Shown here: positions 1 through 64,000 of the stretch, piece by piece
Layout: each line of letters starts with the position of its first letter
Numbering within the stretch: position 1 is the stretch's first letter
Origin: Desulfobacteraceae bacterium RAAP-1
GTDB taxonomy: Bacteria; Desulfobacterota; Desulfobacteria; Desulfobacterales; Desulfatirhabdiaceae
Direction: 5' to 3'
Assembly: GCA_001443525.1 (NCBI GenBank)
Contig: LKPX01000006.1
Coordinates: 47 to 64,046 of the forward strand
Length of the DNA stretch: 64,000 bases
Position numbers and translations under genes: made by a program
Notes under the pieces: generated by a model
Databases searched by the model: none
Seen by the model: the letters and a program-made list of their open reading frames with translations, nothing else
What the model was told of the DNA's origin: nothing

Positions 1-161
1 TTCGGCAATCCCGGCATATATGTCAATAAAATCAAGATACTTGTCAAACACCATCGGCGCAACTCCCCGTATTCCCGCAACGCCTCAGGCAATAACCAGG
101 TTAATGCCTCGCGGGGAAAATCCAAAAATACATTCTTGAAATTGTGATCATGCGACTGCAT
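1..161 (-). CDS. Possible partial N-terminus of an Rpn/YhgA-like (Transposase_31, PD-(D/E)xK) protein, running off the left edge
   Basis: My own minus-strand translation from the ATG at 159-161 gives MQSHDHNFKNVFLDFPREALTWLLPEALREYGEL... The HDxxFKxxF...LPxxLR pattern resembles the conserved N-terminus of RpnA/YhgA-family proteins. It is too short in-window for the ORF track. Residues after about 35 look atypical, so it may be frameshifted or a false call. Confidence 0.25.
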   Translation of the reverse strand, partial: MQSHDHNFKNVFLDFPREALTWLLPEALREYGELRRWCLTSILILLTYMPGLP

Positions 162-386
162 GGCCAAATCCTTCGATCATAGAAAGCATAAACGCTGGCA
201 TCTCCTTCGCTTATTCCCGGATAGACGACCACACCAGAAAGCATTTTGATAACCCATCAACTGTCCTTCAGGGGCGATTTTCTCCAGAGGGCCGACTTTG
301 AGATCACAATATCCATCTTCCACAGGTCCGCAGAATAATCTAAGCCGCCAATTGAGTTTATATGATGCAAAAATTCAAATTTAGAC

Positions 387-402
387 TTTTTACGAAGCCG
401 TC
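387..402. repeat. Solo end fragment (TTTTACGAAGCCGTC) of the GACGGCTTCGTAAAA palindromic element family
   Basis: Exact reverse complement of the 15-nt terminal repeat seen at 18665, 21789, 30153 and 56463. Confidence 0.6.
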
Positions 403-450
403 TAATTTAACGCGTTATTTTGCGTTATCTCTCCATTTACAATTCGGACT

Positions 451-2352
451 TCAACCACCTGCCTTTTGCTGCTGAAGTTGAAGCTCTTTCTGGTGAATTG
501 CGGCATCCATCGCTGCCAGCGTCTCTTTTTTCCCTTGAAACCAGTTACTGACGTTCTGTGCATAAAAACTTCTGATATCCCGCGCATAGCTTGGTCCCAC
601 CAGAATATAAAATTGGAATAAATTATTCAAAATCAAAGGGTTACTCAAATCTGAAAACCGTTTAGTACCCACTTCGGCAGTCAACGCTGCAGGGGGAAGA
701 CTTGGAATGACAGATTTATTGATCAGTACAGCCGCACATTTATCAAAATAAATCAGTTTCCAGTCCGGTGATTTCAGAAACCAGAAAATAACATCGCTTC
801 TCCACATTCCGATCAAGGCGATTTTGAACGGATATTTGGTTGTCAGATATTTAAAGTTGGCTTCATTTAAATTCCCCGTAACTGTCAGCCAGTCCGGAAG
901 CACTTCTTTGATATAGGGACCAGATCTGGGGTCAATCCAGACCTTGTATTCCGGATACATGGTCCACATCATATAGCCGCCCAGCAGATAATCGTTAAAA
1001 ACAGGCCCCGGCAGGTGATATCGCTTAATGAATTGCACTTCTTTTTTGGGGAAATAATCATCGAAATGATACCCCAGCCATGTAGCATATGGCATGGTGA
1101 TCACCATCAGATAAAGACTATACACGGCTGCAAACGCAAATATTCCCATAAAAAATGGTGTCAGCTTGCGTTTAATATCCCATAAATCAGCCTCTGCCAT
1201 CAGCGTATAAATACTGTAACACCAGACAACCGGGAAAAACAGCGTAGCGCGAGCCGCTTTCATGCTGAGATAAAAAAAAGCGATATTGAGAAGCAGCACG
1301 GGGATGTTGAGGCGACGTGTCCTGTGAATCGCTATCAGGCTGAAGATCACAAGCAGTACCCCCATGAACACTATAACATCCGCTGCATTGACAAAGTTAT
1401 AATTCTGCATGTGAAATCCGATATAATTCCACATGCTCAGTACTGACACATTGGCTTTGCTGACAGGATCCCGCTCCGTCAACCAGACCTTAATAATGGA
1501 AATCGGATACCGGATACCGTCCGGATTGATTATTGTGACCGCAAACGACACAAGGATGCTTGTTCCAAAGGGTATCAAAACGTTTTTGAGTTTGTCATAA
1601 TTTTTATAGATGATCGCTGCAATCAATTCACCTGTAAAAGCAACACTCAAAAATGCCAATCCCACCATAAACTCTCCGTGAATATTGACCCAGAGAAGGA
1701 ATATAACGGGATACAGAAAAAAACGTCCTGTTTTATAATTCTGTTGTCGAGTGGAATTGAAGTAGAGAAAAACCGTTACGGAAAACAGCAACGTGCTTAT
1801 CATCTGGGGCTTGAGATAAACCTGGGTGAGCTTCAAAACTATGGCGGTCAGCATCAAGCTCATAATACGGAATAAATCCAGCCGGTCGTGCAGTAATCGG
1901 GCATACTGGGCAATCATCAGGAGTACGGCAATCAGTATCAACCACTGCATGACGCACAGCCCGCTGATGCCCCCCAGTTCATAGACAAGATACATCGCTG
2001 AACTTCCCAGCCAGGTGCCGTAAATCCAGTCCGTTACATCCACCGGTGTCCATGAAAACTGCGACTGATCGATGTGCCATGTCAGATGGGTGACATATTG
2101 TTTGCCATATGCCAGATGAAACCAGATATCATTATCATCTCCATAATTCGGAAAAATAGCTATGACAGTTATCACCAATAAAATAAGTGATATCCATATC
2201 GCCCAATTATTTTCGGAGATATCCCGGAACTGATTTATCAGAAACTCCATAAAGGATGGATATTGATGAACGACCACCCTGGTGTTACGGGAAATTCTTT
2301 TAAGATTATTGTCTGGATTTTTGGATATTTTTGTCGCCACGTCGATAATCAT
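451..2352 (-). CDS. Polytopic membrane protein, GT-C-fold glycosyltransferase-like (ArnT/PMT/STT3-type architecture)
   Basis: 633-aa ORF with many hydrophobic segments. An acidic GDDND motif lies directly after the first TM (WISLILLVITVIAIFPNYGDDNDIWFHL), the position of the catalytic acidic motif in GT-C enzymes. It has a soluble C-terminal region. The family call is pattern-based only. Confidence 0.45.
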   Translation of the reverse strand: MIIDVATKISKNPDNNLKRISRNTRVVVHQYPSFMEFLINQFRDISENNWAIWISLILLVITVIAIFPNYGDDNDIWFHLAYGKQYVTHLTWHIDQSQFSWTPVDVTDWIYGTWLGSSAMYLVYELGGISGLCVMQWLILIAVLLMIAQYARLLHDRLDLFRIMSLMLTAIVLKLTQVYLKPQMISTLLFSVTVFLYFNSTRQQNYKTGRFFLYPVIFLLWVNIHGEFMVGLAFLSVAFTGELIAAIIYKNYDKLKNVLIPFGTSILVSFAVTIINPDGIRYPISIIKVWLTERDPVSKANVSVLSMWNYIGFHMQNYNFVNAADVIVFMGVLLVIFSLIAIHRTRRLNIPVLLLNIAFFYLSMKAARATLFFPVVWCYSIYTLMAEADLWDIKRKLTPFFMGIFAFAAVYSLYLMVITMPYATWLGYHFDDYFPKKEVQFIKRYHLPGPVFNDYLLGGYMMWTMYPEYKVWIDPRSGPYIKEVLPDWLTVTGNLNEANFKYLTTKYPFKIALIGMWRSDVIFWFLKSPDWKLIYFDKCAAVLINKSVIPSLPPAALTAEVGTKRFSDLSNPLILNNLFQFYILVGPSYARDIRSFYAQNVSNWFQGKKETLAAMDAAIHQKELQLQQQKAGG

Positions 2353-2422
2353 CCCGGCAGTTGGTTCTTACATTTTTCAGGTTCAAACAGCCTGTAATCG
2401 CGCATCATATACGTTATTCCAT

Positions 2423-2462
2423 AAAAAAGGGGGAGGACAACCCTGCTCCCCCCCCCTTTTTT
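2423..2462 (-). terminator. Rho-independent terminator downstream of the 2500-3954 gene (symmetric, possibly bidirectional)
   Basis: A6, then GGGGGAG (2429-2435), a 10-nt loop, CTCCCCC (2446-2452), CCC and T7. On the minus strand the GC stem is followed by a T-run. Confidence 0.6.
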
Positions 2463-2499
2463 CCTATAGATTCACTACAGTACTATATGAGCATGTTCA

Positions 2500-3954
2500 T
2501 TACTGCATCAAATAAGTACTGCCTGCTGCTTTATACAGCGGCATCTGCCGGTCGTTTGCTGATGACCTCTTGAAGAAGGAAACACCATTGACCATGCTTG
2601 GCGGCGCGGTGATGGTGAATCGTGCGGCATAAGAAGTGCCGTACGCAAGTCCAGCAGCCGTACCAATTGTTGAACCCCAATACATACCTGCTTCATTAGG
2701 TGGAATTGTGCCCAATGAGAGGGTTTGAGATGCTGATCCATCTGCCGGGAACACTTCCACGGACACGCTGGCGGTTTGTGTTGAGTTGTTATAAAAGCGG
2801 TTGAAAATGTCAACCGTCTGATCGGCGGTACCCACATACATATACGGGTTAAACGCCTGATATGCATTAACATTCCAAGTCTGGAAGGTTTGGTTGGACT
2901 GACCGGCAGGAGCGATGCCTGTCGAACTTGCGGCATAAGAATACGATCCAGTGATGGTTCTCGCATCCAAAGCAGTATTGCCGGAAACCTGAATGCAAAT
3001 CGTTGAATTTATTGAACCAGCAGATGTCAAATTTGCAGCGAAAACAGCAGTCGGGCTCAAAGAAACCGTACCGGACGGAGCATTGTTTGCAGCAATAACA
3101 GTCCCTGTACAGTCAGCATTGTTGGTTGTAAAAATCTTGGATACGCCTTTCCAGCTCGCACTATCCGTCAGGCTGACAGACTGGGTAAAATTAGCACTTG
3201 CAGGAACATTTACAGATGTTATAGCAACATCAATTTTGTTAAGGCTCGCCGCTATTAAATTACCCGAACCGTTACCCGTCACAAACTTTTTTCCGTCTGA
3301 GGAACCATTGGTATTGTTCAGATAATCGATTGTAATCAGATCGGCCGCACTCAATGTGGACGTAAATTCTTTAACAACCTGCACCGCATTGGCTGCCGCC
3401 GAGGAGTCTATCACAATACCACCTGAACTCCACACAGCACCTGAAATCGTATAACTGCCAACGGAAGTATTTGCAGGAACATTAAGGACCACATTTGGAG
3501 ATAAGCCACTGCATGCAACGCTGCTCAAATATACCAGGCTGTTGGCAGTAACGTTGGCAGTCGCCTGAATATTAAAATCAGTGGCGCCCGCAGTCGGAAC
3601 TCCATATCCGACATTAATTGCGTTGCTCTTTTTACTATCCGTAGAATTTGTACACAGGTACAGCGTTTCAGCCGCAGGAAAATTTATCCCGCCGCCCAAC
3701 GTAATATGAAATAAGTTGCCATTGGTCAAATTCTGCCCCAACAAATAGCTGACAGGAACATTGGCAGCATCAACAGCATCAGTGGCAGTAGATGAGAGCG
3801 TAACATTCGCGGCAGCTCCCAAACCCTCATAAGCCACCGTAATCGGCATATTCGTAACCCCTCCGTAAGATACAACGGTCTGCCCGGCCAACGCCGGAGC
3901 AGCCATCAGCCCCAAAACACAAAATACAGCTAAAACCATTTTGATCTGCTTCAT
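2500..3954 (-). CDS. Secreted S/T/N/A/G-rich protein of unknown family (candidate cargo / surface glycoprotein)
   Basis: Sec-type signal peptide MKQIKMVLAVFCVLGLMAAPALA/GQ. AGGAGG lies 5 nt upstream of the ATG (3960-3965, minus). I count 14 N-x-S/T sequons. There is no prepilin motif and I recognise no family. Confidence 0.8.
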   Translation of the reverse strand: MKQIKMVLAVFCVLGLMAAPALAGQTVVSYGGVTNMPITVAYEGLGAAANVTLSSTATDAVDAANVPVSYLLGQNLTNGNLFHITLGGGINFPAAETLYLCTNSTDSKKSNAINVGYGVPTAGATDFNIQATANVTANSLVYLSSVACSGLSPNVVLNVPANTSVGSYTISGAVWSSGGIVIDSSAAANAVQVVKEFTSTLSAADLITIDYLNNTNGSSDGKKFVTGNGSGNLIAASLNKIDVAITSVNVPASANFTQSVSLTDSASWKGVSKIFTTNNADCTGTVIAANNAPSGTVSLSPTAVFAANLTSAGSINSTICIQVSGNTALDARTITGSYSYAASSTGIAPAGQSNQTFQTWNVNAYQAFNPYMYVGTADQTVDIFNRFYNNSTQTASVSVEVFPADGSASQTLSLGTIPPNEAGMYWGSTIGTAAGLAYGTSYAARFTITAPPSMVNGVSFFKRSSANDRQMPLYKAAGSTYLMQ

Positions 3955-4213
3955 TTTTTCCTCCTGAATTGGTTATCATTTTAACTAAATATAATGATGA
4001 ATCACAGCCATCCTGAACCTGTAAACCTATCACCTCCCTTGCAATATGATTATTCGGTTAAAAAACATTGGCCGCACAGAGGCTTGTTCTGTTTTTATAA
4101 CAATATCCCCAAAAGTCAAGCCAATTTTCTTTTATTAGACTATGGTTTCATGGTTTGGCTTATCATACTTTACCACAGCAATCAATACAAAAAAGAGGTG
4201 ATTTTCCTGAAGA

Positions 4214-6016
4214 CTACCGCCTGGCCAAAATCTCCGCTGCTTTACGCAAATATTTTTGTTCTTCCGCCTTATCGCCACTGGCAGCATAAAACCGGCTGGC
4301 AACCACCTCATACCGCAAATATTCCGGCGCGCGCGCCACCTGACTTTCAACAGCTTTCTTGGCCATTTCAAAAAACGCATGCCGAATATCCGGCGGGACA
4401 GAAGACGCATTCATTTTCGGCGCCACATCAACAAGCCGCTCCACAACCTCTTCGCGTCCCAGTGAAAGATTGTGTGAAAGCGCCTGTTCAAAATCAGACA
4501 ACGCTCCCAGCGGATTACCGGCTGCCACAGCACGCTGTGCATCTATTAAAGACCAGCCTGTTTGAAAGGCCGTCCAGTTGAACGCATAAAGAAAAAATGC
4601 AAGCCCGACTACAACAGCCGTATCAAAAGCCCCCGCATCTCTGACACTTGCCTCTTTCATATCCGTCTGAATGTGCTGCCGCCCCCCTGTGGATTTAAAG
4701 TGAATAAACCCCAGAACCAACATGAAATACGTATAGCTTACCACCGTGTCAAATGTAAAGAGATTATGGAAAAAATATACAGCCAGAAGCCCTGAAAAGA
4801 GTGCTTTCTCAGTATGCGACACGTTGGATATTTTCCTCCAGAGCAGCCACAGCGACGCCGCAAAAAGCGACAAATATGCCAGCAACCCCAGAATGCCGCC
4901 TGAAACAAGCCAGTCGAGAATGATGTTATGGGCACGGTCCGCCCACCCGTTTGTAAAATGCAAATCATAATGGGCGCTGAATGCATCATTAAATCCCTCC
5001 TGCCCCCACCCCAACACCGGATGATCTGCAATAGCCCGCAGCGCTATGGGCCAAATAAACTGACGTCCATCATCATTGGACCAGGATATGTTGGCAAAAC
5101 GCGACAGCACGGGGCTGTTTTTGACAACCGCCGTATTCCTGAAAGCTATAAAAACAGCCGCCACAACCCCTGCTGTTACAAACACATATGGCGATATTTT
5201 CTTTTTCCATGATCTTTGACGGCCTGTCATGTCCATGAGTGCGAGAAACAGCAAAAATCCGCCCCAAAATCCCAGTATCGCCCCACGCGTCGCTGTGCAA
5301 TAAAGCACAACCATGTTAAGCACCATGGCAATAACAGACAGCAAACGGTGTAAGACATTGCCCTTTCGCACGCACAGCAGCATAGCAAAAAAAATATTGA
5401 AAATGAGATAAATGGCAAGATATGCCGAATTGTCGAAGGTAGCATCAATACGGCCGTAGATTTGCGGCTCCCTGATCAGACCAAACCGCTGAAGCGCCGG
5501 ATAGTGCATCATCACAAGCTGAAAACCGCCGCAGAGCGACATCAAAACACTGGCGCTCACCGAACATATCCAATACCGTTCCCAGAGCCTTTCGGAAAAC
5601 AGCGTACCGGCTATCAGAAAATAAAAAAACAGATGCAAAAGGGTGATATACCCCTCCATCCTTTCAAAATTCGACCAGAAGCTTTTCCAGGGATTGACAC
5701 CACAGATATCGGCAATCCCAATCACCACCAGAAACCCAATAAAAGCCCAGAGCAGTATCGACCGCCTCGGCCTTGCCGACACATCGCGTACAGTCAGCAA
5801 CAGCCACGCCGCGAATCCGATCTCAATCACAATTCTGAAAAAAAAATTCTTTCCGGTTACAAAAGGAAACGGCAACGAATTTGTAACAATAAACGGTGCT
5901 ATCAGGGTGGCAAAGATTGCGGATACGGCAATCCATCGAAGCACCTTGTCAAAGGTCACACCGGAAAACCGCGGCTGCATGGAAACAGCATTTACATGCG
6001 GCTGCGGTTTTTTCAT
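4214..6016 (-). CDS. O-antigen ligase / Wzy_C-type polytopic protein with a C-terminal soluble helical (TPR-like) domain; possible O-oligosaccharyltransferase
   Basis: 600 aa and many TMs. The motifs DNSAYLAIYL, CTATRGAILGF and HPVLGWGQEGF resemble O-antigen ligase/PglL-type proteins. Its ATG overlaps the secretin stop (ATGA at 6013-6016). Confidence 0.6.
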   Translation of the reverse strand: MKKPQPHVNAVSMQPRFSGVTFDKVLRWIAVSAIFATLIAPFIVTNSLPFPFVTGKNFFFRIVIEIGFAAWLLLTVRDVSARPRRSILLWAFIGFLVVIGIADICGVNPWKSFWSNFERMEGYITLLHLFFYFLIAGTLFSERLWERYWICSVSASVLMSLCGGFQLVMMHYPALQRFGLIREPQIYGRIDATFDNSAYLAIYLIFNIFFAMLLCVRKGNVLHRLLSVIAMVLNMVVLYCTATRGAILGFWGGFLLFLALMDMTGRQRSWKKKISPYVFVTAGVVAAVFIAFRNTAVVKNSPVLSRFANISWSNDDGRQFIWPIALRAIADHPVLGWGQEGFNDAFSAHYDLHFTNGWADRAHNIILDWLVSGGILGLLAYLSLFAASLWLLWRKISNVSHTEKALFSGLLAVYFFHNLFTFDTVVSYTYFMLVLGFIHFKSTGGRQHIQTDMKEASVRDAGAFDTAVVVGLAFFLYAFNWTAFQTGWSLIDAQRAVAAGNPLGALSDFEQALSHNLSLGREEVVERLVDVAPKMNASSVPPDIRHAFFEMAKKAVESQVARAPEYLRYEVVASRFYAASGDKAEEQKYLRKAAEILARR

Positions 6017-8220
6017 TTTGCGTCCTCCACCGTAATCGCCTCAAAATTCCGCATGATCGCCGAACGCATATCCTCGATCTGCTCCGGACTGCGGATAATG
6101 CGCGGGGTGATCATGACAACCAGCTCCGTCCGGTTTGTCGTTTTGGCGGTGCTTCTGAAGAGATTCCCCAGAATCGGAATATCGCCCAGCCACGGAATCT
6201 TTGTGACACCGTCCGTATTGTTCTCCTTGATCAATCCTCCCAGCATCACCGTCTGCCCATCGGCGGCCACCACTTCCGTGGTCAGATTGCGGTTTGAAAT
6301 CATCGGGGAATCAATGCCGGAGGTGGTATTGGGCGTGGCGTCACTGACGCCCTGCGTCAACTGCAGGGTCAGAACCCCCCGGGAATGCACCGTCGGTGTA
6401 ACATTGAGGGTGATACCGGTTGTCATATACTGATATGAGCGCACCAGTCCGGTCGTCGTGGTGGTGGTCGTGGCGGTGGCCACATCACCGGTCACCACCG
6501 GTACCTGGGTGCCGACCACGATGCTGGCGGATTTTCCGTCCCGAACCGTGATGCGCGGGCTGGAGAGTATTTTAAGCTTGCTGTCCGTCGCCAGCGCACT
6601 GATCATCAAACTGAATGACTTGGAGGAATTCAGCACCGAATAATCAAGGCCGCCTCCAAAATTTTTGGTTGAACCGTTCAGTATGTTCAATGTGCCGGTC
6701 AGATCTCCCCCGTGCTCGATGTACCATTCCAGCCCGTACTTGAGATTGCCCGACAGCGTCACCTCCGCCACCGTCGCCTCCAGCAGCACCTGGGCAGGCA
6801 TCACATCGATCTGTTTGAGCAGCGACTCGATGATTCTATAATACACCGGCGTGGTGTAAATAACCAGGGCGTTGCGATTGTCATCCACCGTCACCGAAAC
6901 GTGATCCACAATACCGGCCATATTGGACGAAATGGCGCTGCTCCCGGTTCCGGAGTTGGCGGACGTTGCGTCGGAAGTCTTTTCAGCAGATGTGGACGGC
7001 AAAACAGTGGTCTGCCCCATTTGCAGCCCCTGCGCTGTTTTGACGGCTGACTTTGTGTTTTTTCCCGAAGAGGTGTCCGCCTTGGTTTTGGGAGTAGAAA
7101 TCCCCATAATGTTCTGGAGGGTTTCACACAAATCCTTCGCCCGGCTGTTTTCGGGGAAATAGATAAAAAACCGATTATCCACCTTGTCTTCCGGAATATC
7201 CAGCGTTTTAATCCAGTATGTCAGACGATTCAGCCATTCTTTCTGGGCGGAAAACGCCAGAAGGATCCGCCACCTGTCAATCGGAATCAGCCGCAGCCCC
7301 CCGTCTGCTCCGCCTGCCACCGGAATGCCTTCCTGTGTCAGAATTTCTTTAAGCTTTGGCACCAGCTCTTTGGTATCCCAGTATGCTACTTTGAACATAA
7401 CTCCATATTTGCCGCGCATGGCCGGCCGGTCCATCGCACCGATAAGCTGCAGCGCCTGCAGCACACTTTCCCGCGCGCCCTGAACCACCAGAACATTTTC
7501 GTTCTGCATGGCATACACCGTCAACCCCGGCGTGTTCAAGAGCATCTGCACCAGTGTGCCGGCCATGGCATATCGAATCGGCACGAGCTGACGAATCTGC
7601 CCCGAAGTATCCGGAACATCCGTATAAGCGGAACCGATACCGATTTCAACACCTTGCTGCGGTGTGCCGGGTACAATATAATATACGCCGCCTTTTTCCC
7701 GGATAACCGTATTGTACCCGGCCAGAATATCCGACACAATGCCATAGAGTTTCTGCTTGGTCACCCGGTCTTTCAGATTGAGACTCAACTTCTCCTGGCC
7801 CGGCACCTTGCTGTCCAGCACATAATTGACGTTCAGCAGATCATTAAATACATAATGTATGAAATCTGACAGTTGAATAGTATCCACCGACACCGTCACT
7901 TCTTCGGTCGGGCTGAAACGGTTTTTTAAATCCGGCAGCTTTCTGATGCCCGAATTGTCGGAAATCGGCGGAATCAGCGTCGTGTGGGTTCCCGCCTCCG
8001 GGAGATTCGCCCCCTGCAACCCCGATAGGGGGCCGGACGGCGTCCCGGTCACTTCTTCTTCGGCCTTAACCGGCTTGTTATAGACATCCAGCTTGATTTT
8101 TTCCTTCGGCGGTATGGCGCAGGAAACGGTTATCAATACCAAACTCAACAGCATCGGAAGCCGGGCAGCCCCCCATGCCAATTTCAACGCACTTACAGCA
8201 CGATACATCGCTTTTGTCAT
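6013..8220 (-). CDS. gspD: Secretin (GspD/PilQ family outer-membrane channel)
   Basis: The C-terminal secretin domain is unmistakable: ILSSPRITVRDGKSASIVVGTQVPVVTG...ITLNVTPTV...NRNLTTEVVAADGQTVMLGGLI...IPWLGDIPILGNLFRS...ELVVMITPRII. The N-terminal signal ends in VSC, a possible lipobox. Confidence 0.92.
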   Translation of the reverse strand: MTKAMYRAVSALKLAWGAARLPMLLSLVLITVSCAIPPKEKIKLDVYNKPVKAEEEVTGTPSGPLSGLQGANLPEAGTHTTLIPPISDNSGIRKLPDLKNRFSPTEEVTVSVDTIQLSDFIHYVFNDLLNVNYVLDSKVPGQEKLSLNLKDRVTKQKLYGIVSDILAGYNTVIREKGGVYYIVPGTPQQGVEIGIGSAYTDVPDTSGQIRQLVPIRYAMAGTLVQMLLNTPGLTVYAMQNENVLVVQGARESVLQALQLIGAMDRPAMRGKYGVMFKVAYWDTKELVPKLKEILTQEGIPVAGGADGGLRLIPIDRWRILLAFSAQKEWLNRLTYWIKTLDIPEDKVDNRFFIYFPENSRAKDLCETLQNIMGISTPKTKADTSSGKNTKSAVKTAQGLQMGQTTVLPSTSAEKTSDATSANSGTGSSAISSNMAGIVDHVSVTVDDNRNALVIYTTPVYYRIIESLLKQIDVMPAQVLLEATVAEVTLSGNLKYGLEWYIEHGGDLTGTLNILNGSTKNFGGGLDYSVLNSSKSFSLMISALATDSKLKILSSPRITVRDGKSASIVVGTQVPVVTGDVATATTTTTTTGLVRSYQYMTTGITLNVTPTVHSRGVLTLQLTQGVSDATPNTTSGIDSPMISNRNLTTEVVAADGQTVMLGGLIKENNTDGVTKIPWLGDIPILGNLFRSTAKTTNRTELVVMITPRIIRSPEQIEDMRSAIMRNFEAITVEDAK

Positions 8221-8297
8221 TTATCGCTCATTTTAGCAACAGATTGCCATATCAATATGTTATTTCGCCATACCCTGCGGCGGGGTAAAAAATGGAA

Positions 8298-8882
8298 TCA
8301 CAACAGCGCAAAACTTTTCAGCACATCCGCCAGTTTACGATCCTGCTGCGCCAACTGCCGCAGGGCCTCCATCAGATGATGAAGCTTCTGACGATTGTCG
8401 CCCAGTTCCACCTCGATCTCCCGAACCTTGACCTCAAACGGCCGAATCATCGTTCGCCGGTCCCATATCGCAAACCCTATCATCACGGCGACAATGCCGG
8501 CAAATGCGCTCACAATACCGATCATCAGATTAATGATCTGGTCAAACCGCTGGTCGATACTCTGAAACCGCTGATCCAGGGCTTGAAACCGCTGATCCAG
8601 AGTCTGAAACCGTTGGTCAATGCTCTGAAACCGCTGATCTACATTTTGAAACCGCTGATCTACGTCCTGAAACCGCTTGTCAATTGCCTGAAAGCCGGCC
8701 CGAATCTCCTCACGAAGAGCCTTCAAACCTTCTTCCAGGCGCGTCAACCGCTCGATAATCTCCCGATCCGTCAACGGCCTGGCGTGCTCATATGCCAGAG
8801 CATATTCAGGAACCAGCATCTGAAATGCCATAAAAAAAACAACACCGGCCAGAAAGAAGCTTCGCATCATATCCTCCTGCAT
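8298..8882 (-). CDS. Signal-peptide plus single-TM coiled-coil protein with seven perfect-phase heptads (FQxxDQR)
   Basis: N-terminal signal MRSFFLAGVVFFMAFQMLVPEYALA. Repeats run FQAIDKR FQDVDQR FQNVDQR FQSIDQR FQTLDQR FQALDQR FQSIDQR, followed by the TM segment IINLMIGIVSAFAGIVAVMIGFAIW and a C-terminal helical tail. It is co-directional with its neighbours. The opposite strand is also open (8292-8885), but its product looks non-protein-like. Confidence 0.6.
   Translation of the reverse strand: MQEDMMRSFFLAGVVFFMAFQMLVPEYALAYEHARPLTDREIIERLTRLEEGLKALREEIRAGFQAIDKRFQDVDQRFQNVDQRFQSIDQRFQTLDQRFQALDQRFQSIDQRFDQIINLMIGIVSAFAGIVAVMIGFAIWDRRTMIRPFEVKVREIEVELGDNRQKLHHLMEALRQLAQQDRKLADVLKSFALL
8547..8693 (-). 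repeat. 7 x 21-bp in-frame tandem repeat (unit about CTGAAACCGCTGATCCAGGGC on the plus strand)
   Basis: Read directly from the sequence. Each unit encodes one FQxxDQR heptad on the minus strand. Confidence 0.9.
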
Positions 8883-8897
8883 TAATCAGCGGACTTT

Positions 8898-9021
8898 GAC
8901 GACTTCGTAAAAAGCCCGCATGCTGCGTTGCGCTGCATCCTTCGTCGTTGCGGCGCACCCAAAGTACGCCTCACTCCTCAGGCTTTGCGCGCCTTGCCTG
9001 CGAACTTTTTACAAAGTCGTC
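8898..9021. mobile_element. MITE/REP-like palindromic element, full-length copy 1 (most diverged)
   Basis: GACGACTTCGTAAAAAGCCCGCATGCTGCGTTGCGC...GCGCGCCTTGCCTGCGAACTTTTTACAAAGTCGTC. It has terminal inverted repeats and aligns along its whole length to the copies at 18665 and 21789. It abuts the stop codon of the 9022-9945 gene. Confidence 0.8.
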
Positions 9022-9945
9022 TCAAAAATCAACTTTTTTATTTAAATCGGGATGTGAAATCTGAAACGTCTTGTAACGCGAAATCCGGGAATGCCGCAAA
9101 TCAGCATACGCCTCCACCTCCGGCGCATAGTGATATCCCACAATAAAAGGAACGATGTCACCCTTCAATACCCCTTGCAGCCGATGGAGCATTTTGTCGA
9201 ACCTGTCAAAATCTTTTTTCCCGGGCTGCGCCTTGCACTCACCGATCAAAAAAACCGGCTGGCTGTCTTTGACGCCTTCCACATAAAGATTGACCTCATC
9301 GTACTTGCCGTCAGGATACATTACGTTGCGCCTGTCCACGCTGAGCACTTCGATGCCGTATTGCCGCAATACAAAATTCCGGAGATCCGGCATAATCCTG
9401 TCCTCAATCCCATATCCCACCGACATGGAAAGCCCGCCCAGCTGCACGGCCATATTTTTCTGATTCCCGGCAAGCGCCCGCACCGATTTTTCCGTCCGCT
9501 CCTGCGCCTCCGCCAGCCTTTCAAGACGGGCATCCGTGCGCTTCTGCGCCCCTGTCAGCTCCTTCTGTGCTTCGGTCAGCTCTGCAACGCGCTGCTCTGT
9601 ACGCTCCTGCGCTTCGGTCAGCTTCTTCTGCGCCTCCGTGAGTTCACCCACACGCTGCTCTGTTCGATCCTGCGCCTCGGTCAGTTTCTTCTGCGCCTCC
9701 GTCAGTTCACGCATACGCTGCTCTGTCCGATCTTGCGCCTCGGTCAGCTTCTCGAGGCAGGCATCCGTCCGATCCTGAACCTCAACGGACCGGCGCAGCA
9801 CATCTTTCATCTCATTGAAATCCTTGCGATCCAAAGTAATAATCCGTGTCTTTACTTCAACTTCATTCATCAAGTACAGAAACAGACTTTTCAGTTTTGG
9901 ATCCACTTCGTCCACTTGTCGAATAAAATCAGCACTGAGAGTCAT
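9022..9945 (-). CDS. Coiled-coil repeat protein with a C-terminal PD-(D/E)xK nuclease-like domain (DUF3782-like architecture)
   Basis: N-terminal LTEAQDRTEQRxxELTEAQKK repeats. The C-terminal region GIEDRI...YDEVNLYVEG...FLIGECKAQ fits the E...D...ExK restriction-endonuclease-fold signature. There is no signal peptide. Confidence 0.65.
   Translation of the reverse strand: MTLSADFIRQVDEVDPKLKSLFLYLMNEVEVKTRIITLDRKDFNEMKDVLRRSVEVQDRTDACLEKLTEAQDRTEQRMRELTEAQKKLTEAQDRTEQRVGELTEAQKKLTEAQERTEQRVAELTEAQKELTGAQKRTDARLERLAEAQERTEKSVRALAGNQKNMAVQLGGLSMSVGYGIEDRIMPDLRNFVLRQYGIEVLSVDRRNVMYPDGKYDEVNLYVEGVKDSQPVFLIGECKAQPGKKDFDRFDKMLHRLQGVLKGDIVPFIVGYHYAPEVEAYADLRHSRISRYKTFQISHPDLNKKVDF
9559..9747 (-). 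repeat. 3 x 63-bp in-frame tandem repeat (21-aa unit LTEAQDRTEQRMRELTEAQKK), with degenerate copies on both flanks
   Basis: Protein residues 67-129 are three near-identical 21-aa units. The DNA repeat is visible across 9540-9760. Confidence 0.85.
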
Positions 9946-9987
9946 GAATACCCCCTTATTTCGGAAAAAGAAGCTGCCGATACAGGG

Positions 9988-10503
9988 TCAATTTTTGGGC
10001 TTTTCCCCCGGATAATCCTGCACAGGTTTGAATATTTTCATCACGACCCGCTCACCGGTTACAGCATCCACAAGCGTCACCACGTCAGACTGAATCCGCT
10101 GCACCGTAAATCCTGCGACAATCCCCCCTGTAATCAATTTAACGGCCTCAGTTTTGGATGTTTTTTTAGATACCTTGTCAATTACCGTAAACCGCTGCTG
10201 AGGCGATATAAAAATACCCCGTACCCGCAATATAAAAGCATCAAGCCCCTTCTCATTCACCGGCGATGGCGGCGGTGGAGGGCTTGGCGCCTTTACCACA
10301 ACCGGCTTTGGTTTTGAATCAAACAGATTGCGTTCATCAGCCCCCCAGGTTTGAGTCGCCTTAGAGACGGAAATCCATTTGACGGTATGTTCTGAGACAG
10401 TTCCCAAATTCGTCGAGGATACCTGACGCCACATGGAATGCAGATTGTACGACAAGATCAGCACCAGGAATACATTGACGGCGTAAACGGCTTTATTGAA
10501 CAT
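9988..10503 (-). CDS. PilP / GspC(HR-domain)-like inner-membrane-anchored secretin-interacting protein
   Basis: N-terminal TM, a proline-rich linker (KAPSPPPPPSP), and a small beta-rich C-terminal domain (GIFISPQQRFTVID...GFTVQRIQSDVVTLVD). It sits after the GspM-like gene. Confidence 0.5.
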   Translation of the reverse strand: MFNKAVYAVNVFLVLILSYNLHSMWRQVSSTNLGTVSEHTVKWISVSKATQTWGADERNLFDSKPKPVVVKAPSPPPPPSPVNEKGLDAFILRVRGIFISPQQRFTVIDKVSKKTSKTEAVKLITGGIVAGFTVQRIQSDVVTLVDAVTGERVVMKIFKPVQDYPGEKPKN

Positions 10504-11071
10504 GAGATGATTTTTTCACCGCTGAAAGCGCTTTCTTTTTAGGGATTCCGTACGAAGATATATCCATTTCTACGATCAATGGCTCAGAAGTGGGTCTGGC
10601 CGTTATCCGCATGATATCCACCGAATAAAAAAACGGGTCATTTTCAATATCATACAGAATTTTATAGAGCCTGTCAGGAACCACTTCCATCCGCACTTTA
10701 AGGGGCGCCTGGGTTACATCCCCCTCGGAAACAGAAAGCCAGTCCATATTCATAATTTTGGCTCCCGCTTCCGAACAAATCTTTTCAAGCTTTTTCTGAA
10801 GCCCCAGTTGCAGCGCCCGGTTATCCGCATATCCCGACTGATAATATTTCTCAACTTCTTTAATCTGTGATTCAGCCGATTGCCATGTCTTCCGGATTTC
10901 ATCGGTATGACTCAGCAGGTCTTTTTTCCGCGCCACAGACCGGTTCAGTTTCTGGACATGCACTACCACTGCATCCCGCCACTCATAGAGCGGGAGCAAC
11001 CCATACTGCACCACTAAAAGCAGGAGAAAGCCTGCAACAGCAAGTTTATATTTCAGAGACAACTGTGTCAT
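10493..11071 (-). CDS. GspM/PilO-like bitopic assembly-platform protein
   Basis: 192 aa with an N-terminal TM (LAVAGFLLLLVVQYGLL), a coiled coil and an alpha/beta C-terminal domain. It overlaps the GspL-like gene by 4 nt. Confidence 0.55.
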   Translation of the reverse strand: MTQLSLKYKLAVAGFLLLLVVQYGLLPLYEWRDAVVVHVQKLNRSVARKKDLLSHTDEIRKTWQSAESQIKEVEKYYQSGYADNRALQLGLQKKLEKICSEAGAKIMNMDWLSVSEGDVTQAPLKVRMEVVPDRLYKILYDIENDPFFYSVDIMRITARPTSEPLIVEMDISSYGIPKKKALSAVKKSSHVQ

Positions 11072-12222
11072 TTTTTACCATTGAATTCAAAACTCAATAT
11101 AAACACATCCCGCCCCGTCTTGTTTTCTTTCCGCACCGGAGAAATAAACTGAGCGTTCTGTATTCCCTGGGTCTGGGATAACACCGTCAACAACGCCGTT
11201 GCGCTGGGCGCCTGGCCATGGATTTCCACACGTGTGTCTGAAATGGCCATCTGGGTAATGCGGGTTTCCGCAGGCATCACCTTTTGCAGCAGCGTCATGA
11301 GCAGATATTTAGACACATACGCATTGATCGGAGCCGCAAGAGCTTTCTGCTTTTTGATTGCCATATCTATCTGACGCTGCTTTTCAATCCATTCAACGCT
11401 TTGCGCCGAAACAGCGGCTTCTTCTTTTTGAAGATGCTTTTCAACCGCATAGGGAATAGATACCGTCAGGAGCGTATATATCACAAAAAGAGCGGCCGCG
11501 CTATAACCTCCCCGTTTCAGCGCGCGGGAGTCCAGCGTCATTGTATAGGGGTTTGCATTGATAAACGGATACAGCCCATTAACGGGCAGACTGCCAATGG
11601 TTTCAGACAAAAACGCGGCATAGTCTTTCAAACCCGTTATCCGGACCACCGGACTGCCGGTGGCGTCCTTTCCAATAATCCTGCGAAACGCTTCCACATC
11701 CATGGTATCGCCGCCTGAACGGACACTTTGAACCGCTCCGTTTTTTCCGATCCATGCCAGAAAAGAATGAAGCCCCAGTGCGACCTCGTAAATCTGAGAT
11801 GTCTGACAGGCATGAAAGGCCAGGAGGGCTGTTTCCGGAATGACCAGAGAAACAAGCTGTTTTTCCATAATCTGTGCGGCTTCAGATGAAATAAGCCAGA
11901 TATTGGCCGCAGCGCCGTCTCCGGTTTGATGCAGTTTCCGGACACAGCACCGTGTTGAAGGAAACGGCGTATAGTCGTTTTTATCCAGCAGCACGGCTGA
12001 TTTGATTTCCTTAGCCCGGGTGAAAGGAAAATGCCTGATGGTTTCAAAATAATGCATCTTTCCCAGCACCATGACCCGTGCATCACGGATATCCTTTTCG
12101 GATGCAGTCTCACACGCTCCCCTGCCATCCATCGTCAGAATCTGATCGCCCACATACAGAATCCGGCCGGCCAGCCACCGGGTCACATACTTTCCCAGAT
12201 GTATCGATTCCATTTCAATCAA
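11068..12222 (-). CDS. GspL-like (PilM-PilN fusion-like) assembly-platform protein
   Basis: A cytoplasmic domain of roughly 235 aa, one TM (YSAAALFVIYTLLTVSIPYAV) and a periplasmic PilN-like domain. It lies between the GspK and GspM-like genes. Confidence 0.55.
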   Translation of the reverse strand: MIEMESIHLGKYVTRWLAGRILYVGDQILTMDGRGACETASEKDIRDARVMVLGKMHYFETIRHFPFTRAKEIKSAVLLDKNDYTPFPSTRCCVRKLHQTGDGAAANIWLISSEAAQIMEKQLVSLVIPETALLAFHACQTSQIYEVALGLHSFLAWIGKNGAVQSVRSGGDTMDVEAFRRIIGKDATGSPVVRITGLKDYAAFLSETIGSLPVNGLYPFINANPYTMTLDSRALKRGGYSAAALFVIYTLLTVSIPYAVEKHLQKEEAAVSAQSVEWIEKQRQIDMAIKKQKALAAPINAYVSKYLLMTLLQKVMPAETRITQMAISDTRVEIHGQAPSATALLTVLSQTQGIQNAQFISPVRKENKTGRDVFILSFEFNGKK

Positions 12223-12266
12223 TCCGCTCTATCCTCATGCACCTGCATCCGTATCTCCCCCGAAAC

Positions 12267-13181
12267 CTATCGCTTCCATTCCAGCACCATATACGGCCGC
12301 AATCGGGTTTCACGCTTGTCGATCACGGCTTCGATCCTGTCGATGGCCTTGTTCTGCTGCGCTGTCACATTCACCTTGACGAGGCTGGAAGGCCCGAACA
12401 TAACGGTGTCGCTGCGCTGGATACCCGTCAGCCCCCTAAAATAGCTTCCGGTCAATGTGTGTTCACTGCGCATCTTCAACAGGGCGGCAACGGTTTTATC
12501 GTTTTGCAGCAGCCCCTGAAGCAGCCTGGGGCTCATGGTCAAATAATTGATGTGATCGCTTCCCCAGTATGTAAGATCACCCCGGACAGCATCAAACAGC
12601 GAACTGTCAAACCCCATGATCAGACGGATTTCATCAACCGTCTGAATATAAAAATTCCGCGGCGCATACGGATACCCGGCCGCCTCGTAATCCCACGCTT
12701 CCGCGCCATTTAAATGTTTTAAATCATCGCGATCCTGCCAATCCGCCAGTTTATCCATGAATGAATTGATTTCCGATGTCGTTGCGGAGGTTCCAGCCAG
12801 AAGCGCCGCCAGATATCGGGGCTGCGTCACCGGAGACACCATGCCGGCCACATCCTGAAGCCGGACCGACACCGAATCATCCAGCGCGATCGGCTCTCCG
12901 TAAAGATTCCAGATTTTCCACTTGCCGTCCGGCAGGTAAATCTTGATGCCCGTCGATGTGAAATTGGACGTCAGGATGTTATATATCGTCTCGTTCATGG
13001 CCGAATACGATTTGAGTCGCGCCAGGCCCTGGTCTCTTAATTCGGAAATAACGGCGATTTTATGACGCATCGAAAAAGCAATGCTGAGCGTCATGATCAT
13101 GATAATCATGGAAATGGCCATCACCATCGGCAGCGCATATCCTTTCTGATTCATGATAACGGATGCACCCTGAGCTGACAT
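12267..13181 (-). CDS. gspK: Minor pseudopilin GspK-like
   Basis: Hydrophobic N-terminus KGYALPMVMAISMIIMIMTL without Glu5. GspK-type core DWQDRDDLKHLNGAEAWDYEAAGYPYAPRNFYIQTVDEIRLIMGF. Confidence 0.75.
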   Translation of the reverse strand: MSAQGASVIMNQKGYALPMVMAISMIIMIMTLSIAFSMRHKIAVISELRDQGLARLKSYSAMNETIYNILTSNFTSTGIKIYLPDGKWKIWNLYGEPIALDDSVSVRLQDVAGMVSPVTQPRYLAALLAGTSATTSEINSFMDKLADWQDRDDLKHLNGAEAWDYEAAGYPYAPRNFYIQTVDEIRLIMGFDSSLFDAVRGDLTYWGSDHINYLTMSPRLLQGLLQNDKTVAALLKMRSEHTLTGSYFRGLTGIQRSDTVMFGPSSLVKVNVTAQQNKAIDRIEAVIDKRETRLRPYMVLEWKR

Positions 13182-13915
13182 CAGAACTCTCGCTGAAAAA
13201 AAGGCGCCTTGAACGGGTTCAGCGCCTTGACCGGCAGTGTCATCACCGTATCGCCGGAGTCGCTGGATATGGTCATTTCAATGATTTCAGGAACCGCTTT
13301 CCGGTCTTTTCCATAATATTCCGTCAGCCAGCGGTACTCGGCCTCAAAATCCATGGTCGCATCGTTGAAATGATAGGTCCACACCCCGTAGTAACGGATA
13401 TGAAACGCCTTCACGTTCTCAAACAAGACGATCTGGTGCGCATACTCCGGAACGCTGTCTTCATACCGGATATACTGGTGCAAAAGCGGTGTCTCCTCAT
13501 ATACCAGATTCCGGGCGCCGGATTTGGTTTCAACCAGACGGATCCGGGCCGACGCGGAAATCCCCTGTTCAAAAACCGATGACAGTGTGACAAACGCCAC
13601 GGAATGGTCCGTCCCGATAAAATAGGGATAATGAACACCGTTAAGTTCACTGGTCGGATCCGTAACGTAATAGTCACAGATGGATTCCACCGCATCGCGG
13701 CACAGGATATGATTCCGGTACAGCTCCAGCGATCGCGTGTCCGACAGCCTGCCCTTGCGCCATGACTCGCCGAAAAACGAGTATGCGGTCAGTGCCAGAT
13801 AAATCATGAGGGTCAGGATCGTTGTCGCCACCAGGACTTCGATCAGGGTGAAGCCCCGTTCATCATCTGCGGCAGCGGCCTGTTGAGCTGCACGGCCTGC
13901 GTATTCTGAAAACAT
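13181..13915 (-). CDS. Prepilin-type N-terminal cleavage/methylation domain protein (GspJ-like pseudopilin)
   Basis: Motif ERGFTLIEVLVATTILTLM. The only in-frame start gives a 20-aa leader and a 73-nt overlap with the upstream gene. Confidence 0.7.
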   Translation of the reverse strand: MFSEYAGRAAQQAAAADDERGFTLIEVLVATTILTLMIYLALTAYSFFGESWRKGRLSDTRSLELYRNHILCRDAVESICDYYVTDPTSELNGVHYPYFIGTDHSVAFVTLSSVFEQGISASARIRLVETKSGARNLVYEETPLLHQYIRYEDSVPEYAHQIVLFENVKAFHIRYYGVWTYHFNDATMDFEAEYRWLTEYYGKDRKAVPEIIEMTISSDSGDTVMTLPVKALNPFKAPFFQREF

Positions 13916-14343
13916 GCCAGTTCCTGATATTCGTAGGGAAATACGTGCTCCTTGCCGTTCGATGTGCGGGTGAGTTTCACCGTTACGGTTTTCATCGCCA
14001 CATCGAACCGGCCATACTCCATGCCGCCTGTCGTCTCGCTGAACTCGCTCAGGATGTCGGGCGACGACTTGGTTTCAACGGCGGACCATTCATAGGTGAT
14101 GTTCGGCCCGTAATGCCCGCTTCCCTTGTTCTCGTGGTTCGACAGATCGGCCTTGATATTTTCAACGATGGACGGCAGCGCATCCGAAGCAGCGATAACC
14201 GCCGCAGACTTGTCGATGACACGAACAGACGCCCTGTGCGCCACAGCCCCGATCACCAGCGCCGCAAACAGGATAACCGCGGCAATGATGACCTCAATGA
14301 GGGTAAAGCCGCGCGAATCTCGTAAAACACCGGACAGCATCAT
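13843..14343 (-). CDS. Prepilin-type pseudopilin (GspI-like)
   Basis: Motif SRGFTLIEVIIAAVILFAAL. I moved the start to the ATG at 14341-14343 (MMLSGVLRDSRGFTLIEV), directly after the upstream stop at 14345-14347. The longer ORF-track start at 14442 would overlap the upstream gene by about 100 nt. Confidence 0.7.
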   Translation of the reverse strand: MMLSGVLRDSRGFTLIEVIIAAVILFAALVIGAVAHRASVRVIDKSAAVIAASDALPSIVENIKADLSNHENKGSGHYGPNITYEWSAVETKSSPDILSEFSETTGGMEYGRFDVAMKTVTVKLTRTSNGKEHVFPYEYQELACFQNTQAVQLNRPLPQMMNGASP

Positions 14344-14344
14344 C

Positions 14345-14737
14345 TTACCACACGCCATCGGAGCCGTTTTCCATCGTTTTGGCATCGGAGCTGCCGGCAG
14401 CCAGATACCGTATCTGCCGCAAATCTGCAAAGCCGTGCCCATTCACCGTGTATTCCTGAGGCGGAAACGTGATATACGCAAAATCAACCTGTCCCCCGCC
14501 GTCTTTTACCAGAAAGACATTGCGGTCCAGCTTGACCGTATAGGCGGTGTCGCGGAAAAAGGCTTTCATCCGGACATCCGACAGAAGGTCAGACAGCCTG
14601 CGTTCTTCCACCGTAACCTTGAAATTTTCATACGATCGAATCATGTTGGGCGTAACCAGTGAAATCCCCAGCGCCGCGATGGCCATCACCACCAGGAGCT
14701 CTATCAGCGTAAAGCCATGATCAGAAGTTGATGTCAT
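14345..14737 (-). CDS. Prepilin-type pseudopilin (GspH/GspG-like)
   Basis: Motif DHGFTLIELLVVMAIAALGISL. I moved the start to the ATG at 14735-14737 (MTSTSDHGFTLIELL). Confidence 0.7.
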   Translation of the reverse strand: MTSTSDHGFTLIELLVVMAIAALGISLVTPNMIRSYENFKVTVEERRLSDLLSDVRMKAFFRDTAYTVKLDRNVFLVKDGGGQVDFAYITFPPQEYTVNGHGFADLRQIRYLAAGSSDAKTMENGSDGVW

Positions 14738-15938
14738 TGACCGATACGATACTGAGCAGCATGACCACCACCACCGAACCGACAATCAGCCCCATGACCA
14801 GAATCATGACCGGTTCCAGCAGGGTGATCATGCCGTTGAGCCGCTGCTCGTAATTGTCTTTGAAACGGTTTTCCATATCCGTGAAAATTTCCATCAGATT
14901 GCCGGTCTGCTCGCCCACCTCAATGACACCGATGTAAATATCCGGCAGAAAACCGGTTCTGGCAAGGGATTCACTCAGTTTTTTACCCTGCCGGACATCA
15001 TCGCGGGCGGATTGCAGCTGCTTCTGAAGCCGATGATTACCGACGGAGCGAATGGCATAATTGAGCGCGTCCACCAGCAGAACACCGCTTTTCAGCAAAA
15101 TCGCCATCGAGGAGACGAAGCGGAGATTTTCGAGGGCATAGGACAGATACCGCAGCACCGGGATTTTGATCAGGAGCATATCCACCGCCACCCTGATGAA
15201 ATAGATCCGTTTCATCTGCCGGAGCCACAGGGGAATTCCCACCACCAGCGCCAGTATCCACCACTGATACTGCGTAAAATAGCGGCTGGCCGTCAGAAGG
15301 ATGCTGGTATAAACGGGCAATGACTTCATCCCGGCGAACAGCACTTCAAACTTGGGCACAACAAAATTAAAAATAAACACGATGGACATCACGCACACCA
15401 TGAAAATCACGGCGGGATAAATCAGAGCCTGCTGCGTTTTGGCGCGGAGATTCTTGCGAAACGCCAGACTCAGCGCAATCTGCCCGAACGCATCAGCCAG
15501 TTTTCCGGTCGCCTCGCCGATGGAAGCAATGCTGATATACATGGGGTCGAAAATATCCGGAAATTTTTCCAGTGCGCGGGAAAGGGGCAGCCCGGACCGG
15601 ATATCATTATGAATCTGCGTCGCCGCCCGCTTGAATTTCAAATTGCGGATGGTCTTGACGGTGGTTCCCAGCGCCTTGTCCACCCGGATGCCGTTTTTCA
15701 GCAGCAGCGACATCTGGGATGAAAAAAACTCGACATCCGACAGCCCGGGTTTGATACGTTGAAATATCCGGAACTGAAGCGATATTCGCGTCTCCAAAGC
15801 GGACGGGGATTCCAGCTTTATCGGAACCAGCCCCAGCTCCTTGATTTTTGACTGCGCGGACGCGAGGTTGACCGCCGATATTTCGCCCTGACGCCTGACG
15901 CCCGACGAGTCATATGCCGTGTAATTGTACTGCTGCAT
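14721..15938 (-). CDS. gspF: Type II secretion / type IV pilus platform protein GspF/PilC family
   Basis: 405 aa with the duplicated T2SSF architecture, three TM regions and the typical C-terminus LLEPVMILVMGLIVGSVVVVMLLSI. It shares 1 nt with the gspE stop. Confidence 0.9.
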   Translation of the reverse strand: MQQYNYTAYDSSGVRRQGEISAVNLASAQSKIKELGLVPIKLESPSALETRISLQFRIFQRIKPGLSDVEFFSSQMSLLLKNGIRVDKALGTTVKTIRNLKFKRAATQIHNDIRSGLPLSRALEKFPDIFDPMYISIASIGEATGKLADAFGQIALSLAFRKNLRAKTQQALIYPAVIFMVCVMSIVFIFNFVVPKFEVLFAGMKSLPVYTSILLTASRYFTQYQWWILALVVGIPLWLRQMKRIYFIRVAVDMLLIKIPVLRYLSYALENLRFVSSMAILLKSGVLLVDALNYAIRSVGNHRLQKQLQSARDDVRQGKKLSESLARTGFLPDIYIGVIEVGEQTGNLMEIFTDMENRFKDNYEQRLNGMITLLEPVMILVMGLIVGSVVVVMLLSIVSVNDINF

Positions 15939-17620
15939 CAGCCCGCTACCCGCAGAACCTCATCAAGGGTAGTAACCCCTTTGATACATTTTAAAAATCC
16001 ATCTTCAGAAAGATTCCGGATCCCGGCCTCAGACATGTACCGCTTGGCTTCCATGGGAAACGCGGAATTTTTGGGAAGCATCTTGATTTCCGGCGTGCAC
16101 CGCAGATATTCCATGATGCCCACCCGGCCCTTGTAACCGGTATGGTTGCAGGAAGGGCACCCGACCGCCGTCTTGATCTCGATTTTATCCACATGATATT
16201 TTTCCGCAATCGCATCCAGCGCGAATGTTTCAATGGCCGCGCTGTCGGAATCGGCGGGCGCGGCGCAGTCCGTACAGAGCTTTCGCACCAGCCGCTGGGC
16301 GATGACCGATATCATGGAAGAGTTGATCAGATATTCCTGAAGGCCCAGATCGATCAGACGCGTGTAGGCCGTCGGCGCATCGTTGGTATGGAGCGTACTG
16401 AACACCAGATGCCCGGTCAGTGACGACTGCATGGCCACGCGCGCGGTTTCGGAATCCCGGATTTCACCGATCATGATGACATCCGGGTCCTGACGCAGAA
16501 TACTGCGCAGCGCCGTCAAAAAATCATAACCGATATCATGCTGCACCTGAATCTGGTTGATGCCGTTCAGCCGGTATTCCACCGGATCTTCGATGGTAAT
16601 GATCTTTTTATCTTCGCTGTTGATGCTGTTCAGACAGGAATAGAGCGTCGTGGTTTTGCCGCTGCCCGTCGGCCCGGTCAGAAGAATAACGCCTGCTGTT
16701 TTCAGAATATCCTGCTGGAGCATCCCGTTTAAATCCGACTCGATTCCCAGATAATCCAGATTGTAGCTGATGGATTCTTTCACCAGAAAGCGCAGAACGA
16801 GGCTTTCCCCTTCGGCAAGCGGCAGCGTGGAGACACGGATGTCAATGTCTTTGGATGAAACCTTCATGGATATCTGGCCATCCTGCGGCTTTCTTCTTTC
16901 GGCGATATCCATGCCCGACAAAATCTTGATGCGGGATGCGATGGGAAGCTGCATGTTGAGCGGCAGAAAATCGATGTCGTGCAGCATGCCATCAATACGA
17001 AACCGCACCCGGTACATGTTTTTGAACGGCTCGAAATGAAGATCGGAGGCGCCCCGCGTGATGGCGCGGGATATCAGCGTATTCACCAGATTGACGATGG
17101 GCGCCTCGGAAGCCAGCTCCCGCAGCTTATCGACCTCGGCATCCATAAAATCGGACAGTTCCAGAGACGCCATGTCATCCATCTGCCGGGAAGCGTCATA
17201 TTCGCCCTGAAGCTCGCGAAACTGGGATTCCGTGGTCAGAATCGTCTGCCAGGAAACCCCGATATCCCGCAGATACTGAACCACTTCATACTGCAACGGA
17301 TTGACGGCGGCGAACACGATGACACCGGAAGCCCTGTACAAGGGCAGCCAGTTGCGCTGAACCAAAAAAGGATAATTCAGCTTTTCGATGAGCTGCGACG
17401 GTTGAAAATCGAGGCGGCTGCGATCGATATCCGGAAACAGGCCGACTTTCAACTGCACCGAAAGCGCGGATACCAGTGTTTCCTCACTGACAATGCCCAT
17501 GTTCATCAGGATCGAACCGATCAGGCCGCCATATTTATCCTGAAATTTCAATGCCTTTTCAACATCGACCGGTGTTACGCCGTATGATTCCACCAAGATC
17601 TCGCCCAGCAGCATGAACAT
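15938..17620 (-). CDS. gspE: Secretion ATPase GspE/PilB/MshE family with an N-terminal T2SSE_N (MshEN-like) domain
   Basis: Walker A LLTGPTGSGKTTTLYS, Walker B/Asp box IMIGEIRD, a His box, and a C-terminal tetracysteine (CTDC...CPSC). Confidence 0.93.
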   Translation of the reverse strand: MFMLLGEILVESYGVTPVDVEKALKFQDKYGGLIGSILMNMGIVSEETLVSALSVQLKVGLFPDIDRSRLDFQPSQLIEKLNYPFLVQRNWLPLYRASGVIVFAAVNPLQYEVVQYLRDIGVSWQTILTTESQFRELQGEYDASRQMDDMASLELSDFMDAEVDKLRELASEAPIVNLVNTLISRAITRGASDLHFEPFKNMYRVRFRIDGMLHDIDFLPLNMQLPIASRIKILSGMDIAERRKPQDGQISMKVSSKDIDIRVSTLPLAEGESLVLRFLVKESISYNLDYLGIESDLNGMLQQDILKTAGVILLTGPTGSGKTTTLYSCLNSINSEDKKIITIEDPVEYRLNGINQIQVQHDIGYDFLTALRSILRQDPDVIMIGEIRDSETARVAMQSSLTGHLVFSTLHTNDAPTAYTRLIDLGLQEYLINSSMISVIAQRLVRKLCTDCAAPADSDSAAIETFALDAIAEKYHVDKIEIKTAVGCPSCNHTGYKGRVGIMEYLRCTPEIKMLPKNSAFPMEAKRYMSEAGIRNLSEDGFLKCIKGVTTLDEVLRVAG

Positions 17621-17632
17621 CCACTTCCTGTT

Positions 17633-18526
17633 TTACCGTATATTCATGACATTTCGGCGCTTCAGCCGCACCCCGTTCATGACCCACTCCGCTGACAGCC
17701 GGATGATCCCCCCGGATATTTTTTTATTGAAACGCAGCGATGTCCACAAGGTGACCGGCAGCACCGCGACAACATGCCCCAGCGGACAGCGCTCCGGATG
17801 AAACCCTTTTTCTTCGGCCATGACACGGGCATAGCCCGCCACCCATCTGTCCGGCACATGCCCCAGTTTCTGCGCCAGCATGACCAGCATTTCCCGGTGC
17901 GCCGGCATCCGCATGGCCACGGTCTTGGTTTCCGGATGCACCCGCGACCCCGCCAGAATGAAGGGCAGACGGACAAAACAGACCCCACCCAGCGCCAGCC
18001 GCAGCCAGAATTCATAATCCATGCAGTAAATCAGCTTTTCATCCAGAAGTCCATATTTTTCAACAACCCTGCGCCTGAAGAAAACCGCGGGCTGGCACAG
18101 ATAGCAGATGTCACGGAGGCGGCGGACATTCCATGGTTCGGTGGGATAAAGGCCGATAACTTTATTACGGGGATCAATGAGACAGGCATCACCATACACG
18201 ATATCCGCCTCTGGATTTTTCTCAAAAAAATCCTCAACCCGGGCAAGCGCTCCGGGACAGTAGATGTCATCGGAATTGAGCCAGCCGATGATATCGCCGA
18301 CAGTGCGCGCAATCCCCTTGTTGACCGCATCCGCCTGCCCGTGGTCCTTTTCGGATATCCACTGAAACCTGCGCCGGTATCGTTCCAGGATATCGATGGT
18401 GTCATCTGAACTGCCGCCATCCACAACCATCAGCTCGACTGAAACGCCTTCCTGGGACAAGACACTGGCCAGTGTCCGCTCGATATAACGGCCCTGATTG
18501 AATGAAGGAATAATGACAGAGATCAT
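17633..18526 (-). CDS. Family 2 glycosyltransferase (GT-A fold)
   Basis: MISVIIPSFNQGRYIERTLASVLSQ...MVVDGGSSDDT...SEKDHGQADAVNKG. It is the first gene of the secretion operon, 12 nt upstream of gspE. Confidence 0.85.
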   Translation of the reverse strand: MISVIIPSFNQGRYIERTLASVLSQEGVSVELMVVDGGSSDDTIDILERYRRRFQWISEKDHGQADAVNKGIARTVGDIIGWLNSDDIYCPGALARVEDFFEKNPEADIVYGDACLIDPRNKVIGLYPTEPWNVRRLRDICYLCQPAVFFRRRVVEKYGLLDEKLIYCMDYEFWLRLALGGVCFVRLPFILAGSRVHPETKTVAMRMPAHREMLVMLAQKLGHVPDRWVAGYARVMAEEKGFHPERCPLGHVVAVLPVTLWTSLRFNKKISGGIIRLSAEWVMNGVRLKRRNVMNIR

Positions 18527-18570
18527 GTTGCTGAGGAAAACGAACTGGCAAAAATTTTCATGTTTCTAAG

Positions 18571-18600
18571 AGCATACACCACACGCGATAACGCGGTCAA
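18571..18600 (-). promoter_or_regulatory. Candidate sigma70-type promoter for the GT2/secretion operon
   Basis: On the minus strand: TTGACC (plus 18595-18600), an 18-nt spacer, then TATGCT (plus 18571-18576). This is a consensus match only. Confidence 0.3.
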
Positions 18601-18664
18601 TATCGATTTTGATCTGCAGATCCGCCATCATCATGGGCGTTGTCAAACAGATCGAATCAATTTT

Positions 18665-18788
18665 GACGGCTTCGTAAAAAGTCCGCATGCTGCGTTGCGC
18701 CGCATCCTTCGTCATTGCAGCGTACCACAAGTACGCTTCATTCCTCAGGATTTGCGCGCCTTGCCTGCGAACATTTTACAAAGCCGTC
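18665..18788. mobile_element. MITE/REP-like palindromic element, full-length copy 2
   Basis: GACGGCTTCGTAAAAAGTCCGCATGCTGCG...AGCGTACcacaaGTACGCT...CATTTTACAAAGCCGTC. It has 15-nt terminal inverted repeats, a central 7-bp stem, and lies in the divergent intergenic region. Confidence 0.85.
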
Positions 18789-18896
18789 TAAAAGCTGATT
18801 TTTGAAAAAACCGTTAATTTAATACCTTAGCGGAGTCCTGAAAGCGGTCATATTTTTATTGACAGATTCCGCCGATCAGGAATAAGACATCACGCG

Positions 18897-21758
18897 ATGT
18901 CGCTGACAACACCAGGGCATCGTACTGTTTGCCGTATCAAACAAGAAGGAACTCGCTGTTTGCTCACAATGATACCCCGCGACGCGCCAATGTCCATGCT
19001 GTTTACAGCAGATCCGGAGACGGCGGTTATCGTGCAGGAAAAATTGAGAAATCATTTCCCTCCGGTTTCTGAAAAAGAACTCGCGGTAATTGTCGATGAG
19101 ACCATCTGGGGATTGTCTCAGGAAACGGCCCTGGGCCATTCCGTTGCCGCCGGCCTTATCGAACTTGCCGGGAAGGTATCCGGCGATTTTCTTGAAATAT
19201 ACCGCGCCCGTGTCCATGAAGCCGGATCCCAAAGCGCATCTCTGGGCAGGATGATGGCGATCCATCTGGTCTCCGTTATCCGAACGGAAGACCGGAAGCT
19301 GATCGGGCAATTCATGGACACAACGAATGCCCTCCTGAAAATCGGCTCATATACCCTGCAAAGCCCGCTTGAAACCCTGTCCGCATTTCTGGAAACCGGG
19401 GATACGACGTCGGCTGCAGCGTTCATGAAGCTGCTGGCCCAGACCCTTTCTCCGGCGCTTTCCTACAATCAGTGCAAGCATCTCTGTCATATCCTTTCCA
19501 AAGCCGCGGCCTCGTTTCCTTTACCCCGAAGGTGTTTCCAGATTGAACAACTGACGCGGGTCGCCGTCACAGATCCGGCGCTGGTCGATATCTTCCTGGA
19601 CGGCATGGAGCGGGGGCTTGGCTTTTTAAACGCCAACGGCCTGAATGCCTTTGTAACCGACGGGTTAAACCGGTACCAGCAAAACCATTCTCTGGGAATG
19701 CAGTTTCTGTCGCTGGAATCCAGGCGCGCCCGGGATGCTGCTGACAGCCTTCAGACGGCTGTTGTCTTTTCACAGATGCGTCAGGAACTGAACCGTTACC
19801 TTCAGGCCAGAACCGGCGGCGGACTTTCCGTATCCTCCATGTCCGAATCGCCGCCTGCGGACAACCTTTTTTCCGGCACGGCGCCTCTGGTGTACTCACG
19901 GGGAAACCGCATCTGCCTGCCCGATGAACTGGAGCGTTTCAGCACAAAAATCGAAAATCGCTTTCTGTACAAATGCCTGACCCGGTTTGAAGCCTGCCAC
20001 CACGAATTCGGCAGCTATGATTTCGATATTGAAAAAGCGTTCGATATTTTTCAGAAAGATCGACAAAACGATATCACCGGGAAAAATACGGACAATGATT
20101 CTGAGCAGGCCGCCCGCGCACTTCCGGAATCCGGAACGGATCCGGATATCGATCGGTTTTACAAAATGTTCCCCGATTCCGGACTCGCTGCGGATTTATG
20201 GACCCTTTTTGAGGAAGGCCGGGTGCGGGTTATTTTGAAAAAACAATATCCCGGCATTGTTCATCAGGTACTCCCATGGCTCCTGAGAGAAGCGGCAACC
20301 CTGTATCCAGGGGGCGCCGGCCCGGTCGAATCGCTGTATCTGAAAATCGCTCTGGATGCCTCCGTAAAGACTCCCGGCTGTGAAGCTGTTATACAGGCAT
20401 TTGATCGAGCGATACATCCGCAATCCCGTGTGGAAGACAGCGCCGTGCTGGTCCTGAAAACGTACGCGGATATCGCCGCGCTTCTGAATACTGCTTCCGG
20501 ACAGACGTATCGCCGTCTGAAAACCCCTTTTGGCATCCGTCCCCGGTTCGATATGGCGCTGGACGCAGCGACTGAGTCCAGAACAATGGCTCTGAAAAAA
20601 AAGCTGTCCCAAAAAGGAATCCGCGTCTATACCTCTGATGTCCGCAAGCTGCTGAAGCAGCATGATGGCGACATCCGGCAAGAAGACATCCTCGATCTGA
20701 TTCGAAATTCAGGTCGTCCGGATGCCGCCGCAACTTCGGAAAGCGCCGTGGTGGATCTGTCCGGACTGGATTTGTCGGATGTGACCGCCGCATCAGGCGC
20801 CGCCATGCCGGATGCAGCGCCAGCCGCCTGGTATCGGGAATGGGACTGTATTCATGGAGATTATCTGGATCACTATACACGGGTGGCGGATCGCTGCGTG
20901 GAAGGCGCAGACACCCATTTTTACGAAAACGTTCTTCAGCAATACAAAGAGCTGGTCAGCCAGATCCGGTATGCTTTTGAGTTGATGAAGCCGGAGGGTC
21001 TGAAGATACTTCGCAATTGGACCGAAGGCGACGAACTGGACTACCGGGCGATGCTCGACTTTGTGCTGGACCGTAAATCCGGTCATATTCCGTCCGACCG
21101 GCTGTATATCAAGCGGCTCAAACAGGACCGGGACGTGGCCGCCCTGCTTCTCATGGACGTTTCCCGTTCCACCGGCAATTCTGTGGCCGGCAATTCTGTG
21201 GATGGATCGCTGCCGGATGGAGAAGAAACGGTGCTGCGTATCGAAAAAGAGGCGGCAACGCTGTTCTGTGAAGCCCTCCATATTCTCGGAGACCACTTTG
21301 CAGTGGCGGGTTTTTCCGGAAACGGACGCCTGTCTGTGGATTATTATCACATCAAGGATTTTGACGAATCTCTGAACGAAACGGTGCGCCGGCGCATCAG
21401 CGGACTGACGCCGCAGCGAAGCACCCGAATGGGCGCCGCCATCCGTCACGCCACTGCCTGTCTTAACGCCATGACGTCGAAAGTCAAACTCCTGATTCTG
21501 CTGGGAGACGGATTTCCCAATGATCTGGAGTACAAACAGGGCTACGCCATCGGAGATACCCGAAAAGCCATTGCCGAAGCCCTATCCCGCCATATCCACA
21601 CTTACGCCATCACCGTCAACATGGCCTATGACGCGCGTCTGGATGATCTTTATGGAAATGTCCATCACAGCGTACTCTCTGATGTCCGGGAACTGCCCTC
21701 CAGACTCTTGAGCATCTATAGCTCACTGACCCGAACGCATTCCCACGGAGCCGCCTGA
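18897..21758 (+). CDS. Large vWA-domain protein, NorD/CbbO-like (MoxR-ATPase adaptor family)
   Basis: C-terminal vWA domain with the MIDAS motif LLLMDVSRSTGN, then LLILLGDGFPND...GDTRKAI. The central region (ICLPDELERF...NRFLYKCLTRFEACHHEFGSYDF; DLWTLFEEGRVRVILKKQYPG) is typical of NorD/CbbO. The start is uncertain, with several in-frame ATGs between 18897 and 18998 and no clear RBS. Confidence 0.75.
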   Translation: MSLTTPGHRTVCRIKQEGTRCLLTMIPRDAPMSMLFTADPETAVIVQEKLRNHFPPVSEKELAVIVDETIWGLSQETALGHSVAAGLIELAGKVSGDFLEIYRARVHEAGSQSASLGRMMAIHLVSVIRTEDRKLIGQFMDTTNALLKIGSYTLQSPLETLSAFLETGDTTSAAAFMKLLAQTLSPALSYNQCKHLCHILSKAAASFPLPRRCFQIEQLTRVAVTDPALVDIFLDGMERGLGFLNANGLNAFVTDGLNRYQQNHSLGMQFLSLESRRARDAADSLQTAVVFSQMRQELNRYLQARTGGGLSVSSMSESPPADNLFSGTAPLVYSRGNRICLPDELERFSTKIENRFLYKCLTRFEACHHEFGSYDFDIEKAFDIFQKDRQNDITGKNTDNDSEQAARALPESGTDPDIDRFYKMFPDSGLAADLWTLFEEGRVRVILKKQYPGIVHQVLPWLLREAATLYPGGAGPVESLYLKIALDASVKTPGCEAVIQAFDRAIHPQSRVEDSAVLVLKTYADIAALLNTASGQTYRRLKTPFGIRPRFDMALDAATESRTMALKKKLSQKGIRVYTSDVRKLLKQHDGDIRQEDILDLIRNSGRPDAAATSESAVVDLSGLDLSDVTAASGAAMPDAAPAAWYREWDCIHGDYLDHYTRVADRCVEGADTHFYENVLQQYKELVSQIRYAFELMKPEGLKILRNWTEGDELDYRAMLDFVLDRKSGHIPSDRLYIKRLKQDRDVAALLLMDVSRSTGNSVAGNSVDGSLPDGEETVLRIEKEAATLFCEALHILGDHFAVAGFSGNGRLSVDYYHIKDFDESLNETVRRRISGLTPQRSTRMGAAIRHATACLNAMTSKVKLLILLGDGFPNDLEYKQGYAIGDTRKAIAEALSRHIHTYAITVNMAYDARLDDLYGNVHHSVLSDVRELPSRLLSIYSSLTRTHSHGAA

Positions 21759-21788
21759 TCCGAAAAGCCGTCTGAAAAATCGACTCTT

Positions 21789-21913
21789 GACGGCTTCGTA
21801 AAAGGTCCGCATGCTGCGTTGCGCCGCATCCTTCGTCATTGCAGCGTACCACAAGTACGCTTCATTCCCTGCGGATTTGCGCGCCTTGCCTGCGAACATT
21901 TTACGAAGTCGTC
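21789..21913. mobile_element. MITE/REP-like palindromic element, full-length copy 3 (same orientation as copy 2)
   Basis: Differs from copy 2 by a handful of substitutions and one indel, by my alignment. It begins 31 nt after the vWA gene stop. Confidence 0.85.
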
Positions 21914-22183
21914 ACTCTTTACGAAACCACAAAAAAATCTTGCCGAAAAGCGAAAATCCATATATGGGCTGAAAAGGCCGATATGAGAACAGTATCCGGA
22001 TTTTTTTGTCTGACGACCACCGGGCGTCCGCATCCGAGCCATTCCCGAAAGAGGCTCCCTTGCAGCAATATCCAGACAAATCGCCCGGTTCCGAAATTCA
22101 ATATGACAAGCCCATGCCTGAACAGAGCGCACCAGACGATGTGAATTTCAGCATTTATGAAGGGTTATCCCAAAGGAGGCTTT

Positions 22184-22688
22184 ATGACAGAAAACCAGAT
22201 GGCGGCGGAGCTTCGGACACACCTCTATACCTGTATGGTGCGGATACGCAAGTTTGAGGAAAAAATCGTGGCCCTTTGTCAGGAATCCGACCGGATGCCG
22301 GGGATGCAGATTCTGGCCAATGGCCAGGAAGCGGTTGCCACAGGCATTGTCTCAGCCCTTGAACCGGAGGATGTCATTGTCAGCAACCATCGCAGCCATG
22401 GTCATCTGCTGGCCAGAAACGCGGACATGAAGGCCCTGATGGCGGAAATCATGGCCAAAGCAACAGGCGTCAACGGAGGCAAGGCCGGAGCCCAGCCGCT
22501 TGAAGTGCATTGTGCAACCCGGCACATTTTCCAGCGGGCCGGCGGATATGACATGCCCGGTCAAGCGTGTCGGCGCACCCAAAATCCCCGTGCCCGTAGC
22601 CCCCTCTCTTGAAAAAGTCTTCAAGCCCGGTCCGGAAGACGTCATCCGGGCGGTTCGGGAGGCAATGACGCATGGTATTTCGGCGTAA
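22184..22688 (+). pseudogene. Deletion remnant: N-terminus of a TPP-dependent E1 alpha subunit (AcoA/PdhA-like) joined to the C-terminal tail of an E1 beta subunit
   Basis: AGGAGG precedes the ATG at 22184. MTENQMAAELRTHLYTCMVRIRKFEEKIVALCQE...ANGQEAVATGIVSALEPEDVIVSNHRSHGHLLARNADMKALMAEIMAKATGVNGGKAG matches E1 alpha up to the GKGGS region, then the match is lost. A different frame (22500-22688) encodes ...CPVKRVGAPKIPVPVAPSLEKVFKPGPEDVIRAVREAM, a typical E1 beta C-terminus. Confidence 0.7.
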
Positions 22689-23004
22689 GGCATATGAGAT
22701 TACATTATCCGGTTGCTGTACATCACTGAGAAACGGTTACCGGCTGACCAGGACAAGCAAAATCCGATCAGGAAAATATCCGGAAATCCGCCAGAAATAT
22801 ATTGCCGAGAAAGGAAAATCAGTATAAGAGAACAAACAGCGGTCGTCACGGCAGGTTTCATATCCATCACTCGCCAGCCATGATACAGACAGCGTCTGCT
22901 TCCAGTCCATAAAAACCCGTCGCCTGCCGGCTTGTGTTCCAGATTCGATTGCCGACAGATTACGATTCGTGATAGTTTAATGGCAACCAACGGAGATGTT
23001 ACCT

Positions 23005-24222
23005 ATGACGCGGATATTCCGTAATCCTTCGCGCTGTTTCACCTGGCTTTTTCCACTGTTGTTCTCTTTTTCAATGGTGATTTTTTCCGGCTGTAAAGAT
23101 CATGAGCAGACAGCAGCCCCCGCACCACATCCTCCGATGATATCCGCCGTTACGGTCACACCGCGCGATGTACCTGTTTCTTTCGAATACGTGGCCAACA
23201 CCCAAAGTTCTCATATGGTCAACATCAACGCGCGGGTCAGCGGTTTTCTGGATAAACGTGTATATACCGAAGGCTCTTTAGTCAAGGAAGGCCAGGTGTT
23301 GTTTCAGATGGATCCCAAGCCTTTTCAGGCCCAGCTTTCGCAGGCCGAGGCTGCATTATCGATGCAGAAGGCAAATCTGGAAACCGCGCGTTCGAATCTG
23401 ATCCGAATCAAACCTCTAACCGAACAAAACGCCTTGTCGCAGAAAGATCTGGACGACGCCAAAGGGCAGTTTGAATCGGCGTCCGCAGCTGTAGAGCAGG
23501 CCAAGGCGCAGGTGGAAACGGCGCGGCTCAATCTCTCCTATACCACGATCACATCCCCGGTTACCGGACTTGCCGCTGCAGCCATTCAGACCGACGGCAC
23601 CTATATCAGCGCTCAGAACAGTCAGCTGACAACCGTATCCGTACTGTCTCCGATATGGGTCAATTTCAGCATCTCCGAAAATGAAATGCAAACGTTTCAT
23701 AATCAAATAACTCAGGGGCTTATCATCCCTCCTCCACACCAGGATTATCTCGTTGACATCATTCTGGTGGACGGCTCCACTTTCCCATATACCGGCCGCA
23801 TCACATTCGCTGAGCCGTCCTACAACTCCCAGACCGGAACTTTTCTGTTACGGGTCAGCGTCAACAATCCCCAATATCACCTTCGGCCCAATCAGTTCGT
23901 ACGGGTGCGCCTCAAGGGCGCTATTCGCCCGAAGGCCATTTTGCTGCCCCAGCGTGCGGTGCAGCAGGGGGCCAAAGGGCATTTCGTCTGGGTTATCCGC
24001 AACAACAAGGCAGAAGCGCGGCCGGTAGTGGTAGGAGACTGGTTCGGTGACGACTGGTTCATATCAGAGGGGCTTCACGCCGGTGAGATGGTGGCCACCG
24101 ACGGTACGATGATGCTCAGGCCCGGTATGACGGTAGCGATCAAATCGGGTGACGCTCCGAAAACACCTCCGGAAAAAGGCGACAAGCCCTCTGACCCATC
24201 TTCAGCCAACGGCAAGAAATAA
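23005..24222 (+). CDS. RND efflux membrane fusion (periplasmic adaptor) lipoprotein
   Basis: Lipobox IFSGC. Typical HlyD/AcrA motifs are present (VSGFLDKRVYTEGSLVKEGQVLFQMDP; LNLSYTTITSPVTG). The start was moved to the ATG at 23005, 9 nt after GGAG. The ORF-track start at 22996 abuts the GGAG. Confidence 0.88.
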   Translation: MTRIFRNPSRCFTWLFPLLFSFSMVIFSGCKDHEQTAAPAPHPPMISAVTVTPRDVPVSFEYVANTQSSHMVNINARVSGFLDKRVYTEGSLVKEGQVLFQMDPKPFQAQLSQAEAALSMQKANLETARSNLIRIKPLTEQNALSQKDLDDAKGQFESASAAVEQAKAQVETARLNLSYTTITSPVTGLAAAAIQTDGTYISAQNSQLTTVSVLSPIWVNFSISENEMQTFHNQITQGLIIPPPHQDYLVDIILVDGSTFPYTGRITFAEPSYNSQTGTFLLRVSVNNPQYHLRPNQFVRVRLKGAIRPKAILLPQRAVQQGAKGHFVWVIRNNKAEARPVVVGDWFGDDWFISEGLHAGEMVATDGTMMLRPGMTVAIKSGDAPKTPPEKGDKPSDPSSANGKK

Positions 24223-24233
24223 AGGAGGCCACC

Positions 24234-27200
24234 ATGTTTTCGTCCTTCTTTATCAAAAGGCCGATTTTCGCAGCCGTCGTATCCATCATCATCGCCATCG
24301 CCGGATTTGTGGCGCTCAAGGCGCTGCCTGTCGAACAATACCCGCCCATCACGCCGGTGCAGGTCACGGTATCCGCCACCTATCCCGGCGCGGATTCCAA
24401 AACACTTGCCGACTCCGTTGCTGCGCCTATCGAGGCCCAGATCAACGGGGTGGACAACATGCTCTACATGACATCCTCGAGTTCTTCGAGCGGACTTCTG
24501 ACAATTACCATATATTTTGCGCTCAACACCAACCCGGATATTGCCCAGGTACAGGTGCAGAACCGCGTGAACCTCGCACTGCCCCAATTACCGGCGGCCG
24601 TATCGCAACAGGGAGTTTCGGTACAGAAAAAATCCTCATCCATTCTGATGCTGATCGGCATCACGTCAAAAGATAAACGCTACAGCTCGGACTACATCGC
24701 CAATTACGCCAACGTCTATGTGTTAGACGCCATAAAACGCGTTCCGGGCGCCGGAGAAGCCTCCATTCTGGGGGCTCCCGATCAGGCGATGCGCATCTGG
24801 ATGAATCCGGACAGAATGGCGTCGCTGGGCATCACGACCAGCGATATCCAGCAGGCCGTTTCCGCTCAGAACGCCCAGTTTGGCGCTGGCCAGATCGGTC
24901 AGGAACCCACATCACGTCCGGTTCAGATGACATTTCCCGTGGTGGCTCAGGGGCCGTTTACCGACCCATCCCGGTATGACGGCATCATCCTGCGCGCCAG
25001 CCAGAGCGGCGGCGCCATCGTACGGCTCAAAGACGTGGCCCAAACAAAAGTCGGCCTCCGGCAATACATCATAGACAGCCGGCTGAACAACATCCCGACC
25101 ACCTTCATCGCCGTATATCAGCAGGCTGGCGCCAACGGGCTGAAAGTGTCGGAAGATATCCGCAACACGCTGAAAGAGATGAAACCCCGTTTCCCGGACG
25201 GCATAGAATACATCGTCGCCCTCGACAGCACGGACTTCGTACGCGTATCGATCACAGAAGTTCAGCACACCCTGATCGAGGCGGTGATTCTGGTGATTCT
25301 GGTGGTGTTTCTCTTCCTGCAGAATTTCAGGGCTACCATTATCTGCTCTCTGGCTATTTTCGTCGCACTGATCGGCACGTTTCCCGGAATGCTCCTGCTG
25401 AAATTTTCCATCAACCAGTTGACGCTTTTCGGGCTGGTGCTGGCCATCGGTATCGTGGTGGACGACGCCATCGTTGTGGTCGAAAACGTCGAGCGCAACA
25501 TGAGCCAGTTTCATCTCCCGCCCAGGGAGGCGACGCTTCGGGCCATGAGCGAGGTCACCAGCCCCGTCATCGCCACCGTGCTGGTCATGGCTGCGGTCTT
25601 TGTATCCGCCGCATTTCTTCCGGGCACAACCGGTCAGCTTTACAAACAGTTCGCCATCACCATCGCCATATCGGTGGCAATTTCCGGGTTTGTCGCTCTG
25701 ACGTTGACGCCGGCCATGTGCAGCGTTATGCTGAAGCATTCCTCTCCGCCGCAGAAAGGGCCTTTCGCGTGGTTCAACCGCCTGTTCGACCGCTTCACCC
25801 AGGCGTTTGGCCGGGCTGTGACATTTGTCATCAAACGCATGGTCATCGCATTTATATTACTGGGGATCATGATCTGGGGCATTTTCCATCTGTTTAAAAC
25901 ACTGCCGACCAGTTTTGTCCCCAATGAAGACCAGGGATATATCATGGCCGCCATTTTGATGCCGGACGCCACCAGTCTCGATCGCACCGAAAAAGTGGCA
26001 GAGAAGGTGGATGCGGTTTTATCGAAAATTCCCGGCGTCGAATACCGTGACCAGTTTACAGGCTATAGCCTGCTGGACAACGGGATGAAAACCAATGAAG
26101 GCACCTTTTTCGTCATGCTGAAACCCTTTGAAGAGCGCTACGCGACAGCCGCAACTGCGCGCAGGGAAAGCTCTGATGCGGTATTGGCGGCGCTTCATAA
26201 GGGCGTAGCCACCATCGATCAGGGAATTGTGATCCCCATAGAGCCGCCGGCCATTCCAGGCATCGGCACAACCGGCGGATTTGAATTCTGGATCCAGGAT
26301 ATGGGTTCCGGAAACCCCACCCGGCTGGAGGAAATCACCCGGAATTTTCTCGATAAAGCCCGCAAGAGTCCAGAGCTTACCGGGTTGAGTTCACGCTTTC
26401 AGGCCTCTTCACAGCAACTCAAGGTGGAGGTCAACCGCGACAAGGCCAGCCTGCTCGGTGTGCCGATTCAGGATATCTACAGCGCCATCCAGGCGCAGTT
26501 CGGCTCACTGACCGTCAGCCAGTACAACGAATCCAGCCGGGTATGGTGGGTTATTTTACAGTCAGATCCCAAATTTCGTGAAAAACCTGAAGATCTCACC
26601 CGCCTTTACACGCGGTCGAATCAGGGACAGATGGTGCCGCTGTCATCCGTGGTTTCGACCCAATGGGTGACCGGCCCGGATCTGCTCACGCACTTCAACG
26701 GTTTTCCTGCAGCGCTTGTCAATGGCAGCGCCGCCGCAGGCTACAGTTCAGGTCAGGCAATTCATACCATGGAAGCCATCGCGCGCGAAGTGCTGCCTCA
26801 GGGATATACTTTTGCATGGTCAGGGCTGGCGTTCGAGGAAAAAAATTCCGGCGGCACATCCGCAACCGCTTTTGTGTTCGGCCTGATTTTCGTTTTCCTC
26901 ATTCTGGCGGCTCAGTATGAATCCTGGACGCTGCCGGGTTCGGTCATGACGGCGGTGCCGTTCGGTATTCTGGGAGCGCTTGTATTCAACTGGCTGCGGG
27001 GACTTGAAAACGACGTCTATTTTCAGATAGGGCTTCTGGTGCTTGTCGGCTTAGGAGCTAAAAATGCGCTGCTGCGCGTTACATTTGCGGTGGACCTGCG
27101 CAAACAGGGAAAATCGGCGATGGAGGCCACGATCGAGGCCGGAGAGCTGCGGCTGAGGCCGATTATCATGACATCACTGGCGTTTATTTTCGGCGTGCTG

Positions 27201-27446
27201 CCGCTGGCCACCGCAATGGGCGCCGGAGCCAATGCACGCCATTCCATCGGCACCGGCATTATCGGCGGCATGATTGGCGAAGCAACGCTGGCCATGTTGT
27301 ATGTACCGCTGTTCTTCTATGTTTTTGATCGACTGAGCAAGCAACCCGCGCCACCGCCGCATCTGTCATTACCCGACGGAGACGCGCCCCCCGCCATCGG
27401 CGACGGACAGAGTGAAGAATCTTCAGAGAAGCAGAGAGACAAATAG
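24234..27446 (+). CDS. RND multidrug efflux permease (AcrB/MexB family)
   Basis: 1070 aa starting MFSSFFIKRPIFAAVVSIIIAIAG, with 12-TM/two-loop architecture and VVDDAIVVVENVERN. Confidence 0.95.
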   Translation: MFSSFFIKRPIFAAVVSIIIAIAGFVALKALPVEQYPPITPVQVTVSATYPGADSKTLADSVAAPIEAQINGVDNMLYMTSSSSSSGLLTITIYFALNTNPDIAQVQVQNRVNLALPQLPAAVSQQGVSVQKKSSSILMLIGITSKDKRYSSDYIANYANVYVLDAIKRVPGAGEASILGAPDQAMRIWMNPDRMASLGITTSDIQQAVSAQNAQFGAGQIGQEPTSRPVQMTFPVVAQGPFTDPSRYDGIILRASQSGGAIVRLKDVAQTKVGLRQYIIDSRLNNIPTTFIAVYQQAGANGLKVSEDIRNTLKEMKPRFPDGIEYIVALDSTDFVRVSITEVQHTLIEAVILVILVVFLFLQNFRATIICSLAIFVALIGTFPGMLLLKFSINQLTLFGLVLAIGIVVDDAIVVVENVERNMSQFHLPPREATLRAMSEVTSPVIATVLVMAAVFVSAAFLPGTTGQLYKQFAITIAISVAISGFVALTLTPAMCSVMLKHSSPPQKGPFAWFNRLFDRFTQAFGRAVTFVIKRMVIAFILLGIMIWGIFHLFKTLPTSFVPNEDQGYIMAAILMPDATSLDRTEKVAEKVDAVLSKIPGVEYRDQFTGYSLLDNGMKTNEGTFFVMLKPFEERYATAATARRESSDAVLAALHKGVATIDQGIVIPIEPPAIPGIGTTGGFEFWIQDMGSGNPTRLEEITRNFLDKARKSPELTGLSSRFQASSQQLKVEVNRDKASLLGVPIQDIYSAIQAQFGSLTVSQYNESSRVWWVILQSDPKFREKPEDLTRLYTRSNQGQMVPLSSVVSTQWVTGPDLLTHFNGFPAALVNGSAAAGYSSGQAIHTMEAIAREVLPQGYTFAWSGLAFEEKNSGGTSATAFVFGLIFVFLILAAQYESWTLPGSVMTAVPFGILGALVFNWLRGLENDVYFQIGLLVLVGLGAKNALLRVTFAVDLRKQGKSAMEATIEAGELRLRPIIMTSLAFIFGVLPLATAMGAGANARHSIGTGIIGGMIGEATLAMLYVPLFFYVFDRLSKQPAPPPHLSLPDGDAPPAIGDGQSEESSEKQRDK

Positions 27447-28868
27447 ATGCGTCAGATTATTCTCGTTTCATTCATCATGCTGTTTGCCGGCTGCACGGTC
27501 GGCCCCGATTATGTACGGCCCCATGTGGATACGCCCGCTGCGTTCCGTTTCAGTGATGCGGACGCCACAGCAACGGCCAATACGGCCTGGTGGGAGCAAT
27601 TTCAGGATCCGACATTAAACGCGCTGATTGCGGAAGCTATCGCCAACAACAAGAACGTCGCCATCGCCGCCGCCAATATCGAAAAGGCACAAGGGGTTCT
27701 CATGCAGACCCGGGCGCCGCTTTTCCCGCAGCTTTCTTATACCGGAAACGCCGCCAGGCAGCGTCTCTCTGAACTCGGAGCGACGCCCCTGTCGCCGACC
27801 CTGTCCAATCCGCAGGTTTCATTGCAGACAACGGCAAACGCTTCTTGGGAAATCGATCTCTGGGGACGGATCCAGCGATTGAGCGAAGCAGCCCGGGCCA
27901 ATCTGCTGGCAAGTCAGGAGGCGCAGCGCGGGGTTATTCTTTCCCTGACAGCCTCGGTTGCCAGCAGTTATATCCAGCTTCTGGCCTATGACCAGCAGCT
28001 TCAGATCGCCCGGCGGACGCTGGCCGCCTATGCGGAGTCCGTCAAGCTCTTTGAACTCCAGTTCGCTTATGGTCAGCTATCCCGGATGAATGTGGAGCAG
28101 GCGCGCACCCAGTATGAAACCGCGGCAGGCATGATTCCGCAGATAGAAACACAGATCGGTCAGACGGAAAATGCGCTTTCGATCCTCTTGGGTAAAAACC
28201 CCGGCCCGATAGCCCGCAGCCGAAGCATCGACGATCTGATGCTGCCGACCGTTCCCGCCGAATTGCCGTCTTCAGTGCTGGCAAATCGCCCGGATATTGG
28301 CGAGGCGGAACAAAACCTGATTGCCGCCAACGCACAGATCGGCGCCGCCAGGGCGTTGTACTTCCCGACATTATCCCTGACGGGGGATTTCGGATACGCC
28401 AGCGCGGATCTGTCCAACCTGTTCAATGGGCCGGCGCATACTTGGAATTATTCAGGATCGATCGCCGGTCCGATCTTCAAGGCGGGAGAAGTTGCAGGGC
28501 AGGTGCAGCAGGCCGAAGCCGGTCGAAAAGCGGCGCTTCTGAAGTATGAATCCGCCATTCAGAGCGCATTCTCGGATGTCGAAAATGCGCTGATCGCTCG
28601 CCGGAAAATCACTGAACAGCTTACGGCGCAAGAACGTCTGGTCAAAGCCAGCAAGGAATATGCACATCTTGCGCAGATCCAGTACGATGGCGGTTATGCA
28701 ACCTATCTGACGGTTTTAAGCGCGGAACAGCAGCTTTTTCCTGCGGAACTCAACCAGGTTCAGTATCACGCACAGGAGCTGAATTCCTATGTTACGCTCT
28801 ACAAAGCGATGGGCGGCGGCTGGAAATCGGCGGAAGCCGTTGCAACGCCCGCACCCCCCCATGAATGA
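27447..28868 (+). CDS. Outer-membrane efflux lipoprotein (NodT/OprM family)
   Basis: Lipobox LFAGC followed by GPDYVRP, then the duplicated OEP repeats. Its start abuts the RND permease stop. Confidence 0.9.
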   Translation: MRQIILVSFIMLFAGCTVGPDYVRPHVDTPAAFRFSDADATATANTAWWEQFQDPTLNALIAEAIANNKNVAIAAANIEKAQGVLMQTRAPLFPQLSYTGNAARQRLSELGATPLSPTLSNPQVSLQTTANASWEIDLWGRIQRLSEAARANLLASQEAQRGVILSLTASVASSYIQLLAYDQQLQIARRTLAAYAESVKLFELQFAYGQLSRMNVEQARTQYETAAGMIPQIETQIGQTENALSILLGKNPGPIARSRSIDDLMLPTVPAELPSSVLANRPDIGEAEQNLIAANAQIGAARALYFPTLSLTGDFGYASADLSNLFNGPAHTWNYSGSIAGPIFKAGEVAGQVQQAEAGRKAALLKYESAIQSAFSDVENALIARRKITEQLTAQERLVKASKEYAHLAQIQYDGGYATYLTVLSAEQQLFPAELNQVQYHAQELNSYVTLYKAMGGGWKSAEAVATPAPPHE

Positions 28869-29956
28869 GTTCTGCACCGTTCGTGGGCTTCCATAAAAGA
28901 GTGGAGACACCAGCCCCCGATTTCCAGACCAGGATCCAAAGCTTCGAAGTGTTCGGAAATCGCCAGAAAAGGTTCATTCACGGATACCTCCTCATGGCTG
29001 TCCAGCATCCGGAGGAGGCGTTTTACAACACTGAACGTTCTTTCCCGATACCCCAGGTCTGAAGACACCCTCGCCAGACTCATCAGGCGTGAAAATGTCG
29101 CCTTTTCCCGAAGGATATCCTCTAACAGCAAATATGCCCAGTACAACGCCTGAAACCTGTCTTCAGGGGGTAGCTGCGTCATGCGCGAAACGGCGTAACT
29201 ACTCAGAGCCTCCTGGTGCATCCGCCAGAGGATATCGTTACCGTTCATGACGATGAATTGGGCCCAGAGTCTTGCCATCTGAATCACATAGGGATAGCGC
29301 TGAAGGCTCTCAACCCACAGATGAGGATCTGTTCTGACACCGACGGTTATGTCAATATTCTGACGAATTAAAAATGCGTTGGCCGAAAGCCTGCTTGCCC
29401 GATCGGATTTACAGAAATAAAGATTCAGATCACATGTGTCTGAATTATCTGTCTGAATCGGAGCCAGACACCCGATTCCGGGAACCAGACGATAGGCTTC
29501 ATAGCCGAGAGTTTGAAATGCCTGCATCATTTCAAGATGAAAATGCTGCTCCTGGCAGGTGTTGTACATGACCAGCGGTGAATTCCGTCTCAAGAGGGAC
29601 ATGCCTTCCTCGGAAACCGGAAACGGCTGGCTGCCGGCATCAATTTTCATGAAATCAATGATTGAACCGGACAGCTCCCGCATATCAGCGCCAGTACCCG
29701 GCCGGTCATCATCTTTATCCGGAAAGCCATTGTATGCAGGTTCAGCGGCATCATTATCATCCATCTCAAAGACATGCTGAAGGAAATGCGCTTCCTGGGG
29801 CCATGACGCGTCACACACGGTTTCAGCTTCCATCGGATATCCGCGGATATCCGATACCGATATGGGAATACCTTTCATCCATAGCGATTCACAACTGTCT
29901 TCATGGATCAGACCCACAATATTTGTTTTGGCTGCCAGCTCCATCGTCCACCTCAT
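28799..29956 (-). CDS. Hypothetical protein with a degenerate FkbM-type methyltransferase segment and a helical C-terminal domain
   Basis: IDFMKIDAGSQPFPV...LLRRNSPLVMYN...LGYEAYRL resembles the FkbM family core, but the EGxE motif and the N-terminal SAM-binding region are not evident. Its 3' end overlaps the convergent efflux gene by 70 nt. Confidence 0.4.
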   Translation of the reverse strand: MRWTMELAAKTNIVGLIHEDSCESLWMKGIPISVSDIRGYPMEAETVCDASWPQEAHFLQHVFEMDDNDAAEPAYNGFPDKDDDRPGTGADMRELSGSIIDFMKIDAGSQPFPVSEEGMSLLRRNSPLVMYNTCQEQHFHLEMMQAFQTLGYEAYRLVPGIGCLAPIQTDNSDTCDLNLYFCKSDRASRLSANAFLIRQNIDITVGVRTDPHLWVESLQRYPYVIQMARLWAQFIVMNGNDILWRMHQEALSSYAVSRMTQLPPEDRFQALYWAYLLLEDILREKATFSRLMSLARVSSDLGYRERTFSVVKRLLRMLDSHEEVSVNEPFLAISEHFEALDPGLEIGGWCLHSFMEAHERCRTHSWGGAGVATASADFQPPPIAL

Positions 29957-30152
29957 CTTTCTTCTGATTCAGCATTTTTCTTTTTTGCAGCAACATATCG
30001 ACTGCCGGAGGGAAACTCATTCTCCGCTATTTGCTAAAGCAACATGAGTGCCAAAAGCAACTACTTATAAAATCAGTTGGATAATATCCGGCTATCGAAA
30101 ATTCTGTCAGGGATTTGACATACAGCGCTAACGCATCCTTGTCGGTAATGCT

Positions 30153-30167
30153 GACGGCTTCGTAAAA
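30153..30167. repeat. Solo end (GACGGCTTCGTAAAA) of the palindromic element family
   Basis: Exact 15-nt match to the left end of copies 2 and 3. No partner end lies nearby. Confidence 0.6.
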
Positions 30168-30273
30168 TGCCGGCGGGGTTCCATGAAGCGTAGAGAAATC
30201 TTTCTGGATTATTGTTTCCTGTTTTGATATAGGATTCAATTTGCAGCTACAGTACCACCATTAAGGAGCCATA

Positions 30274-31188
30274 ATGTTGACAGACCGCCATCATTTTTTA
30301 CGCTTTGTTTTTTGCTGTGGATATGTTGTGTTGCTGACATTTGGCGTATGGATGTTTCAGAAAATCACTGCCAGGGCTGAAGACAGCTCTGAAACATTCA
30401 GGGCGCTTCAGACCAGACTGGCCGAAAACGGATTCAATGCCGACAAAATGCAATCCCTGTTCCAGAAACCATCGGTGCATTTTGAACCCCGCACCGTGTC
30501 GCTTTTTTTTATCCACAGCGAGGCCAGGGTCAATTACGACCAGTTTCTGTCTCCCGAATCTATCCAGAACGCCCGGGAATACATGCAGAATCACCTCTCA
30601 GACCTGAACGCCGCCGAACAGTCGTTGGGCGTTTGCAAAGAAGTTGTTGTCGCCATCATGCTGGTTGAAACCCGTCTGGGGACGTATCTGGGCAACACCT
30701 CTATTCTGAACACCCTGTCGTCGCTGGCGGCTTTAAAAGACCCGGAACTCCGGCAGGTTGTGTGGGACACCATCCGTCCGGACCGCAGACCCGAAAAGGC
30801 TGCCTTTGAAGAACGGGCAAAAGCCAAATCCGCCTGGGCGTTTCAGGAACTCAAAGCGTTTTTGACCTACACCGCCAGAGAGAATCTGGATCCAACCTCC
30901 ATGTATGGTTCCTACGCCGGCGCCATGGGAATTTCCCAGTTCATGCCCAGCAACATCCTGACGTATGCCCTGGATGGAAATCATGACGGCAGAATCGATC
31001 TTTTCGATCCCAGCGACGCCATTATGAGCATTGCCAATTACCTCAAGCATTTCGGCTGGAAACCGGGAATTTCTCCGGAAAAGTCCTATGATGTCATCTA
31101 TAACTACAATCACAGCCAATATTATGTAAACACCGTGCTGAAAATCACGGATATATTGAAAGGCCAGAATGGACCTTCACACAATTAA
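30274..31188 (+). CDS. Lytic murein transglycosylase (MltB/SLT_2 family)
   Basis: AAGGAG RBS and an N-terminal TM/signal. Motif YAGAMGISQFMPSNILTYALDGNHDGRIDLFDPSDAIMSIANYLKHFGW. Confidence 0.85.
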   Translation: MLTDRHHFLRFVFCCGYVVLLTFGVWMFQKITARAEDSSETFRALQTRLAENGFNADKMQSLFQKPSVHFEPRTVSLFFIHSEARVNYDQFLSPESIQNAREYMQNHLSDLNAAEQSLGVCKEVVVAIMLVETRLGTYLGNTSILNTLSSLAALKDPELRQVVWDTIRPDRRPEKAAFEERAKAKSAWAFQELKAFLTYTARENLDPTSMYGSYAGAMGISQFMPSNILTYALDGNHDGRIDLFDPSDAIMSIANYLKHFGWKPGISPEKSYDVIYNYNHSQYYVNTVLKITDILKGQNGPSHN

Positions 31189-31390
31189 AGTGATACTGGG
31201 AATCTGCGTACCGTTTCTGCTGATGACGCTCTGGGCTGTTATCCATGCGGCGCAAAAAGATTTCGGCAGCCTGCGGGAGAAAGTCATCTGGATCGTCATT
31301 GCCGCCATACCGTTTATCGGCTTTCTGATATATCTGGCATTTGGATTTCGAAGAAAAATCAAGCCGGACAACTCCCTTAATACTGAATGA
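31169..31390 (+). CDS. Small PLDc_N-domain membrane protein
   Basis: Two TMs with LWAVIHAAQKDF...VIWIVIAAIPFIGFLIYLAFG, typical of the PLD nuclease N-terminal domain family. Confidence 0.65.
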   Translation: MDLHTIKVILGICVPFLLMTLWAVIHAAQKDFGSLREKVIWIVIAAIPFIGFLIYLAFGFRRKIKPDNSLNTE

Positions 31391-31413
31391 ACCTGTAAAA
31401 AGGTGATGGTTCT

Positions 31414-33234
31414 ATGAACAAGCGTTATTTAATGCTGGGCAACCAGGCAATCGCCAGAGGGCTGATCGAAAACGGGTGTACGCTGGCGACATCTTATCCG
31501 GGAACTCCGGCTTCCGAAATCCTGCCGGAACTGGTCAAATGGGGCCAAAATGACGGTATTCGGATTCATGCCCAATGGGCCGTCAACGAAAAAGTGGCGT
31601 TTGAAATCGCTTACACCGCCAGCCTGACCGGCCTTCGCACCATGGTCAGCATGAAACAGGTGGGCCTTAACGTTGCGTCGGATCCACTGATGAGCGCTGC
31701 CTACATGGGAACAATCGGCGGTTTTCTGGTCATCAGCGCGGATGACCCCGGCCCGCATTCATCCCAAACTGAGCAAGACAGCCGCATGATGGCCATGATG
31801 GCCAGAATTCCAGTCCTGGATCCCGATTCTCCGGAACAGGCCAAAGATATGATCGCTCTGGGGTATGCCGTGTCGGAAGCGTTTCAGATTCCGGTCATGT
31901 TGCGCCCGACCACCCGGGTCTGTCACGCACGTCAGGATGTAACACTCGACCCTGTCCTGCCGCAGAACCGGAATCCGGCGTTTCAGAAAGATCCGCCCCG
32001 ATGGGCGGCCACTCCCAAATTCCGGCTTCAACTGCATCACTTGCTGGAGAAAAAGCTCGATGACATTTCCCGATATGCGCCGACAACCCCTGTCCGCTGT
32101 AATCCGGAGGCCACCGGTGATAGAGCCGTTGTGGCTTCCGGAGTAGCGGCGGCTCATACACGCGAAATTCTGAAAGACCTCGGGCTGTGGGATCAGATGC
32201 CGCTGTATCAGGTGTTGCAACCCTATCCTTTGCACCCATCGTTTATAGAGCATCTGGAACAGAACTGTTCTGAAATCCTGGTCATTGAAGAAACCGCGGC
32301 AATTATCGAAATGCAGATAGGAAACCGCCGCAATGTTCGGGGAAGAATCCACGGACAGACGCCGGCGGCAGGAGAACTGCTTCCGGAAGTCATTGAAAAA
32401 ATGATCAGCGAATTTGGAGGCATTTCACGCGCCGTTTCCACACCGCCGACGGGAGCAGCGCCGGGAAGACGTCCCACCCTGTGCGCAGGATGCCCCCACC
32501 GGGCCAGTTTTTTCGCCATCAAAAAAGCCGCTCCCAGAGGCATTTACACCAGCGACATCGGCTGCTACACTCTGGGCATGAATCTGGGCGCGGTGGACAC
32601 ATTTATCTGCATGGGCGCAGCGATCAGCCAGGCGGAAGGGTTCTATCAGGCGCTCAAACATGACGCCAAGCATCCGGATATTATTGCCACCCTGGGAGAC
32701 TCCACGTTTTTTCACGCCGGAATTCCTGCCCTGATTGATGCTGTGGTGCAAAATGTCCGGTTTGTGCTGGTCATTCTCGACAACCGCACCACCGCCATGA
32801 CCGGAAATCAGCCCCCCCCTTCCAGCGGCAGAGGCATTGCCGGAGAATCGACCATTGCCGTAGATATCGAAGGTCTGGTGCGGGGCTGCGGAGTCAAATT
32901 CTGTCAGACCGGAGACCCTTACGATGTCCCGACGTTCATCTCTCTCATCAAAACAGCAATAAAATTCAGTCGGGAAACCGGGCCGGCAGTGGTTATCTCC
33001 CGCCGCCCCTGTCTGCTCGATCGCACCCAACCCCCGGAAACCCGCCCTCCTGTTATCCGGGTGCATGTAACGGAAGATTGTGACGGATGCCATTACTGCA
33101 TTCAGCATTTCGAATGTCCGGCGCTACTGACAGATGGCGATAACGCGCCTGTCCGCATCGATCCGGCCGGATGCAGCGGGTGCGGCGTCTGCATTCATGT
33201 CTGCCCCAGAAAAGCGATTTCTGTGGATATGTGA
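31414..33234 (+). CDS. iorA: Indolepyruvate:ferredoxin oxidoreductase alpha subunit
   Basis: MLGNQAIARGLIENGCTLATSYPGTPASEI, a TPP-binding region GDSTFFHAGIPALIDAV, and a C-terminal 2x[4Fe-4S] motif (CDGCHYCIQHFECP / CSGCGVCIHVCP). Confidence 0.9.
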   Translation: MNKRYLMLGNQAIARGLIENGCTLATSYPGTPASEILPELVKWGQNDGIRIHAQWAVNEKVAFEIAYTASLTGLRTMVSMKQVGLNVASDPLMSAAYMGTIGGFLVISADDPGPHSSQTEQDSRMMAMMARIPVLDPDSPEQAKDMIALGYAVSEAFQIPVMLRPTTRVCHARQDVTLDPVLPQNRNPAFQKDPPRWAATPKFRLQLHHLLEKKLDDISRYAPTTPVRCNPEATGDRAVVASGVAAAHTREILKDLGLWDQMPLYQVLQPYPLHPSFIEHLEQNCSEILVIEETAAIIEMQIGNRRNVRGRIHGQTPAAGELLPEVIEKMISEFGGISRAVSTPPTGAAPGRRPTLCAGCPHRASFFAIKKAAPRGIYTSDIGCYTLGMNLGAVDTFICMGAAISQAEGFYQALKHDAKHPDIIATLGDSTFFHAGIPALIDAVVQNVRFVLVILDNRTTAMTGNQPPPSSGRGIAGESTIAVDIEGLVRGCGVKFCQTGDPYDVPTFISLIKTAIKFSRETGPAVVISRRPCLLDRTQPPETRPPVIRVHVTEDCDGCHYCIQHFECPALLTDGDNAPVRIDPAGCSGCGVCIHVCPRKAISVDM

Positions 33235-33247
33235 TTTGAAGGAATGA

Positions 33248-33439
33248 ATGATTATGGAAGAAGTTATAGATATAATATCTTTATTGGACGATAAAGACAG
33301 AAAAAAACTGTCGGAGTTCGCAAATATCCTTATCAATCAGAATAAATACAATAAACTGCGAAAAGAAATAGAAAGCAGAAGAACTGAAATAAAAAACGGG
33401 CAATTCCTGTCTCATGAAGAAATATGGCGGGGAATTTAA
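33248..33439 (+). CDS. Putative antitoxin (addiction-module component-like)
   Basis: 63 aa and helical. An LSxxxRxxLxEF-type N-terminus and a C-terminal RRxEIKNGQFLSHEEIW resemble small antitoxins paired with RelE/ParE toxins. Its stop lies 4 nt before the toxin ATG. Confidence 0.55.
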   Translation: MIMEEVIDIISLLDDKDRKKLSEFANILINQNKYNKLRKEIESRRTEIKNGQFLSHEEIWRGI

Positions 33440-33443
33440 AAAG

Positions 33444-33698
33444 ATGTTTGATATAAGGTATGCCAAAAGTGTAAAAAAAGACCTTAACAAAATTGATAAA
33501 AAACATCTTGAAAGCATCAAAAAGTCGATAGAAGTTTTAAAAAAATTTCCTGATATTTCAAATATCAAAAAACTGTCAGCACATCCTCTGGCTGATTACA
33601 GATTAAAAACAGGTGACTACAGAGTTTTATTTGACGTCTGCTGGGATGAGCAGATTATTTTTGTTTTGAAAATCGGACATAGGAAAGAAGTTTATTAA
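33444..33698 (+). CDS. RelE/ParE-family type II toxin
   Basis: MFDIRYAKSVKKDLNKIDKK...LADYRLKTGDYRVLFDVCWDEQIIFVLKIGHRKEVY is the canonical RelE/ParE C-terminal signature. The start was moved to the ATG at 33444. Confidence 0.85.
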   Translation: MFDIRYAKSVKKDLNKIDKKHLESIKKSIEVLKKFPDISNIKKLSAHPLADYRLKTGDYRVLFDVCWDEQIIFVLKIGHRKEVY

Positions 33699-33831
33699 CC
33701 CTGACGGCAGTTAGGAACCGATTACTCGAAAATGAAGTTATATCGAATTTATTTTTATTAATTTTTTAAGTGTTGTTGCAGTGTTAAATTACCCATATTT
33801 CTCTCATAAAAGTATAAGCAAGCGAGACATC

Positions 33832-34407
33832 ATGGAGTCATCGATAACAACCACTATACACCAGCAGATCATCATCAGCGGCATCGGAGGCCAGGGCGTT
33901 CTGCTGATCTCCCGGCTTCTGGCGGAAGCAGCCATGATGAAAGGATGCCGCGTGCTGACATCCGAAACACACGGCATGGCCCAGCGGGGCGGCACCGTCG
34001 TGTCTCATCTTAAGGTCGGCGAATTCTCCAGCCCTCTGATCCGCCCACAGGCGGCCGATGGGCTTCTGGCGCTGAAACCCGAAAGCCTGGCGCAGTACAG
34101 CAACTTTATAAAGCCCGGCGGATGGGCGGTCGTCAACAGCCCGGCAGCACTTTCCGGATTTAGCGGCCTTTCCGTTACAGCCGTGGATGCAGACGCCAAG
34201 GCCGGAGCTATCGGAAATTCCAAGTCCGTCAACCTCGTCCTGATGGGAGCAGCGCTGTCACTTACATCGGAAGGTGTTCCGCTTCTGTTCTGCAGCCTCT
34301 CAGATATTCAGATGGTGTTAAACGAACAGTTTTCAAACGCCCCGGAGACACTTGAAAAATTTCTGGCGGCCGTTGAGGCCGGTTTTTCCTCATGCCAATC
34401 TTTTTAA
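33832..34407 (+). CDS. iorB: Indolepyruvate:ferredoxin oxidoreductase beta subunit
   Basis: IIISGIGGQGVLLISRLLAEAAMMKGCRVLTSETHGMAQRGGTVVSHLKVG. The start was moved to the ATG at 33832 (MESS...). Confidence 0.85.
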   Translation: MESSITTTIHQQIIISGIGGQGVLLISRLLAEAAMMKGCRVLTSETHGMAQRGGTVVSHLKVGEFSSPLIRPQAADGLLALKPESLAQYSNFIKPGGWAVVNSPAALSGFSGLSVTAVDADAKAGAIGNSKSVNLVLMGAALSLTSEGVPLLFCSLSDIQMVLNEQFSNAPETLEKFLAAVEAGFSSCQSF

Positions 34408-35276
34408 AATTATTTCAGTTCCTGATCTCCGGGTTGACCACCGGAAGTACCTATGCACTGATCGCCATAGGATTCTCCATCATCCACAATGCCACCGGAA
34501 TCGTCAATTTCGCTCAGGGAGAATTCGTCATGCTGGGCGGTATGTTCATGATCACATTTTTCACTGTTCTGAAGATTCCCATGGCGTCTGCTTTTTGTCT
34601 GACAGTAATCAGTGTTGCCATCGTCGGACTGATACTGGAAAAAGGCCCGTTGGAGCAGGCCAGATCCAAAGAAATCCTCAATCTGGTCATGATCACCGTT
34701 GCTGCATCCATCGTCATCAAGGGCCTGACCATGATACTCTGGGGCAAAAATTCCATGACGATTCCCGCCATTTCGGGTGAATCGCCCCTTTTGATATGGA
34801 AGGCCGCCATTATGCCTCAGAGCCTGTGGATATTCGGCGTTACTCTTGGCGCCGTAGCGATGCTCAATGTCTTTTTTCGATGTACCCGGACAGGCAAGGC
34901 GATACGAGCGGTTTCCGCCAACCGCCGATATGCGGTGCTGGCCGGCATCCCGGTAAATCGGATGCTGGCGTTTTCTTTCTGTCTGAGCGCTGCACTGGGA
35001 GCCGTTGCGGGCATTCTTCTCACCCCGATGACCACCATTTCCTATGATGCCGGCGTAATGCTGGGGTTGAAAGGATTTTCCGCGGCCATCCTCGGCGGCT
35101 ATGGTTCCATGACGGGAGCTGTGATCGGAGGTATTCTTCTGGGCGTCATGGAATCGCTGGGTGCTGGTTTTATCTCCTCTGAATATAAAGATGTCCTGGC
35201 TTTTATGATCCTGTTGATGGTTCTTTTTATCAAGCCGTCCGGCCTGCTGGGCGCCGGTATGCTCAAACGGGTTTAG
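34392..35276 (+). CDS. Branched-chain/hydrophobic amino acid ABC transporter permease (LivH family)
   Basis: LISGLTTGSTYALIAIGFSIIHNATGIVNFAQGEFVMLG, with the typical C-terminal IKPSGLLG. Confidence 0.88.
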   Translation: MPIFLKLFQFLISGLTTGSTYALIAIGFSIIHNATGIVNFAQGEFVMLGGMFMITFFTVLKIPMASAFCLTVISVAIVGLILEKGPLEQARSKEILNLVMITVAASIVIKGLTMILWGKNSMTIPAISGESPLLIWKAAIMPQSLWIFGVTLGAVAMLNVFFRCTRTGKAIRAVSANRRYAVLAGIPVNRMLAFSFCLSAALGAVAGILLTPMTTISYDAGVMLGLKGFSAAILGGYGSMTGAVIGGILLGVMESLGAGFISSEYKDVLAFMILLMVLFIKPSGLLGAGMLKRV

Positions 35277-35279
35277 AAC

Positions 35280-36218
35280 GTGTTCGGCGCCATGAAAAAA
35301 TTTCGTCTGCCGCTGTTTTCACTGACCGTATTCCTGCTCCCGCTGGCGCTCTCTAATAATTATCTGCTCATGACCATGAACATCGCCGCCCTGAACGTGT
35401 TGATCGTTACCGGTCTGAATCTGCTGATGGGATATACCGGGCAGATATCCCTGGGCCATGCGGCGTTTTTTGGTATCGGCGCATACCTGTCCGCAATTCT
35501 GACCATGACATTCCATGTACCGGTCTGGTTGGCAATGCTGACAGCCATGATCGCAACGGCCGGCATCGCCGCCGCAATCGGCATCCCTGCCCTGAGACTG
35601 GAAGGCCACTATCTGGTGATGGCAACACTGGGCTTTAACGTCATCGTCTATATCATCATGATGCAGTTCAGCGCCGTCACCGGGGGCCCGTCCGGCCTGG
35701 CGGGCATTCCTCACCTGTGTATCCCCGGATTTGTCTTTGACTCGGATATTAAAACCTATTATCTTTTCTGGTGCATTACCATCGGAACCCTGACACTGTC
35801 CCTGAATCTGGTACATTCCAGAACCGGAAGAGCCATGGCGGCGCTGAGTCACAACGAAATCGCAGCCAGATGCGCGGGTATTGATACAGAATTTTATAAA
35901 ATCCGGATTTTTGTTATCAGCGCTATAACGGCGTCTCTATCCGGAAGTCTGTATGCCAGCTATATTTCCTTCATCAGCCCCGGCACATTCAGCATCTTTT
36001 TTTCAATACAGATGTTGACCATGGTGATGGTTGGCGGTATGGGGTCGCTCTGGGGATCTGCGCTGGGTGCTGTTTTTTTGACTTTGCTGCCGGAATGCCT
36101 TCATGGAATCAAGGAATACAACGCGCTGGTATATGGCGGCATTCTGCTGTGTGTTCTGATGTTTTTTCCCAAAGGGTTGTTTCCAGAAATTGCGGCGGCT
36201 TTCAGGAAGCAATCGTGA
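35280..36218 (+). CDS. ABC transporter permease (LivM family)
   Basis: NLLMGYTGQISLGHAAFFGIGAY and GLAGIP motifs. The start is either GTG at 35280 or ATG at 35292. Confidence 0.85.
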   Translation: MFGAMKKFRLPLFSLTVFLLPLALSNNYLLMTMNIAALNVLIVTGLNLLMGYTGQISLGHAAFFGIGAYLSAILTMTFHVPVWLAMLTAMIATAGIAAAIGIPALRLEGHYLVMATLGFNVIVYIIMMQFSAVTGGPSGLAGIPHLCIPGFVFDSDIKTYYLFWCITIGTLTLSLNLVHSRTGRAMAALSHNEIAARCAGIDTEFYKIRIFVISAITASLSGSLYASYISFISPGTFSIFFSIQMLTMVMVGGMGSLWGSALGAVFLTLLPECLHGIKEYNALVYGGILLCVLMFFPKGLFPEIAAAFRKQS

Positions 36219-37042
36219 CTCAAGAGACAGAAAGCGAAGACACCGCCGTTTTATCGGCAAAAGGCATCAGCGTTTGTTTTGGTGGGCTGATGGCGCTGGC
36301 GCATCTGTCTTTTTCCGTCAATCCGCGGGAGATTTTGTCTGTCATTGGCCCCAATGGCGCCGGGAAAACCACATTGCTGAATGCCGTTACAGGTGTCTAT
36401 CCGTTGTACGCCGGAGATATTTTTTTCAGGGAAAAGCGGATCAGCGGCATGAAACCCTTTCAGATCGCTGCGATGGGGATCAGCCGGACATTTCAGCACG
36501 CGCAGCTTTTCATGAACATGACGGTGCGGGAAAATGTCATGGTCGGCATGCATTCCAGAACAGCATCCGGTTTCATGGCAGGCATGTTACGGCTGGTATC
36601 CGAGCGTCGAGAAGAAGCATTGATCCGTGAAAAATCCGACGCTCTTCTCGATGATTTCGGACTCCACTCAAAAGCCGGGCTTATGGCCGAAAACATCTGC
36701 ATGCTCGATCAGCGGCGTCTGGAAATGGCGCGGGCCATGGCTGCGGCGCCCGAAATCCTGCTGCTGGACGAGCCTGCAGCAGGCCTGACGATGCAGGAAA
36801 TCACGGAACTGGGAGATGTGATTCTGAAGCTCAGGGAAAGAGGCCAGACCATCATTCTTGTGGAGCATCACATGCGGCTGGTCATGAAAATATCCGATAC
36901 AGTCATTGTCCTCCACCACGGGTCTAAAATCGGAGAAGGAACCCCGGAAGAAATTCAGAAAAACCCGCAGGTGATTGATGCCTATCTGGGCGGAGACAGG
37001 CTTTCAGAAAATTCGTTTCGCAAGGCAGCAGAGAAAAGATAA
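36215..37042 (+). CDS. ABC transporter ATP-binding protein (LivG family)
   Basis: Walker A GPNGAGKTTLLN, the LivG-type insertion after the Q-loop, and LLLDEPAAGL. The start was set to GTG at 36215, overlapping the LivM stop. The ORF-track start at 36095 lies inside LivM. Confidence 0.85.
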   Translation: MTQETESEDTAVLSAKGISVCFGGLMALAHLSFSVNPREILSVIGPNGAGKTTLLNAVTGVYPLYAGDIFFREKRISGMKPFQIAAMGISRTFQHAQLFMNMTVRENVMVGMHSRTASGFMAGMLRLVSERREEALIREKSDALLDDFGLHSKAGLMAENICMLDQRRLEMARAMAAAPEILLLDEPAAGLTMQEITELGDVILKLRERGQTIILVEHHMRLVMKISDTVIVLHHGSKIGEGTPEEIQKNPQVIDAYLGGDRLSENSFRKAAEKR

Positions 37043-37148
37043 TACGGTAGTATATCTCCGGCCGATAACGCAGCGAAATTATTTTTCCAAAAGTCTATGG
37101 CGCCATGATTTTTTACGGACTCACCAATTCATACCGAGGAGAAGCTTT

Positions 37149-38315
37149 ATGAAAAACCATGTGGCAACAGCTGTGTTTTTGGCGTGTTTATGGATATTTT
37201 CCGGTATGGCGCCCGCCGCCGCAGAACCGATCAAGATCGGCGCTTTTTTCGATCTCACCGGTCCGTCGTCCGCCATCGGAACGCCTACCAAACTGGTGGC
37301 GGAAATGGTGGTAAAAAAAATAAACGATGAAGGCGGCATCAATGGAAGGCCGCTGCAACTGGTGGTGGCGGATGACGAAGGAGATCCCACCAAGGCGGCG
37401 CTTATCGCCAAAAAATTTACGGAATCCGATAAAGTAGCCGCCATTATAGGCCCTACCCGAACTGACACCGGCATGGCGGCCAAACCGATTGTCGAACAGA
37501 TGAAAGTACCCGACTTCATGACGGTCGGTGGCGATGTGGTCATTGCCGGCGGCAAATTCGGGCCATTTCACTGGACATTCAAATCGCCCCAGCGCACCAC
37601 CATTGCAGTGAAAAAAATATATGAATATCTGAAACGGAAAGGCCTTCAGAAAATCGCCATTATTACAGCCGCCGATGGATTCGGCAAAGACGGCAAGGCT
37701 GCACTGGAAAATCTGGCGCCCGAATATGGCGTCAGCATCATCTCCGCGGAATCTTTTCAGCCTACGGACAGCGACATGACCACGCAGCTCATCAATATCA
37801 AGTCGGCAGCACCGGATGCTGTTGTCTGCTGGACCATCGGCAAGGCCGGCGCCATTGTGGCCAAGAACGTCCGGCAACTGGACATTCAGGCCTCGCTTTT
37901 CCAGTGTCACGGACTTCCGGATCCGAACTATATCGCATTGGCCGGAAAAGCATCCGAAGGCAACATCATGCCTTCCACCAAGCTGATGGTGGCCTCCCAA
38001 CTGCCGGACAGCGATCCTCAGAAAAAAGTCATCCTCGAATTTATCCATCTGTATCAGGACGTTTTTCATTATGACCGGCAGTTTCCCATCAACACCCATT
38101 CCGGCTATGCCTGGGACGCCATTTACATGGTCGCCAACGCCATGAAAAAAGCTGGAATCCAGAATGAAAAACTGCGGGATGCCATCGAAAATACCAAAGG
38201 TTACGTGGGCGTCAGCGGCATTTACACCCTTACTCCTGAAGATCACAACGGACTGGGAACCGATTCCATGGTACTGGTTCAAATAAGGGACGGACAGTGG
38301 AAGCTGCTGCAATAA
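37149..38315 (+). CDS. Periplasmic substrate-binding protein of the Leu/Ile/Val-binding (LivK-like) family
   Basis: GAGGAG RBS and signal peptide MKNHVATAVFLACLWIFSGMAPAAA, then EPIKIGAFFDLTGPSSAIG. The start was moved to 37149. Confidence 0.85.
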   Translation: MKNHVATAVFLACLWIFSGMAPAAAEPIKIGAFFDLTGPSSAIGTPTKLVAEMVVKKINDEGGINGRPLQLVVADDEGDPTKAALIAKKFTESDKVAAIIGPTRTDTGMAAKPIVEQMKVPDFMTVGGDVVIAGGKFGPFHWTFKSPQRTTIAVKKIYEYLKRKGLQKIAIITAADGFGKDGKAALENLAPEYGVSIISAESFQPTDSDMTTQLINIKSAAPDAVVCWTIGKAGAIVAKNVRQLDIQASLFQCHGLPDPNYIALAGKASEGNIMPSTKLMVASQLPDSDPQKKVILEFIHLYQDVFHYDRQFPINTHSGYAWDAIYMVANAMKKAGIQNEKLRDAIENTKGYVGVSGIYTLTPEDHNGLGTDSMVLVQIRDGQWKLLQ

Positions 38316-39253
38316 TCCGCCCTCAACGGGTATCCGTGCATGGCGGACACAGCGCCGATTATTGCCAGCATGCCGGCGATTCCCTGGACGCTATGATCGA
38401 GACATATCTGAACCAGAAGTTTCTCTGGATAGGCGTTACAGAACACATGCCGCCTGTCTGCGACGCCTTTCTCTATCCCGATGAGCAGGCTGCCGGCCTT
38501 ACTGCGGCCATCATGCAGCAGCGTTTCGCCCGTTATGTAGCGCACTGCAGGGCGCTGCAGGCCCGTTATGCAGAACGTCTGACCATTTTTGTCGGCATGG
38601 AAACCGAGGCCTATACCGGCGCTGTCAGCTACGCCGCTCACTTGCAGCAACAATTTCATCTGGACTATGTGGTGGGCTCGGTGCATCATGTGGCCGATAT
38701 TCCCATTGATTTGGATATCGCTGCGTATCATAAGGCCATGATGGCGTGTGACGGCATCGAAAACCTCTACGCCGCCTATTTTGATCTCCAGTACGACATG
38801 ATTCTGACGCTTCGACCCTCGGTGGTCGGACATTTCGATCTGATCCGGATATTCGATCCCGATTATCCGGATCATCTCAAATGCCAGTCCGTCTGGCGGC
38901 GCATATGCCGGAATCTGGAAGCCGTCGCTTCGCTGAAACTGATTTTGGATCTGAATGTACGGGCGCGGGTCAAAGGCGCGACAGAGACTTACATCTCCGC
39001 ACCCATTCTGGAAAAAGCCCGCGATATGGGTATTTCCGTGGTTCCGGGGGACGACTCTCACAGCGTGGATACCGTGGGCAGATACATCGATGAAGGAATT
39101 TCACGGCTTCAGGCAGCGGGCTTTTCCACCGACTGGCCGCAGCCCAGACTTTACAGCGGCGCATCATCCCCTCGGGGAGAAATTTTGGAGGAACTACATG
39201 CAGGAAATTCGGTTTCACGGAAGAGGCGGCCAAGGGGCTGTCATCGGCTCTGA
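38297..39253 (+). CDS. PHP-family histidinol-phosphatase-like protein (HisJ family)
   Basis: VHGGHSADYCQHA...GVTEHMP...GMETE...GSVHHV...PGDDSH metal-ligand pattern. The GTG start is uncertain, and the 3' end overlaps porG by 56 nt. Confidence 0.65.
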   Translation: MEAAAIIRPQRVSVHGGHSADYCQHAGDSLDAMIETYLNQKFLWIGVTEHMPPVCDAFLYPDEQAAGLTAAIMQQRFARYVAHCRALQARYAERLTIFVGMETEAYTGAVSYAAHLQQQFHLDYVVGSVHHVADIPIDLDIAAYHKAMMACDGIENLYAAYFDLQYDMILTLRPSVVGHFDLIRIFDPDYPDHLKCQSVWRRICRNLEAVASLKLILDLNVRARVKGATETYISAPILEKARDMGISVVPGDDSHSVDTVGRYIDEGISRLQAAGFSTDWPQPRLYSGASSPRGEILEELHAGNSVSRKRRPRGCHRL

Positions 39254-39755
39254 AGTTCTGGCCCACGCCTTTTTCCACGAAGGAAAATTCGTTCAGGCGT
39301 TTCCAGCGTTCGGGGTGGAACGCCGAGGTGCACCAGTAACAGCATTCTGCAGGATGGATGACCGTAATATCTATCTGCGCAGTCAGATTTACCACCCGGA
39401 TCATGTGGTTGTACTGGACGCTTTGATGATCGAAAGCGTCAATGTGGTGGATGGCCTGAAACCGGGAGGCGACATCGTGATCAATGCATCCCGGGATCCG
39501 AAATATTACCGGGATTTTTTCGGAGATGCATTCGGCGTTTTCGTGATCGACGCCGCTGCCATCGCGGTAGCGCATCATTTGGGATCCGCGGCCAACCCCA
39601 TCGTGAATACGGCAATTGTCGGCGCTTTTGCGAAAGCCACAGGGCTGGTCGGTATTGACGCTGTCCTGAAAGCCATCGAAGCGGATGTTCCGGTGAAAAA
39701 AACGCAGAACCAGCAGGCGGCTCAGGCTGCCTATGATCAGGTGATAAAAGTTTGA
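39198..39755 (+). CDS. porG: 2-oxoacid (pyruvate-type):ferredoxin oxidoreductase gamma subunit
   Basis: GGAGG RBS, then MQEIRFHGRGGQGAVIGSEVLAHAFFHEGKFVQAFPAFGVERRGAPV. The start was moved to 39198. Confidence 0.88.
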   Translation: MQEIRFHGRGGQGAVIGSEVLAHAFFHEGKFVQAFPAFGVERRGAPVTAFCRMDDRNIYLRSQIYHPDHVVVLDALMIESVNVVDGLKPGGDIVINASRDPKYYRDFFGDAFGVFVIDAAAIAVAHHLGSAANPIVNTAIVGAFAKATGLVGIDAVLKAIEADVPVKKTQNQQAAQAAYDQVIKV

Positions 39756-39768
39756 AAGGGAAAAATTC

Positions 39769-41574
39769 ATGTCAGTGAAAAAACGCAGTGAGATGGCGGT
39801 CCGATATGAGTTTAAATCATACCGGGATATCACGCCGATGCACGTTTCCACAGGCAATATGCTTTACAACAAGACCGGAAGCTGGCGTTTTATCAAACCT
39901 GTTTATGAAGACAAGACGCCGGCCTGCCAGAATGCCTGTCCCGCAGGAAACGATATCGAAGGCTGGCTCAAACTGCTTGGCAAGCGGGAATTTGAAAAAG
40001 CCTATTGGCACTTGAAACGCGAAGAACCGTTTCCGGCCATCCTCGGCCGGGTCTGCTTCAGATTCTGCGAAGCCGCCTGCAACCGGGCCGGTCTGGACAG
40101 CAGCATCGGCATCCGTGAACTGGAGCGCTTTATGGGCGATCAGGCAGTTTCCGACACGTCTTATCCGGATGTATTGCCGGATAACGGAAAACGCCTGGCG
40201 GTCATCGGCTCCGGCCCCGCCGGGATGTCCGCCGCCTACTTCGCCAGATATCTCGGATTCGCTGTAACCATTTTCGATAAGGAAGACCTGCCGGGAGGTA
40301 TTCTCCGGCTGGGCATTCCGGCATACCGCCTGCCGCGTGAAGTGGTTGCCGCGGAATTTGACGGGCTTGTCCGCATGGGTGTCGAGATGAAACTGCATAC
40401 GGAAATCGGCCGCGATATCTCTCTGGAAGACATCGCCTCGACCTTCGACTATGTGTTTCTGGCTACCGGCGCACACCGGAGTCTTTCCCTGGATATGGCT
40501 GAGAGCAGCGGCTGTTGCCGGATCATGAGCGGATTATCCCTGCTCCAGCGGGTGGCGCGGGGAGAATCTCCCGAACTGGGCCAGCGGGTTGTTGTCATCG
40601 GCGGCGGCAATACGGCTGTTGACGCCGCCCGCACCGCTATCCGCCTGGGGTCGCAGGTAACCGTCCTGTACCGGCGCTCCGAATCTGAAATGCCGGCTCA
40701 TCCCGAAGATGTCCGGGAAGCATGCGAAGAAGGCGTCGTATTCCGTTTTCTGGCGGCGCCTGAGCATATCTGCCTGCTTCCGGATGCAACCATTGAAAAA
40801 CTGGTGTGCTGTGAAATGACGCCAGGACCTCCGGATGCGACAGGACGCTGCACGCCTGTCCGAAAAGAGGGAATGACATTTGACGTTCCCGCCGATACGC
40901 TGGTGACAGCCATCGGAGAAGCTCCGGCACTGGATTATCTGCAACCGTTTATGCCGGATACCGCCGGCAGATTCATTGAAACGCAGACCGATTTATCCGT
41001 TGCCTGCCAGATTCCCGGAAAAGCGAAGGTTTTTGCCGGCGGAGACACAGGCCAGACGCCGCGAACGGTCGTCCATGCCGTGGCATCCGGTAAACGGGCG
41101 GCTATTGCCATGGACTGCGATCGAAAGGGCCTCGACACCGCCGATATTTTTCGCCAAATTCAGGTGGGCGATGGCAATGCGGTCAGTTTTTCGCGTTATA
41201 TGAACTGGGCGCCGGTCAATCCCGTACCGAGAAACGATCAAAGCGTGGTGGACCGTCAGAAGATTGTTTATGATTATTTCATCAGGGCGCCTGGAATTCG
41301 AAAGGAAATTCAATCCGGCGAACTGAGAAAAACCGGCTTTGCGCCCTACCATCCATCCCTGACGCCGGATGAAGCACTGACCGAAGCCGCACGCTGCATG
41401 CACTGCGGACGGTGTACGGAATGCGACAACTGTCTGATTTTCTGCCCGGATGTCTCAATTCTCGATCAGACGCGTGAATCCTTCGGATACGCCATTGATT
41501 ACGACTACTGCAAGGGATGCGGTATCTGCTTTACGGAATGTCCACGCAATGCCATCAGCATGATCGAAGAGTGA
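39769..41574 (+). CDS. Fusion protein: PorD-like delta subunit ends flanking a GltD/NfnB-like FAD/NAD(P)H oxidoreductase module
   Basis: N-terminal TGSWRFIKPVYEDKTPACQNACPAGNDI. GltD-type region FPAILGRVCFRFCEAACNR and dinucleotide folds VIGSGPAGMSAA / VIGGGNTAVDAA. C-terminal 2x[4Fe-4S] motif CMHCGRCTECDNCLIFCP...CKGCGICFTECP. Confidence 0.8.
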   Translation: MSVKKRSEMAVRYEFKSYRDITPMHVSTGNMLYNKTGSWRFIKPVYEDKTPACQNACPAGNDIEGWLKLLGKREFEKAYWHLKREEPFPAILGRVCFRFCEAACNRAGLDSSIGIRELERFMGDQAVSDTSYPDVLPDNGKRLAVIGSGPAGMSAAYFARYLGFAVTIFDKEDLPGGILRLGIPAYRLPREVVAAEFDGLVRMGVEMKLHTEIGRDISLEDIASTFDYVFLATGAHRSLSLDMAESSGCCRIMSGLSLLQRVARGESPELGQRVVVIGGGNTAVDAARTAIRLGSQVTVLYRRSESEMPAHPEDVREACEEGVVFRFLAAPEHICLLPDATIEKLVCCEMTPGPPDATGRCTPVRKEGMTFDVPADTLVTAIGEAPALDYLQPFMPDTAGRFIETQTDLSVACQIPGKAKVFAGGDTGQTPRTVVHAVASGKRAAIAMDCDRKGLDTADIFRQIQVGDGNAVSFSRYMNWAPVNPVPRNDQSVVDRQKIVYDYFIRAPGIRKEIQSGELRKTGFAPYHPSLTPDEALTEAARCMHCGRCTECDNCLIFCPDVSILDQTRESFGYAIDYDYCKGCGICFTECPRNAISMIEE

Positions 41575-41631
41575 CAGCTTCGTCAAATGCCTGCATGCTG
41601 CGTTGCGCTGCAACCATTTGACGAAGCTGTC
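41573..41631. repeat. 59-bp perfect-stem hairpin, short member of the palindromic element family
   Basis: GACAGCTTCGTCAAATG (41573-41589) and CATTTGACGAAGCTGTC (41615-41631) are perfect 17-nt inverted repeats. The loop GCATGCTGCGTTGCGC matches the interior of the 124-bp copies. The element overlaps the upstream TGA stop. Confidence 0.85.
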
Positions 41632-41703
41632 TAAAATCGATTTTGGTGACGGATTTGTGATAAATTCTACACCAACAGGATATTTATTCCTGAGGAGGAA
41701 TCA

Positions 41704-42858
41704 TTGAAAAAGGCAATTAAAGGCAACCATGCGGTTTCTCATGGGGTAAGGCTGAGCCGGGTCGGAGTCATATCAGCCTATCCCATCACGCCGCAAACCA
41801 CCATTGTGGAAGAATTGTCCGAAATGTGCGCCCGCAGAGAGATAGACGCCCGATTTATCAAGGTTGAAAGCGAGCATTCCGCCATGGCGTCTCTGATCGG
41901 CGCCGCCACCGCCGGCGCGCGGACATTTACGGCGTCCAGCGGAAACGGCCTGCTTCTGATGCACGAGGTGCTGCACTGGACCGCCGGCGCCCGCCTTCCC
42001 ATTGTCATGGCGGATGTCAACCGGGCCGTCAGCGGTGTATGGAATATCTGGGCGGAGCAGACCGATTCGCTGGCCCAGCGGGACACAGGCTGGATTCAGA
42101 TATACTGCGAATCCAGCCAGGAACTTTTAGATGGCGTTCTGATGGCCTACCGGCTGGCGGAAAAAGTGATGCTGCCGGTTATGATCGCGTATGACGCATT
42201 TTTTCTGAGCCATACGACGGAAATCGTGGATATTCCCGATGCAGATGTCGTAGATCGCTTTCTTCCCCCATATGAGCCTCCGGTACAACTGAATTTTGAC
42301 GACCCCAGAATGTTCGGCGGTTTTTTTTCGACGGATTATTTCTATGAGCACCGCTACACCGTGCAGCAGGCGTCTCAGGAAGCCCTGAATGTCTATCCGG
42401 AGGTCTGCCGGGAATTCAACGCCCATTTCGGCCGAAGCTACGATCTGGTCGAAACCTGGCTTACGGATGATGCGGATACCATTCTGGTGACAGCCGGCGC
42501 CATCACCTCCGTTTCCCGGATTGTCATCGAGCGGTTACGAAGTCAGGGCGAAAAGGTGGGGCTGATGAAACTGCGCATGTTCAGACCCATCCCCGTTGAA
42601 TGCTGGCGCAAAGTTCTGGGGAACGCCTCCCGGGTTGTGGTCATTGACCGCAACCTGTCGGTGGGCGTCGGCGGCGTGTTCGCTGCGGAAATCCGCTCCG
42701 CGCTCTATGCATCGGATCGCCATCCTCCCGTGTATTCGGCGATTGCAGGACTGGGCGGCAGAGATGTAACGCCGGAAGACGTGGAAGGCATTCTGCATTC
42801 CATGAAGGTCGATGACCCATCACCCGACATTCCCCTGTACTGGGGACTGAAACGATAG
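41704..42858 (+). CDS. porA: 2-oxoacid:ferredoxin oxidoreductase alpha subunit
   Basis: TTG start, then KGNHAVSHGVRLSRVGVISAYPITPQTTIVEELSEM. Confidence 0.88.
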   Translation: MKKAIKGNHAVSHGVRLSRVGVISAYPITPQTTIVEELSEMCARREIDARFIKVESEHSAMASLIGAATAGARTFTASSGNGLLLMHEVLHWTAGARLPIVMADVNRAVSGVWNIWAEQTDSLAQRDTGWIQIYCESSQELLDGVLMAYRLAEKVMLPVMIAYDAFFLSHTTEIVDIPDADVVDRFLPPYEPPVQLNFDDPRMFGGFFSTDYFYEHRYTVQQASQEALNVYPEVCREFNAHFGRSYDLVETWLTDDADTILVTAGAITSVSRIVIERLRSQGEKVGLMKLRMFRPIPVECWRKVLGNASRVVVIDRNLSVGVGGVFAAEIRSALYASDRHPPVYSAIAGLGGRDVTPEDVEGILHSMKVDDPSPDIPLYWGLKR

Positions 42859-42867
42859 AGGCTGAAC

Positions 42868-43812
42868 ATGCAACGAAAAATCGCTATACCTCGTGAACTG
42901 CTGGTAGATGAAGAACTGATGCTGCCGGGAATGACCTCATGCCAGGGGTGCGCTGCGCCCATATCCATGAAAATCGCGCTCAAAGCACTGGGAAACCGGA
43001 CGGTCATTGTATTTCCGGCCTGCTGTTTCTGCGTGTTTCAGGGCGGATATCCCTATACGAATCTGAAGGTTCCGGTCATTCATTGCCCGTTTGAAACCTC
43101 AGCGGTGGTGGCGTCCGGAGCGGCGGCGGCGCTGGATGTCCGCGGAGAAAAGGACACGACCGTCATGGTCTGGGCCGGAGACGGCGGCACCTTCGATATC
43201 GGCATTCAGGCGCTTTCCGGCGCTGCGGAACGCAACGACAATATCCTGTTTGTCTGCTACGACAACGAAGCTTACATGAATACCGGCATTCAGCGTTCCA
43301 GCGCCACCCCCATGGGAGCATGGACCACCACCACCCCGGCCGGAGCACTCAAATCGGAACCTAAAAAAGACATCGAACAGATCATGCTGGCCCATCACAT
43401 CGCCTACATGGCGACCGCATCGCCGGCATATCCGGATGATCTGTACCGGAAATTTCAAAAAGCCCGTCAGATTACCGGTATGAAATTCATTCATTTGCTG
43501 TCCGCCTGTCCTTCCGGCTGGCGTATCGATCCGGCCGATTCGGTGCGGATCATGCGGATGGCAACCCAGTCCCGAGTATTTCCGATCTATGAGGTGACAA
43601 AACAGACAGGTGCTGTCCCCGGCGAAGACACATGGGAATATGACATTACCGTCATTCCGGAAAAAGAGGTTCCTGTCTCGGATTACCTGAAATCCCAGGG
43701 GCGCTTCCGGCTGATGACCGACGACATGGTGGTGAAAATCCAGAAACAGGCGGATCGCAAATGGCGCGATCTTATCGAAAAACGGGACGCCACCCGGCTG
43801 GCTTGCGTCTGA
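42868..43812 (+). CDS. porB: 2-oxoacid:ferredoxin oxidoreductase beta (TPP-binding) subunit
   Basis: CQGCAAP, GDGGTFDIGIQALSGAAERNDNILFVCYDNEAYMNTGIQRS. Confidence 0.9.
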   Translation: MQRKIAIPRELLVDEELMLPGMTSCQGCAAPISMKIALKALGNRTVIVFPACCFCVFQGGYPYTNLKVPVIHCPFETSAVVASGAAAALDVRGEKDTTVMVWAGDGGTFDIGIQALSGAAERNDNILFVCYDNEAYMNTGIQRSSATPMGAWTTTTPAGALKSEPKKDIEQIMLAHHIAYMATASPAYPDDLYRKFQKARQITGMKFIHLLSACPSGWRIDPADSVRIMRMATQSRVFPIYEVTKQTGAVPGEDTWEYDITVIPEKEVPVSDYLKSQGRFRLMTDDMVVKIQKQADRKWRDLIEKRDATRLACV

Positions 43813-43917
43813 TCGTTCCATCGCAACTGTTCACGTTCTTCCTCTCCGAAACACGATCGGAGAAATAAGGTCGAACGCTTATGTTTCATATCGCCGGAAA
43901 GATATTCGGAGGACTTC

Positions 43918-44937
43918 ATGTACAAGGGCAGAACCCTGTGTGTGGTAATTCCGGTTTTCAATGAAGCCTCACAGATCGAAAAGGTCATTGAATCTCTGCC
44001 GGACTATGTGGACAAAATCGTTGTGGTGGATGACGCCAGCACGGACGATACCGGAGACAGGATTTCCCGCTGTCAGGCTGTCTATCCGCACCTGGTGGCG
44101 CTTCGACATGACGTCAATCAGGGATGCGGGGGAGCCCTTGCGACCGGATATCTGTGGGCGGCGGAAAACAGGATGGACATTGTCGTGCGCATGGACGGCG
44201 ACGGCCAGATGAATCCGGATGATCTGCCGGCACTTCTGAATCCGATCGCCGACGGCATCGCGGATTACGCCAAGGGAAATCGTCTGGTAACCGGGGAGGC
44301 ATATCGCCGGATGCCCAAAATCCGGTATTTCGGAAACGCATTTTTGTCACTGCTGACAAAAATAGCGTCCGGATACTGGCATGTGGCGGATTTCCAGTCT
44401 GGATACACCGCAATGAACGCTGCGGTGCTGCACACCATCGACTGGAGGCGCATGTACAAACGCTACGGACAGCCCAACGATCTGATGGTGCGTCTGAATG
44501 TCTATAATTTCCGGGTGGCGGATGTGCCCGTAGAGCCGGTGTATCATGTCGGCGAACGTTCCGGTATCCGGCTTCAATCGGTTATATTCACCATCAGCTG
44601 GCTTCTGGTGCGCATGTTTTTATGGCGCATGAAAGAAAAATATATCATCCGGGATTTTCATCCGCTGATTTTTTTCTACATACTCGGAGGGCTGTTTGCC
44701 GCATCGACGATGATTTTATCAATACGGATCATTTGCTGTAAATGGGTAAGCGGCTTTTTTCCTCCGACCAGCTCTCTGGCGACCATGTTTTCTTTCATGA
44801 GTTCCAGCCTGTTCACCCTCTTTGCCATGTGGTTCGACATGGAAGCCAACAAGGATTTGAAGTGCGGATCATTTCAGATCCGGCAAAAACCGGAGGAACG
44901 TGAAAGCAGGCCTGATGTCATTTCGCCGCAGCCGTAA
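43918..44937 (+). CDS. Family 2 glycosyltransferase with C-terminal TM segments (polyprenyl-phosphate sugar synthase, GtrB/ArnC/DPM1-like)
   Basis: CVVIPVFNEASQIEKVIESLP...VVVDDASTDDT...NQGCGGA, plus hydrophobic C-terminal helices. Confidence 0.8.
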   Translation: MYKGRTLCVVIPVFNEASQIEKVIESLPDYVDKIVVVDDASTDDTGDRISRCQAVYPHLVALRHDVNQGCGGALATGYLWAAENRMDIVVRMDGDGQMNPDDLPALLNPIADGIADYAKGNRLVTGEAYRRMPKIRYFGNAFLSLLTKIASGYWHVADFQSGYTAMNAAVLHTIDWRRMYKRYGQPNDLMVRLNVYNFRVADVPVEPVYHVGERSGIRLQSVIFTISWLLVRMFLWRMKEKYIIRDFHPLIFFYILGGLFAASTMILSIRIICCKWVSGFFPPTSSLATMFSFMSSSLFTLFAMWFDMEANKDLKCGSFQIRQKPEERESRPDVISPQP

Positions 44938-45877
44938 CAGAAGGTATCTGGCATCCTTTGAGATATTTCAGGAATTCGGATCCGGTTGACAGTATCACTG
45001 TACTTTGTTTTCCTAAGGTTTCGCCATATACCTCAAGAGACTTGGTAAACGAATAAAATTCAGGATCAACGCCATATGCCTGTGCATACAGTTTTGTGGC
45101 TTCGGCATCGGCCTTGCCCTTGACTTCCTGGGCGGTTCGGTATGCTTCTGAAGAGATACGCTTCAAATCCCTTTCCTTATCACCCAATATTCGTGCAGCT
45201 TCCCCCTGACCTTCAGATCGGTATTTCTCGGCAATTTGTTTACGCTCCGCAATCATTCGACCATAAACGGACTCCCTGACCTGTTCGACATAATTGATGC
45301 GCTTGATTTTGACATCCACCAGTTCAATGCCAAAGGGTGACAGCTTGGGCTGAGCCTGCTCCAGAATCGCTTGCGTAATTTTGTCTCTACCGGTAGTGAT
45401 CTGCGGTATCGGCTCTTTTTTAATATCTTCCAGCCCGATTTCAAAAGTATCCAGCGCTCTGTTGGAACGCCTGACCGATTCGATAAGACGATAGGAAGTG
45501 ATCAGGTTTCGGGTAGCCGGATCGATGATATCGTCCAGACGGCCCTGAGCACTGACAGTGTTATTGACCGTCTGGAAAAACTTGACGGGATCCACAATTT
45601 TCCAGCGGGCAAAAACGTCCACCCACAGATAAGTCTTGTCCAACGTCGGAATCTGCCCGGGATCTCCATCCCATTGAAGGAGATTTTTAGGAAAATATGT
45701 GGCATCCTGGATCAGGGGAATCTTGAAATACAATCCCGGCGACTGTTTAGGCGCACCCACTACGCGACCGAATTGGGTAATGACGACCTGTTCAGTTTCA
45801 TCAACGACATAGGCCGACGAGTACAGCAGAAAAATGGCAACGATGCCTATCACAAGTGACACGACTTTATAATTCAT
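44918..45877 (-). CDS. hflC: Protease modulator HflC (SPFH/band 7)
   Basis: N-terminal TM, then YVVDETEQVVITQFGRVVG...GLYFKIPLIQ. It overlaps hflK by 4 nt. Confidence 0.88.
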   Translation of the reverse strand: MNYKVVSLVIGIVAIFLLYSSAYVVDETEQVVITQFGRVVGAPKQSPGLYFKIPLIQDATYFPKNLLQWDGDPGQIPTLDKTYLWVDVFARWKIVDPVKFFQTVNNTVSAQGRLDDIIDPATRNLITSYRLIESVRRSNRALDTFEIGLEDIKKEPIPQITTGRDKITQAILEQAQPKLSPFGIELVDVKIKRINYVEQVRESVYGRMIAERKQIAEKYRSEGQGEAARILGDKERDLKRISSEAYRTAQEVKGKADAEATKLYAQAYGVDPEFYSFTKSLEVYGETLGKQSTVILSTGSEFLKYLKGCQIPSVTAAAK

Positions 45878-46911
45878 TTCGAAGCTCCAGCGTTTTTCCC
45901 GATATTCAGAAAAGGAAGAACATTATTCAGGTCTGAATCAACTACATATTTTTCGCCGATTTTTGGAAAAATACCCGAGACCATTTCAAGATAAAGGCGA
46001 CGTCTGGTAACGTCCTTCGCTTTTTCATATTCATTGCACAGAGCGGTAAATCGGCTGGCATCTCCCTTGGCTCGGTTGATGCGGTCAATCGCGTAGCCTT
46101 CCGCTGTCTTAATCGTCCGGTCCGCTTCCCCGCGTGCGGCCGGAATAGCCTTGTTGTATTCTTCTTTGGCTTGATAAATCAGCTTTTCTTTTTCCTGAAC
46201 CGCCTGATTGACTTCATTGAACGATGCCTGAACGGGCTCCGGAACGTTGGTCTTCTTCATCTCGATCGTAACGATACTCAGGCCGGACTCCGCATTATCC
46301 AGTTCTTTCTGAAGAATGTTTTTAGCTTCTACAGCTATTTCCTCCCGCTTGCTGATGACCTCATTGACGCTGCGATCGCCGACAACCAGAATCATGGCCG
46401 CCTCGGACATGTCTGTAAGCAGCCGTCGGACATCCTTGACCTTGAACAGGTAGTCATAAGGGTCCTTGATGCGGTATTGAACGATCCACGGCGCCAGCAC
46501 AACATTCAGATCTCCGGTAAGCATCATCGCGACATTGGCGTCTTCATTGGTGGAGGAAGAAAAACGCTTGCTATCGGTCTCGCGGGTGGTACTGAATCCG
46601 AACTCTTCCTTATAAACACGCCGGACCTTGACCTTGGTGACTTTTTCAATTCCGACAGGCAATTTAAAATTCAGCCCCGGCTGGGTGGTACGCACATATT
46701 TACCGAAACGTTGAACCACTCCCACTTCATCCACCCCGACAGTATAGACAGTGGACGTTCCCAAAAGCACCAACAGGAGTATTATCACCAAAACAGGGCC
46801 GCCTGGAAGCTTGACCGACTTCAGTTTACTGGTCAGCTCATCCAGTTGCGGCAGACCGGAACCGCTCCTGCCCTGCTGCTGCTCTTTCAGTTTTTCCCAA
46901 TCCCAGCTCAT
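45874..46911 (-). CDS. hflK: Protease modulator HflK (SPFH/band 7)
   Basis: TVYTVGVDEVGVVQRFGKYVRTTQPGLNFKLPVGIE, and a C-terminal coiled coil. Confidence 0.88.
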   Translation of the reverse strand: MSWDWEKLKEQQQGRSGSGLPQLDELTSKLKSVKLPGGPVLVIILLLVLLGTSTVYTVGVDEVGVVQRFGKYVRTTQPGLNFKLPVGIEKVTKVKVRRVYKEEFGFSTTRETDSKRFSSSTNEDANVAMMLTGDLNVVLAPWIVQYRIKDPYDYLFKVKDVRRLLTDMSEAAMILVVGDRSVNEVISKREEIAVEAKNILQKELDNAESGLSIVTIEMKKTNVPEPVQASFNEVNQAVQEKEKLIYQAKEEYNKAIPAARGEADRTIKTAEGYAIDRINRAKGDASRFTALCNEYEKAKDVTRRRLYLEMVSGIFPKIGEKYVVDSDLNNVLPFLNIGKNAGASK

Positions 46912-46948
46912 AACGAATTCCCAACTGTTAAAAAACGTTTATTAAATT

Positions 46949-46963
46949 GACGGCTTCATAAAA
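46949..46963. repeat. Solo end (GACGGCTTCATAAAA, 1 mismatch) of the palindromic element family
   Basis: 14 of 15 nt match the element terminus. It lies in an intergenic region. Confidence 0.45.
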
Positions 46964-47004
46964 AATCCACATGACGGCGTCTGCACCGCAACAGCACAGG
47001 AACA

Positions 47005-47424
47005 TCATGGAGTTTTTTTCATGCGATCCAATTGCATCCACCCATCGGCGGCAGCTGCCTGCTGTTCATGCCCGGCGGCCTTCATCCGGGATTTTTCCAT
47101 GTATTGATACGCGGTTTTAAAATCGCCCAGCCGGCCATAAGCAAGCCCTAACCCCATATAGGCGGGAGAATATTCGGAGTTCAGATCAATAGCCCGGTTG
47201 AATTCAAGCATTGCCGTATCTATCTTATTCATATTCAGAAACTGCATACCATTTTGTACGTGGCGGGAAGGCGTGTCCAGCACAATTTTTTGATAGAGGC
47301 TTACAGAACCGCACGCTGATACCAGCATCAGGGCAAAAACAAGACATACGGATTGTCTGGCAATCGAACAATATTTCCCGGATGCCGTTACTGTAATTAC
47401 ATGATAATCGCGCATGACCGTCAA
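47005..47424 (-). CDS. TPR-repeat lipoprotein
   Basis: Lipobox LVSAC. TPR-like AMLEFNRAIDLNSEYSPAYMGLGLAYGRLGDFKTAYQYMEKS. Confidence 0.65.
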   Translation of the reverse strand: MTVMRDYHVITVTASGKYCSIARQSVCLVFALMLVSACGSVSLYQKIVLDTPSRHVQNGMQFLNMNKIDTAMLEFNRAIDLNSEYSPAYMGLGLAYGRLGDFKTAYQYMEKSRMKAAGHEQQAAAADGWMQLDRMKKTP

Positions 47425-47530
47425 ATTTGTATCACATGGATAGTGGCTTTGTAAATTGCCTTATGAAAAGTATGACGCCTGTACCGACACTGCCATCTTA
47501 TAGTGTAAGGACAGGGGGATGTCAATATCT

Positions 47531-48388
47531 CTAAACACGACTGCCACTCCATCTGAGCTTGGCTTTCACAATATCGAAATACCGCTGCTCCGGAATTTTG
47601 ATCATCTGGACGGGATATTGGCTTTTCTGGATTATCAGCGTGTCCGTATCATGCAGTTCCATACATGACTGACCATCGAATGTCACCAGAATGTCGGAAG
47701 ATTTCTTTTCAAGGGCAATACGGATCTCTACAGAATCCGGTATGATCAGCGGACGAATGGTCAAGGTAAACGGACAGATCGGTGTCAGGATAATGCCGGG
47801 AACGGCGGGATGCACGATGGGGCCACCGGCAGCCAGACAATAGGCGGTGGACCCGGTAGGCGTGGCAATAATCAGGCCATCAGCCCGATAGGTTGTCAGA
47901 TAATGATTGTCCAGAAATGTTGTGATGTTGGCCAGACGGGCCAATGCTTTTTTGTTGACGACGACATCATTTAAAACCGTTTCGGAAAAAACAGCCCGTT
48001 CCCCGCGGACAACACTGGCAACCAGCCTCATCCGCTGCTGGGTCTTTATCTCGTTGTGGATAATAGCATTGACTGCAACGAAGAGGTTGTCTTCAGATGT
48101 CTCCGCCAGAAAGCCGACTTCTCCGAATTTGATACCCAGAATCGGTATGGGGATATTGCCAATCCATCGCACCGCGCTCAAGAAAGTACCATCACCTCCC
48201 AGGACCAGCACGCAGAACAAGTCATCTGGCGCATGGGATGTTTCCGGATCACCAGCCGACGGCGTCTGAGACATATTTTCTTTTCGAAGAACATGTATCT
48301 GCTGAGACATCAGCCAGTTTTCAAGTTCATTGGCTTTCTGGATGGCGCGTGGATCATTTTTCACAACCAGTCCGATGCGTTTCATCAT
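47531..48388 (-). CDS. nadK: NAD+ kinase
   Basis: VLGGDGTFL, YRADGLIIATPTGSTAY. The start was moved to MMKRIGLVV (48388). Confidence 0.9.
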   Translation of the reverse strand: MMKRIGLVVKNDPRAIQKANELENWLMSQQIHVLRKENMSQTPSAGDPETSHAPDDLFCVLVLGGDGTFLSAVRWIGNIPIPILGIKFGEVGFLAETSEDNLFVAVNAIIHNEIKTQQRMRLVASVVRGERAVFSETVLNDVVVNKKALARLANITTFLDNHYLTTYRADGLIIATPTGSTAYCLAAGGPIVHPAVPGIILTPICPFTLTIRPLIIPDSVEIRIALEKKSSDILVTFDGQSCMELHDTDTLIIQKSQYPVQMIKIPEQRYFDIVKAKLRWSGSRV

Positions 48389-48687
48389 GATCGATGCCCC
48401 CGTAAAAAGCACTTGCCGTTATTACCCCTCATCACAAAGCCATATCTTTGATATGGCAACTCTGGCGTTTTTAATGATTTTCGGAATAAAAAGCAAATTC
48501 TTTTGTCTTGACTCGTTTATATGGATTTGATTATAGAACAACAGCTTTTCCGGATAATTTTAAGGGTATCGGAGAGTTGGCACGAGACGCATTCTCTGCC
48601 GCACCGGTTCCGACATAAAATTTATCCGGAAGTCCGGCAGGCTCTATGCTTGTATTCACACAAACATTTAATGGGGAGGATGCGGGT

Positions 48688-49821
48688 ATGAAAAAATTTC
48701 ACCTGAAGGGATTGAGCGTTGTCGCTGCGGTGTGTACATGGATTACCCTGAGTATCTCAGGAACCGGCCTGGCTGCGGATACGATAAAGCTGGGAGTCGC
48801 AGGAGCCCACAGCGGAGATTTGGCTTCTTACGGCCTGCCAATTCTTAAGGCAGCCAAACTAGTAGTGGAAGATGTCAACGCCAAAGGCGGTATTTTGGGA
48901 AAGCAGGTTGAAATAATTGCTGAAGACGATATGTGCAAACCCGAAATCGCGACCAATACGGCTACCAAACTGGTAAGTGATGGCGTAACTGTGGTGCTGG
49001 GTCATGTATGCAGCGGCGCCACCAAGGCTGCACTGGACATCTATAAGGACGCCAAAATTGTCACCATGTCTGCATCCGCGACAAGCCCGGATCTGACGCA
49101 GAGTGGTAAATATCCAAATTTTTTCAGGACGATAGCATCTGATGATGCTCAAGCAAAGCTTGAGGTCGATTTCGCGCTGAACACGCTGAAACTCAAAAAA
49201 ATCGCTGTCCTTCATGATAAAGGCGACTATGGGAAAGGGCTTGCCGAATATGCCAAGGGCTTCATCGAAAAATCCGGAAAAGGTGAAGTGGTGTTCTTTG
49301 AAGGCATCACCCCCGGAGCCGTCGATTATTCGGCTGTTGTCAACAAACTGAAAAGATCCGGAGCGCAGGCCATCATTTTTGGCGGATACCATCCCGAAGC
49401 GTCCAAGCTTGTTGCCCAGATGCGCAAAGACAAGATGAAAACAATATTCATTTCAGATGACGGCGTCAAGATTGACACCTTTATCAAACTCGCCGGCAAA
49501 TACGCCGAAGGCGTTTATGCTACGGGCCCCAAAGACACCAGCACCAATCCGATGGACAAGGCCGTGCGGGAAGCTTATAAAAAAGCTTACGGTGAAGATG
49601 TCGGCGTTTTTTCCATCAACGGATACGCTGCTGCTCAGGCATTGCTAAACGCCATTCAGAAAGCCGGTTCCACCAATTATGACGCTATCGTCAAGGCGCT
49701 CCGAACAGATTACGTAGAAACACCTCTGGGAAAAATCAAATTTGATGATCGCGGAGATGCTGTCGGCGTGGGTTTTTCTATGTATGAAGTCAAAAATGGC
49801 AAGTATGTCGAACTGAAATAA
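48688..49821 (+). CDS. livK: Branched-chain amino acid ABC substrate-binding protein
   Basis: GGGGAGG RBS and a signal peptide, then ADTIKLGVAGAHSGDLASYG...GHVCSGAT. The start was moved to 48688. Confidence 0.88.
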   Translation: MKKFHLKGLSVVAAVCTWITLSISGTGLAADTIKLGVAGAHSGDLASYGLPILKAAKLVVEDVNAKGGILGKQVEIIAEDDMCKPEIATNTATKLVSDGVTVVLGHVCSGATKAALDIYKDAKIVTMSASATSPDLTQSGKYPNFFRTIASDDAQAKLEVDFALNTLKLKKIAVLHDKGDYGKGLAEYAKGFIEKSGKGEVVFFEGITPGAVDYSAVVNKLKRSGAQAIIFGGYHPEASKLVAQMRKDKMKTIFISDDGVKIDTFIKLAGKYAEGVYATGPKDTSTNPMDKAVREAYKKAYGEDVGVFSINGYAAAQALLNAIQKAGSTNYDAIVKALRTDYVETPLGKIKFDDRGDAVGVGFSMYEVKNGKYVELK

Positions 49822-49825
49822 CATT

Positions 49826-49840
49826 GACGGCTTCGTAAAC
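49826..49840. repeat. Solo end (GACGGCTTCGTAAAC) of the palindromic element family
   Basis: 14 of 15 nt match. It lies 5 nt after the livK stop. Confidence 0.5.
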
Positions 49841-49884
49841 GGGCATGGCTTTGGGTGATATCGAATGGGAGTAACTTTGGCATA

Positions 49885-50787
49885 ATGGAATATTTCCTCG
49901 AACTTTTCATGGGCGGACTTACCCGCGGCAGTATCTATGCGCTCATTGCCCTGGGGTACACCATGGTATATGGAATTATCGAACTGATTAATTTCGCTCA
50001 TGGTGAAATATACATGATCGGTGCATTTACGGCGCTGATCACGGCCAGTGTCCTGGCAGTGATGGGGGTACACCAGTTTGCCATTATGGCCATCGCCATG
50101 CTGGCGGCCATTGTGTATTCATCGGCATACGGATTCACCGTTGAAAAAATTGCCTACAAACCCCTGCGCCATGCACCGCGACTTTCGCCGCTGATCAGCG
50201 CCATCGGTATGTCTATATTCCTTCAAAATTATGTACTGCTTGCCCAGACATCGGATTTTCTGCCGTTTCCCAGCCTGATACCGGACTTCAAGTTTCTGGA
50301 ACCTTATTCAAATTACTTGCGTCCCACAGAACTTGTTATTCTGCTAACCACCGCAGTGGTTATGGTTTTTCTGACACTGCTGATCAAATTCACCAAAATC
50401 GGCAAGGCCATGCGTGCAACCGCTCAGGATCGCACTATGGCCATGCTGCTTGGCGTGAATGTCAACCGGGTGATTTCCACTACGTTTGTGATCGGTTCCG
50501 CACTGGCCGCAATAGGTGGAGTGCTGATTGCGTCGCATATCGGCCAGATCAATTTCTTTATAGGGTTCATTGCCGGAATCAAAGCTTTTACGGCCGCCGT
50601 GCTGGGTGGCATCGGCAGCATTCCAGGCGCAGTCCTCGGAAGTTTTATCCTGGGATTGACAGAAAGCTTTGCCACCGGATATGTGTCCAGCGATTATGAA
50701 GACGTGTTTGCGTTTGCACTTCTGGTGCTGATCCTGATATTCAGACCCGGCGGTCTTCTGGGAAAATCCACCACGCAAAAGGTGTAG
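49885..50787 (+). CDS. livH: Branched-chain amino acid ABC permease LivH
   Basis: MEYFLELFMGGLTRGSIYALIALGYTMVYGIIELINFAHGEIYMIGAF. The start was moved to 49885. Confidence 0.9.
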   Translation: MEYFLELFMGGLTRGSIYALIALGYTMVYGIIELINFAHGEIYMIGAFTALITASVLAVMGVHQFAIMAIAMLAAIVYSSAYGFTVEKIAYKPLRHAPRLSPLISAIGMSIFLQNYVLLAQTSDFLPFPSLIPDFKFLEPYSNYLRPTELVILLTTAVVMVFLTLLIKFTKIGKAMRATAQDRTMAMLLGVNVNRVISTTFVIGSALAAIGGVLIASHIGQINFFIGFIAGIKAFTAAVLGGIGSIPGAVLGSFILGLTESFATGYVSSDYEDVFAFALLVLILIFRPGGLLGKSTTQKV

Positions 50788-50859
50788 CATTTTAAACCCG
50801 TTGCGTTTTCCTCTGGCAGTCGAGGTGACCTCAACGCATTAAACGGCATGTGAAAGCGT

Positions 50860-52071
50860 ATGATGACTTTTACTGAAATCAAAAAATCATTCCTGACGTC
50901 ACTGTGGTTCATGTTTCTGACATTTCCGATCATGGTGATCCGGGTCAATACCATCGAAAAGCAGGTGATCTGGCGATGGGAGAACATGTGGTATGTGGGC
51001 ATCGGCAGTTTTTTGCTGTCTTTTGTGTGGCGTTATTTTCTCCGACGCAAGGAAAGAGGAAACAATCACGCCAATGAACACATCGCAAATATGTCGTCCT
51101 CAATACAGCGCATATTTTCACGCCGTCGTTATAAAATTCCCGCCATGGTCGCCGCTGCCATGACAGTTGCCGTTTTTCCCTTTGTCATGAATTCCTATCA
51201 AACCAACATCATGATTACGGCGCTCATGTATGTCATGCTTGGACTTGGCCTGAATATCGTCGTGGGGCTTGCAGGGCTTCTGGACCTGGGATATGTCGCT
51301 TTTTATGCGGTAGGCGCCTACACATATGGATTACTGAACCACCATTTTGGAATCGGTTTCTGGACGGTTCTGCCGCTGGGCGGCGCTTTGGGCGCGCTAT
51401 TCGGCGTATTGTTAGGTTTTCCGGTGCTGCGTCTTCGAGGAGATTATCTGGCTATCGTTACATTGGGTTTTGGTGAAATTATCCGGCTGATTCTTGAAAA
51501 CTGGAACGAATTTTCATATGGCCCCAGCGGTATCGCTCATATATCCAAGCCCTCCCTGTTTGGAATCAAACTATCGTTTTCCGGTGAAATCACCTACATG
51601 TATTTTTTGATGATAGGCATGGTCTGCTTCACCATTTTCGTCGTCAACCGCCTTCAGAACTCCCGAATTGGCCGGGCCTGGATCGCTTTAAGGGAAGATG
51701 AAGTAGCATGTCAGGCCATGGGAATTGATAAAACCCGGACGAAATTGACGGCATTTGCACTGGGCGCTACATGGGCAGGCATGGCAGGAGTTATTTTCGC
51801 CGCCAAAACCACGTTTATCAACCCCGCCAGTTTTACCTTTATGGAATCCGCCATGATATTATCCATCGTTGTTCTGGGAGGCATGGGGTCTATTCCGGGA
51901 GTTATCATCGCTGCTTTGTTTTTGATTTTACTTCCTGAATATCTCAGAGCGTTTTCCGATTACAGGATGCTGCTGTTCGGAGCCATCATGGTGATTATGA
52001 TGGTCTTTCGTCCGCAGGGGATCATCGCCACTGTCCGCCGGAACTATAACTTTAAAAAGGCGGAAAACTGA
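50860..52071 (+). CDS. livM: Branched-chain amino acid ABC permease LivM (with an N-terminal TM extension)
   Basis: GLNIVVGLAGLLDLGYVAFYAVGAY...GPSGIA. Confidence 0.88.
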   Translation: MMTFTEIKKSFLTSLWFMFLTFPIMVIRVNTIEKQVIWRWENMWYVGIGSFLLSFVWRYFLRRKERGNNHANEHIANMSSSIQRIFSRRRYKIPAMVAAAMTVAVFPFVMNSYQTNIMITALMYVMLGLGLNIVVGLAGLLDLGYVAFYAVGAYTYGLLNHHFGIGFWTVLPLGGALGALFGVLLGFPVLRLRGDYLAIVTLGFGEIIRLILENWNEFSYGPSGIAHISKPSLFGIKLSFSGEITYMYFLMIGMVCFTIFVVNRLQNSRIGRAWIALREDEVACQAMGIDKTRTKLTAFALGATWAGMAGVIFAAKTTFINPASFTFMESAMILSIVVLGGMGSIPGVIIAALFLILLPEYLRAFSDYRMLLFGAIMVIMMVFRPQGIIATVRRNYNFKKAEN

Positions 52072-52870
52072 ATGGCAGATCCCCTACTGAATGTACAAAA
52101 CCTGACCATGGATTTCGGCGGTCTCAGGGCGCTGGATCATGTGAACATCGATATCCAGCAAAACGAGATCATTGCATTAATCGGTCCTAACGGCGCTGGA
52201 AAGACCACTTTTTTTAATTGCATCACCGGTATTTATACACCTACAGGCGGCGATATCCTTATCACCGCACCGCTACGCTCCGGTGCTGCCTCTAAAACCG
52301 AGCGTATCAACGGCCTCAAGCCAAATCAGGTAACGGAAAAAGGAATGGCCCGCACGTTTCAGAATATCCGTCTGTTTCCTAATATGACGGTATTGGAAAA
52401 TGTCATGATCGGCAGACATTGCCGCACCCGTTCGGGTATTCTCGGCGCCGTGCTTCGCAACCACACCATGGTGAGAGAGGAACAGGCGGTTGTGGATGCC
52501 AGCTATCAAATTCTTGAAAAAATCGGGCTTTCCAGATTTGTCAATGATCTGGCCAAAAATCTGCCATACGGCGCCCAGCGACGGCTTGAAATCGCCAGAG
52601 CCCTGGCAACAGAACCGTTTTTACTGCTTCTGGATGAACCCGCCGCGGGGATGAATCCCCACGAAACACTCGAACTGGATACATTGATCACCCGAATACG
52701 CAACGAAGAAAAGGTTTCGATTTTATTGATCGAACACGACATGAAACTGGTAATGAGCCTGTCGGATCGCATCTTTGTCATGGATTACGGGAAGAAAATC
52801 GCTCAAGGAACTCCGGAAGAAATCCGAAACAATCCAATGGTGATTAAGGCATATCTGGGGGAAGAATGCG

Positions 52871-52884
<14 letters not shown>
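52072..52884 (+). CDS. livG: Branched-chain amino acid ABC ATPase LivG
   Basis: Walker A GPNGAGKTTFFN, signature-region context and LLLLDEPAAGMNP. Confidence 0.9.
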
Positions 52885-55665
<2,781 letters not shown>

Positions 55666-55674
55666 GGATTTTTT

Positions 55675-55959
55675 ATGCTGACACAACAGGTCAGAGCCCG
55701 AGTCGTTATCCGTGGAAAGGTTCAAGGAGTGTTTTTCAGGGCGGAAACACAGCATGAAGCGCTGCGCTGCGGGATTTATGGATGGGTCAAAAATCGCAGG
55801 GACGGAACGGTTGAAGCGGTATTCGAAGGCGATGAAACAGCCGTCAACACCATGCTCACATGGTGCTGGAAAGGCTCGCCACATTCAAGAGTGGAACAGG
55901 TGGATATCCAATGGGAACCCTGTACCGGAGAATTCAGACGCTTCGATATTCTATATTGA
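55675..55959 (+). CDS. acyP: Acylphosphatase
   Basis: VIRGKVQGVFFRAETQHEALRCGIYGWVKNRRDGTVEAVFEG. Confidence 0.88.
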   Translation: MLTQQVRARVVIRGKVQGVFFRAETQHEALRCGIYGWVKNRRDGTVEAVFEGDETAVNTMLTWCWKGSPHSRVEQVDIQWEPCTGEFRRFDILY

Positions 55960-55974
55960 GTTGGAAAACATTTT

Positions 55975-56039
55975 CATTTGCTGCGGGCGCGCGCTGAGGG
56001 GGTGCAGGAAATATTTACGTAGAAGACCCGCAGCAAATG
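55975..56039. terminator. 13-bp inverted repeat with a long loop between convergent acyP and hup (possible bidirectional terminator)
   Basis: CATTTGCTGCGGG (55975-55987) pairs with CCCGCAGCAAATG (56027-56039). No clear U-tract follows. Confidence 0.35.
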
Positions 56040-56047
56040 TTACAGTG

Positions 56048-56323
56048 TCATACGCCTTCTTTAAGCTTTTTGCCGGGGCGGAATTTAATAATACTGCTGG
56101 CCTTGATCTTGATGGCCTCTCCGGTACGGGGGTTTCTGCCTTTTCTGGCTTTACGTTTGGTTTTCAAAAATGTTCCGAACCCTACCAGCGTCACTTTCCC
56201 ATCTTTTTTCTTGAGTGCTTTACCAATACCGTCCATGAAGGAATTTAATGCGGCCGTTGCCGCTACTTTGGTAATACCGGCATCCTGAACCATTTTATCC
56301 ACCAATTCTGTCTTTGTCATCAC
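56048..56323 (-). CDS. hup: Nucleoid protein HU (DNA-binding protein HU/IHF family)
   Basis: MTKTELVDKMV...VTLVGFGTFLKTKRKARKGRNPRTGEAIKIKASSIIKFRPGKKLK. Confidence 0.93.
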   Translation of the reverse strand: MMTKTELVDKMVQDAGITKVAATAALNSFMDGIGKALKKKDGKVTLVGFGTFLKTKRKARKGRNPRTGEAIKIKASSIIKFRPGKKLKEGV

Positions 56324-56462
56324 ATGCCCCTTTGTTCATAATGTTATGTGCACCTAAACTCCTAACCCCGACATTTCTGAAAAAATACAGAACACTGCAT
56401 GAGATGTCAACAGTAAATCAACATTTATCAAGAGGTTGTGCTGTTCCCCCGCCTTCAGATTT

Positions 56463-56484
56463 GACGGCTTCGTAAAAAGTCGTC
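56463..56484. repeat. Left-end fragment of the palindromic element family (GACGGCTTCGTAAAAAGTCGTC)
   Basis: The first 19 nt are identical to the left end of copy 2. Confidence 0.55.
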
Positions 56485-56522
56485 GGTTTTTCAGGCTCAA
56501 AATCTTTTATTCGGCAGAACTG

Positions 56523-57497
56523 TCATTTGGTTTTGACAACATCGCCTATCTGGAATTTCTCTCCGGAAACAGCAACGGCTTTCGATTGATCTGCAGTCAC
56601 ATCCGTAATTCTGATGCTGCCGATCTTTTTTCCTGGAAGCTGAAAAGTCTGCCGTTCTGCGCCCTGAATGGTCTGCCCCTGCCCAAAAACCTGAAGCACC
56701 CTGCCGGTTTTGAGCCCGGAATTGCTTCCAGCCGAAATGGTGATAGAATCTTCAGAAATGCCAGTGATATATCCCTTCCATGGTTGCCGGATAACCGTAT
56801 CACATACGGCATCCGCCAGATTCTGAAGAATTTCCGACACTGCATTTTCGATTTCGGGAACAGAGCTGATATCTCCCTTGCGAATTGCTTCCGCCTGCTC
56901 ATCGCTCAAACGGAATTCACGGGTATAGGTCTCATCCAGAGACTTTGCGCCGGTTTCAACATCATAAATTTCTGTAGATGCGCTGACCCAGGCTATTTCA
57001 CGTTTTTTCCGGAACCAGAAAAATCCCCTGTCCTGAAGATTGATAGCAATGGGATAAAAGCGGCTGCAGACAATAGCGGACAATCCCAATTCTTTTCCGA
57101 TTTTAATCAATGTCGGTGTGTCGGTGATGCCTGTTATTTTTTTGGGAAGATGCTGCAGCATATCAGGAAATCCAGGATCGCCGCGCTGCACCATATGAAG
57201 TTCAGGACAGGCTGCCGCCAAAACCTCCGGATAGCGTTTGTCTATCGAGCCCCCCATATCCTGCTTTGCCGTTATCACCTGGTTATCCAGAGGAATCACA
57301 CCAATCCACTTTGTCAGATCGGTATCCGGCGCCTTGAAATTCCGGATCATTTTATCCGTGGAGCGAATCATTTTGTCCGTAGACTGAGTCAGGCTCCTGT
57401 AAGCGCTGCATCCGTACAAACACCCGATTGCACCCCACAAACCGATTGCAAACACGGCAAGCCGCCACATTCGGTAAAATGATTTTTGAATCATCAT
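56523..57497 (-). CDS. Lipoprotein of unknown function
   Basis: Signal plus lipobox LYGC. Its ATG overlaps the queF stop (ATGA). The composition is protein-like, unlike the antisense ORF 56436-57482. It contains the duplicated heptapeptide STDKMIR. Confidence 0.65.
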   Translation of the reverse strand: MMIQKSFYRMWRLAVFAIGLWGAIGCLYGCSAYRSLTQSTDKMIRSTDKMIRNFKAPDTDLTKWIGVIPLDNQVITAKQDMGGSIDKRYPEVLAAACPELHMVQRGDPGFPDMLQHLPKKITGITDTPTLIKIGKELGLSAIVCSRFYPIAINLQDRGFFWFRKKREIAWVSASTEIYDVETGAKSLDETYTREFRLSDEQAEAIRKGDISSVPEIENAVSEILQNLADAVCDTVIRQPWKGYITGISEDSITISAGSNSGLKTGRVLQVFGQGQTIQGAERQTFQLPGKKIGSIRITDVTADQSKAVAVSGEKFQIGDVVKTK

Positions 57498-57901
57498 ATG
57501 GCTCTCTCATAAACGGCTGTCACACGGGTTGTAATACCGCCCCGGGCTGTAAAATCTCCGGTAACGGACATCTGTTTAGGTTTCAATACCTGCACCAGAT
57601 CATCGAGTATCCGGTTGACGATATGTTCATAGAAAATACCGACATTCCGATACTGAAGCAGATAATATTTCAATGACTTCAGTTCGATAATTTTAATGTC
57701 CGGATGATAGATGATGGTGATACAACCGATATCCGGCAAACCGGTCATGGGACATAGCGATGTATATTCCGGCTGGGATATGGTGATTTCGATATCACGA
57801 CGATTGCAATACTGGTAATCGATCGGCTCCAGAACATCTGTCGTAATGGTATCTGGAGACGCCGGCGTATATGCAGGCTTCATACTTGAGAATTTGGACA
57901 T
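57494..57901 (-). CDS. queF: NADPH-dependent 7-cyano-7-deazaguanine (preQ0) reductase
   Basis: EYTSLCPMTGLPDIGCITIIYHPD...IELKSLKYYLLQYRNVGIFYEH is the QueF motif. Confidence 0.9.
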   Translation of the reverse strand: MSKFSSMKPAYTPASPDTITTDVLEPIDYQYCNRRDIEITISQPEYTSLCPMTGLPDIGCITIIYHPDIKIIELKSLKYYLLQYRNVGIFYEHIVNRILDDLVQVLKPKQMSVTGDFTARGGITTRVTAVYERAI

Positions 57902-58123
57902 AGAGCAAGTTTCCTTGAATTTCTTTTGGATTGGTTCGGAACATCACATATTGGCGTCAATGTAAAGCCATCAGATTTTTTAAACAACCACAATCTTATG
58001 ATTTTATACGCATATCAAATATCAAAATCAATATTTATATTCGGGCCGTCTCTTGTCGCGTAAAATCAGGAATGCGACAGCCGGATATTTTTAAAAGTTT
58101 TTTTAACTGATGAATTAATTATG

Positions 58124-58152
58124 TTGACATCCCCGAATAAAGCATTTAATAT
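58124..58152 (+). promoter_or_regulatory. Sigma70-type promoter of the cold-shock gene
   Basis: TTGACA (58124-58129), a 17-nt spacer, then TAATAT (58147-58152). This would give a 5' UTR of about 120 nt, as is typical for cspA-type genes. Confidence 0.6.
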
Positions 58153-58280
58153 GGCCTAAATCAGTAAAGATATTGCAAAGCACTGCATATCGGTTCGAGC
58201 ATAAGGATTGTTCCATGTTGTCACAGTGACGACCTGAAGTCTGGGACCTTGATGATATTTTATGAAAGGAGGAAAGCACT

Positions 58281-58481
58281 ATGGCAAATGGAATAGTTAA
58301 GTGGTTCAATGATAGCAAAGGTTTTGGTTTTATTGAACAAGAAAATGGCAAGGATGTGTTTGTTCATCATTCCGCCATCAACGCAACCGGTTTCAAATCA
58401 CTTTCTGAAGGCGACCGCGTTACATTTGATGTGGTTCAAGGTCCCAAAGGGCCTGCAGCCGCCAATGTAACTCGTCAGTAA
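58281..58481 (+). CDS. cspA: Cold-shock protein (CspA family)
   Basis: [33 protein letters not shown] (RNP1/RNP2 motifs), with an AAGGAGG RBS. Confidence 0.95.
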
Positions 58482-58512
58482 ACATCCGTTAGGCGTTTTT
58501 ACGCTTATCATT

Positions 58513-58547
58513 AAAGGCATTCATATTTTTTATGAATGCCTTTTTTA
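58513..58547 (+). terminator. Rho-independent terminator after the cold-shock gene
   Basis: AAAGGCATTCATA, a 5-nt loop, then TATGAATGCCTTT, followed by a T-run. Confidence 0.8.
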
Positions 58548-58672
58548 TTGGATTGCAACCCCCTCATGATGTCCGGAATCTACAGAACGGCGCTTGGCGG
58601 CATCCCTTTCGTCATTACGACGGACAGGCAGATACCCGTCACACCTCCAATGATTGCCACAAGGGGGATATA

Positions 58673-59755
58673 TCATTCAAAGACATCGCAATAACCCTCG
58701 GCCTGCCTTATATCAGAAACAAGCCGCCATGCAATCTGATGCTCCGAAAGTTGCGGCCATGCCTCAACCGTGATATGGGTGCTGCATAATTGCTCGGATA
58801 GGTAACGGATGTTTTCATTTTTCAATCCTCTCATGACAGAAATACGCCGTGGATGAACCCCAAGCCATATCCGATCGCCACATTCATGGTGGCGTTTTAG
58901 TGTTTCCAGAGCTTTGTCACGATATATTTCCGCCATCACAAGATGTCCAAACGCCGGATGCAGCGGTCCTGCCAGAATCATCGCGGCGCTGCCCATATCT
59001 GTTGAAACCTGAAGCCCCATCCGAATGACAGATATTCGGGCTTCATGAAAGATCAGGTAAAGCTGTTTAACAAGGGAGACACTTTCCGAAAGCGGCATCG
59101 GCGTATATCTGCCGGCACGGTACCATCGCGCCAAAAGGCTGTGGTCAAGAACCACTGTCGGATAAATACGGACAAAGTCCGGATGCAGATCGGCAATACG
59201 AAGCCCCGAAGAAATATCGACACCGGTATCACTTCCAGGAAGCCCTGTCATCATTTGCATCCCGACGGTGTAACCGCTGTCTTGCACCAGATGCACCGCC
59301 TGAATCGTATCCAGAACCGTGTGCCCCCTCTGGCACAATTCCAGAACCGTATCGTTCATGGATTGCGCGCCTATCTCTATAGTGCTTACAGGAAATCCTG
59401 CAAGCAGTTCAAGGTGCGAGGGTGTAATGGTGTCTGGCCGGGTGGAAAACCGGATGCTGTCCACGCTGCCGTCCAGCACAAATTGCCGGGCGATCGACAG
59501 GAAACGGATAATTTCCGGAAGCTCTATTCCCAAAAAATTGCCGCCGAAAAAAGCAATCTGGACTGAGCTGCGGCCCGGTGTCCGATACTTCAGCCAGGCG
59601 TGGATGAACGATATGATTTCCAAATTAGATGGCAGGGAATCTGTTGCATGTGTAATAACTTTCTGATTGCAGAATACACACTGATGCGGACAGCCGGCGT
59701 GCGGCAGAAACACCGGGATGATGAACGGACGAGAGGGGGAACTACTCGACAGCAT
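58673..59755 (-). CDS. Radical SAM protein (ELP3-like N-terminal radical SAM domain family)
   Basis: IIPVFLPHAGCPHQCVFCNQ is a CxxxCxxC-type cluster motif. The start is uncertain. The ATG at 59755 overlaps rnc by 14 nt, and the ORF-track start at 59833 overlaps it by 92 nt. Confidence 0.75.
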   Translation of the reverse strand: MLSSSSPSRPFIIPVFLPHAGCPHQCVFCNQKVITHATDSLPSNLEIISFIHAWLKYRTPGRSSVQIAFFGGNFLGIELPEIIRFLSIARQFVLDGSVDSIRFSTRPDTITPSHLELLAGFPVSTIEIGAQSMNDTVLELCQRGHTVLDTIQAVHLVQDSGYTVGMQMMTGLPGSDTGVDISSGLRIADLHPDFVRIYPTVVLDHSLLARWYRAGRYTPMPLSESVSLVKQLYLIFHEARISVIRMGLQVSTDMGSAAMILAGPLHPAFGHLVMAEIYRDKALETLKRHHECGDRIWLGVHPRRISVMRGLKNENIRYLSEQLCSTHITVEAWPQLSEHQIAWRLVSDIRQAEGYCDVFE

Positions 59756-60446
59756 GCTGCATGAAGATATCGTATGCCTTTCTGGCCGCATCCTGTTCTG
59801 CATTTTTTTTGCTTTTTCCAAAACCCTGAGCATGAATGTCGCCGCACGTTAACTGAATAATAAATGCTTTATCGTGGTCGGGCCCTGTTTCACCCATAAC
59901 GACATACTGCGGCAGGGGATAGCGGGTACTCTGAATGAGTTCCTGAAATTTGCTTTTATAATCCTGGATATCTGCAGATGGTGAATTTACATCAATCAGC
60001 GGCATCATGTAGCGTGAGACAAGCTGAAATACGCCGGCATATCCTCCGTCCAGATAAACAGCCGCCATCAGGGCTTCGAAGGTATTGGCCAGAATAGACG
60101 GTTTGGCGCGCCCATGCGTCAGACTTTCTCCTTTACCCAGTTGAATGTAGGCTCCAAGATCGATCAATCTGGCGATGTTGGACAATTGCAGCTCATTCAC
60201 CAGATACGCCCTCATGCGGGATAAATGCCCTTCATTAAAATCCGGGTAATGCATCATCAGCAAATGCCCGGTGATCAGATTCACGACAGCATCTCCTAAA
60301 AATTCAAGACGTTCGTTATCCGCCAGCCCTTTCCCCGGATGCTCATTGACAAAAGAGCTGTGACGCAGAGCTTCTTCCAACAGCGTTTTATCATTAAACG
60401 TATAATTCAGCTTTTTTTCAAGATCGGACAGTGCAGAACGCGGCAT
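59742..60446 (-). CDS. rnc: Ribonuclease III
   Basis: Signature ERLEFLGDAVVNL and a C-terminal dsRBD (GPDHDKAF...GFGKSKKNAEQDAARKA). Confidence 0.95.
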   Translation of the reverse strand: MPRSALSDLEKKLNYTFNDKTLLEEALRHSSFVNEHPGKGLADNERLEFLGDAVVNLITGHLLMMHYPDFNEGHLSRMRAYLVNELQLSNIARLIDLGAYIQLGKGESLTHGRAKPSILANTFEALMAAVYLDGGYAGVFQLVSRYMMPLIDVNSPSADIQDYKSKFQELIQSTRYPLPQYVVMGETGPDHDKAFIIQLTCGDIHAQGFGKSKKNAEQDAARKAYDIFMQHAVE

Positions 60447-60454
60447 AATTCCAC

Positions 60455-61336
60455 TCAGCGCATCTTTTGATGGCGTTCGACAAGACGTTCATACACGGCA
60501 TATGGAACTTTGAAATTGCCCTTGCCGCATCCCATCTGGATTCCCGGTTTGACAGCACCATGAAAATCCGTTCCACCGGTGATAATGAGATCGTGCTTCT
60601 GCGCCAGCGAAGAACAATACGCCGTGTATTCGGGAGAATGTTCCGGATAATATGCCTCGATACCTTGAAGCCCCATCTCTTTCAGCGTCACAATCAATGA
60701 TTCCAGTCTGTCATTGTCAGATATCTTCAGCAGAAATGGATGCGCCAGAACCGCCAGCCCACCCGCCTCTGAAATAATTTGAATGGCCTGATCACAAGCC
60801 AGACGATACTTTTCGACATACGCCGGTTTCTGAAACCCCAGATACAGATCAAAAGCTTCATTGATGGATTTCACCAGACCTTTTTGAAGCATCAAACGAG
60901 CGATATGAGGTCTGCCTATCTGAGCGCCACCGGATATTTGGGACACCTCCTCTATGGAAACATCAATTCCCAAAGCATTCAGGCGGTCAATAATATGGGG
61001 ATTGCGATTTTTTCGGGCCGACTGAAGGGTTTCCAGAGAAGCGTTTAATGCAGAATCGTCCAGCCGGATACCATATCCGAGAATATGCAGGCTTCCGGAT
61101 ATCCCCGACGAAAACGGCGTTGTGACACTGACTTCAATGCCCGTCAGAAAACCTATCGGTGTTGACGTTATGGCGCCGCATATTTCCCGGGAGCCTTTCA
61201 GAGTGTCATGATCTGTAATGGCAATGGCCGCAAGACGTGACTTCAGGGCCAGTCGAAGAATTTCATCCGGTGAAAGCGTGCCATCCGAAGCTGTTGAATG
61301 GATATGCAGGTCAATGCCTGGCAGGTTACAGTCCAA
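60455..61336 (-). CDS. PHP-domain phosphoesterase (TrpH/YciV, RNase AM-like)
   Basis: IDLHIHSTASDGTLSPDEIL...AITDHDT...LAHP...GGTDFHG. Confidence 0.8.
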   Translation of the reverse strand: MDCNLPGIDLHIHSTASDGTLSPDEILRLALKSRLAAIAITDHDTLKGSREICGAITSTPIGFLTGIEVSVTTPFSSGISGSLHILGYGIRLDDSALNASLETLQSARKNRNPHIIDRLNALGIDVSIEEVSQISGGAQIGRPHIARLMLQKGLVKSINEAFDLYLGFQKPAYVEKYRLACDQAIQIISEAGGLAVLAHPFLLKISDNDRLESLIVTLKEMGLQGIEAYYPEHSPEYTAYCSSLAQKHDLIITGGTDFHGAVKPGIQMGCGKGNFKVPYAVYERLVERHQKMR

Positions 61337-61688
61337 GGGCCTTTTCCAGAGTTTCCTCTTTCATTTTACAATCAATACAATGCGTTGTAACAGGTCTTGC
61401 TTTCAGCCTCTCAAACGATATTTCTTCACCGCAGGACTCACAGATACCAAACGTACCATTTTCAATTCTTGCTAATGCTTTCTTAACCTTGACAATAAGC
61501 TTGCTTTCCCGATCACGAATCCGTAGCATAAAATTTCGGTCGGATTCCAGAGAAGCCCGATCTGTGGGGTCCGGAAAATTCTCTTTGGGATCGGTCATTC
61601 CAGTTACAGTTTCGTCAGCCTGACTGAGTAATTCTTCCAGTAAACGATTCAACTGTTCTTTAAAGAAATCAATTTCTTTTTTTTTCAT
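61326..61688 (-). CDS. dksA: DksA/TraR-family C4 zinc-finger protein
   Basis: Coiled-coil tip motif DPTDRA (DxxDxA). Zn finger CESCGEEI...CIDC. Confidence 0.7.
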   Translation of the reverse strand: MKKKEIDFFKEQLNRLLEELLSQADETVTGMTDPKENFPDPTDRASLESDRNFMLRIRDRESKLIVKVKKALARIENGTFGICESCGEEISFERLKARPVTTHCIDCKMKEETLEKALGL

Positions 61689-61807
61689 AATCGGGCCTAT
61701 TGGTTTTGTCGTTGAACTGCATAACGCAAAATAAAAGAAAATCTTCTGATTCTGTAATCGCTAAAAATACCAAAAATGAAATTTATTGTAAAGGAGAAAA
61801 ATTGGAT

Positions 61808-62365
61808 ATGGAAGGGCACCATCTCATTCTTGGAGACCTGCAGGATATAATTACCGGCGAAACGCTGCCGGATACCCTCGATGAACGATACCGGCAGAAG
61901 CTGATGAGAATCTTACTGGAAAATAAAGGATATGCTCGTTCCGATATTCAGTGCAGAAACAAGCTGAACGTGCAAGTCGGCGATAACGGTGCGATTGTGA
62001 ACGTGGATATGGCTGTCCGCATCAACGATAAAATCTGCATGATCATAAAATTCGCCCCAGGCTCTCTGATTACCCGGCACCGGTCTGCCATTGCCACCTC
62101 TAGATTGCTGACATTGTACCAGATTCCGGTGGTGGTCGTAACCAACGGCGAAGATGCCGATATCCTTGACGGAAATACCGGCAATATCCTGAATAAAGGA
62201 TTAAACGCCATTCCTTCCAAATCCGAACTCAGTGGACGCTTTCAGGAATACGCTTTTACACCTGTTTCTGAAAAACGGGCCGAAATCGAAAACCGCATCC
62301 TCTATGCCTATGAGGTGGATGACGCCTGCCCCTGTGACACCTCCGTTTGCCGGATGAAAGCATGA
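61808..62365 (+). CDS. Stand-alone HsdR_N-like (type I restriction enzyme R-subunit N-terminal, PD-(D/E)xK-like) domain protein
   Basis: AAAGGAG RBS, then MEGHHLILGDLQDIITGETLPDTLDERYRQKLMRILLENKGYARSDI...VDMAV...IIKF. The call is a pattern-level resemblance only. The start was moved to 61808. Confidence 0.45.
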   Translation: MEGHHLILGDLQDIITGETLPDTLDERYRQKLMRILLENKGYARSDIQCRNKLNVQVGDNGAIVNVDMAVRINDKICMIIKFAPGSLITRHRSAIATSRLLTLYQIPVVVVTNGEDADILDGNTGNILNKGLNAIPSKSELSGRFQEYAFTPVSEKRAEIENRILYAYEVDDACPCDTSVCRMKA

Positions 62366-62425
62366 AGTGTCAGGCGGCAGGCATATATTGTGTTTACACA
62401 CCATTTCTTGGGAAAGAATACGTTT

Positions 62426-63511
62426 TTATCCCGGCCGTCCGATCACCCGCCCGGCGGTTTTTTCAAGTGTCGTCACTAAATGAATCATTGATTTGAAGCG
62501 CTGATCCCGGGTCTGTCCATGGTAGAACCGGTAGTATATCTGCTGGGCGATAACCGCCAGACGAAACAGCCCGAACGCGTGATAAAACGTCATGTGATCG
62601 ACAGACCGGCCGGAAATGCTTTCGTAATAAGCCACCATCTGCTTCCGGGTCAACGCGCCTTCGACATGCGTGGGAAGCGTTCGCAGGGCCATCATTTCCG
62701 GCGGATCGCTGCGTTCCACCCAATATCCCAGAGAGCTTCCCAAATCCATCAGCGGATCGCCGATCGTCGCCATTTCCCAGTCCAGGACACCGATGATTTT
62801 CAAGGGATCACGGCTGTCCAGAACGATGTTGTCGAACTTGAAATCGTTGTGAATCACGCCAGGATGAGGAGAATCCTCCGGCTGATTTTCCTGAAGCCAT
62901 GCCATTACAGCCTCGAAATCCGGAGCATCCGGCGTTCTGGCTGCCCGATACCGGCTGCTCCAGCCATCGATCTGACGGCAGACATATCCCTGGGGTTTCC
63001 CGAAATTTTCAAGCCCGATCTTCCGGTAATCCAGCGCGTGCAGCGCATATTGGGTTTCGACAACCCTGTGAAATAAAGCTTCCACCTGGGATGGCGACAG
63101 GTGCAGGTCGTCGGGGATTTCCCGGCGCAGAATTATCCCGGGAATCCGCTCCATCACATAAAACGGGCAGCCCATTACCTCCGGATCTTCCGAATATGCC
63201 AGAGGTTCCGGACAATACGGATAGACCGGTTTCAGCGCATGCAATATCCGGTATTCTCGGTTCATATCATGAGCGGTCTTGGCTTTGGTGCCAAAAGGCG
63301 GCCTGCGCAGCACCATTTCCCGGTTCTTGAATGTCACCAGATAGGTCAGATTGGAGTGACCTCCAGGGAACTGCCTGAGAGTCATTTTTCCATCCAGCGA
63401 GGGAATGGTATCCCGAAGAAAGGATTCCACCCGCGCAATGTTCAGCTCTTCACCACTGCGAACTTCCGACGCCTGATCTGTAATTTCCATAACTCCCCCC
63501 GAACCATTCAT
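62426..63511 (-). CDS. APH-fold phosphotransferase (kinase) family protein
   Basis: GGHSNLTYLV, catalytic VIHNDFKFDNIVLD, and LDWEMATIGDPLMDL. Its ATG directly abuts the acyl-CoA dehydrogenase stop. Confidence 0.85.
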   Translation of the reverse strand: MNGSGGVMEITDQASEVRSGEELNIARVESFLRDTIPSLDGKMTLRQFPGGHSNLTYLVTFKNREMVLRRPPFGTKAKTAHDMNREYRILHALKPVYPYCPEPLAYSEDPEVMGCPFYVMERIPGIILRREIPDDLHLSPSQVEALFHRVVETQYALHALDYRKIGLENFGKPQGYVCRQIDGWSSRYRAARTPDAPDFEAVMAWLQENQPEDSPHPGVIHNDFKFDNIVLDSRDPLKIIGVLDWEMATIGDPLMDLGSSLGYWVERSDPPEMMALRTLPTHVEGALTRKQMVAYYESISGRSVDHMTFYHAFGLFRLAVIAQQIYYRFYHGQTRDQRFKSMIHLVTTLEKTAGRVIGRPG

Positions 63512-64000
63512 TTATTTTATCGTTTTCCCAGCATATTTTTTCAGTATCTGCTTGGCGACGGAGAGTTTATGCACTTCATCCGCGCCGTCATAAATACGGC
63601 TGGCCCGTTCATGACGATATAAATAAGCGATGATGGTATCGTCGGTCATCCCCAGACCTCCATGAACCTGAAGCGCCCGGTCAATCACTTTCATCATGGT
63701 GTTGGCCACCACATACTTGATCATGGATATTTCGGTGCGCGCGGATTTGGCGCCGACCCTGTCGATTCTGTCCGCCGCATACAGCACCATGAGGCGCGCA
63801 GCCTGGATATCGGCGGCGCATTCGGCAATCCACGCCTGAACGATTTCTTTCTGGGACAGGGTTTGACCCGGGGCGATGGGTCTTGTCAGCGCACGGGAAC
63901 ACATCAGATCGAAGCAGCGGTTGCAGATGCCGATCCAGCGCATGCAGTGATGAATTCTGCCCGGCCCCAGGCGTTCCTGCGCAATGGCGAAAGCGCCGCC
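63512..64000 (-). CDS. Acyl-CoA dehydrogenase, C-terminal part (continues off the right edge)
   Basis: ...GAFAIAQERLGPGRIHHCMRWIG...ISMIKYVVANTMMKVIDRALQVHGGLGMTDD...YRHERASRIYDGADEVH. The frame stays open to position 64000. Confidence 0.88.
   Translation of the reverse strand, partial: GGAFAIAQERLGPGRIHHCMRWIGICNRCFDLMCSRALTRPIAPGQTLSQKEIVQAWIAECAADIQAARLMVLYAADRIDRVGAKSARTEISMIKYVVANTMMKVIDRALQVHGGLGMTDDTIIAYLYRHERASRIYDGADEVHKLSVAKQILKKYAGKTIK

Follow-up and report, generated by a model that had tools for sequence, protein, structure and literature searches.

A candidate S-layer biogenesis locus with a type II secretion operon and a GT-C-fold glycosyltransferase in Desulfobacteraceae bacterium RAAP-1

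Gene content of the locus

The window analyzed here, a 64,000-nucleotide stretch of the genome of Desulfobacteraceae bacterium RAAP-1, carries on its minus strand a row of 16 genes that runs from a GT2 glycosyltransferase through GspE, GspF, three pseudopilins, GspK-, GspL-, GspM-, and GspC-like genes, and the secretin GspD to a Wzy_C protein, a 484-aa protein with a Sec signal, a terminator, and a polytopic membrane protein (Table 1). An earlier note on this DNA had listed the same genes, and their strand and positions were all verified.

Table 1. Features of the locus, in order of transcription
Feature	Position	Strand	Evidence
GT2 glycosyltransferase, soluble, first gene of the row	17633..18526	-	Pfam Glycos_transf_2 PF00535, E 7e-25
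GspE/PilB-class secretion ATPase, N-terminal MshEN c-di-GMP-binding domain	15938..17620	-	T2SSE 424 bits, MshEN, NF053729 49 bits
GspF inner-membrane platform	14721..15938	-	T2SSF 182 bits; TIGR02120 291 bits
Pseudopilin, GspG/H-like	14345..14785	-	N_methyl E 7e-8, residues 22-44
Minor pseudopilin, GspI/J-like	13843..14442	-	N_methyl E 2e-5, residues 41-63
Minor pseudopilin, GspJ-like	13181..13915	-	N_methyl E 5e-7; T2SSJ and TIGR01711 weak
GspK minor pseudopilin	12267..13181	-	T2SSK_1st E 2e-13; NF037980 E 7e-14
GspL-like assembly protein, C-terminal PilN domain	11068..12222	-	PF05137 30.6 bits (cutoff 22.8)
GspM	10493..11071	-	T2SSM_b 24.8 bits (cutoff 21.7); NF040576 E 2e-10
GspC-like, weak match	9988..10503	-	NF041515 GspC_delta E 4e-4, under cutoff; same position in L001
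Two coiled-coil genes (9022-9945 and 8298-8882), non-core insertions	8298..9945	-	Pfam/NCBIfam: coiled-coil noise only
GspD secretin, outer-membrane channel	6013..8220	-	TIGR02517 362.7 bits (cutoff 351.35); Secretin E 3e-48
Wzy_C polytopic protein with C-terminal helical tail	4214..6016	-	PF04932 E 4.6e-20, 149/149 positions
Putative promoter region and long 5' UTR of S-layer gene	3955..4213	-	259-nt intergenic, conserved boxes
Slr4-superfamily S-layer protein candidate, 484 aa	2500..3954	-	PF19526 on C-terminal domain
Intrinsic terminator 3' of S-layer gene	2423..2456	-	G+C-rich hairpin and T6
Uncharacterized GT-C-fold membrane glycosyltransferase, 633 aa	451..2352	-	AF2 model and Foldseek; no Pfam/NCBIfam family

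The secretion machine has the features of a Gsp-type type II secretion system (T2SS), namely, the GspD secretin, GspE, GspF, three open reading frames with N_methyl prepilin motifs, and GspK; in its assembly platform, T2SSM_b and PilN domains exceed the Pfam cutoffs, and the match to GspC_delta is weak. Both GspE and GspF score below the GspE/PilB and GspF equivalog cutoffs, so the T2SS represents a divergent subtype. Its ATPase exceeds the cutoff of the c-di-GMP motif model (38 bits), and MshEN-GspE proteins occur also in the distant loci L084 and L085. The true starts of two pseudopilins probably lie near 14737 (for 14345-14785, whose L001 homologue has 129 aa) and near 14343 (for 13843-14442, whose L001 homologue has 165 aa). 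Profile searches of the row's 16 genes detected no prepilin peptidase GspO, a protein often encoded at another site. Weak NCBIfam matches to Hps pseudopilin and glycosyltransferase models were also obtained. The two coiled-coil genes contain internal tandem repeats and have a 132-nt palindromic repeat element (8895-9026) between them; they are indeed present in the secretion operon, as previously described, but do not belong to the conserved system: L001, the closest full locus, has neither of them between its gspC and secretin genes.

The region preceding the gene for the 484-aa protein (hereafter, for brevity, the S-layer gene) contains a TTGACT box and a GGGAGGTGATAG block, both conserved with loci L003 and L004, and AGGAGG precedes the ATG; the gene would thus appear to have its own promoter. 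The terminator that had been placed after this gene is borne out as a hairpin with a T-run (dG of -28.1 kcal/mol; z of -3.8), an equivalent of which recurs in 22 of 24 related loci. An own promoter combined with a strong terminator is what one would predict for a structural protein made in very large amounts.

The 484-aa protein and its relatives

The isolated C-terminal domain of the 484-aa protein matches the Slr4 family PF19526 (E value of 1.3e-6) at 28.3 bits, barely over the cutoff of 25, and the full-length protein yields no Pfam Slr4 match. Slr4 matches occur in 6 of 59 relatives (best E value of 3.8e-16), and hhalign pairs the family with the Pfam-annotated Slr4 protein P0302 at 96.9% probability. 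That alignment covers only the C-terminal ~150 residues; the family profile aligns almost end to end with Slr4-annotated proteins (on P0302, positions 13 to 476). The protein has a Sec signal peptide of the AxA type and four conserved cysteines, and it is S-layer-like in being acidic (pI 4.7), 47 kDa when mature, and all-beta (three beta-sandwich domains in an AF2 model with a pLDDT of 82.7), with a conserved C terminus (130 aa) and variable N-terminal two thirds in family alignments. The family is rare, with 158 clusters among 1.84 billion representatives, almost all of ~500 aa. A Foldseek search with the model returned generic Ig-like adhesin and pilin domains (PrgB, BcpA, CfaE, and CupB6) and no solved S-layer structure.

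For Slr4 itself, experiments have established that it forms the p4 S-layer of Pseudoalteromonas tunicata, and its gene lies immediately 3' of a dedicated T2SS operon that is itself conserved (PMC7821379; PMC11094555). Judged from sequence, the 484-aa protein belongs, as a remote relative, to the Slr4 S-layer superfamily and is not an orphan cargo; this homology, together with the dedicated T2SS upstream, marks the locus as a divergent example of an established type of system. The earlier note had set the arrangement apart from classical T2SS operons, with pilin O-oligosaccharyltransferases as the nearest analogy; the idea that it lacks a precedent is not supported, since the cargo falls in the Slr4 superfamily and both Slr4 and Aeromonas VapA adjoin dedicated T2SS operons.

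The same note called the cargo sequon-rich, and its count of exactly 14 N-x-S/T motifs is correct, a marginal excess over the 9.1 +/- 2.5 expected from composition (P of ~0.04). The argument drawn from that count is not supported, the enrichment not being sequon-specific and none of the sequons being conserved: across the family, N-x-T is enriched 1.44-fold and N-x-V 1.4-fold, and the reverse motif is almost as frequent. D/E-x-N-x-S/T occurs once in 31 proteins, and the sole invariant Asn, N389, keeps Ser/Thr at +2 in 25 of 59 relatives. Such a pattern would count against covalent N-glycosylation of the 484-aa protein.

The GT-C-fold protein and other glycan enzymes

The membrane protein that ends the row, earlier described as GT-C-like, has a GT-C fold in its AF2 model (pLDDT of 87.7; pTM of 0.86), and Foldseek places only GT-C enzymes among the best matches to it, headed by AglB (3wak; E value of 2.4e-6, TM score of 0.48), STT3A, DPY19, and PglB and followed by AftA and ArnT; the entries 3wak, 7e9s, 8b6l_I, 6gxc, and 6ezn match at a probability of 1.00 with TM scores of 0.43 to 0.48. 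None of 28 family members matches a Pfam model, STT3 (PF02516) included, and no NCBIfam family was matched; hhalign against STT3/PglB gives 1% and 3% (the latter for the PglB profile), and a PDB sequence search with the protein gave no match. Invariant residues are D73-x-D75 in the first outer loop (both aspartates in 18 sequences, D75 in 28), W221-x-N223-x-H225, R368, and D454-Y455..G458. A D-x-D in the first external loop is common to many GT-C families and thus is not specific for STT3, PglB, or AglB. The WWD motif, strictly conserved in STT3-type oligosaccharyltransferases, where it binds the +2 Ser/Thr (PMC10859629), is missing from the family, which has F/I-F-N-D454-Y455-x-x-G458 instead. 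The lack of both WWD and sequence similarity to STT3/PglB likewise appears to count against covalent N-glycosylation.

The secretin, S-layer gene, terminator, and GT-C gene follow one another in that order in about 20 loci from the Desulfobacterota and Nitrospirota, recovered in cargo-centered and GT-C-centered searches alike, which supports the earlier proposal of one dedicated T2SS that serves one Sec-exported surface protein and has glycan enzymes attached. Wherever sufficient flank is available, the secretin lies upstream of the S-layer gene and the GT-C gene lies 90 to 3,600 nt from it; the GT-C gene is a conserved partner of the S-layer gene. The other sugar genes nearby (NTP_transferase, dehydratase, DegT, GNAT, AsnB, GtrA with GT2, PMT_2, and UbiA) vary between loci. 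All of these loci come from uncultured organisms. S-layer-linked GT-C genes fall in a few clades of the GT-C tree, and the family also occurs in Smithella, Acidobacteriota, and others, inside sugar clusters with neither S-layer gene nor secretin; a 72% identical GT-C (L007) lies on a 5-kb contig whose 2.1 kb of upstream sequence contains no S-layer gene. These members count against a cargo-specific role for the GT-C. At the distant Slr4-like loci L084 and L088, the S-layer gene is followed directly not by a GT-C but by polysaccharide clusters of the Wzm/Wzt or Wzy type that include pyruvyl transferases, which suits an anchoring polysaccharide at least as well.

The ATG of the Wzy_C gene overlaps the secretin stop (ATGA), as had been noted. 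Its product falls in a superfamily that takes in WaaL ligases, Wzy polymerases, and O-oligosaccharyltransferases such as PglL, TfpO, and WsaB. R244, R306, H349, and a D-R-A-H363-N motif are invariant in four homologues; among Wzy_C subfamily models there is only a weak match to IctB, far under its cutoff, and a PDB search gave no sequence match. The proposed triad of secretin, ligase-like gene, and cargo is not supported across related genomes: Wzy_C is carried only by the window locus, its three closest relatives (L001/L006, L002, and L003), and L083 and is missing in ~16 others, most loci keeping the secretin, cargo, and GT-C without it. Wzy_C is best regarded as a lineage-specific accessory gene, and the GT2, homologues of which sit in the polysaccharide cluster beside the S-layer gene of L084, as likewise accessory in this lineage.

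Proposed pathway, alternatives, and known systems

We consider it probable that this is an S-layer biogenesis locus whose structural protein is the 484-aa member of the Slr4 superfamily. The protein would be made from its own promoter, its transcript closed off by the strong terminator, exported by Sec, folded in the periplasm, and driven through the GspD secretin by the dedicated T2SS encoded just upstream; given the MshEN domain of the ATPase, export is probably tied to c-di-GMP. At the surface, the conserved C-terminal domain may serve lattice formation or attachment, the variable N-terminal two thirds would face outward, and the flanking sugar enzymes would provide the layer's glycan partner. 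The GT-C, acting at the inner membrane's outer face, should draw on a sugar linked to undecaprenyl phosphate. Our preferred reading, which we hold tentatively, has this enzyme glycosylate the S-layer protein while the latter is still in the periplasm, the attachment site probably being Ser/Thr and not N-x-S/T. It would then resemble TfpW, a GT-C that modifies pilin, or WsaB and TfpO, two Wzy_C enzymes; the genes of such enzymes lie beside those of their substrates. It is more doubtful whether the 633-aa protein is the first of a new family of protein glycosyltransferases that face the periplasm, nearest in fold to N-oligosaccharyltransferases but with its own motifs, and acts on the S-layer protein just before hand-over to the T2SS; if so, diderm bacteria would have here their first S-layer glycoprotein pathway with a link to type II secretion, and the enzyme would be a new class for glycoengineering.

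Less probable, though credible, is an alternative in which the S-layer and its T2SS are retained and the protein stays unglycosylated. The GT-C, the GT2, and Wzy_C, here a ligase of the WaaL type, would then make or alter a lipopolysaccharide or polysaccharide of the cell surface, to which the C-terminal domain would bind noncovalently, as the S-layers of Aeromonas (VapA) and Caulobacter (RsaA) are held on O-antigen. The Aeromonas A-layer T2SS and vapA sit within an O-antigen cluster (PMC4483657), and the pyruvyl transferase-bearing clusters of L084 and L088, the GT-C relatives in sugar clusters devoid of an S-layer gene, the fold matches to ArnT and AftA (with lipid or polysaccharide acceptors), and the missing sequon signal point the same way. 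Modification of the protein itself is favored by the constancy of the GT-C beside the S-layer gene, in contrast to the variable remaining sugar genes, by best fold matches that are protein-modifying enzymes, and by TfpO, TfpW, and WsaB (PMC2943079 for WsaB), which, encoded beside a structural subunit gene, modify that subunit. The model of the earlier note, a new glyco-secretion machine in which the Wzy_C oligosaccharyltransferase and GT2 glycosylate a sequon-rich, non-pilin cargo for export by the T2SS, now looks improbable. In its favor are the 14 sequons, the Wzy_C gene's overlap with the secretin and its position directly upstream of the cargo, and WsaB and WsfB, which act on S-layer proteins, with TPR motifs in WsfB and PglL (PMC2943079). 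However, most loci dispense with Wzy_C, its tail has no significant TPR match (E value of 0.19), the sequons are neither specifically enriched nor conserved, and the known relatives Slr4 and VapA mean that the system is not a new kind. Moreover, Wzy_C enzymes form O-linkages, to which N-x-S/T sequons are irrelevant.

That the 484-aa protein is instead a secreted adhesin or another soluble T2SS substrate, sharing only a C-terminal beta-sandwich with Slr4, strikes us as rather unlikely: the Ig-like Foldseek matches, the restriction of the Slr4 alignment to the C-terminal ~150 residues, and a mass of 47 kDa versus ~57 to 59 kDa for P. tunicata Slr4 agree with it, but the nearly full-length profile alignment to P0302, a genomic context the same as that of Slr4, a promoter and strong terminator of the sort usual for highly abundant proteins, and the uniform family length all disagree. 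Very improbable, finally, is a T2SS-like machine that exports a polysaccharide made by the GT2, Wzy_C (as polymerase), and GT-C, with the 484-aa protein incidental; export of this sort has been proposed for the secretin-dependent slime of cyanobacteria and myxobacteria and for Hps systems. Slime secretion needs secretins (PMC12475490), the row gives the weak Hps matches, and the operon contains glycan genes, yet these differ between loci, whereas the protein gene is the secretin's most constant neighbor and homologous to a proven S-layer protein.

With the Slr4 system, the locus shares a homologous protein with a Sec signal peptide, encoded directly downstream of a T2SS operon ending in a secretin, and the probable service of a single machine to a single abundant surface protein. 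It differs in that its protein is very distant in sequence, under Pfam detection at full length, and its hosts, known from groundwater and freshwater metagenomes, are anaerobic members of the Desulfobacterota and Nitrospirota, whereas Slr4 (~57 to 59 kDa in P. tunicata) is reported from one phylum and marine metagenomes only (PMC7821379); a GT-C is attached here, plus Wzy_C and GT2 in this lineage, whereas the Slr4 literature mentions no glycosyl genes. In the Aeromonas A-layer system, the O-antigen gene cluster contains, as an insertion, vapA/ahsA and an S-layer-specific T2SS (spsE-L and spsD) (PMC4483657, PMC4413209). There, too, a dedicated T2SS adjoins a single surface-array protein gene (~49-kDa product) and glycan biosynthesis genes flank both sides, a likeness of gene layout; the Aeromonas glycan is an ABC-transporter-dependent LPS O-antigen not known to be attached to VapA, and no GT-C is described there.

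The GT66 enzymes STT3, AglB, and PglB resemble the 633-aa protein in their GT-C fold of ~13 helices with a C-terminal soluble domain, in the invariant D-x-D of the first outer loop, and in a D-Y..G motif ~35 residues past the last helix, where PglB has WWDYG; they differ in the absence here of a Pfam STT3 match, in the 3% hhalign probability to the PglB profile, in the replacement of WWD by F-N-D, and in the lack of a sequon signal in the neighboring 484-aa protein. In Pseudomonas aeruginosa, TfpO/PilO and TfpW, the latter a pilin-modifying GT-C, are encoded beside pilA and glycosylate that subunit. The putative acceptor at our locus is not a pilin. The Wzy_C O-oligosaccharyltransferases WsaB and WsfB, encoded beside S-layer genes in Geobacillus and Paenibacillus, modify S-layer proteins, and WsfB, like PglL, carries C-terminal TPR motifs (PMC2943079). 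As in these systems, genes for a Wzy_C enzyme and a GT-C lie on either side of the gene for the structural subunit, be it of type IV filament class or of an S-layer, and both enzymes would work in the periplasm with lipid-linked donors.

The 484-aa protein and its operon

The minus strand of the window carries 16 codirectional genes (451-18526), which overlap or are separated by short gaps. Their identities, as listed in the earlier note, are borne out by Pfam and NCBIfam, and the ATGA at which the start of the Wzy_C gene overlaps the secretin stop is present as described there. Where scanned, the remainder of the window encodes ordinary anaerobe housekeeping functions (RND efflux, 2-oxoacid:ferredoxin oxidoreductases, Liv-type ABC transporters, and LigA), and an Rfam scan of the window returned no match.

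Features of the secretion operon and of the remaining window
Feature	Position	Strand	Evidence or remark
GT2 glycosyltransferase, soluble	17633-18526	minus	Pfam/NCBIfam
GspE/PilB-class ATPase		minus	MshEN domain; c-di-GMP-binding motif NF053729, 49 bits (cutoff 38)
GspF		minus	Pfam/NCBIfam
Three ORFs with prepilin N-methylation motif		minus	Pfam/NCBIfam
GspK		minus	Pfam/NCBIfam
GspL-like protein with PilN domain		minus	Pfam/NCBIfam
GspM		minus	Pfam/NCBIfam
GspC_delta match, weak		minus	Pfam/NCBIfam
Coiled-coil ORF	9022-9945	minus	Tandem 63-nt DNA units at 9499-9750
Coiled-coil ORF	8298-8882	minus	Tandem 21-nt DNA units at 8523-8693, encoding DQRFQ-type heptads
Secretin (GspD)	6013-8220	minus	Above GspD equivalog cutoff (362.7 vs 351.35 bits)
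Wzy_C protein, 600 aa	4214-6016	minus	Wzy_C domain complete (E 4.6e-20)
Intergenic region, 259 nt	3955-4213		Between Wzy_C gene and 484-aa gene
484-aa Sec-signal protein	2500-3954	minus	
633-aa polytopic protein	451-2352	minus	Last of row, after 484-aa gene and hairpin
953-aa protein	18897-21758	plus	C-terminal VWA domain
151-aa ORF	22157-22612	plus	First third of dehydrogenase E1 component (positions 3-99/300)
Second GT2, 339 aa	43918-44937	plus	25 kb from cluster, among housekeeping genes
Palindromic repeat sites	384-402, 8895-9026, 18662-18793, 21786-21917, 30153-30171, 46949-46967, 49826-49844, 56463-56481		

The 484-aa gene has a strong Shine-Dalgarno sequence, and its product has an AxA signal peptide and an acidic mature form (47 kDa, pI 4.7). 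A word-indexed search recovered only 31 clusters of homologues, every one hypothetical, and an exhaustive search of 1.84 billion representatives with a profile recovered 158 (E <= 1e-3), almost all of which are about 470 to 550 aa long; in the family alignment, the N-terminal two-thirds is variable and the C-terminal ~130 residues are strongly conserved. The AF2 model (pLDDT 82.7) is all-beta, with sandwich domains in tandem. Foldseek with this model found nothing beyond generic Ig-like domains of adhesins or pilins, all at low TM, PDB sequence searches yielded no solved-structure relative (nor did one with the Wzy_C protein), and the full-length protein has no Pfam match. The C-terminal domain in isolation scores 28.3 bits against PF19526 (“S-layer protein Slr4”; cutoff, 25; E 1.3e-6), 6 of 59 divergent family members match Slr4 directly (best E, 3.8e-16), and hhalign pairs the family profile with a Pfam-annotated Slr4 protein at a probability of 96.9% (E 1.6e-10; 34% identity over 152 columns). 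Slr4 of Pseudoalteromonas tunicata is an experimentally demonstrated S-layer protein with a p4 lattice and the most abundant protein of that organism, and its gene directly follows a conserved T2SS operon that appears to be dedicated (PMC7821379, PMC11094555). Given these matches, this precedent, and the acidic mature form, the 484-aa protein is best read as a distant S-layer protein of the Slr4 superfamily.

The earlier note had counted 14 N-x-S/T sequons in this protein and taken it for a putative glycosylation acceptor. The count is exact; composition alone predicts 9.1 ± 2.5 (P ≈ 0.04, shuffle test), and 31 homologues contain 345 sequons versus 257 expected. As a control, the reverse motif S/T-x-N occurs 292 times, and the enrichment of N-x-T (1.44x) is accompanied by that of N-x-V (1.4x) and N-x-A (1.24x), which we regard as equally enriched. 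The reverse-motif count and the N-x-V/N-x-A enrichment point to beta-strand periodicity in an Asn/Ser/Thr-rich protein as the probable source of the excess. The Campylobacter-type sequon D/E-x-N-x-S/T occurs once in the whole family, and N389, the sole invariant column of the 59-sequence divergent alignment, is more likely structural, since its +2 position is Ser/Thr in just 25 of the 59 sequences (35 if a neighboring Asn is counted). Considering the shuffles, the reverse-motif and N-x-V/A controls, the extended bacterial sequon, and the conservation of N389, we rejected the sequons as evidence and find that they lend N-glycosylation no support; N-x-S/T counts in Asn/Ser/Thr-rich beta-proteins are not evidence for this modification.

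The S-layer gene is followed by a terminator, a G+C-rich hairpin and T-run 3′ of the stop codon (dG, -28 kcal/mol; z, -3.8), and such a hairpin with a T-run occurs after the gene in 22 of 24 loci. Alignment of the intergenic region of the window, read on the minus strand, with the corresponding regions of four related loci in other genomes (L003, L004, L001, and L012) reveals a TTGACT box ~140 nt and a G-rich block, GGGAGGTGATAG, ~90 nt 5′ of the start codon, common to the window and close relatives, which suggests a long and possibly regulated 5′ untranslated region. Neither the terminator nor the putative promoter was picked up by an automatic consensus scan, and both were examined by folding and alignment. 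With these upstream blocks and the hairpin, the S-layer gene thus appears as a unit with its own putative promoter and strong terminator, an arrangement typical of structural proteins made in very large amounts.

Several other features of the window were observed. The two coiled-coil genes look like insertions within the T2SS operon: L001, the closest full locus, is without both at this position and has similar genes elsewhere. A palindromic repeat is dispersed among the intergenic regions: its 19-mer, GACTTTTTACGAAGCCGTC, occurs 11 times in the window (<=3 mismatches; 0 expected by chance), and three full copies of ~132 nt have inverted 19-mer ends and form a long hairpin on folding (dG, -55 kcal/mol; z, -6). 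This repeat resembles REP or MITE elements and matches no Rfam family. One copy lies between the coiled-coil genes, and two flank the VWA gene, which is divergent from the GT2/T2SS operon. Inverted 19-mers at 384 and 18683 might be taken to delimit a mobile element enclosing the cluster, a reading rejected because the 19-mer is dispersed throughout the window. The 151-aa ORF may be a gene fragment.

The GT-C protein and its neighborhoods

Pfam, NCBIfam, and PDB sequence searches with the 633-aa protein were all without a match. Its confident AF2 model (pLDDT 87.7, pTM 0.86) has a GT-C fold: Foldseek against the PDB ranks AglB first (3wak, E 2.4e-6, TM 0.48; 7e9s), followed in order by human STT3A, the C-mannosyltransferase DPY19, and PglB with yeast STT3, and at lower ranks by AftA, ArnT, and ALG9, all with a probability of 1.00. 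On this predicted structure, we assign the protein to the GT-C enzymes. Its family retains D73-x-D75 in the first outer loop, W221-x-N223-x-H225-G, R368, and, ~35 residues past the last helix, F-N-D454-Y455-x-x-G458, at a position corresponding to WWDYG of PglB. A true STT3/PglB was considered and rejected, as no sequence test supports STT3-family membership and the likeness is at the level of fold only: Pfam on 28 family members and a PDB profile search with the family gave no match, and hhalign of the family gave 1% against Campylobacter jejuni PglB (a query checked against PDB 3rce and 3aag and 99% identical to database protein P0062) and 3% against an 18-sequence PglB profile. The WWD motif, strictly conserved in STT3 proteins (PMC10859629), is absent from the family.

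Related loci were collected by look-ups and a metagenome scan centered on the 484-aa protein (the latter giving only 7 loci) and by a GT-C-centered scan of GTDB species genomes (18-sequence alignment), which yielded at least 151 relatives, with 70 loci kept; all loci were annotated by local HMMs. Every S-layer-gene locus with enough flank has a secretin 0.3 to 3 kb upstream, with T2SS genes farther upstream. In ~20 distinct loci, a homologue of the 633-aa protein lies at a distance of 90 to 3600 nt from the S-layer gene, which it usually follows immediately; these loci come from Desulfobacterota (Desulfobacteraceae, Desulfatiglandales, and unclassified “Deltaproteobacteria”) and Nitrospirota (Thermodesulfovibrionales, Dissulfurispiraceae, and others). 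Thus it is the secretin, the S-layer gene, and the GT-C gene that co-occur. The triad proposed in the earlier note (secretin, Wzy_C, and sequon-rich cargo) fails this same comparison, which that note had itself suggested, because Wzy_C is restricted to the window and the loci most closely related to it (L001/L006, L002, L003, and L083).

GT-C is absent from two distant Slr4-like loci. One, L084, runs from MshEN-GspE through the secretin to the S-layer gene and on to Wzm/Wzt, a pyruvyl transferase/GT9/GT2 fusion, and several homologues of the GT2 in the window; the other, L088, has a secretin and two tandem Slr4 paralogues of 534 aa each (1930-5380), followed by a Wzy-type polysaccharide cluster with rml genes and a pyruvyl transferase. 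What stays constant across loci is a T2SS together with an Slr4-like protein and a glycan pathway of some kind. Neighbors of GT-C in S-layer loci include NTP-transferase, dehydratase, AsnB, GNAT, radical-SAM, and WbpB/D/E-like genes, as well as PMT_2 with UbiA and epimerase, or GtrA with GT2; these are pathways for unusual sugars and polyprenyl-phosphate sugar donors.

Individual loci show further variation. Downstream of GT-C, L008 (8683-13437; also L079) encodes a second GT-C of the PMT_2 family, a UbiA-family prenyltransferase, and an epimerase, and L004 (7380-13537) encodes PMT_2, GtrA, and GT2; both sets resemble pathways that supply GT-C enzymes of the periplasm with polyprenyl-phosphate-sugar donors. 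The second GT2 of the window could be a polyprenyl-phosphate sugar synthase supplying GT-C. Six Nitrospirota loci (L013, L020, L027, L028, L030, and L033) have, between the S-layer gene and GT-C, a conserved signal-peptide protein of ~160 aa that belongs to no Pfam family and is absent from the window. [quoted passage not shown]

The GT-C family extends beyond loci with an S-layer gene. In the Syntrophaceae, Smithella included (L025, L029, L031, L032, L036-L038, L040, L044, L046, and L048-L053), two or three paralogues stand in tandem, with a GNAT acetyltransferase of ~245 aa between them, inside sugar-nucleotide clusters among DegT, ATP-grasp, aldehyde dehydrogenase, and radical-SAM genes, with FadL-like outer-membrane proteins adjoining. 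Members also occur in Latescibacterota, Kiritimatiellia, Planctomycetota, and Acidobacteriota, some as TPR-repeat fusions, and none of the GT-C loci in these four groups or the Syntrophaceae has a secretin or S-layer gene. In a rough neighbor-joining tree, S-layer-linked members fall within a few clades.

Export and the role of the glycan genes

Gene content, homology to Slr4, the GT-C fold, synteny, and the terminator are direct results of the analysis. [quoted passage not shown] The MshEN domain, conserved in L084 and in L085 (another related locus), suggests that export may be tied to c-di-GMP, which would fit the role of Slr4 as a biofilm-matrix protein.

As to the glycan genes, we tentatively and by a slight preference favor a role for GT-C in the periplasm, where it would glycosylate the S-layer protein covalently. 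GT-C remains adjacent to the structural gene in loci whose other sugar genes differ, and enzymes encoded beside a structural subunit modify that subunit, as do TfpO and TfpW, encoded beside pilA. The same holds for WsaB and WsfB, encoded beside S-layer genes (PMC2943079). That the enzymes instead build a glycan anchoring the layer is possible and nearly as good an explanation: it has precedents in Aeromonas and Caulobacter, it accords with the polysaccharide clusters in L084 and L088, and the GT-C family is also present in loci without S-layer genes. Should GT-C glycosylate the S-layer protein, it would represent a new class of protein glycosyltransferase and, together with the S-layer gene, a simple two-gene test system.

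Comparison with known systems

The earlier note had envisaged a novel glyco-secretion machine combining a ligase-type transferase with a sequon-rich cargo; in that form the proposal is unsupported. The locus is a real and coherent system and, by homology and organization, a distant member of the Slr4/dedicated-T2SS kind. What appears new is the conserved coupling of the S-layer gene to an unannotated GT-C family, which gives this family of at least 151 GTDB relatives its first functional context, physically tied to an S-layer gene, and the occurrence of the Slr4 kind in two further phyla and in anoxic habitats that are not marine. The locus places candidate Slr4-type S-layers in anaerobic members of the Desulfobacterota and Nitrospirota, groups with poorly characterized cell envelopes. 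Slr4 has been reported from one phylum and, in metagenomes, only from marine ones, and Slr4-type layers with a dedicated T2SS were previously described only in marine Gammaproteobacteria (PMC7821379). In its organization the locus also resembles the Aeromonas A-layer locus.

Follow-up and report, generated by a model that had tools for sequence, protein, structure and literature searches.

The palindromic repeats scattered over the window (the whole 64-kb stretch of DNA that was analysed, 64,000 nucleotides) very probably belong to a non-autonomous MITE family that is moved in trans by a DDE insertion sequence of the IS1182-like type, and it is from the ends and target duplications shared by the two that we infer the mobilisation in trans. 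The elements are 124-151 bp long, non-coding and present at 415 loci of the genome. They carry terminal inverted repeats, are bordered by target-site duplications of a fixed length of 6 bp and, at one copy, can be set against a paralogous empty site that records past movement. Moreover, their ends and the length of their duplication are common to autonomous IS1182-like insertion sequences from the same order and from the same genus. A preliminary description of this DNA had called the repeats MITE/REP-like. The first half of that label is upheld by the 6-bp duplications and the DDE-type ends, whereas the second half has to be dropped, as the genome has no Y1_Tnp match.

The anatomy of the unit was established from an alignment of ~190 genomic copies with 50-nt flanks. 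In this alignment, the left boundary is sharp, and on the right most copies extend past the 124-bp unit that had been taken as the whole element. The full unit measures 151 bp and is arranged in the order L - hairpin core - R1 - spacer - R2; the L..R1 part of the earlier anatomy is thus retained, and its 124-bp limit is not. The left terminal repeat L reads GACGRCTTCGTAAAAAGTC. Between L and R1 lies an imperfect palindrome of ~90 nt with the apex GCRGCGTAC-loop-GTACGC (GCAGCGTAC-loop-GTACGC). The inner right repeat R1 (...ACTTTTTACRAAGYCGTC) is followed by a spacer of 11 nt, YGAAAWTCGAC, and then by the outer right repeat R2, TTTTTACGARGGCATC, which reads GATGCCCTCGTAAAAAGTC in the inward direction. 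L, R1 and R2 all conform to GAYGNCYTCGTAAAAAGTY over ~19 nt. The preliminary description had mentioned an extra flank, AAAATCGAYTTTT, shared by several copies; since the alignment shows the spacer and R2 beyond R1, this is no separate flank but the element's own spacer together with the start of the outer repeat. The 124-bp L..R1 form has a target-site duplication of its own. This architecture with three terminal repeats is unusual, and it is also found in diverged copies of other species in the genus and in MAGs from other orders. The element has a composition of ~55% G+C. One reading frame is open through it, and the ATG of this frame is missing from other subfamilies.

When the window was searched with GACGGCTTCGTAAAA at two mismatches or fewer, 14 matches were obtained, against 0.10 expected from dinucleotide-preserving shuffles. 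The matches cover both ends of three full copies, both ends of a 59-bp form and five solo ends. The 14th, at 35225, is intragenic and looks like chance. The full copies (8898-9021, 18665-18788 and 21789-21913), the 59-bp form and the solo ends all have the sequence that had been described for them. Of the nine-member family proposed earlier, however, the end at 388-402 has to be removed, being part of a different MITE family with a common terminal repeat. The features of the window are as follows.

8898-9048, plus strand: copy 1, long form, with L..R1 at 8898-9021, then the spacer and a degenerate R2 (TCAAAAATCAAC TTTTTTATTTAAATC)
18659-18821, plus strand: copy 2 with its duplication; the element itself, 151 bp, lies at 18665-18815 and has a degenerate R2 (TTTTTGAAAAAACCGTT)
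21783-21919, plus strand: copy 3, short L..R1 form, with its duplication; the element itself, 125 bp, lies at 21789-21913
21765-21930, plus strand: older solo right end split by copy 3, with an R1 fragment (AAGCCGTC), spacer (TGAAAAATCGAC...) and R2 (...TACGAAACCAC)
41573-41631, plus strand: 59-bp internally deleted derivative, consisting of L, 20 nt of left arm and R1, then spacer-like TAAAATCGA
388-402, minus strand: terminal repeat from another MITE family, with the interior GTCTAAATTTGAATTTTTGCATCATATAAAC...; the element runs toward lower coordinates
30153-30167, plus strand: solo left terminal repeat, intergenic
46947-46990, plus strand: truncated left end with the terminal repeat and ~25 nt of left arm, 84% identical to copy 2, intergenic
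49826-49840, plus strand: solo left terminal repeat within a 33-nt intergenic gap
56463-56484, plus strand: solo left terminal repeat, GACGGCTTCGTAAAAAGTCGTC

Copy 1, which shows ~89% identity to copy 2 and no recognisable target-site duplication, is older; it is placed between two minus-strand genes, one on either side. Copy 2 is flanked by AATTTT on the left (18659-18664) and AATTTA on the right (18816-18821), and copy 3 by a perfect 6-bp duplication, ACTCTT (21783-21788 and 21914-21919). Two contacts with stop codons had been reported in this region, and both were confirmed. The ORF at 9022-9945 on the minus strand has its stop inside the spacer of copy 1, so that its last 9 codons are element sequence. 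The gene at 39769-41574 ends in a TGA composed of a target T and the element GA, the first two bases of the 59-bp form; it is this junction of a target T with the element GA that yields TGA.

The duplications seen at copies 2 and 3 are a property of the family. In 82 long copies, the left and right flanks agree in the 6-bp register only, with a per-position agreement of 0.89, 0.78, 0.72, 0.72, 0.80 and 0.83 compared with ~0.25 in all other registers. The target base frequencies in these copies are A(95%) A(69%) N N T(62%) T(92%), with a weaker C before and G after, which gives a 6-bp duplication consensus of AANNTT. Among 113 copies aligned end to end, the flanks were identical at all six positions in 50 and at five of six in 22, whereas shuffling the right flanks among the same copies left 1 and 11, respectively. 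Perfect duplications were also present in 10 of 19 copies from other MAGs. In other genomes, a few copies have 7-bp duplications. The short forms have duplications of their own immediately after R1, and this indicates that R1 as well as R2 has been used as the right end. The 6-bp target-site duplications had been overlooked in the preliminary description. The TTGACGG or TGACGG that it gave as the left end of the element begins with the T or TT that closes the duplicated target AANNTT, and the -35-like TTGACG is a by-product of target TT meeting element GAC. This hexamer faces inward, and simple scans detected no promoter-like or intrinsic-terminator-like sites inside copies 2 and 3.

Past movement can be traced at copy 3, which is nested in the spacer/R2 of an older solo right end. 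When copy 3 and one ACTCTT are removed, the joined flanks form an uninterrupted R1-spacer-R2 and match >15 other loci across the junction; as the same sequence exists elsewhere in this undisturbed state, these loci represent a paralogous empty site. In five congeners, the vWA orthologue has no such element downstream of it. An exact empty site at an orthologous position was not alignable by DNA in the 15 congeners, in which only gene bodies align, because these congeners are only ~75-82% identical and their intergenic DNA does not align.

A profile search of the draft genome (4.09 Mb, 50% G+C, 193 contigs, 98.8% complete) identified 415 non-overlapping loci amounting to 48 kb, or 1.17% of the DNA, in agreement with the very abundant genome-wide family of autonomous repeats that had been predicted from the window. 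These loci consist of 169 of the L..R2 class and 79 of the L..R1 class, that is, 248 full or near-full copies, together with 54 partial copies of at least 90 nt and 113 shorter pieces. On a crude ORF map, 241 of the 248 full or near-full copies are located outside ORFs. The copies are found in tandem (123), divergent (46) and convergent (40) gaps, approximately in proportion to the intergenic length on offer. Between co-directional genes, the L-to-R2 direction is the same as that of the genes at a ratio of 77:46 (20:11 in other MAGs), a moderate orientation bias. Copies also coincide with 66 of the 386 contig ends. Further MITE families with the same ends are present in the genome, a second one at ~16 loci and a third.

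Within the genome itself, no transposase was found between inverted pairs of terminal repeats 0.2-5 kb apart, all of these intervals being occupied by ordinary host genes. Across the order, the motif GAYGNNYTCGYAAAAAGT was detected in 103 of 151 sampled genomes, with up to 834 occurrences per genome, and the reversed control of the pattern gave 0 or 1 match per strand per genome. In one genome, G026, the motif lies ~230 nt from many contig starts, a pattern characteristic of a multi-copy insertion sequence. The insertion sequence of G026 (L049:3305-5182) is 1878 bp long, has the ends GATGCACTCGCAAAAAGTC and GATGGACTCGCAAAAAAAC and encodes a 575-aa transposase. The best family for this protein is NF033551 IS1182 (E 7e-44, 150 bits, profile positions 28-486 of 488), and its Pfam domains are DUF772, DDE_Tnp_1 and DDE_Tnp_1_6. 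The single ORF, with DUF772 followed by DDE_Tnp_1/DDE_Tnp_1_6, has the IS1182 architecture, and the IS1182 label is to be taken as approximate, since four representative transposases, each aligned end to end and with NF033551 ahead of all other families, score 150-170 bits against a curated NF033551 cut-off of 270 bits and the nearest annotated plasmid relatives ('IS1182 family transposase') are only ~25% identical.

Homologues of this transposase are encoded in 21 of the 151 genomes of the order (E <= 1e-30). The corresponding insertion sequences are ~1.9 kb long with a transposase of 540-600 aa, and nearly all of them carry GATGNNNTCGTAAAAAGTC at both ends; a cognate insertion sequence with the same termini, which the preliminary description had suggested seeking, was therefore found in relatives. 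Members from the same genus are present in G074, with a 601-aa ORF (62% identity), and in G070, with the end GATGAATTCGTAAAAAGTC. Among 14 complete insertion-sequence copies with comparable flanks, eight show a perfect 6-bp A[A/G]NNTT duplication: AATTTT (L064), AAGTTT (L065), AACTTT (L067), AAAATT (L085), AGTCTT (L069), AATCTT (L070), AACCTT (L072) and AATATT (L073). Matching flanks are missing in the other six. At L071, the flanks share an 8-bp sequence, AAAGAAAA, in a different register. The MITE resembles the insertion sequences at the termini only, where up to 19 of 20 positions agree. In 20 insertion-sequence loci, no similarity to the core was seen past the termini, and the interior of the MITE is thus unrelated to the insertion sequences.

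Other partners were considered for the MITE, namely ISL3, ISNCY_1, IS5 and the IS1380-like element on contigs C71/C97, and a partner from any of these families appears improbable. A 25-aa ISL3 fragment adjoins a family-B MITE end in C129, but ISL3 copies in the order and genus do not have the ends, their own reading GGTTCTTC..., and no terminal-repeat motif lies near any of them except for one at the L033 contig edge, which points away from the gene. Likewise, 11 of 23 genomes of the family contain ISNCY_1 remnants, but the terminal repeat is near none of these remnants nor near any other ISNCY_1 copy. The terminal-repeat motif is equally missing from contigs C71/C97, where the TGACGG strings of the IS1380/IS4-like element face the wrong way. 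Ends of the GG/GA...TTCG.AAAA type are common in several insertion-sequence families, and so widespread a type could in principle fit another partner; however, the same ends, the 6-bp duplication length and the AANNTT target are combined in the IS1182-like group only. Two other leads were also discarded. A G054 pair of identical ends, 5.1 kb apart, flanks host Hdr-like genes and not an insertion sequence, and the solo GATGGCTTCGTAAAAAGT ends in G061 and G070 belong to diverged MITEs rather than to insertion sequences.

It is more improbable still, to the point of being hardly credible, that the repeats are extragenic palindromes of the REP/BIME type spread by a REP-associated tyrosine (HUH/Y1) transposase. 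They are indeed palindromic, intergenic and very abundant, but a match to PF01797 (Y1_Tnp) is absent from this 98.8% complete genome, whereas control genomes do match. REP/RAYT systems comprise palindromes of 20-40 nt without target duplications; the units described here are duplicated at their targets, measure 124-151 bp and have 19-nt terminal inverted repeats, and 6-bp duplications are not made by HUH enzymes. Furthermore, DDE insertion sequences have identical ends.

Under the IS1182-like assignment, a 1.9-kb insertion sequence with GATGNNNTCGTAAAAAGTC ends would supply its DDE transposase in trans to the MITE. The enzyme would cut with a 6-bp stagger at AANNTT, more often at C|AANNTT|G, and such a cut would give the 6-bp, occasionally 7-bp, duplication at MITEs and insertion sequences alike. 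Either R1 or R2 could be taken as the right end, which would produce the 124-bp and 151-bp forms.

In this genome, the sole trace of the partner transposase is an N-terminal remnant of 35-48 aa (~40) at C100:83-226, which adjoins a MITE and is matched by 9 of 15 query transposases with E-values down to 5e-6. An intact partner transposase was not found in the assembled genome, which is fragmented into 193 contigs and was available for this search except for one contig of 1291 bp. The copies have a mean pairwise identity of 86% and are 91% identical to their consensus (~9% diverged), and no two of them are identical, which indicates that the amplification is old. Mismatches are spread evenly across the element (core 9.1%, left arm 9.5%, R1 8.8%), and individual resident copies decay neutrally. 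Given that only a ~40-aa transposase remnant is assembled and that the copies stand ~9% from the consensus with none identical, the copies in this fragmented assembly are probably stranded fossils. Most of them appear to be selectively neutral passengers, whose side effects would be hairpins in transcripts, TGA stops at junctions, rewritten 3' ends of genes and breaks in assemblies.

The family is distributed far beyond this genome. By BLAST, the 124-bp unit was recovered in all 15 congeners searched and in three other genera of the family. A 23-nt core word occurs in a minimum of >106 contigs, and the matches listed include MAGs of Desulfobacteraceae, Desulfosarcina, Desulfatirhabdium and Desulfocapsa as well as of Syntrophus, Syntrophaceae and Smithellaceae. 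One Nitrospirae MAG and one Dehalococcoidales MAG are also among the matches listed for this word. With a 78-nt core query, 86 of 301 genomes, sampled evenly over the phylum, gave matches of 83-97% identity; they represent 53 of 201 genera. In this phylum sample, conservation in the half of the core that played no part in the selection equals that of the terminal repeats, the arms beside the repeats vary and the apical loop is free to vary. Double changes are observed in the stems, with pair 21-104 being GC in 43 and AT in 25, pair 25-100 GC in 57 and TA in 10, and pair 50-77 AT in 39 and GC in 24. In five copies, the core is joined to a different terminal repeat, CAGGCTGYTGAAAAAC. MITEs picked by the terminal repeat alone in other families of the same order carry six or more unrelated cores, and most of these MITEs show matching 6-bp duplications; counted over the whole order, the terminal-repeat motif is accompanied by at least seven unrelated cores. 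Since unrelated cores go with the same ends and duplications, the 78-nt core is dispensable for mobilisation.

Copy 2 forms a single long hairpin on folding, with an MFE of -52.2 kcal/mol on the plus strand (z = -6.1) and of -66.2 kcal/mol on the minus strand (z = -8.0); the AGCGTAC/GTACGCT stem at the centre and the hairpin of the whole unit, which had been proposed from the sequence, are confirmed. The more stable RNA strand is the R2-to-L reading in 145 of 157 copies, an asymmetry that can be inherited from a master copy. One may ask whether the host keeps the hairpin mainly for a regulatory or RNA function (as an mRNA stabiliser, processing site, attenuator or small RNA), with mobility being secondary. 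Folds with z-scores of -6 to -8, the preference for one strand, the orientation bias in this genome and in other MAGs, and a phylum-wide core in which the stems show double changes and the loop is free would all suit such a role, but we find it unlikely to be the primary one. Against Rfam, the window had 0 matches at the gathering score, and copy 2 had 0 at E <= 10. The copies occur in both orientations and in all intergenic types at about background proportions, and the scans of copies 2 and 3 offered neither a promoter-like nor a terminator-like site. Inside this genome, decay is equally fast in the core and in the arms (9.1% and 9.5%), so the individual copies are not under purifying selection. 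Finally, a few master copies can have passed on much of the covariation as well as the strand asymmetry.

A MITE mobilised in trans would account for the resident copies, but a purely neutral passenger model leaves the phylum-wide conservation of the core unexplained. Set against the neutral decay of the resident copies, this conservation points to one of two situations, selection on an actively transposing lineage or repeated horizontal spread. That the 78-nt core (…GCATCCTTCGTCRTTGCRGCGTAC-loop-GTACGCCTCAYTCCTCAGGATTTGCGCGCC…) is a selected functional module and not filler is a possibility that we put forward tentatively and with some doubt. In its favour are the identity of the core over the phylum, a conservation above that of the arms beside the terminal repeats, the compensatory changes in stems around a free loop, and the copies in which the core is joined to another terminal repeat. 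It could be a cis feature that helps a MITE lineage to outcompete others, for example as a hairpin pairing the ends, as a site for a host factor or the transposase, or as a shield against host defences. Another option is an RNA element that is beneficial at first insertion.

The partner is similar to the IS1182 family in its single-ORF DDE transposase with DUF772, DDE_Tnp_1 and DDE_Tnp_1_6, in its length of ~1.9 kb with terminal inverted repeats of 16-20 nt, and in its short target duplication and preference for palindromic targets. The ISDol1 group, classified under ISNCY in ISfinder and first obtained from a Desulfobacterales species, has repeats of 6-7 bp and a length of 1.6-1.9 kb, and the partner insertion sequence could be exactly this ISNCY group. 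ISDol1 is described as a subgroup of ISNCY (PMC8147514). The IS1182 family is heterogeneous, and some of its members target palindromes (PMC5678879). The partner, with its duplication of 6 (sometimes 7) bp, differs from ISPse1 of Paracoccus, an IS1182 family member with 4-bp repeats (PMC3281130), and from IS1272 of staphylococci, another member, which proceeds by stem-loop replacement (PMC5678879).

As regards the MITE, ERIC/IRU and Correia (NEMIS) elements are likewise imperfect palindromes of ~120-160 bp with terminal inverted repeats, intergenic and present in hundreds of copies. Like the family described here, they have long and internally deleted forms, and they are co-transcribed with neighbouring genes. 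ERIC is also conserved across genera, as is our MITE. However, neither system has a sequence relationship to it; Correia duplicates TA, whereas the duplication here is the 6-bp AANNTT, and ERIC is without a clear partner insertion sequence, in contrast to the present MITE, which has three terminal repeats and for which a candidate partner is at hand. Both ERIC and Correia elements are documented to have effects at the RNA level. Another MITE from a 'deltaproteobacterium', Chunjie of Geobacter uraniireducens Rf4 (Chen et al. 2008, as summarised in PMC3184786 and PMC10969869), shares very stable hairpins, occurrence in operons and size variants with the present family. By its description in PMC3184786, Chunjie is an A+T-rich element of 178-235 bp whose terminal repeats measure 21 bp and whose direct repeats measure 9 bp, and this description sets it apart from an element of 124-151 bp with ~55% G+C and 6-bp duplications. 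No published description of the MITE family was found in the literature searched. It is a very abundant family of a known kind, ordinary apart from its unusually conserved core.

For the genomes that harbour it, this MITE family accounts for much of the fragmentation of the source assembly and of related ones, as illustrated by the 66 contig ends that fall in copies. It creates or rewrites the 3' ends of genes and puts long hairpins inside operons, and its masking or annotation is advisable in the genomes of sulfate reducers and syntrophs. Moreover, very widespread MITE families are hereby tied to one poorly classified IS1182-like branch with a 6-bp AANNTT footprint, and the present genome provides a probable case of MITEs outliving their insertion sequence. 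What goes beyond the ordinary is the single hairpin core found across the phylum; if this core is functional, it would offer a tractable case of selection acting on the interior of a MITE.

The terminal repeat of the 151-bp MITE is common to two further MITE families in the studied genome (G000, Desulfobacteraceae bacterium RAAP-1). One of them, family B, is ∼100 bp long, occupies ∼16 loci in G000 and has an A+T-rich core (GTCGGTTTTAGCCTATTTTTACAACAATAACATCTTGAATTTATTGG...), and the third family carries the interior GTCYRAATTTGAATTTTTGYATCATATAAAYTCAAT.... The preliminary description took window 388-402 for a solo end; it is part of this third family.

MITE families sharing the terminal repeat of the main element (C, G000 contigs; L, extracted loci)
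C132:29604-29704, C134:26538-26638, C84:263-363 and L001:1571-1660: family B, examples
Window 300-402 (contig C140:∼350-448) and C166:∼6450-6552: third family

Elements also occur in tandem and then share a single AANNTT, the newcomer having inserted into the hexamer that an earlier copy had duplicated. This arrangement concerns 4 of the 153 complete copies in G000. It is worth adding that the element ends re-create the extended preferred target (…C/AANNTT/G…).

Tandem elements
L064, L072, L068 and L063: insertion sequence with adjoining MITE
L155, L167 and L134: further loci
C124:28677, C93:5905, C24:60236 and C114:19355: in G000

A NorD/CbbO-like vWA gene (window 18897-21758) lies between MITE copies 2 and 3, which are oriented alike (18665-21913). 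The duplications of the two copies differ, AATTTT at copy 2 and ACTCTT at copy 3, and in five congeners the 3' region of the gene is present without the downstream element. The two copies are independent insertions rather than the ends of a composite transposon. A different arrangement was noted in another genome, where two identical ends (GATGGACTCGTAAAAAGTCGGGGACTCTCTC...), inverted and 5.1 kb apart, enclose HdrA-like genes (L020, G054:C1:232188-237306), which might be explained by inversion across a pair of MITE copies, or by an element that has been split.

The transposase of the candidate partner, an IS1182-like insertion sequence with the same ends, persists in G000 only as a remnant on C100. 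An 81-nt repeat (CACAAATCAGAATTGGATTCGCTGCTTTCCCTAAAATTCCAGC...) is found at five G000 loci. As its C100 copy lies immediately upstream of this remnant, it may represent the leader of the insertion sequence that was lost; alternatively, it may be another small repeat.

Loci of the 81-nt repeat in G000
C100:1-81
C10:12761-12841
C92:51-131
C120:39241-39313
C110:42930-42998

The absence of the partner transposase from G000 refers to contigs other than C107 and is not fully established, since all 1291 bases of C107 are withheld and given as N, and a contig of this size is within the range of an insertion-sequence fragment.

Other insertion sequences are present. A ∼600-aa transposase is split across two contigs (C71:1-474(-) joined to C97:1-1446(+)); its resemblance to IS1380/IS4 is no more than distant (61 bits against NF033539, for which the cut-off is 180), so the element is an unclassified DDE insertion sequence of G000. 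C99 and C80, judged by eye to be IS256-like and IS110-like, respectively, also resemble insertion-sequence pieces, as does C98 (NF041680 fragment). ISNCY_1-type transposase genes occur at C79:81-1178 and in 10 further genomes from the host family (L036-L048), covering all four genera; they are mostly fragmented or contain stop codons, indicating that this is a decaying insertion-sequence family in the host family.

Finally, full MITE copies were found in MAGs assigned to other phyla, labelled Nitrospirae (L137) and Dehalococcoidales (L133), reflecting either horizontal transfer or mis-binned contigs. In MAG loci L138, L159, L110, L096 and L170, the conserved hairpin core is bounded by another terminal repeat, CAGGCTGYTGAAAAAC..., and no clear duplication was seen around these copies. 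The pairing of this core with different ends implies that MITE lineages have exchanged their ends, or that there has been co-evolution with another transposase.
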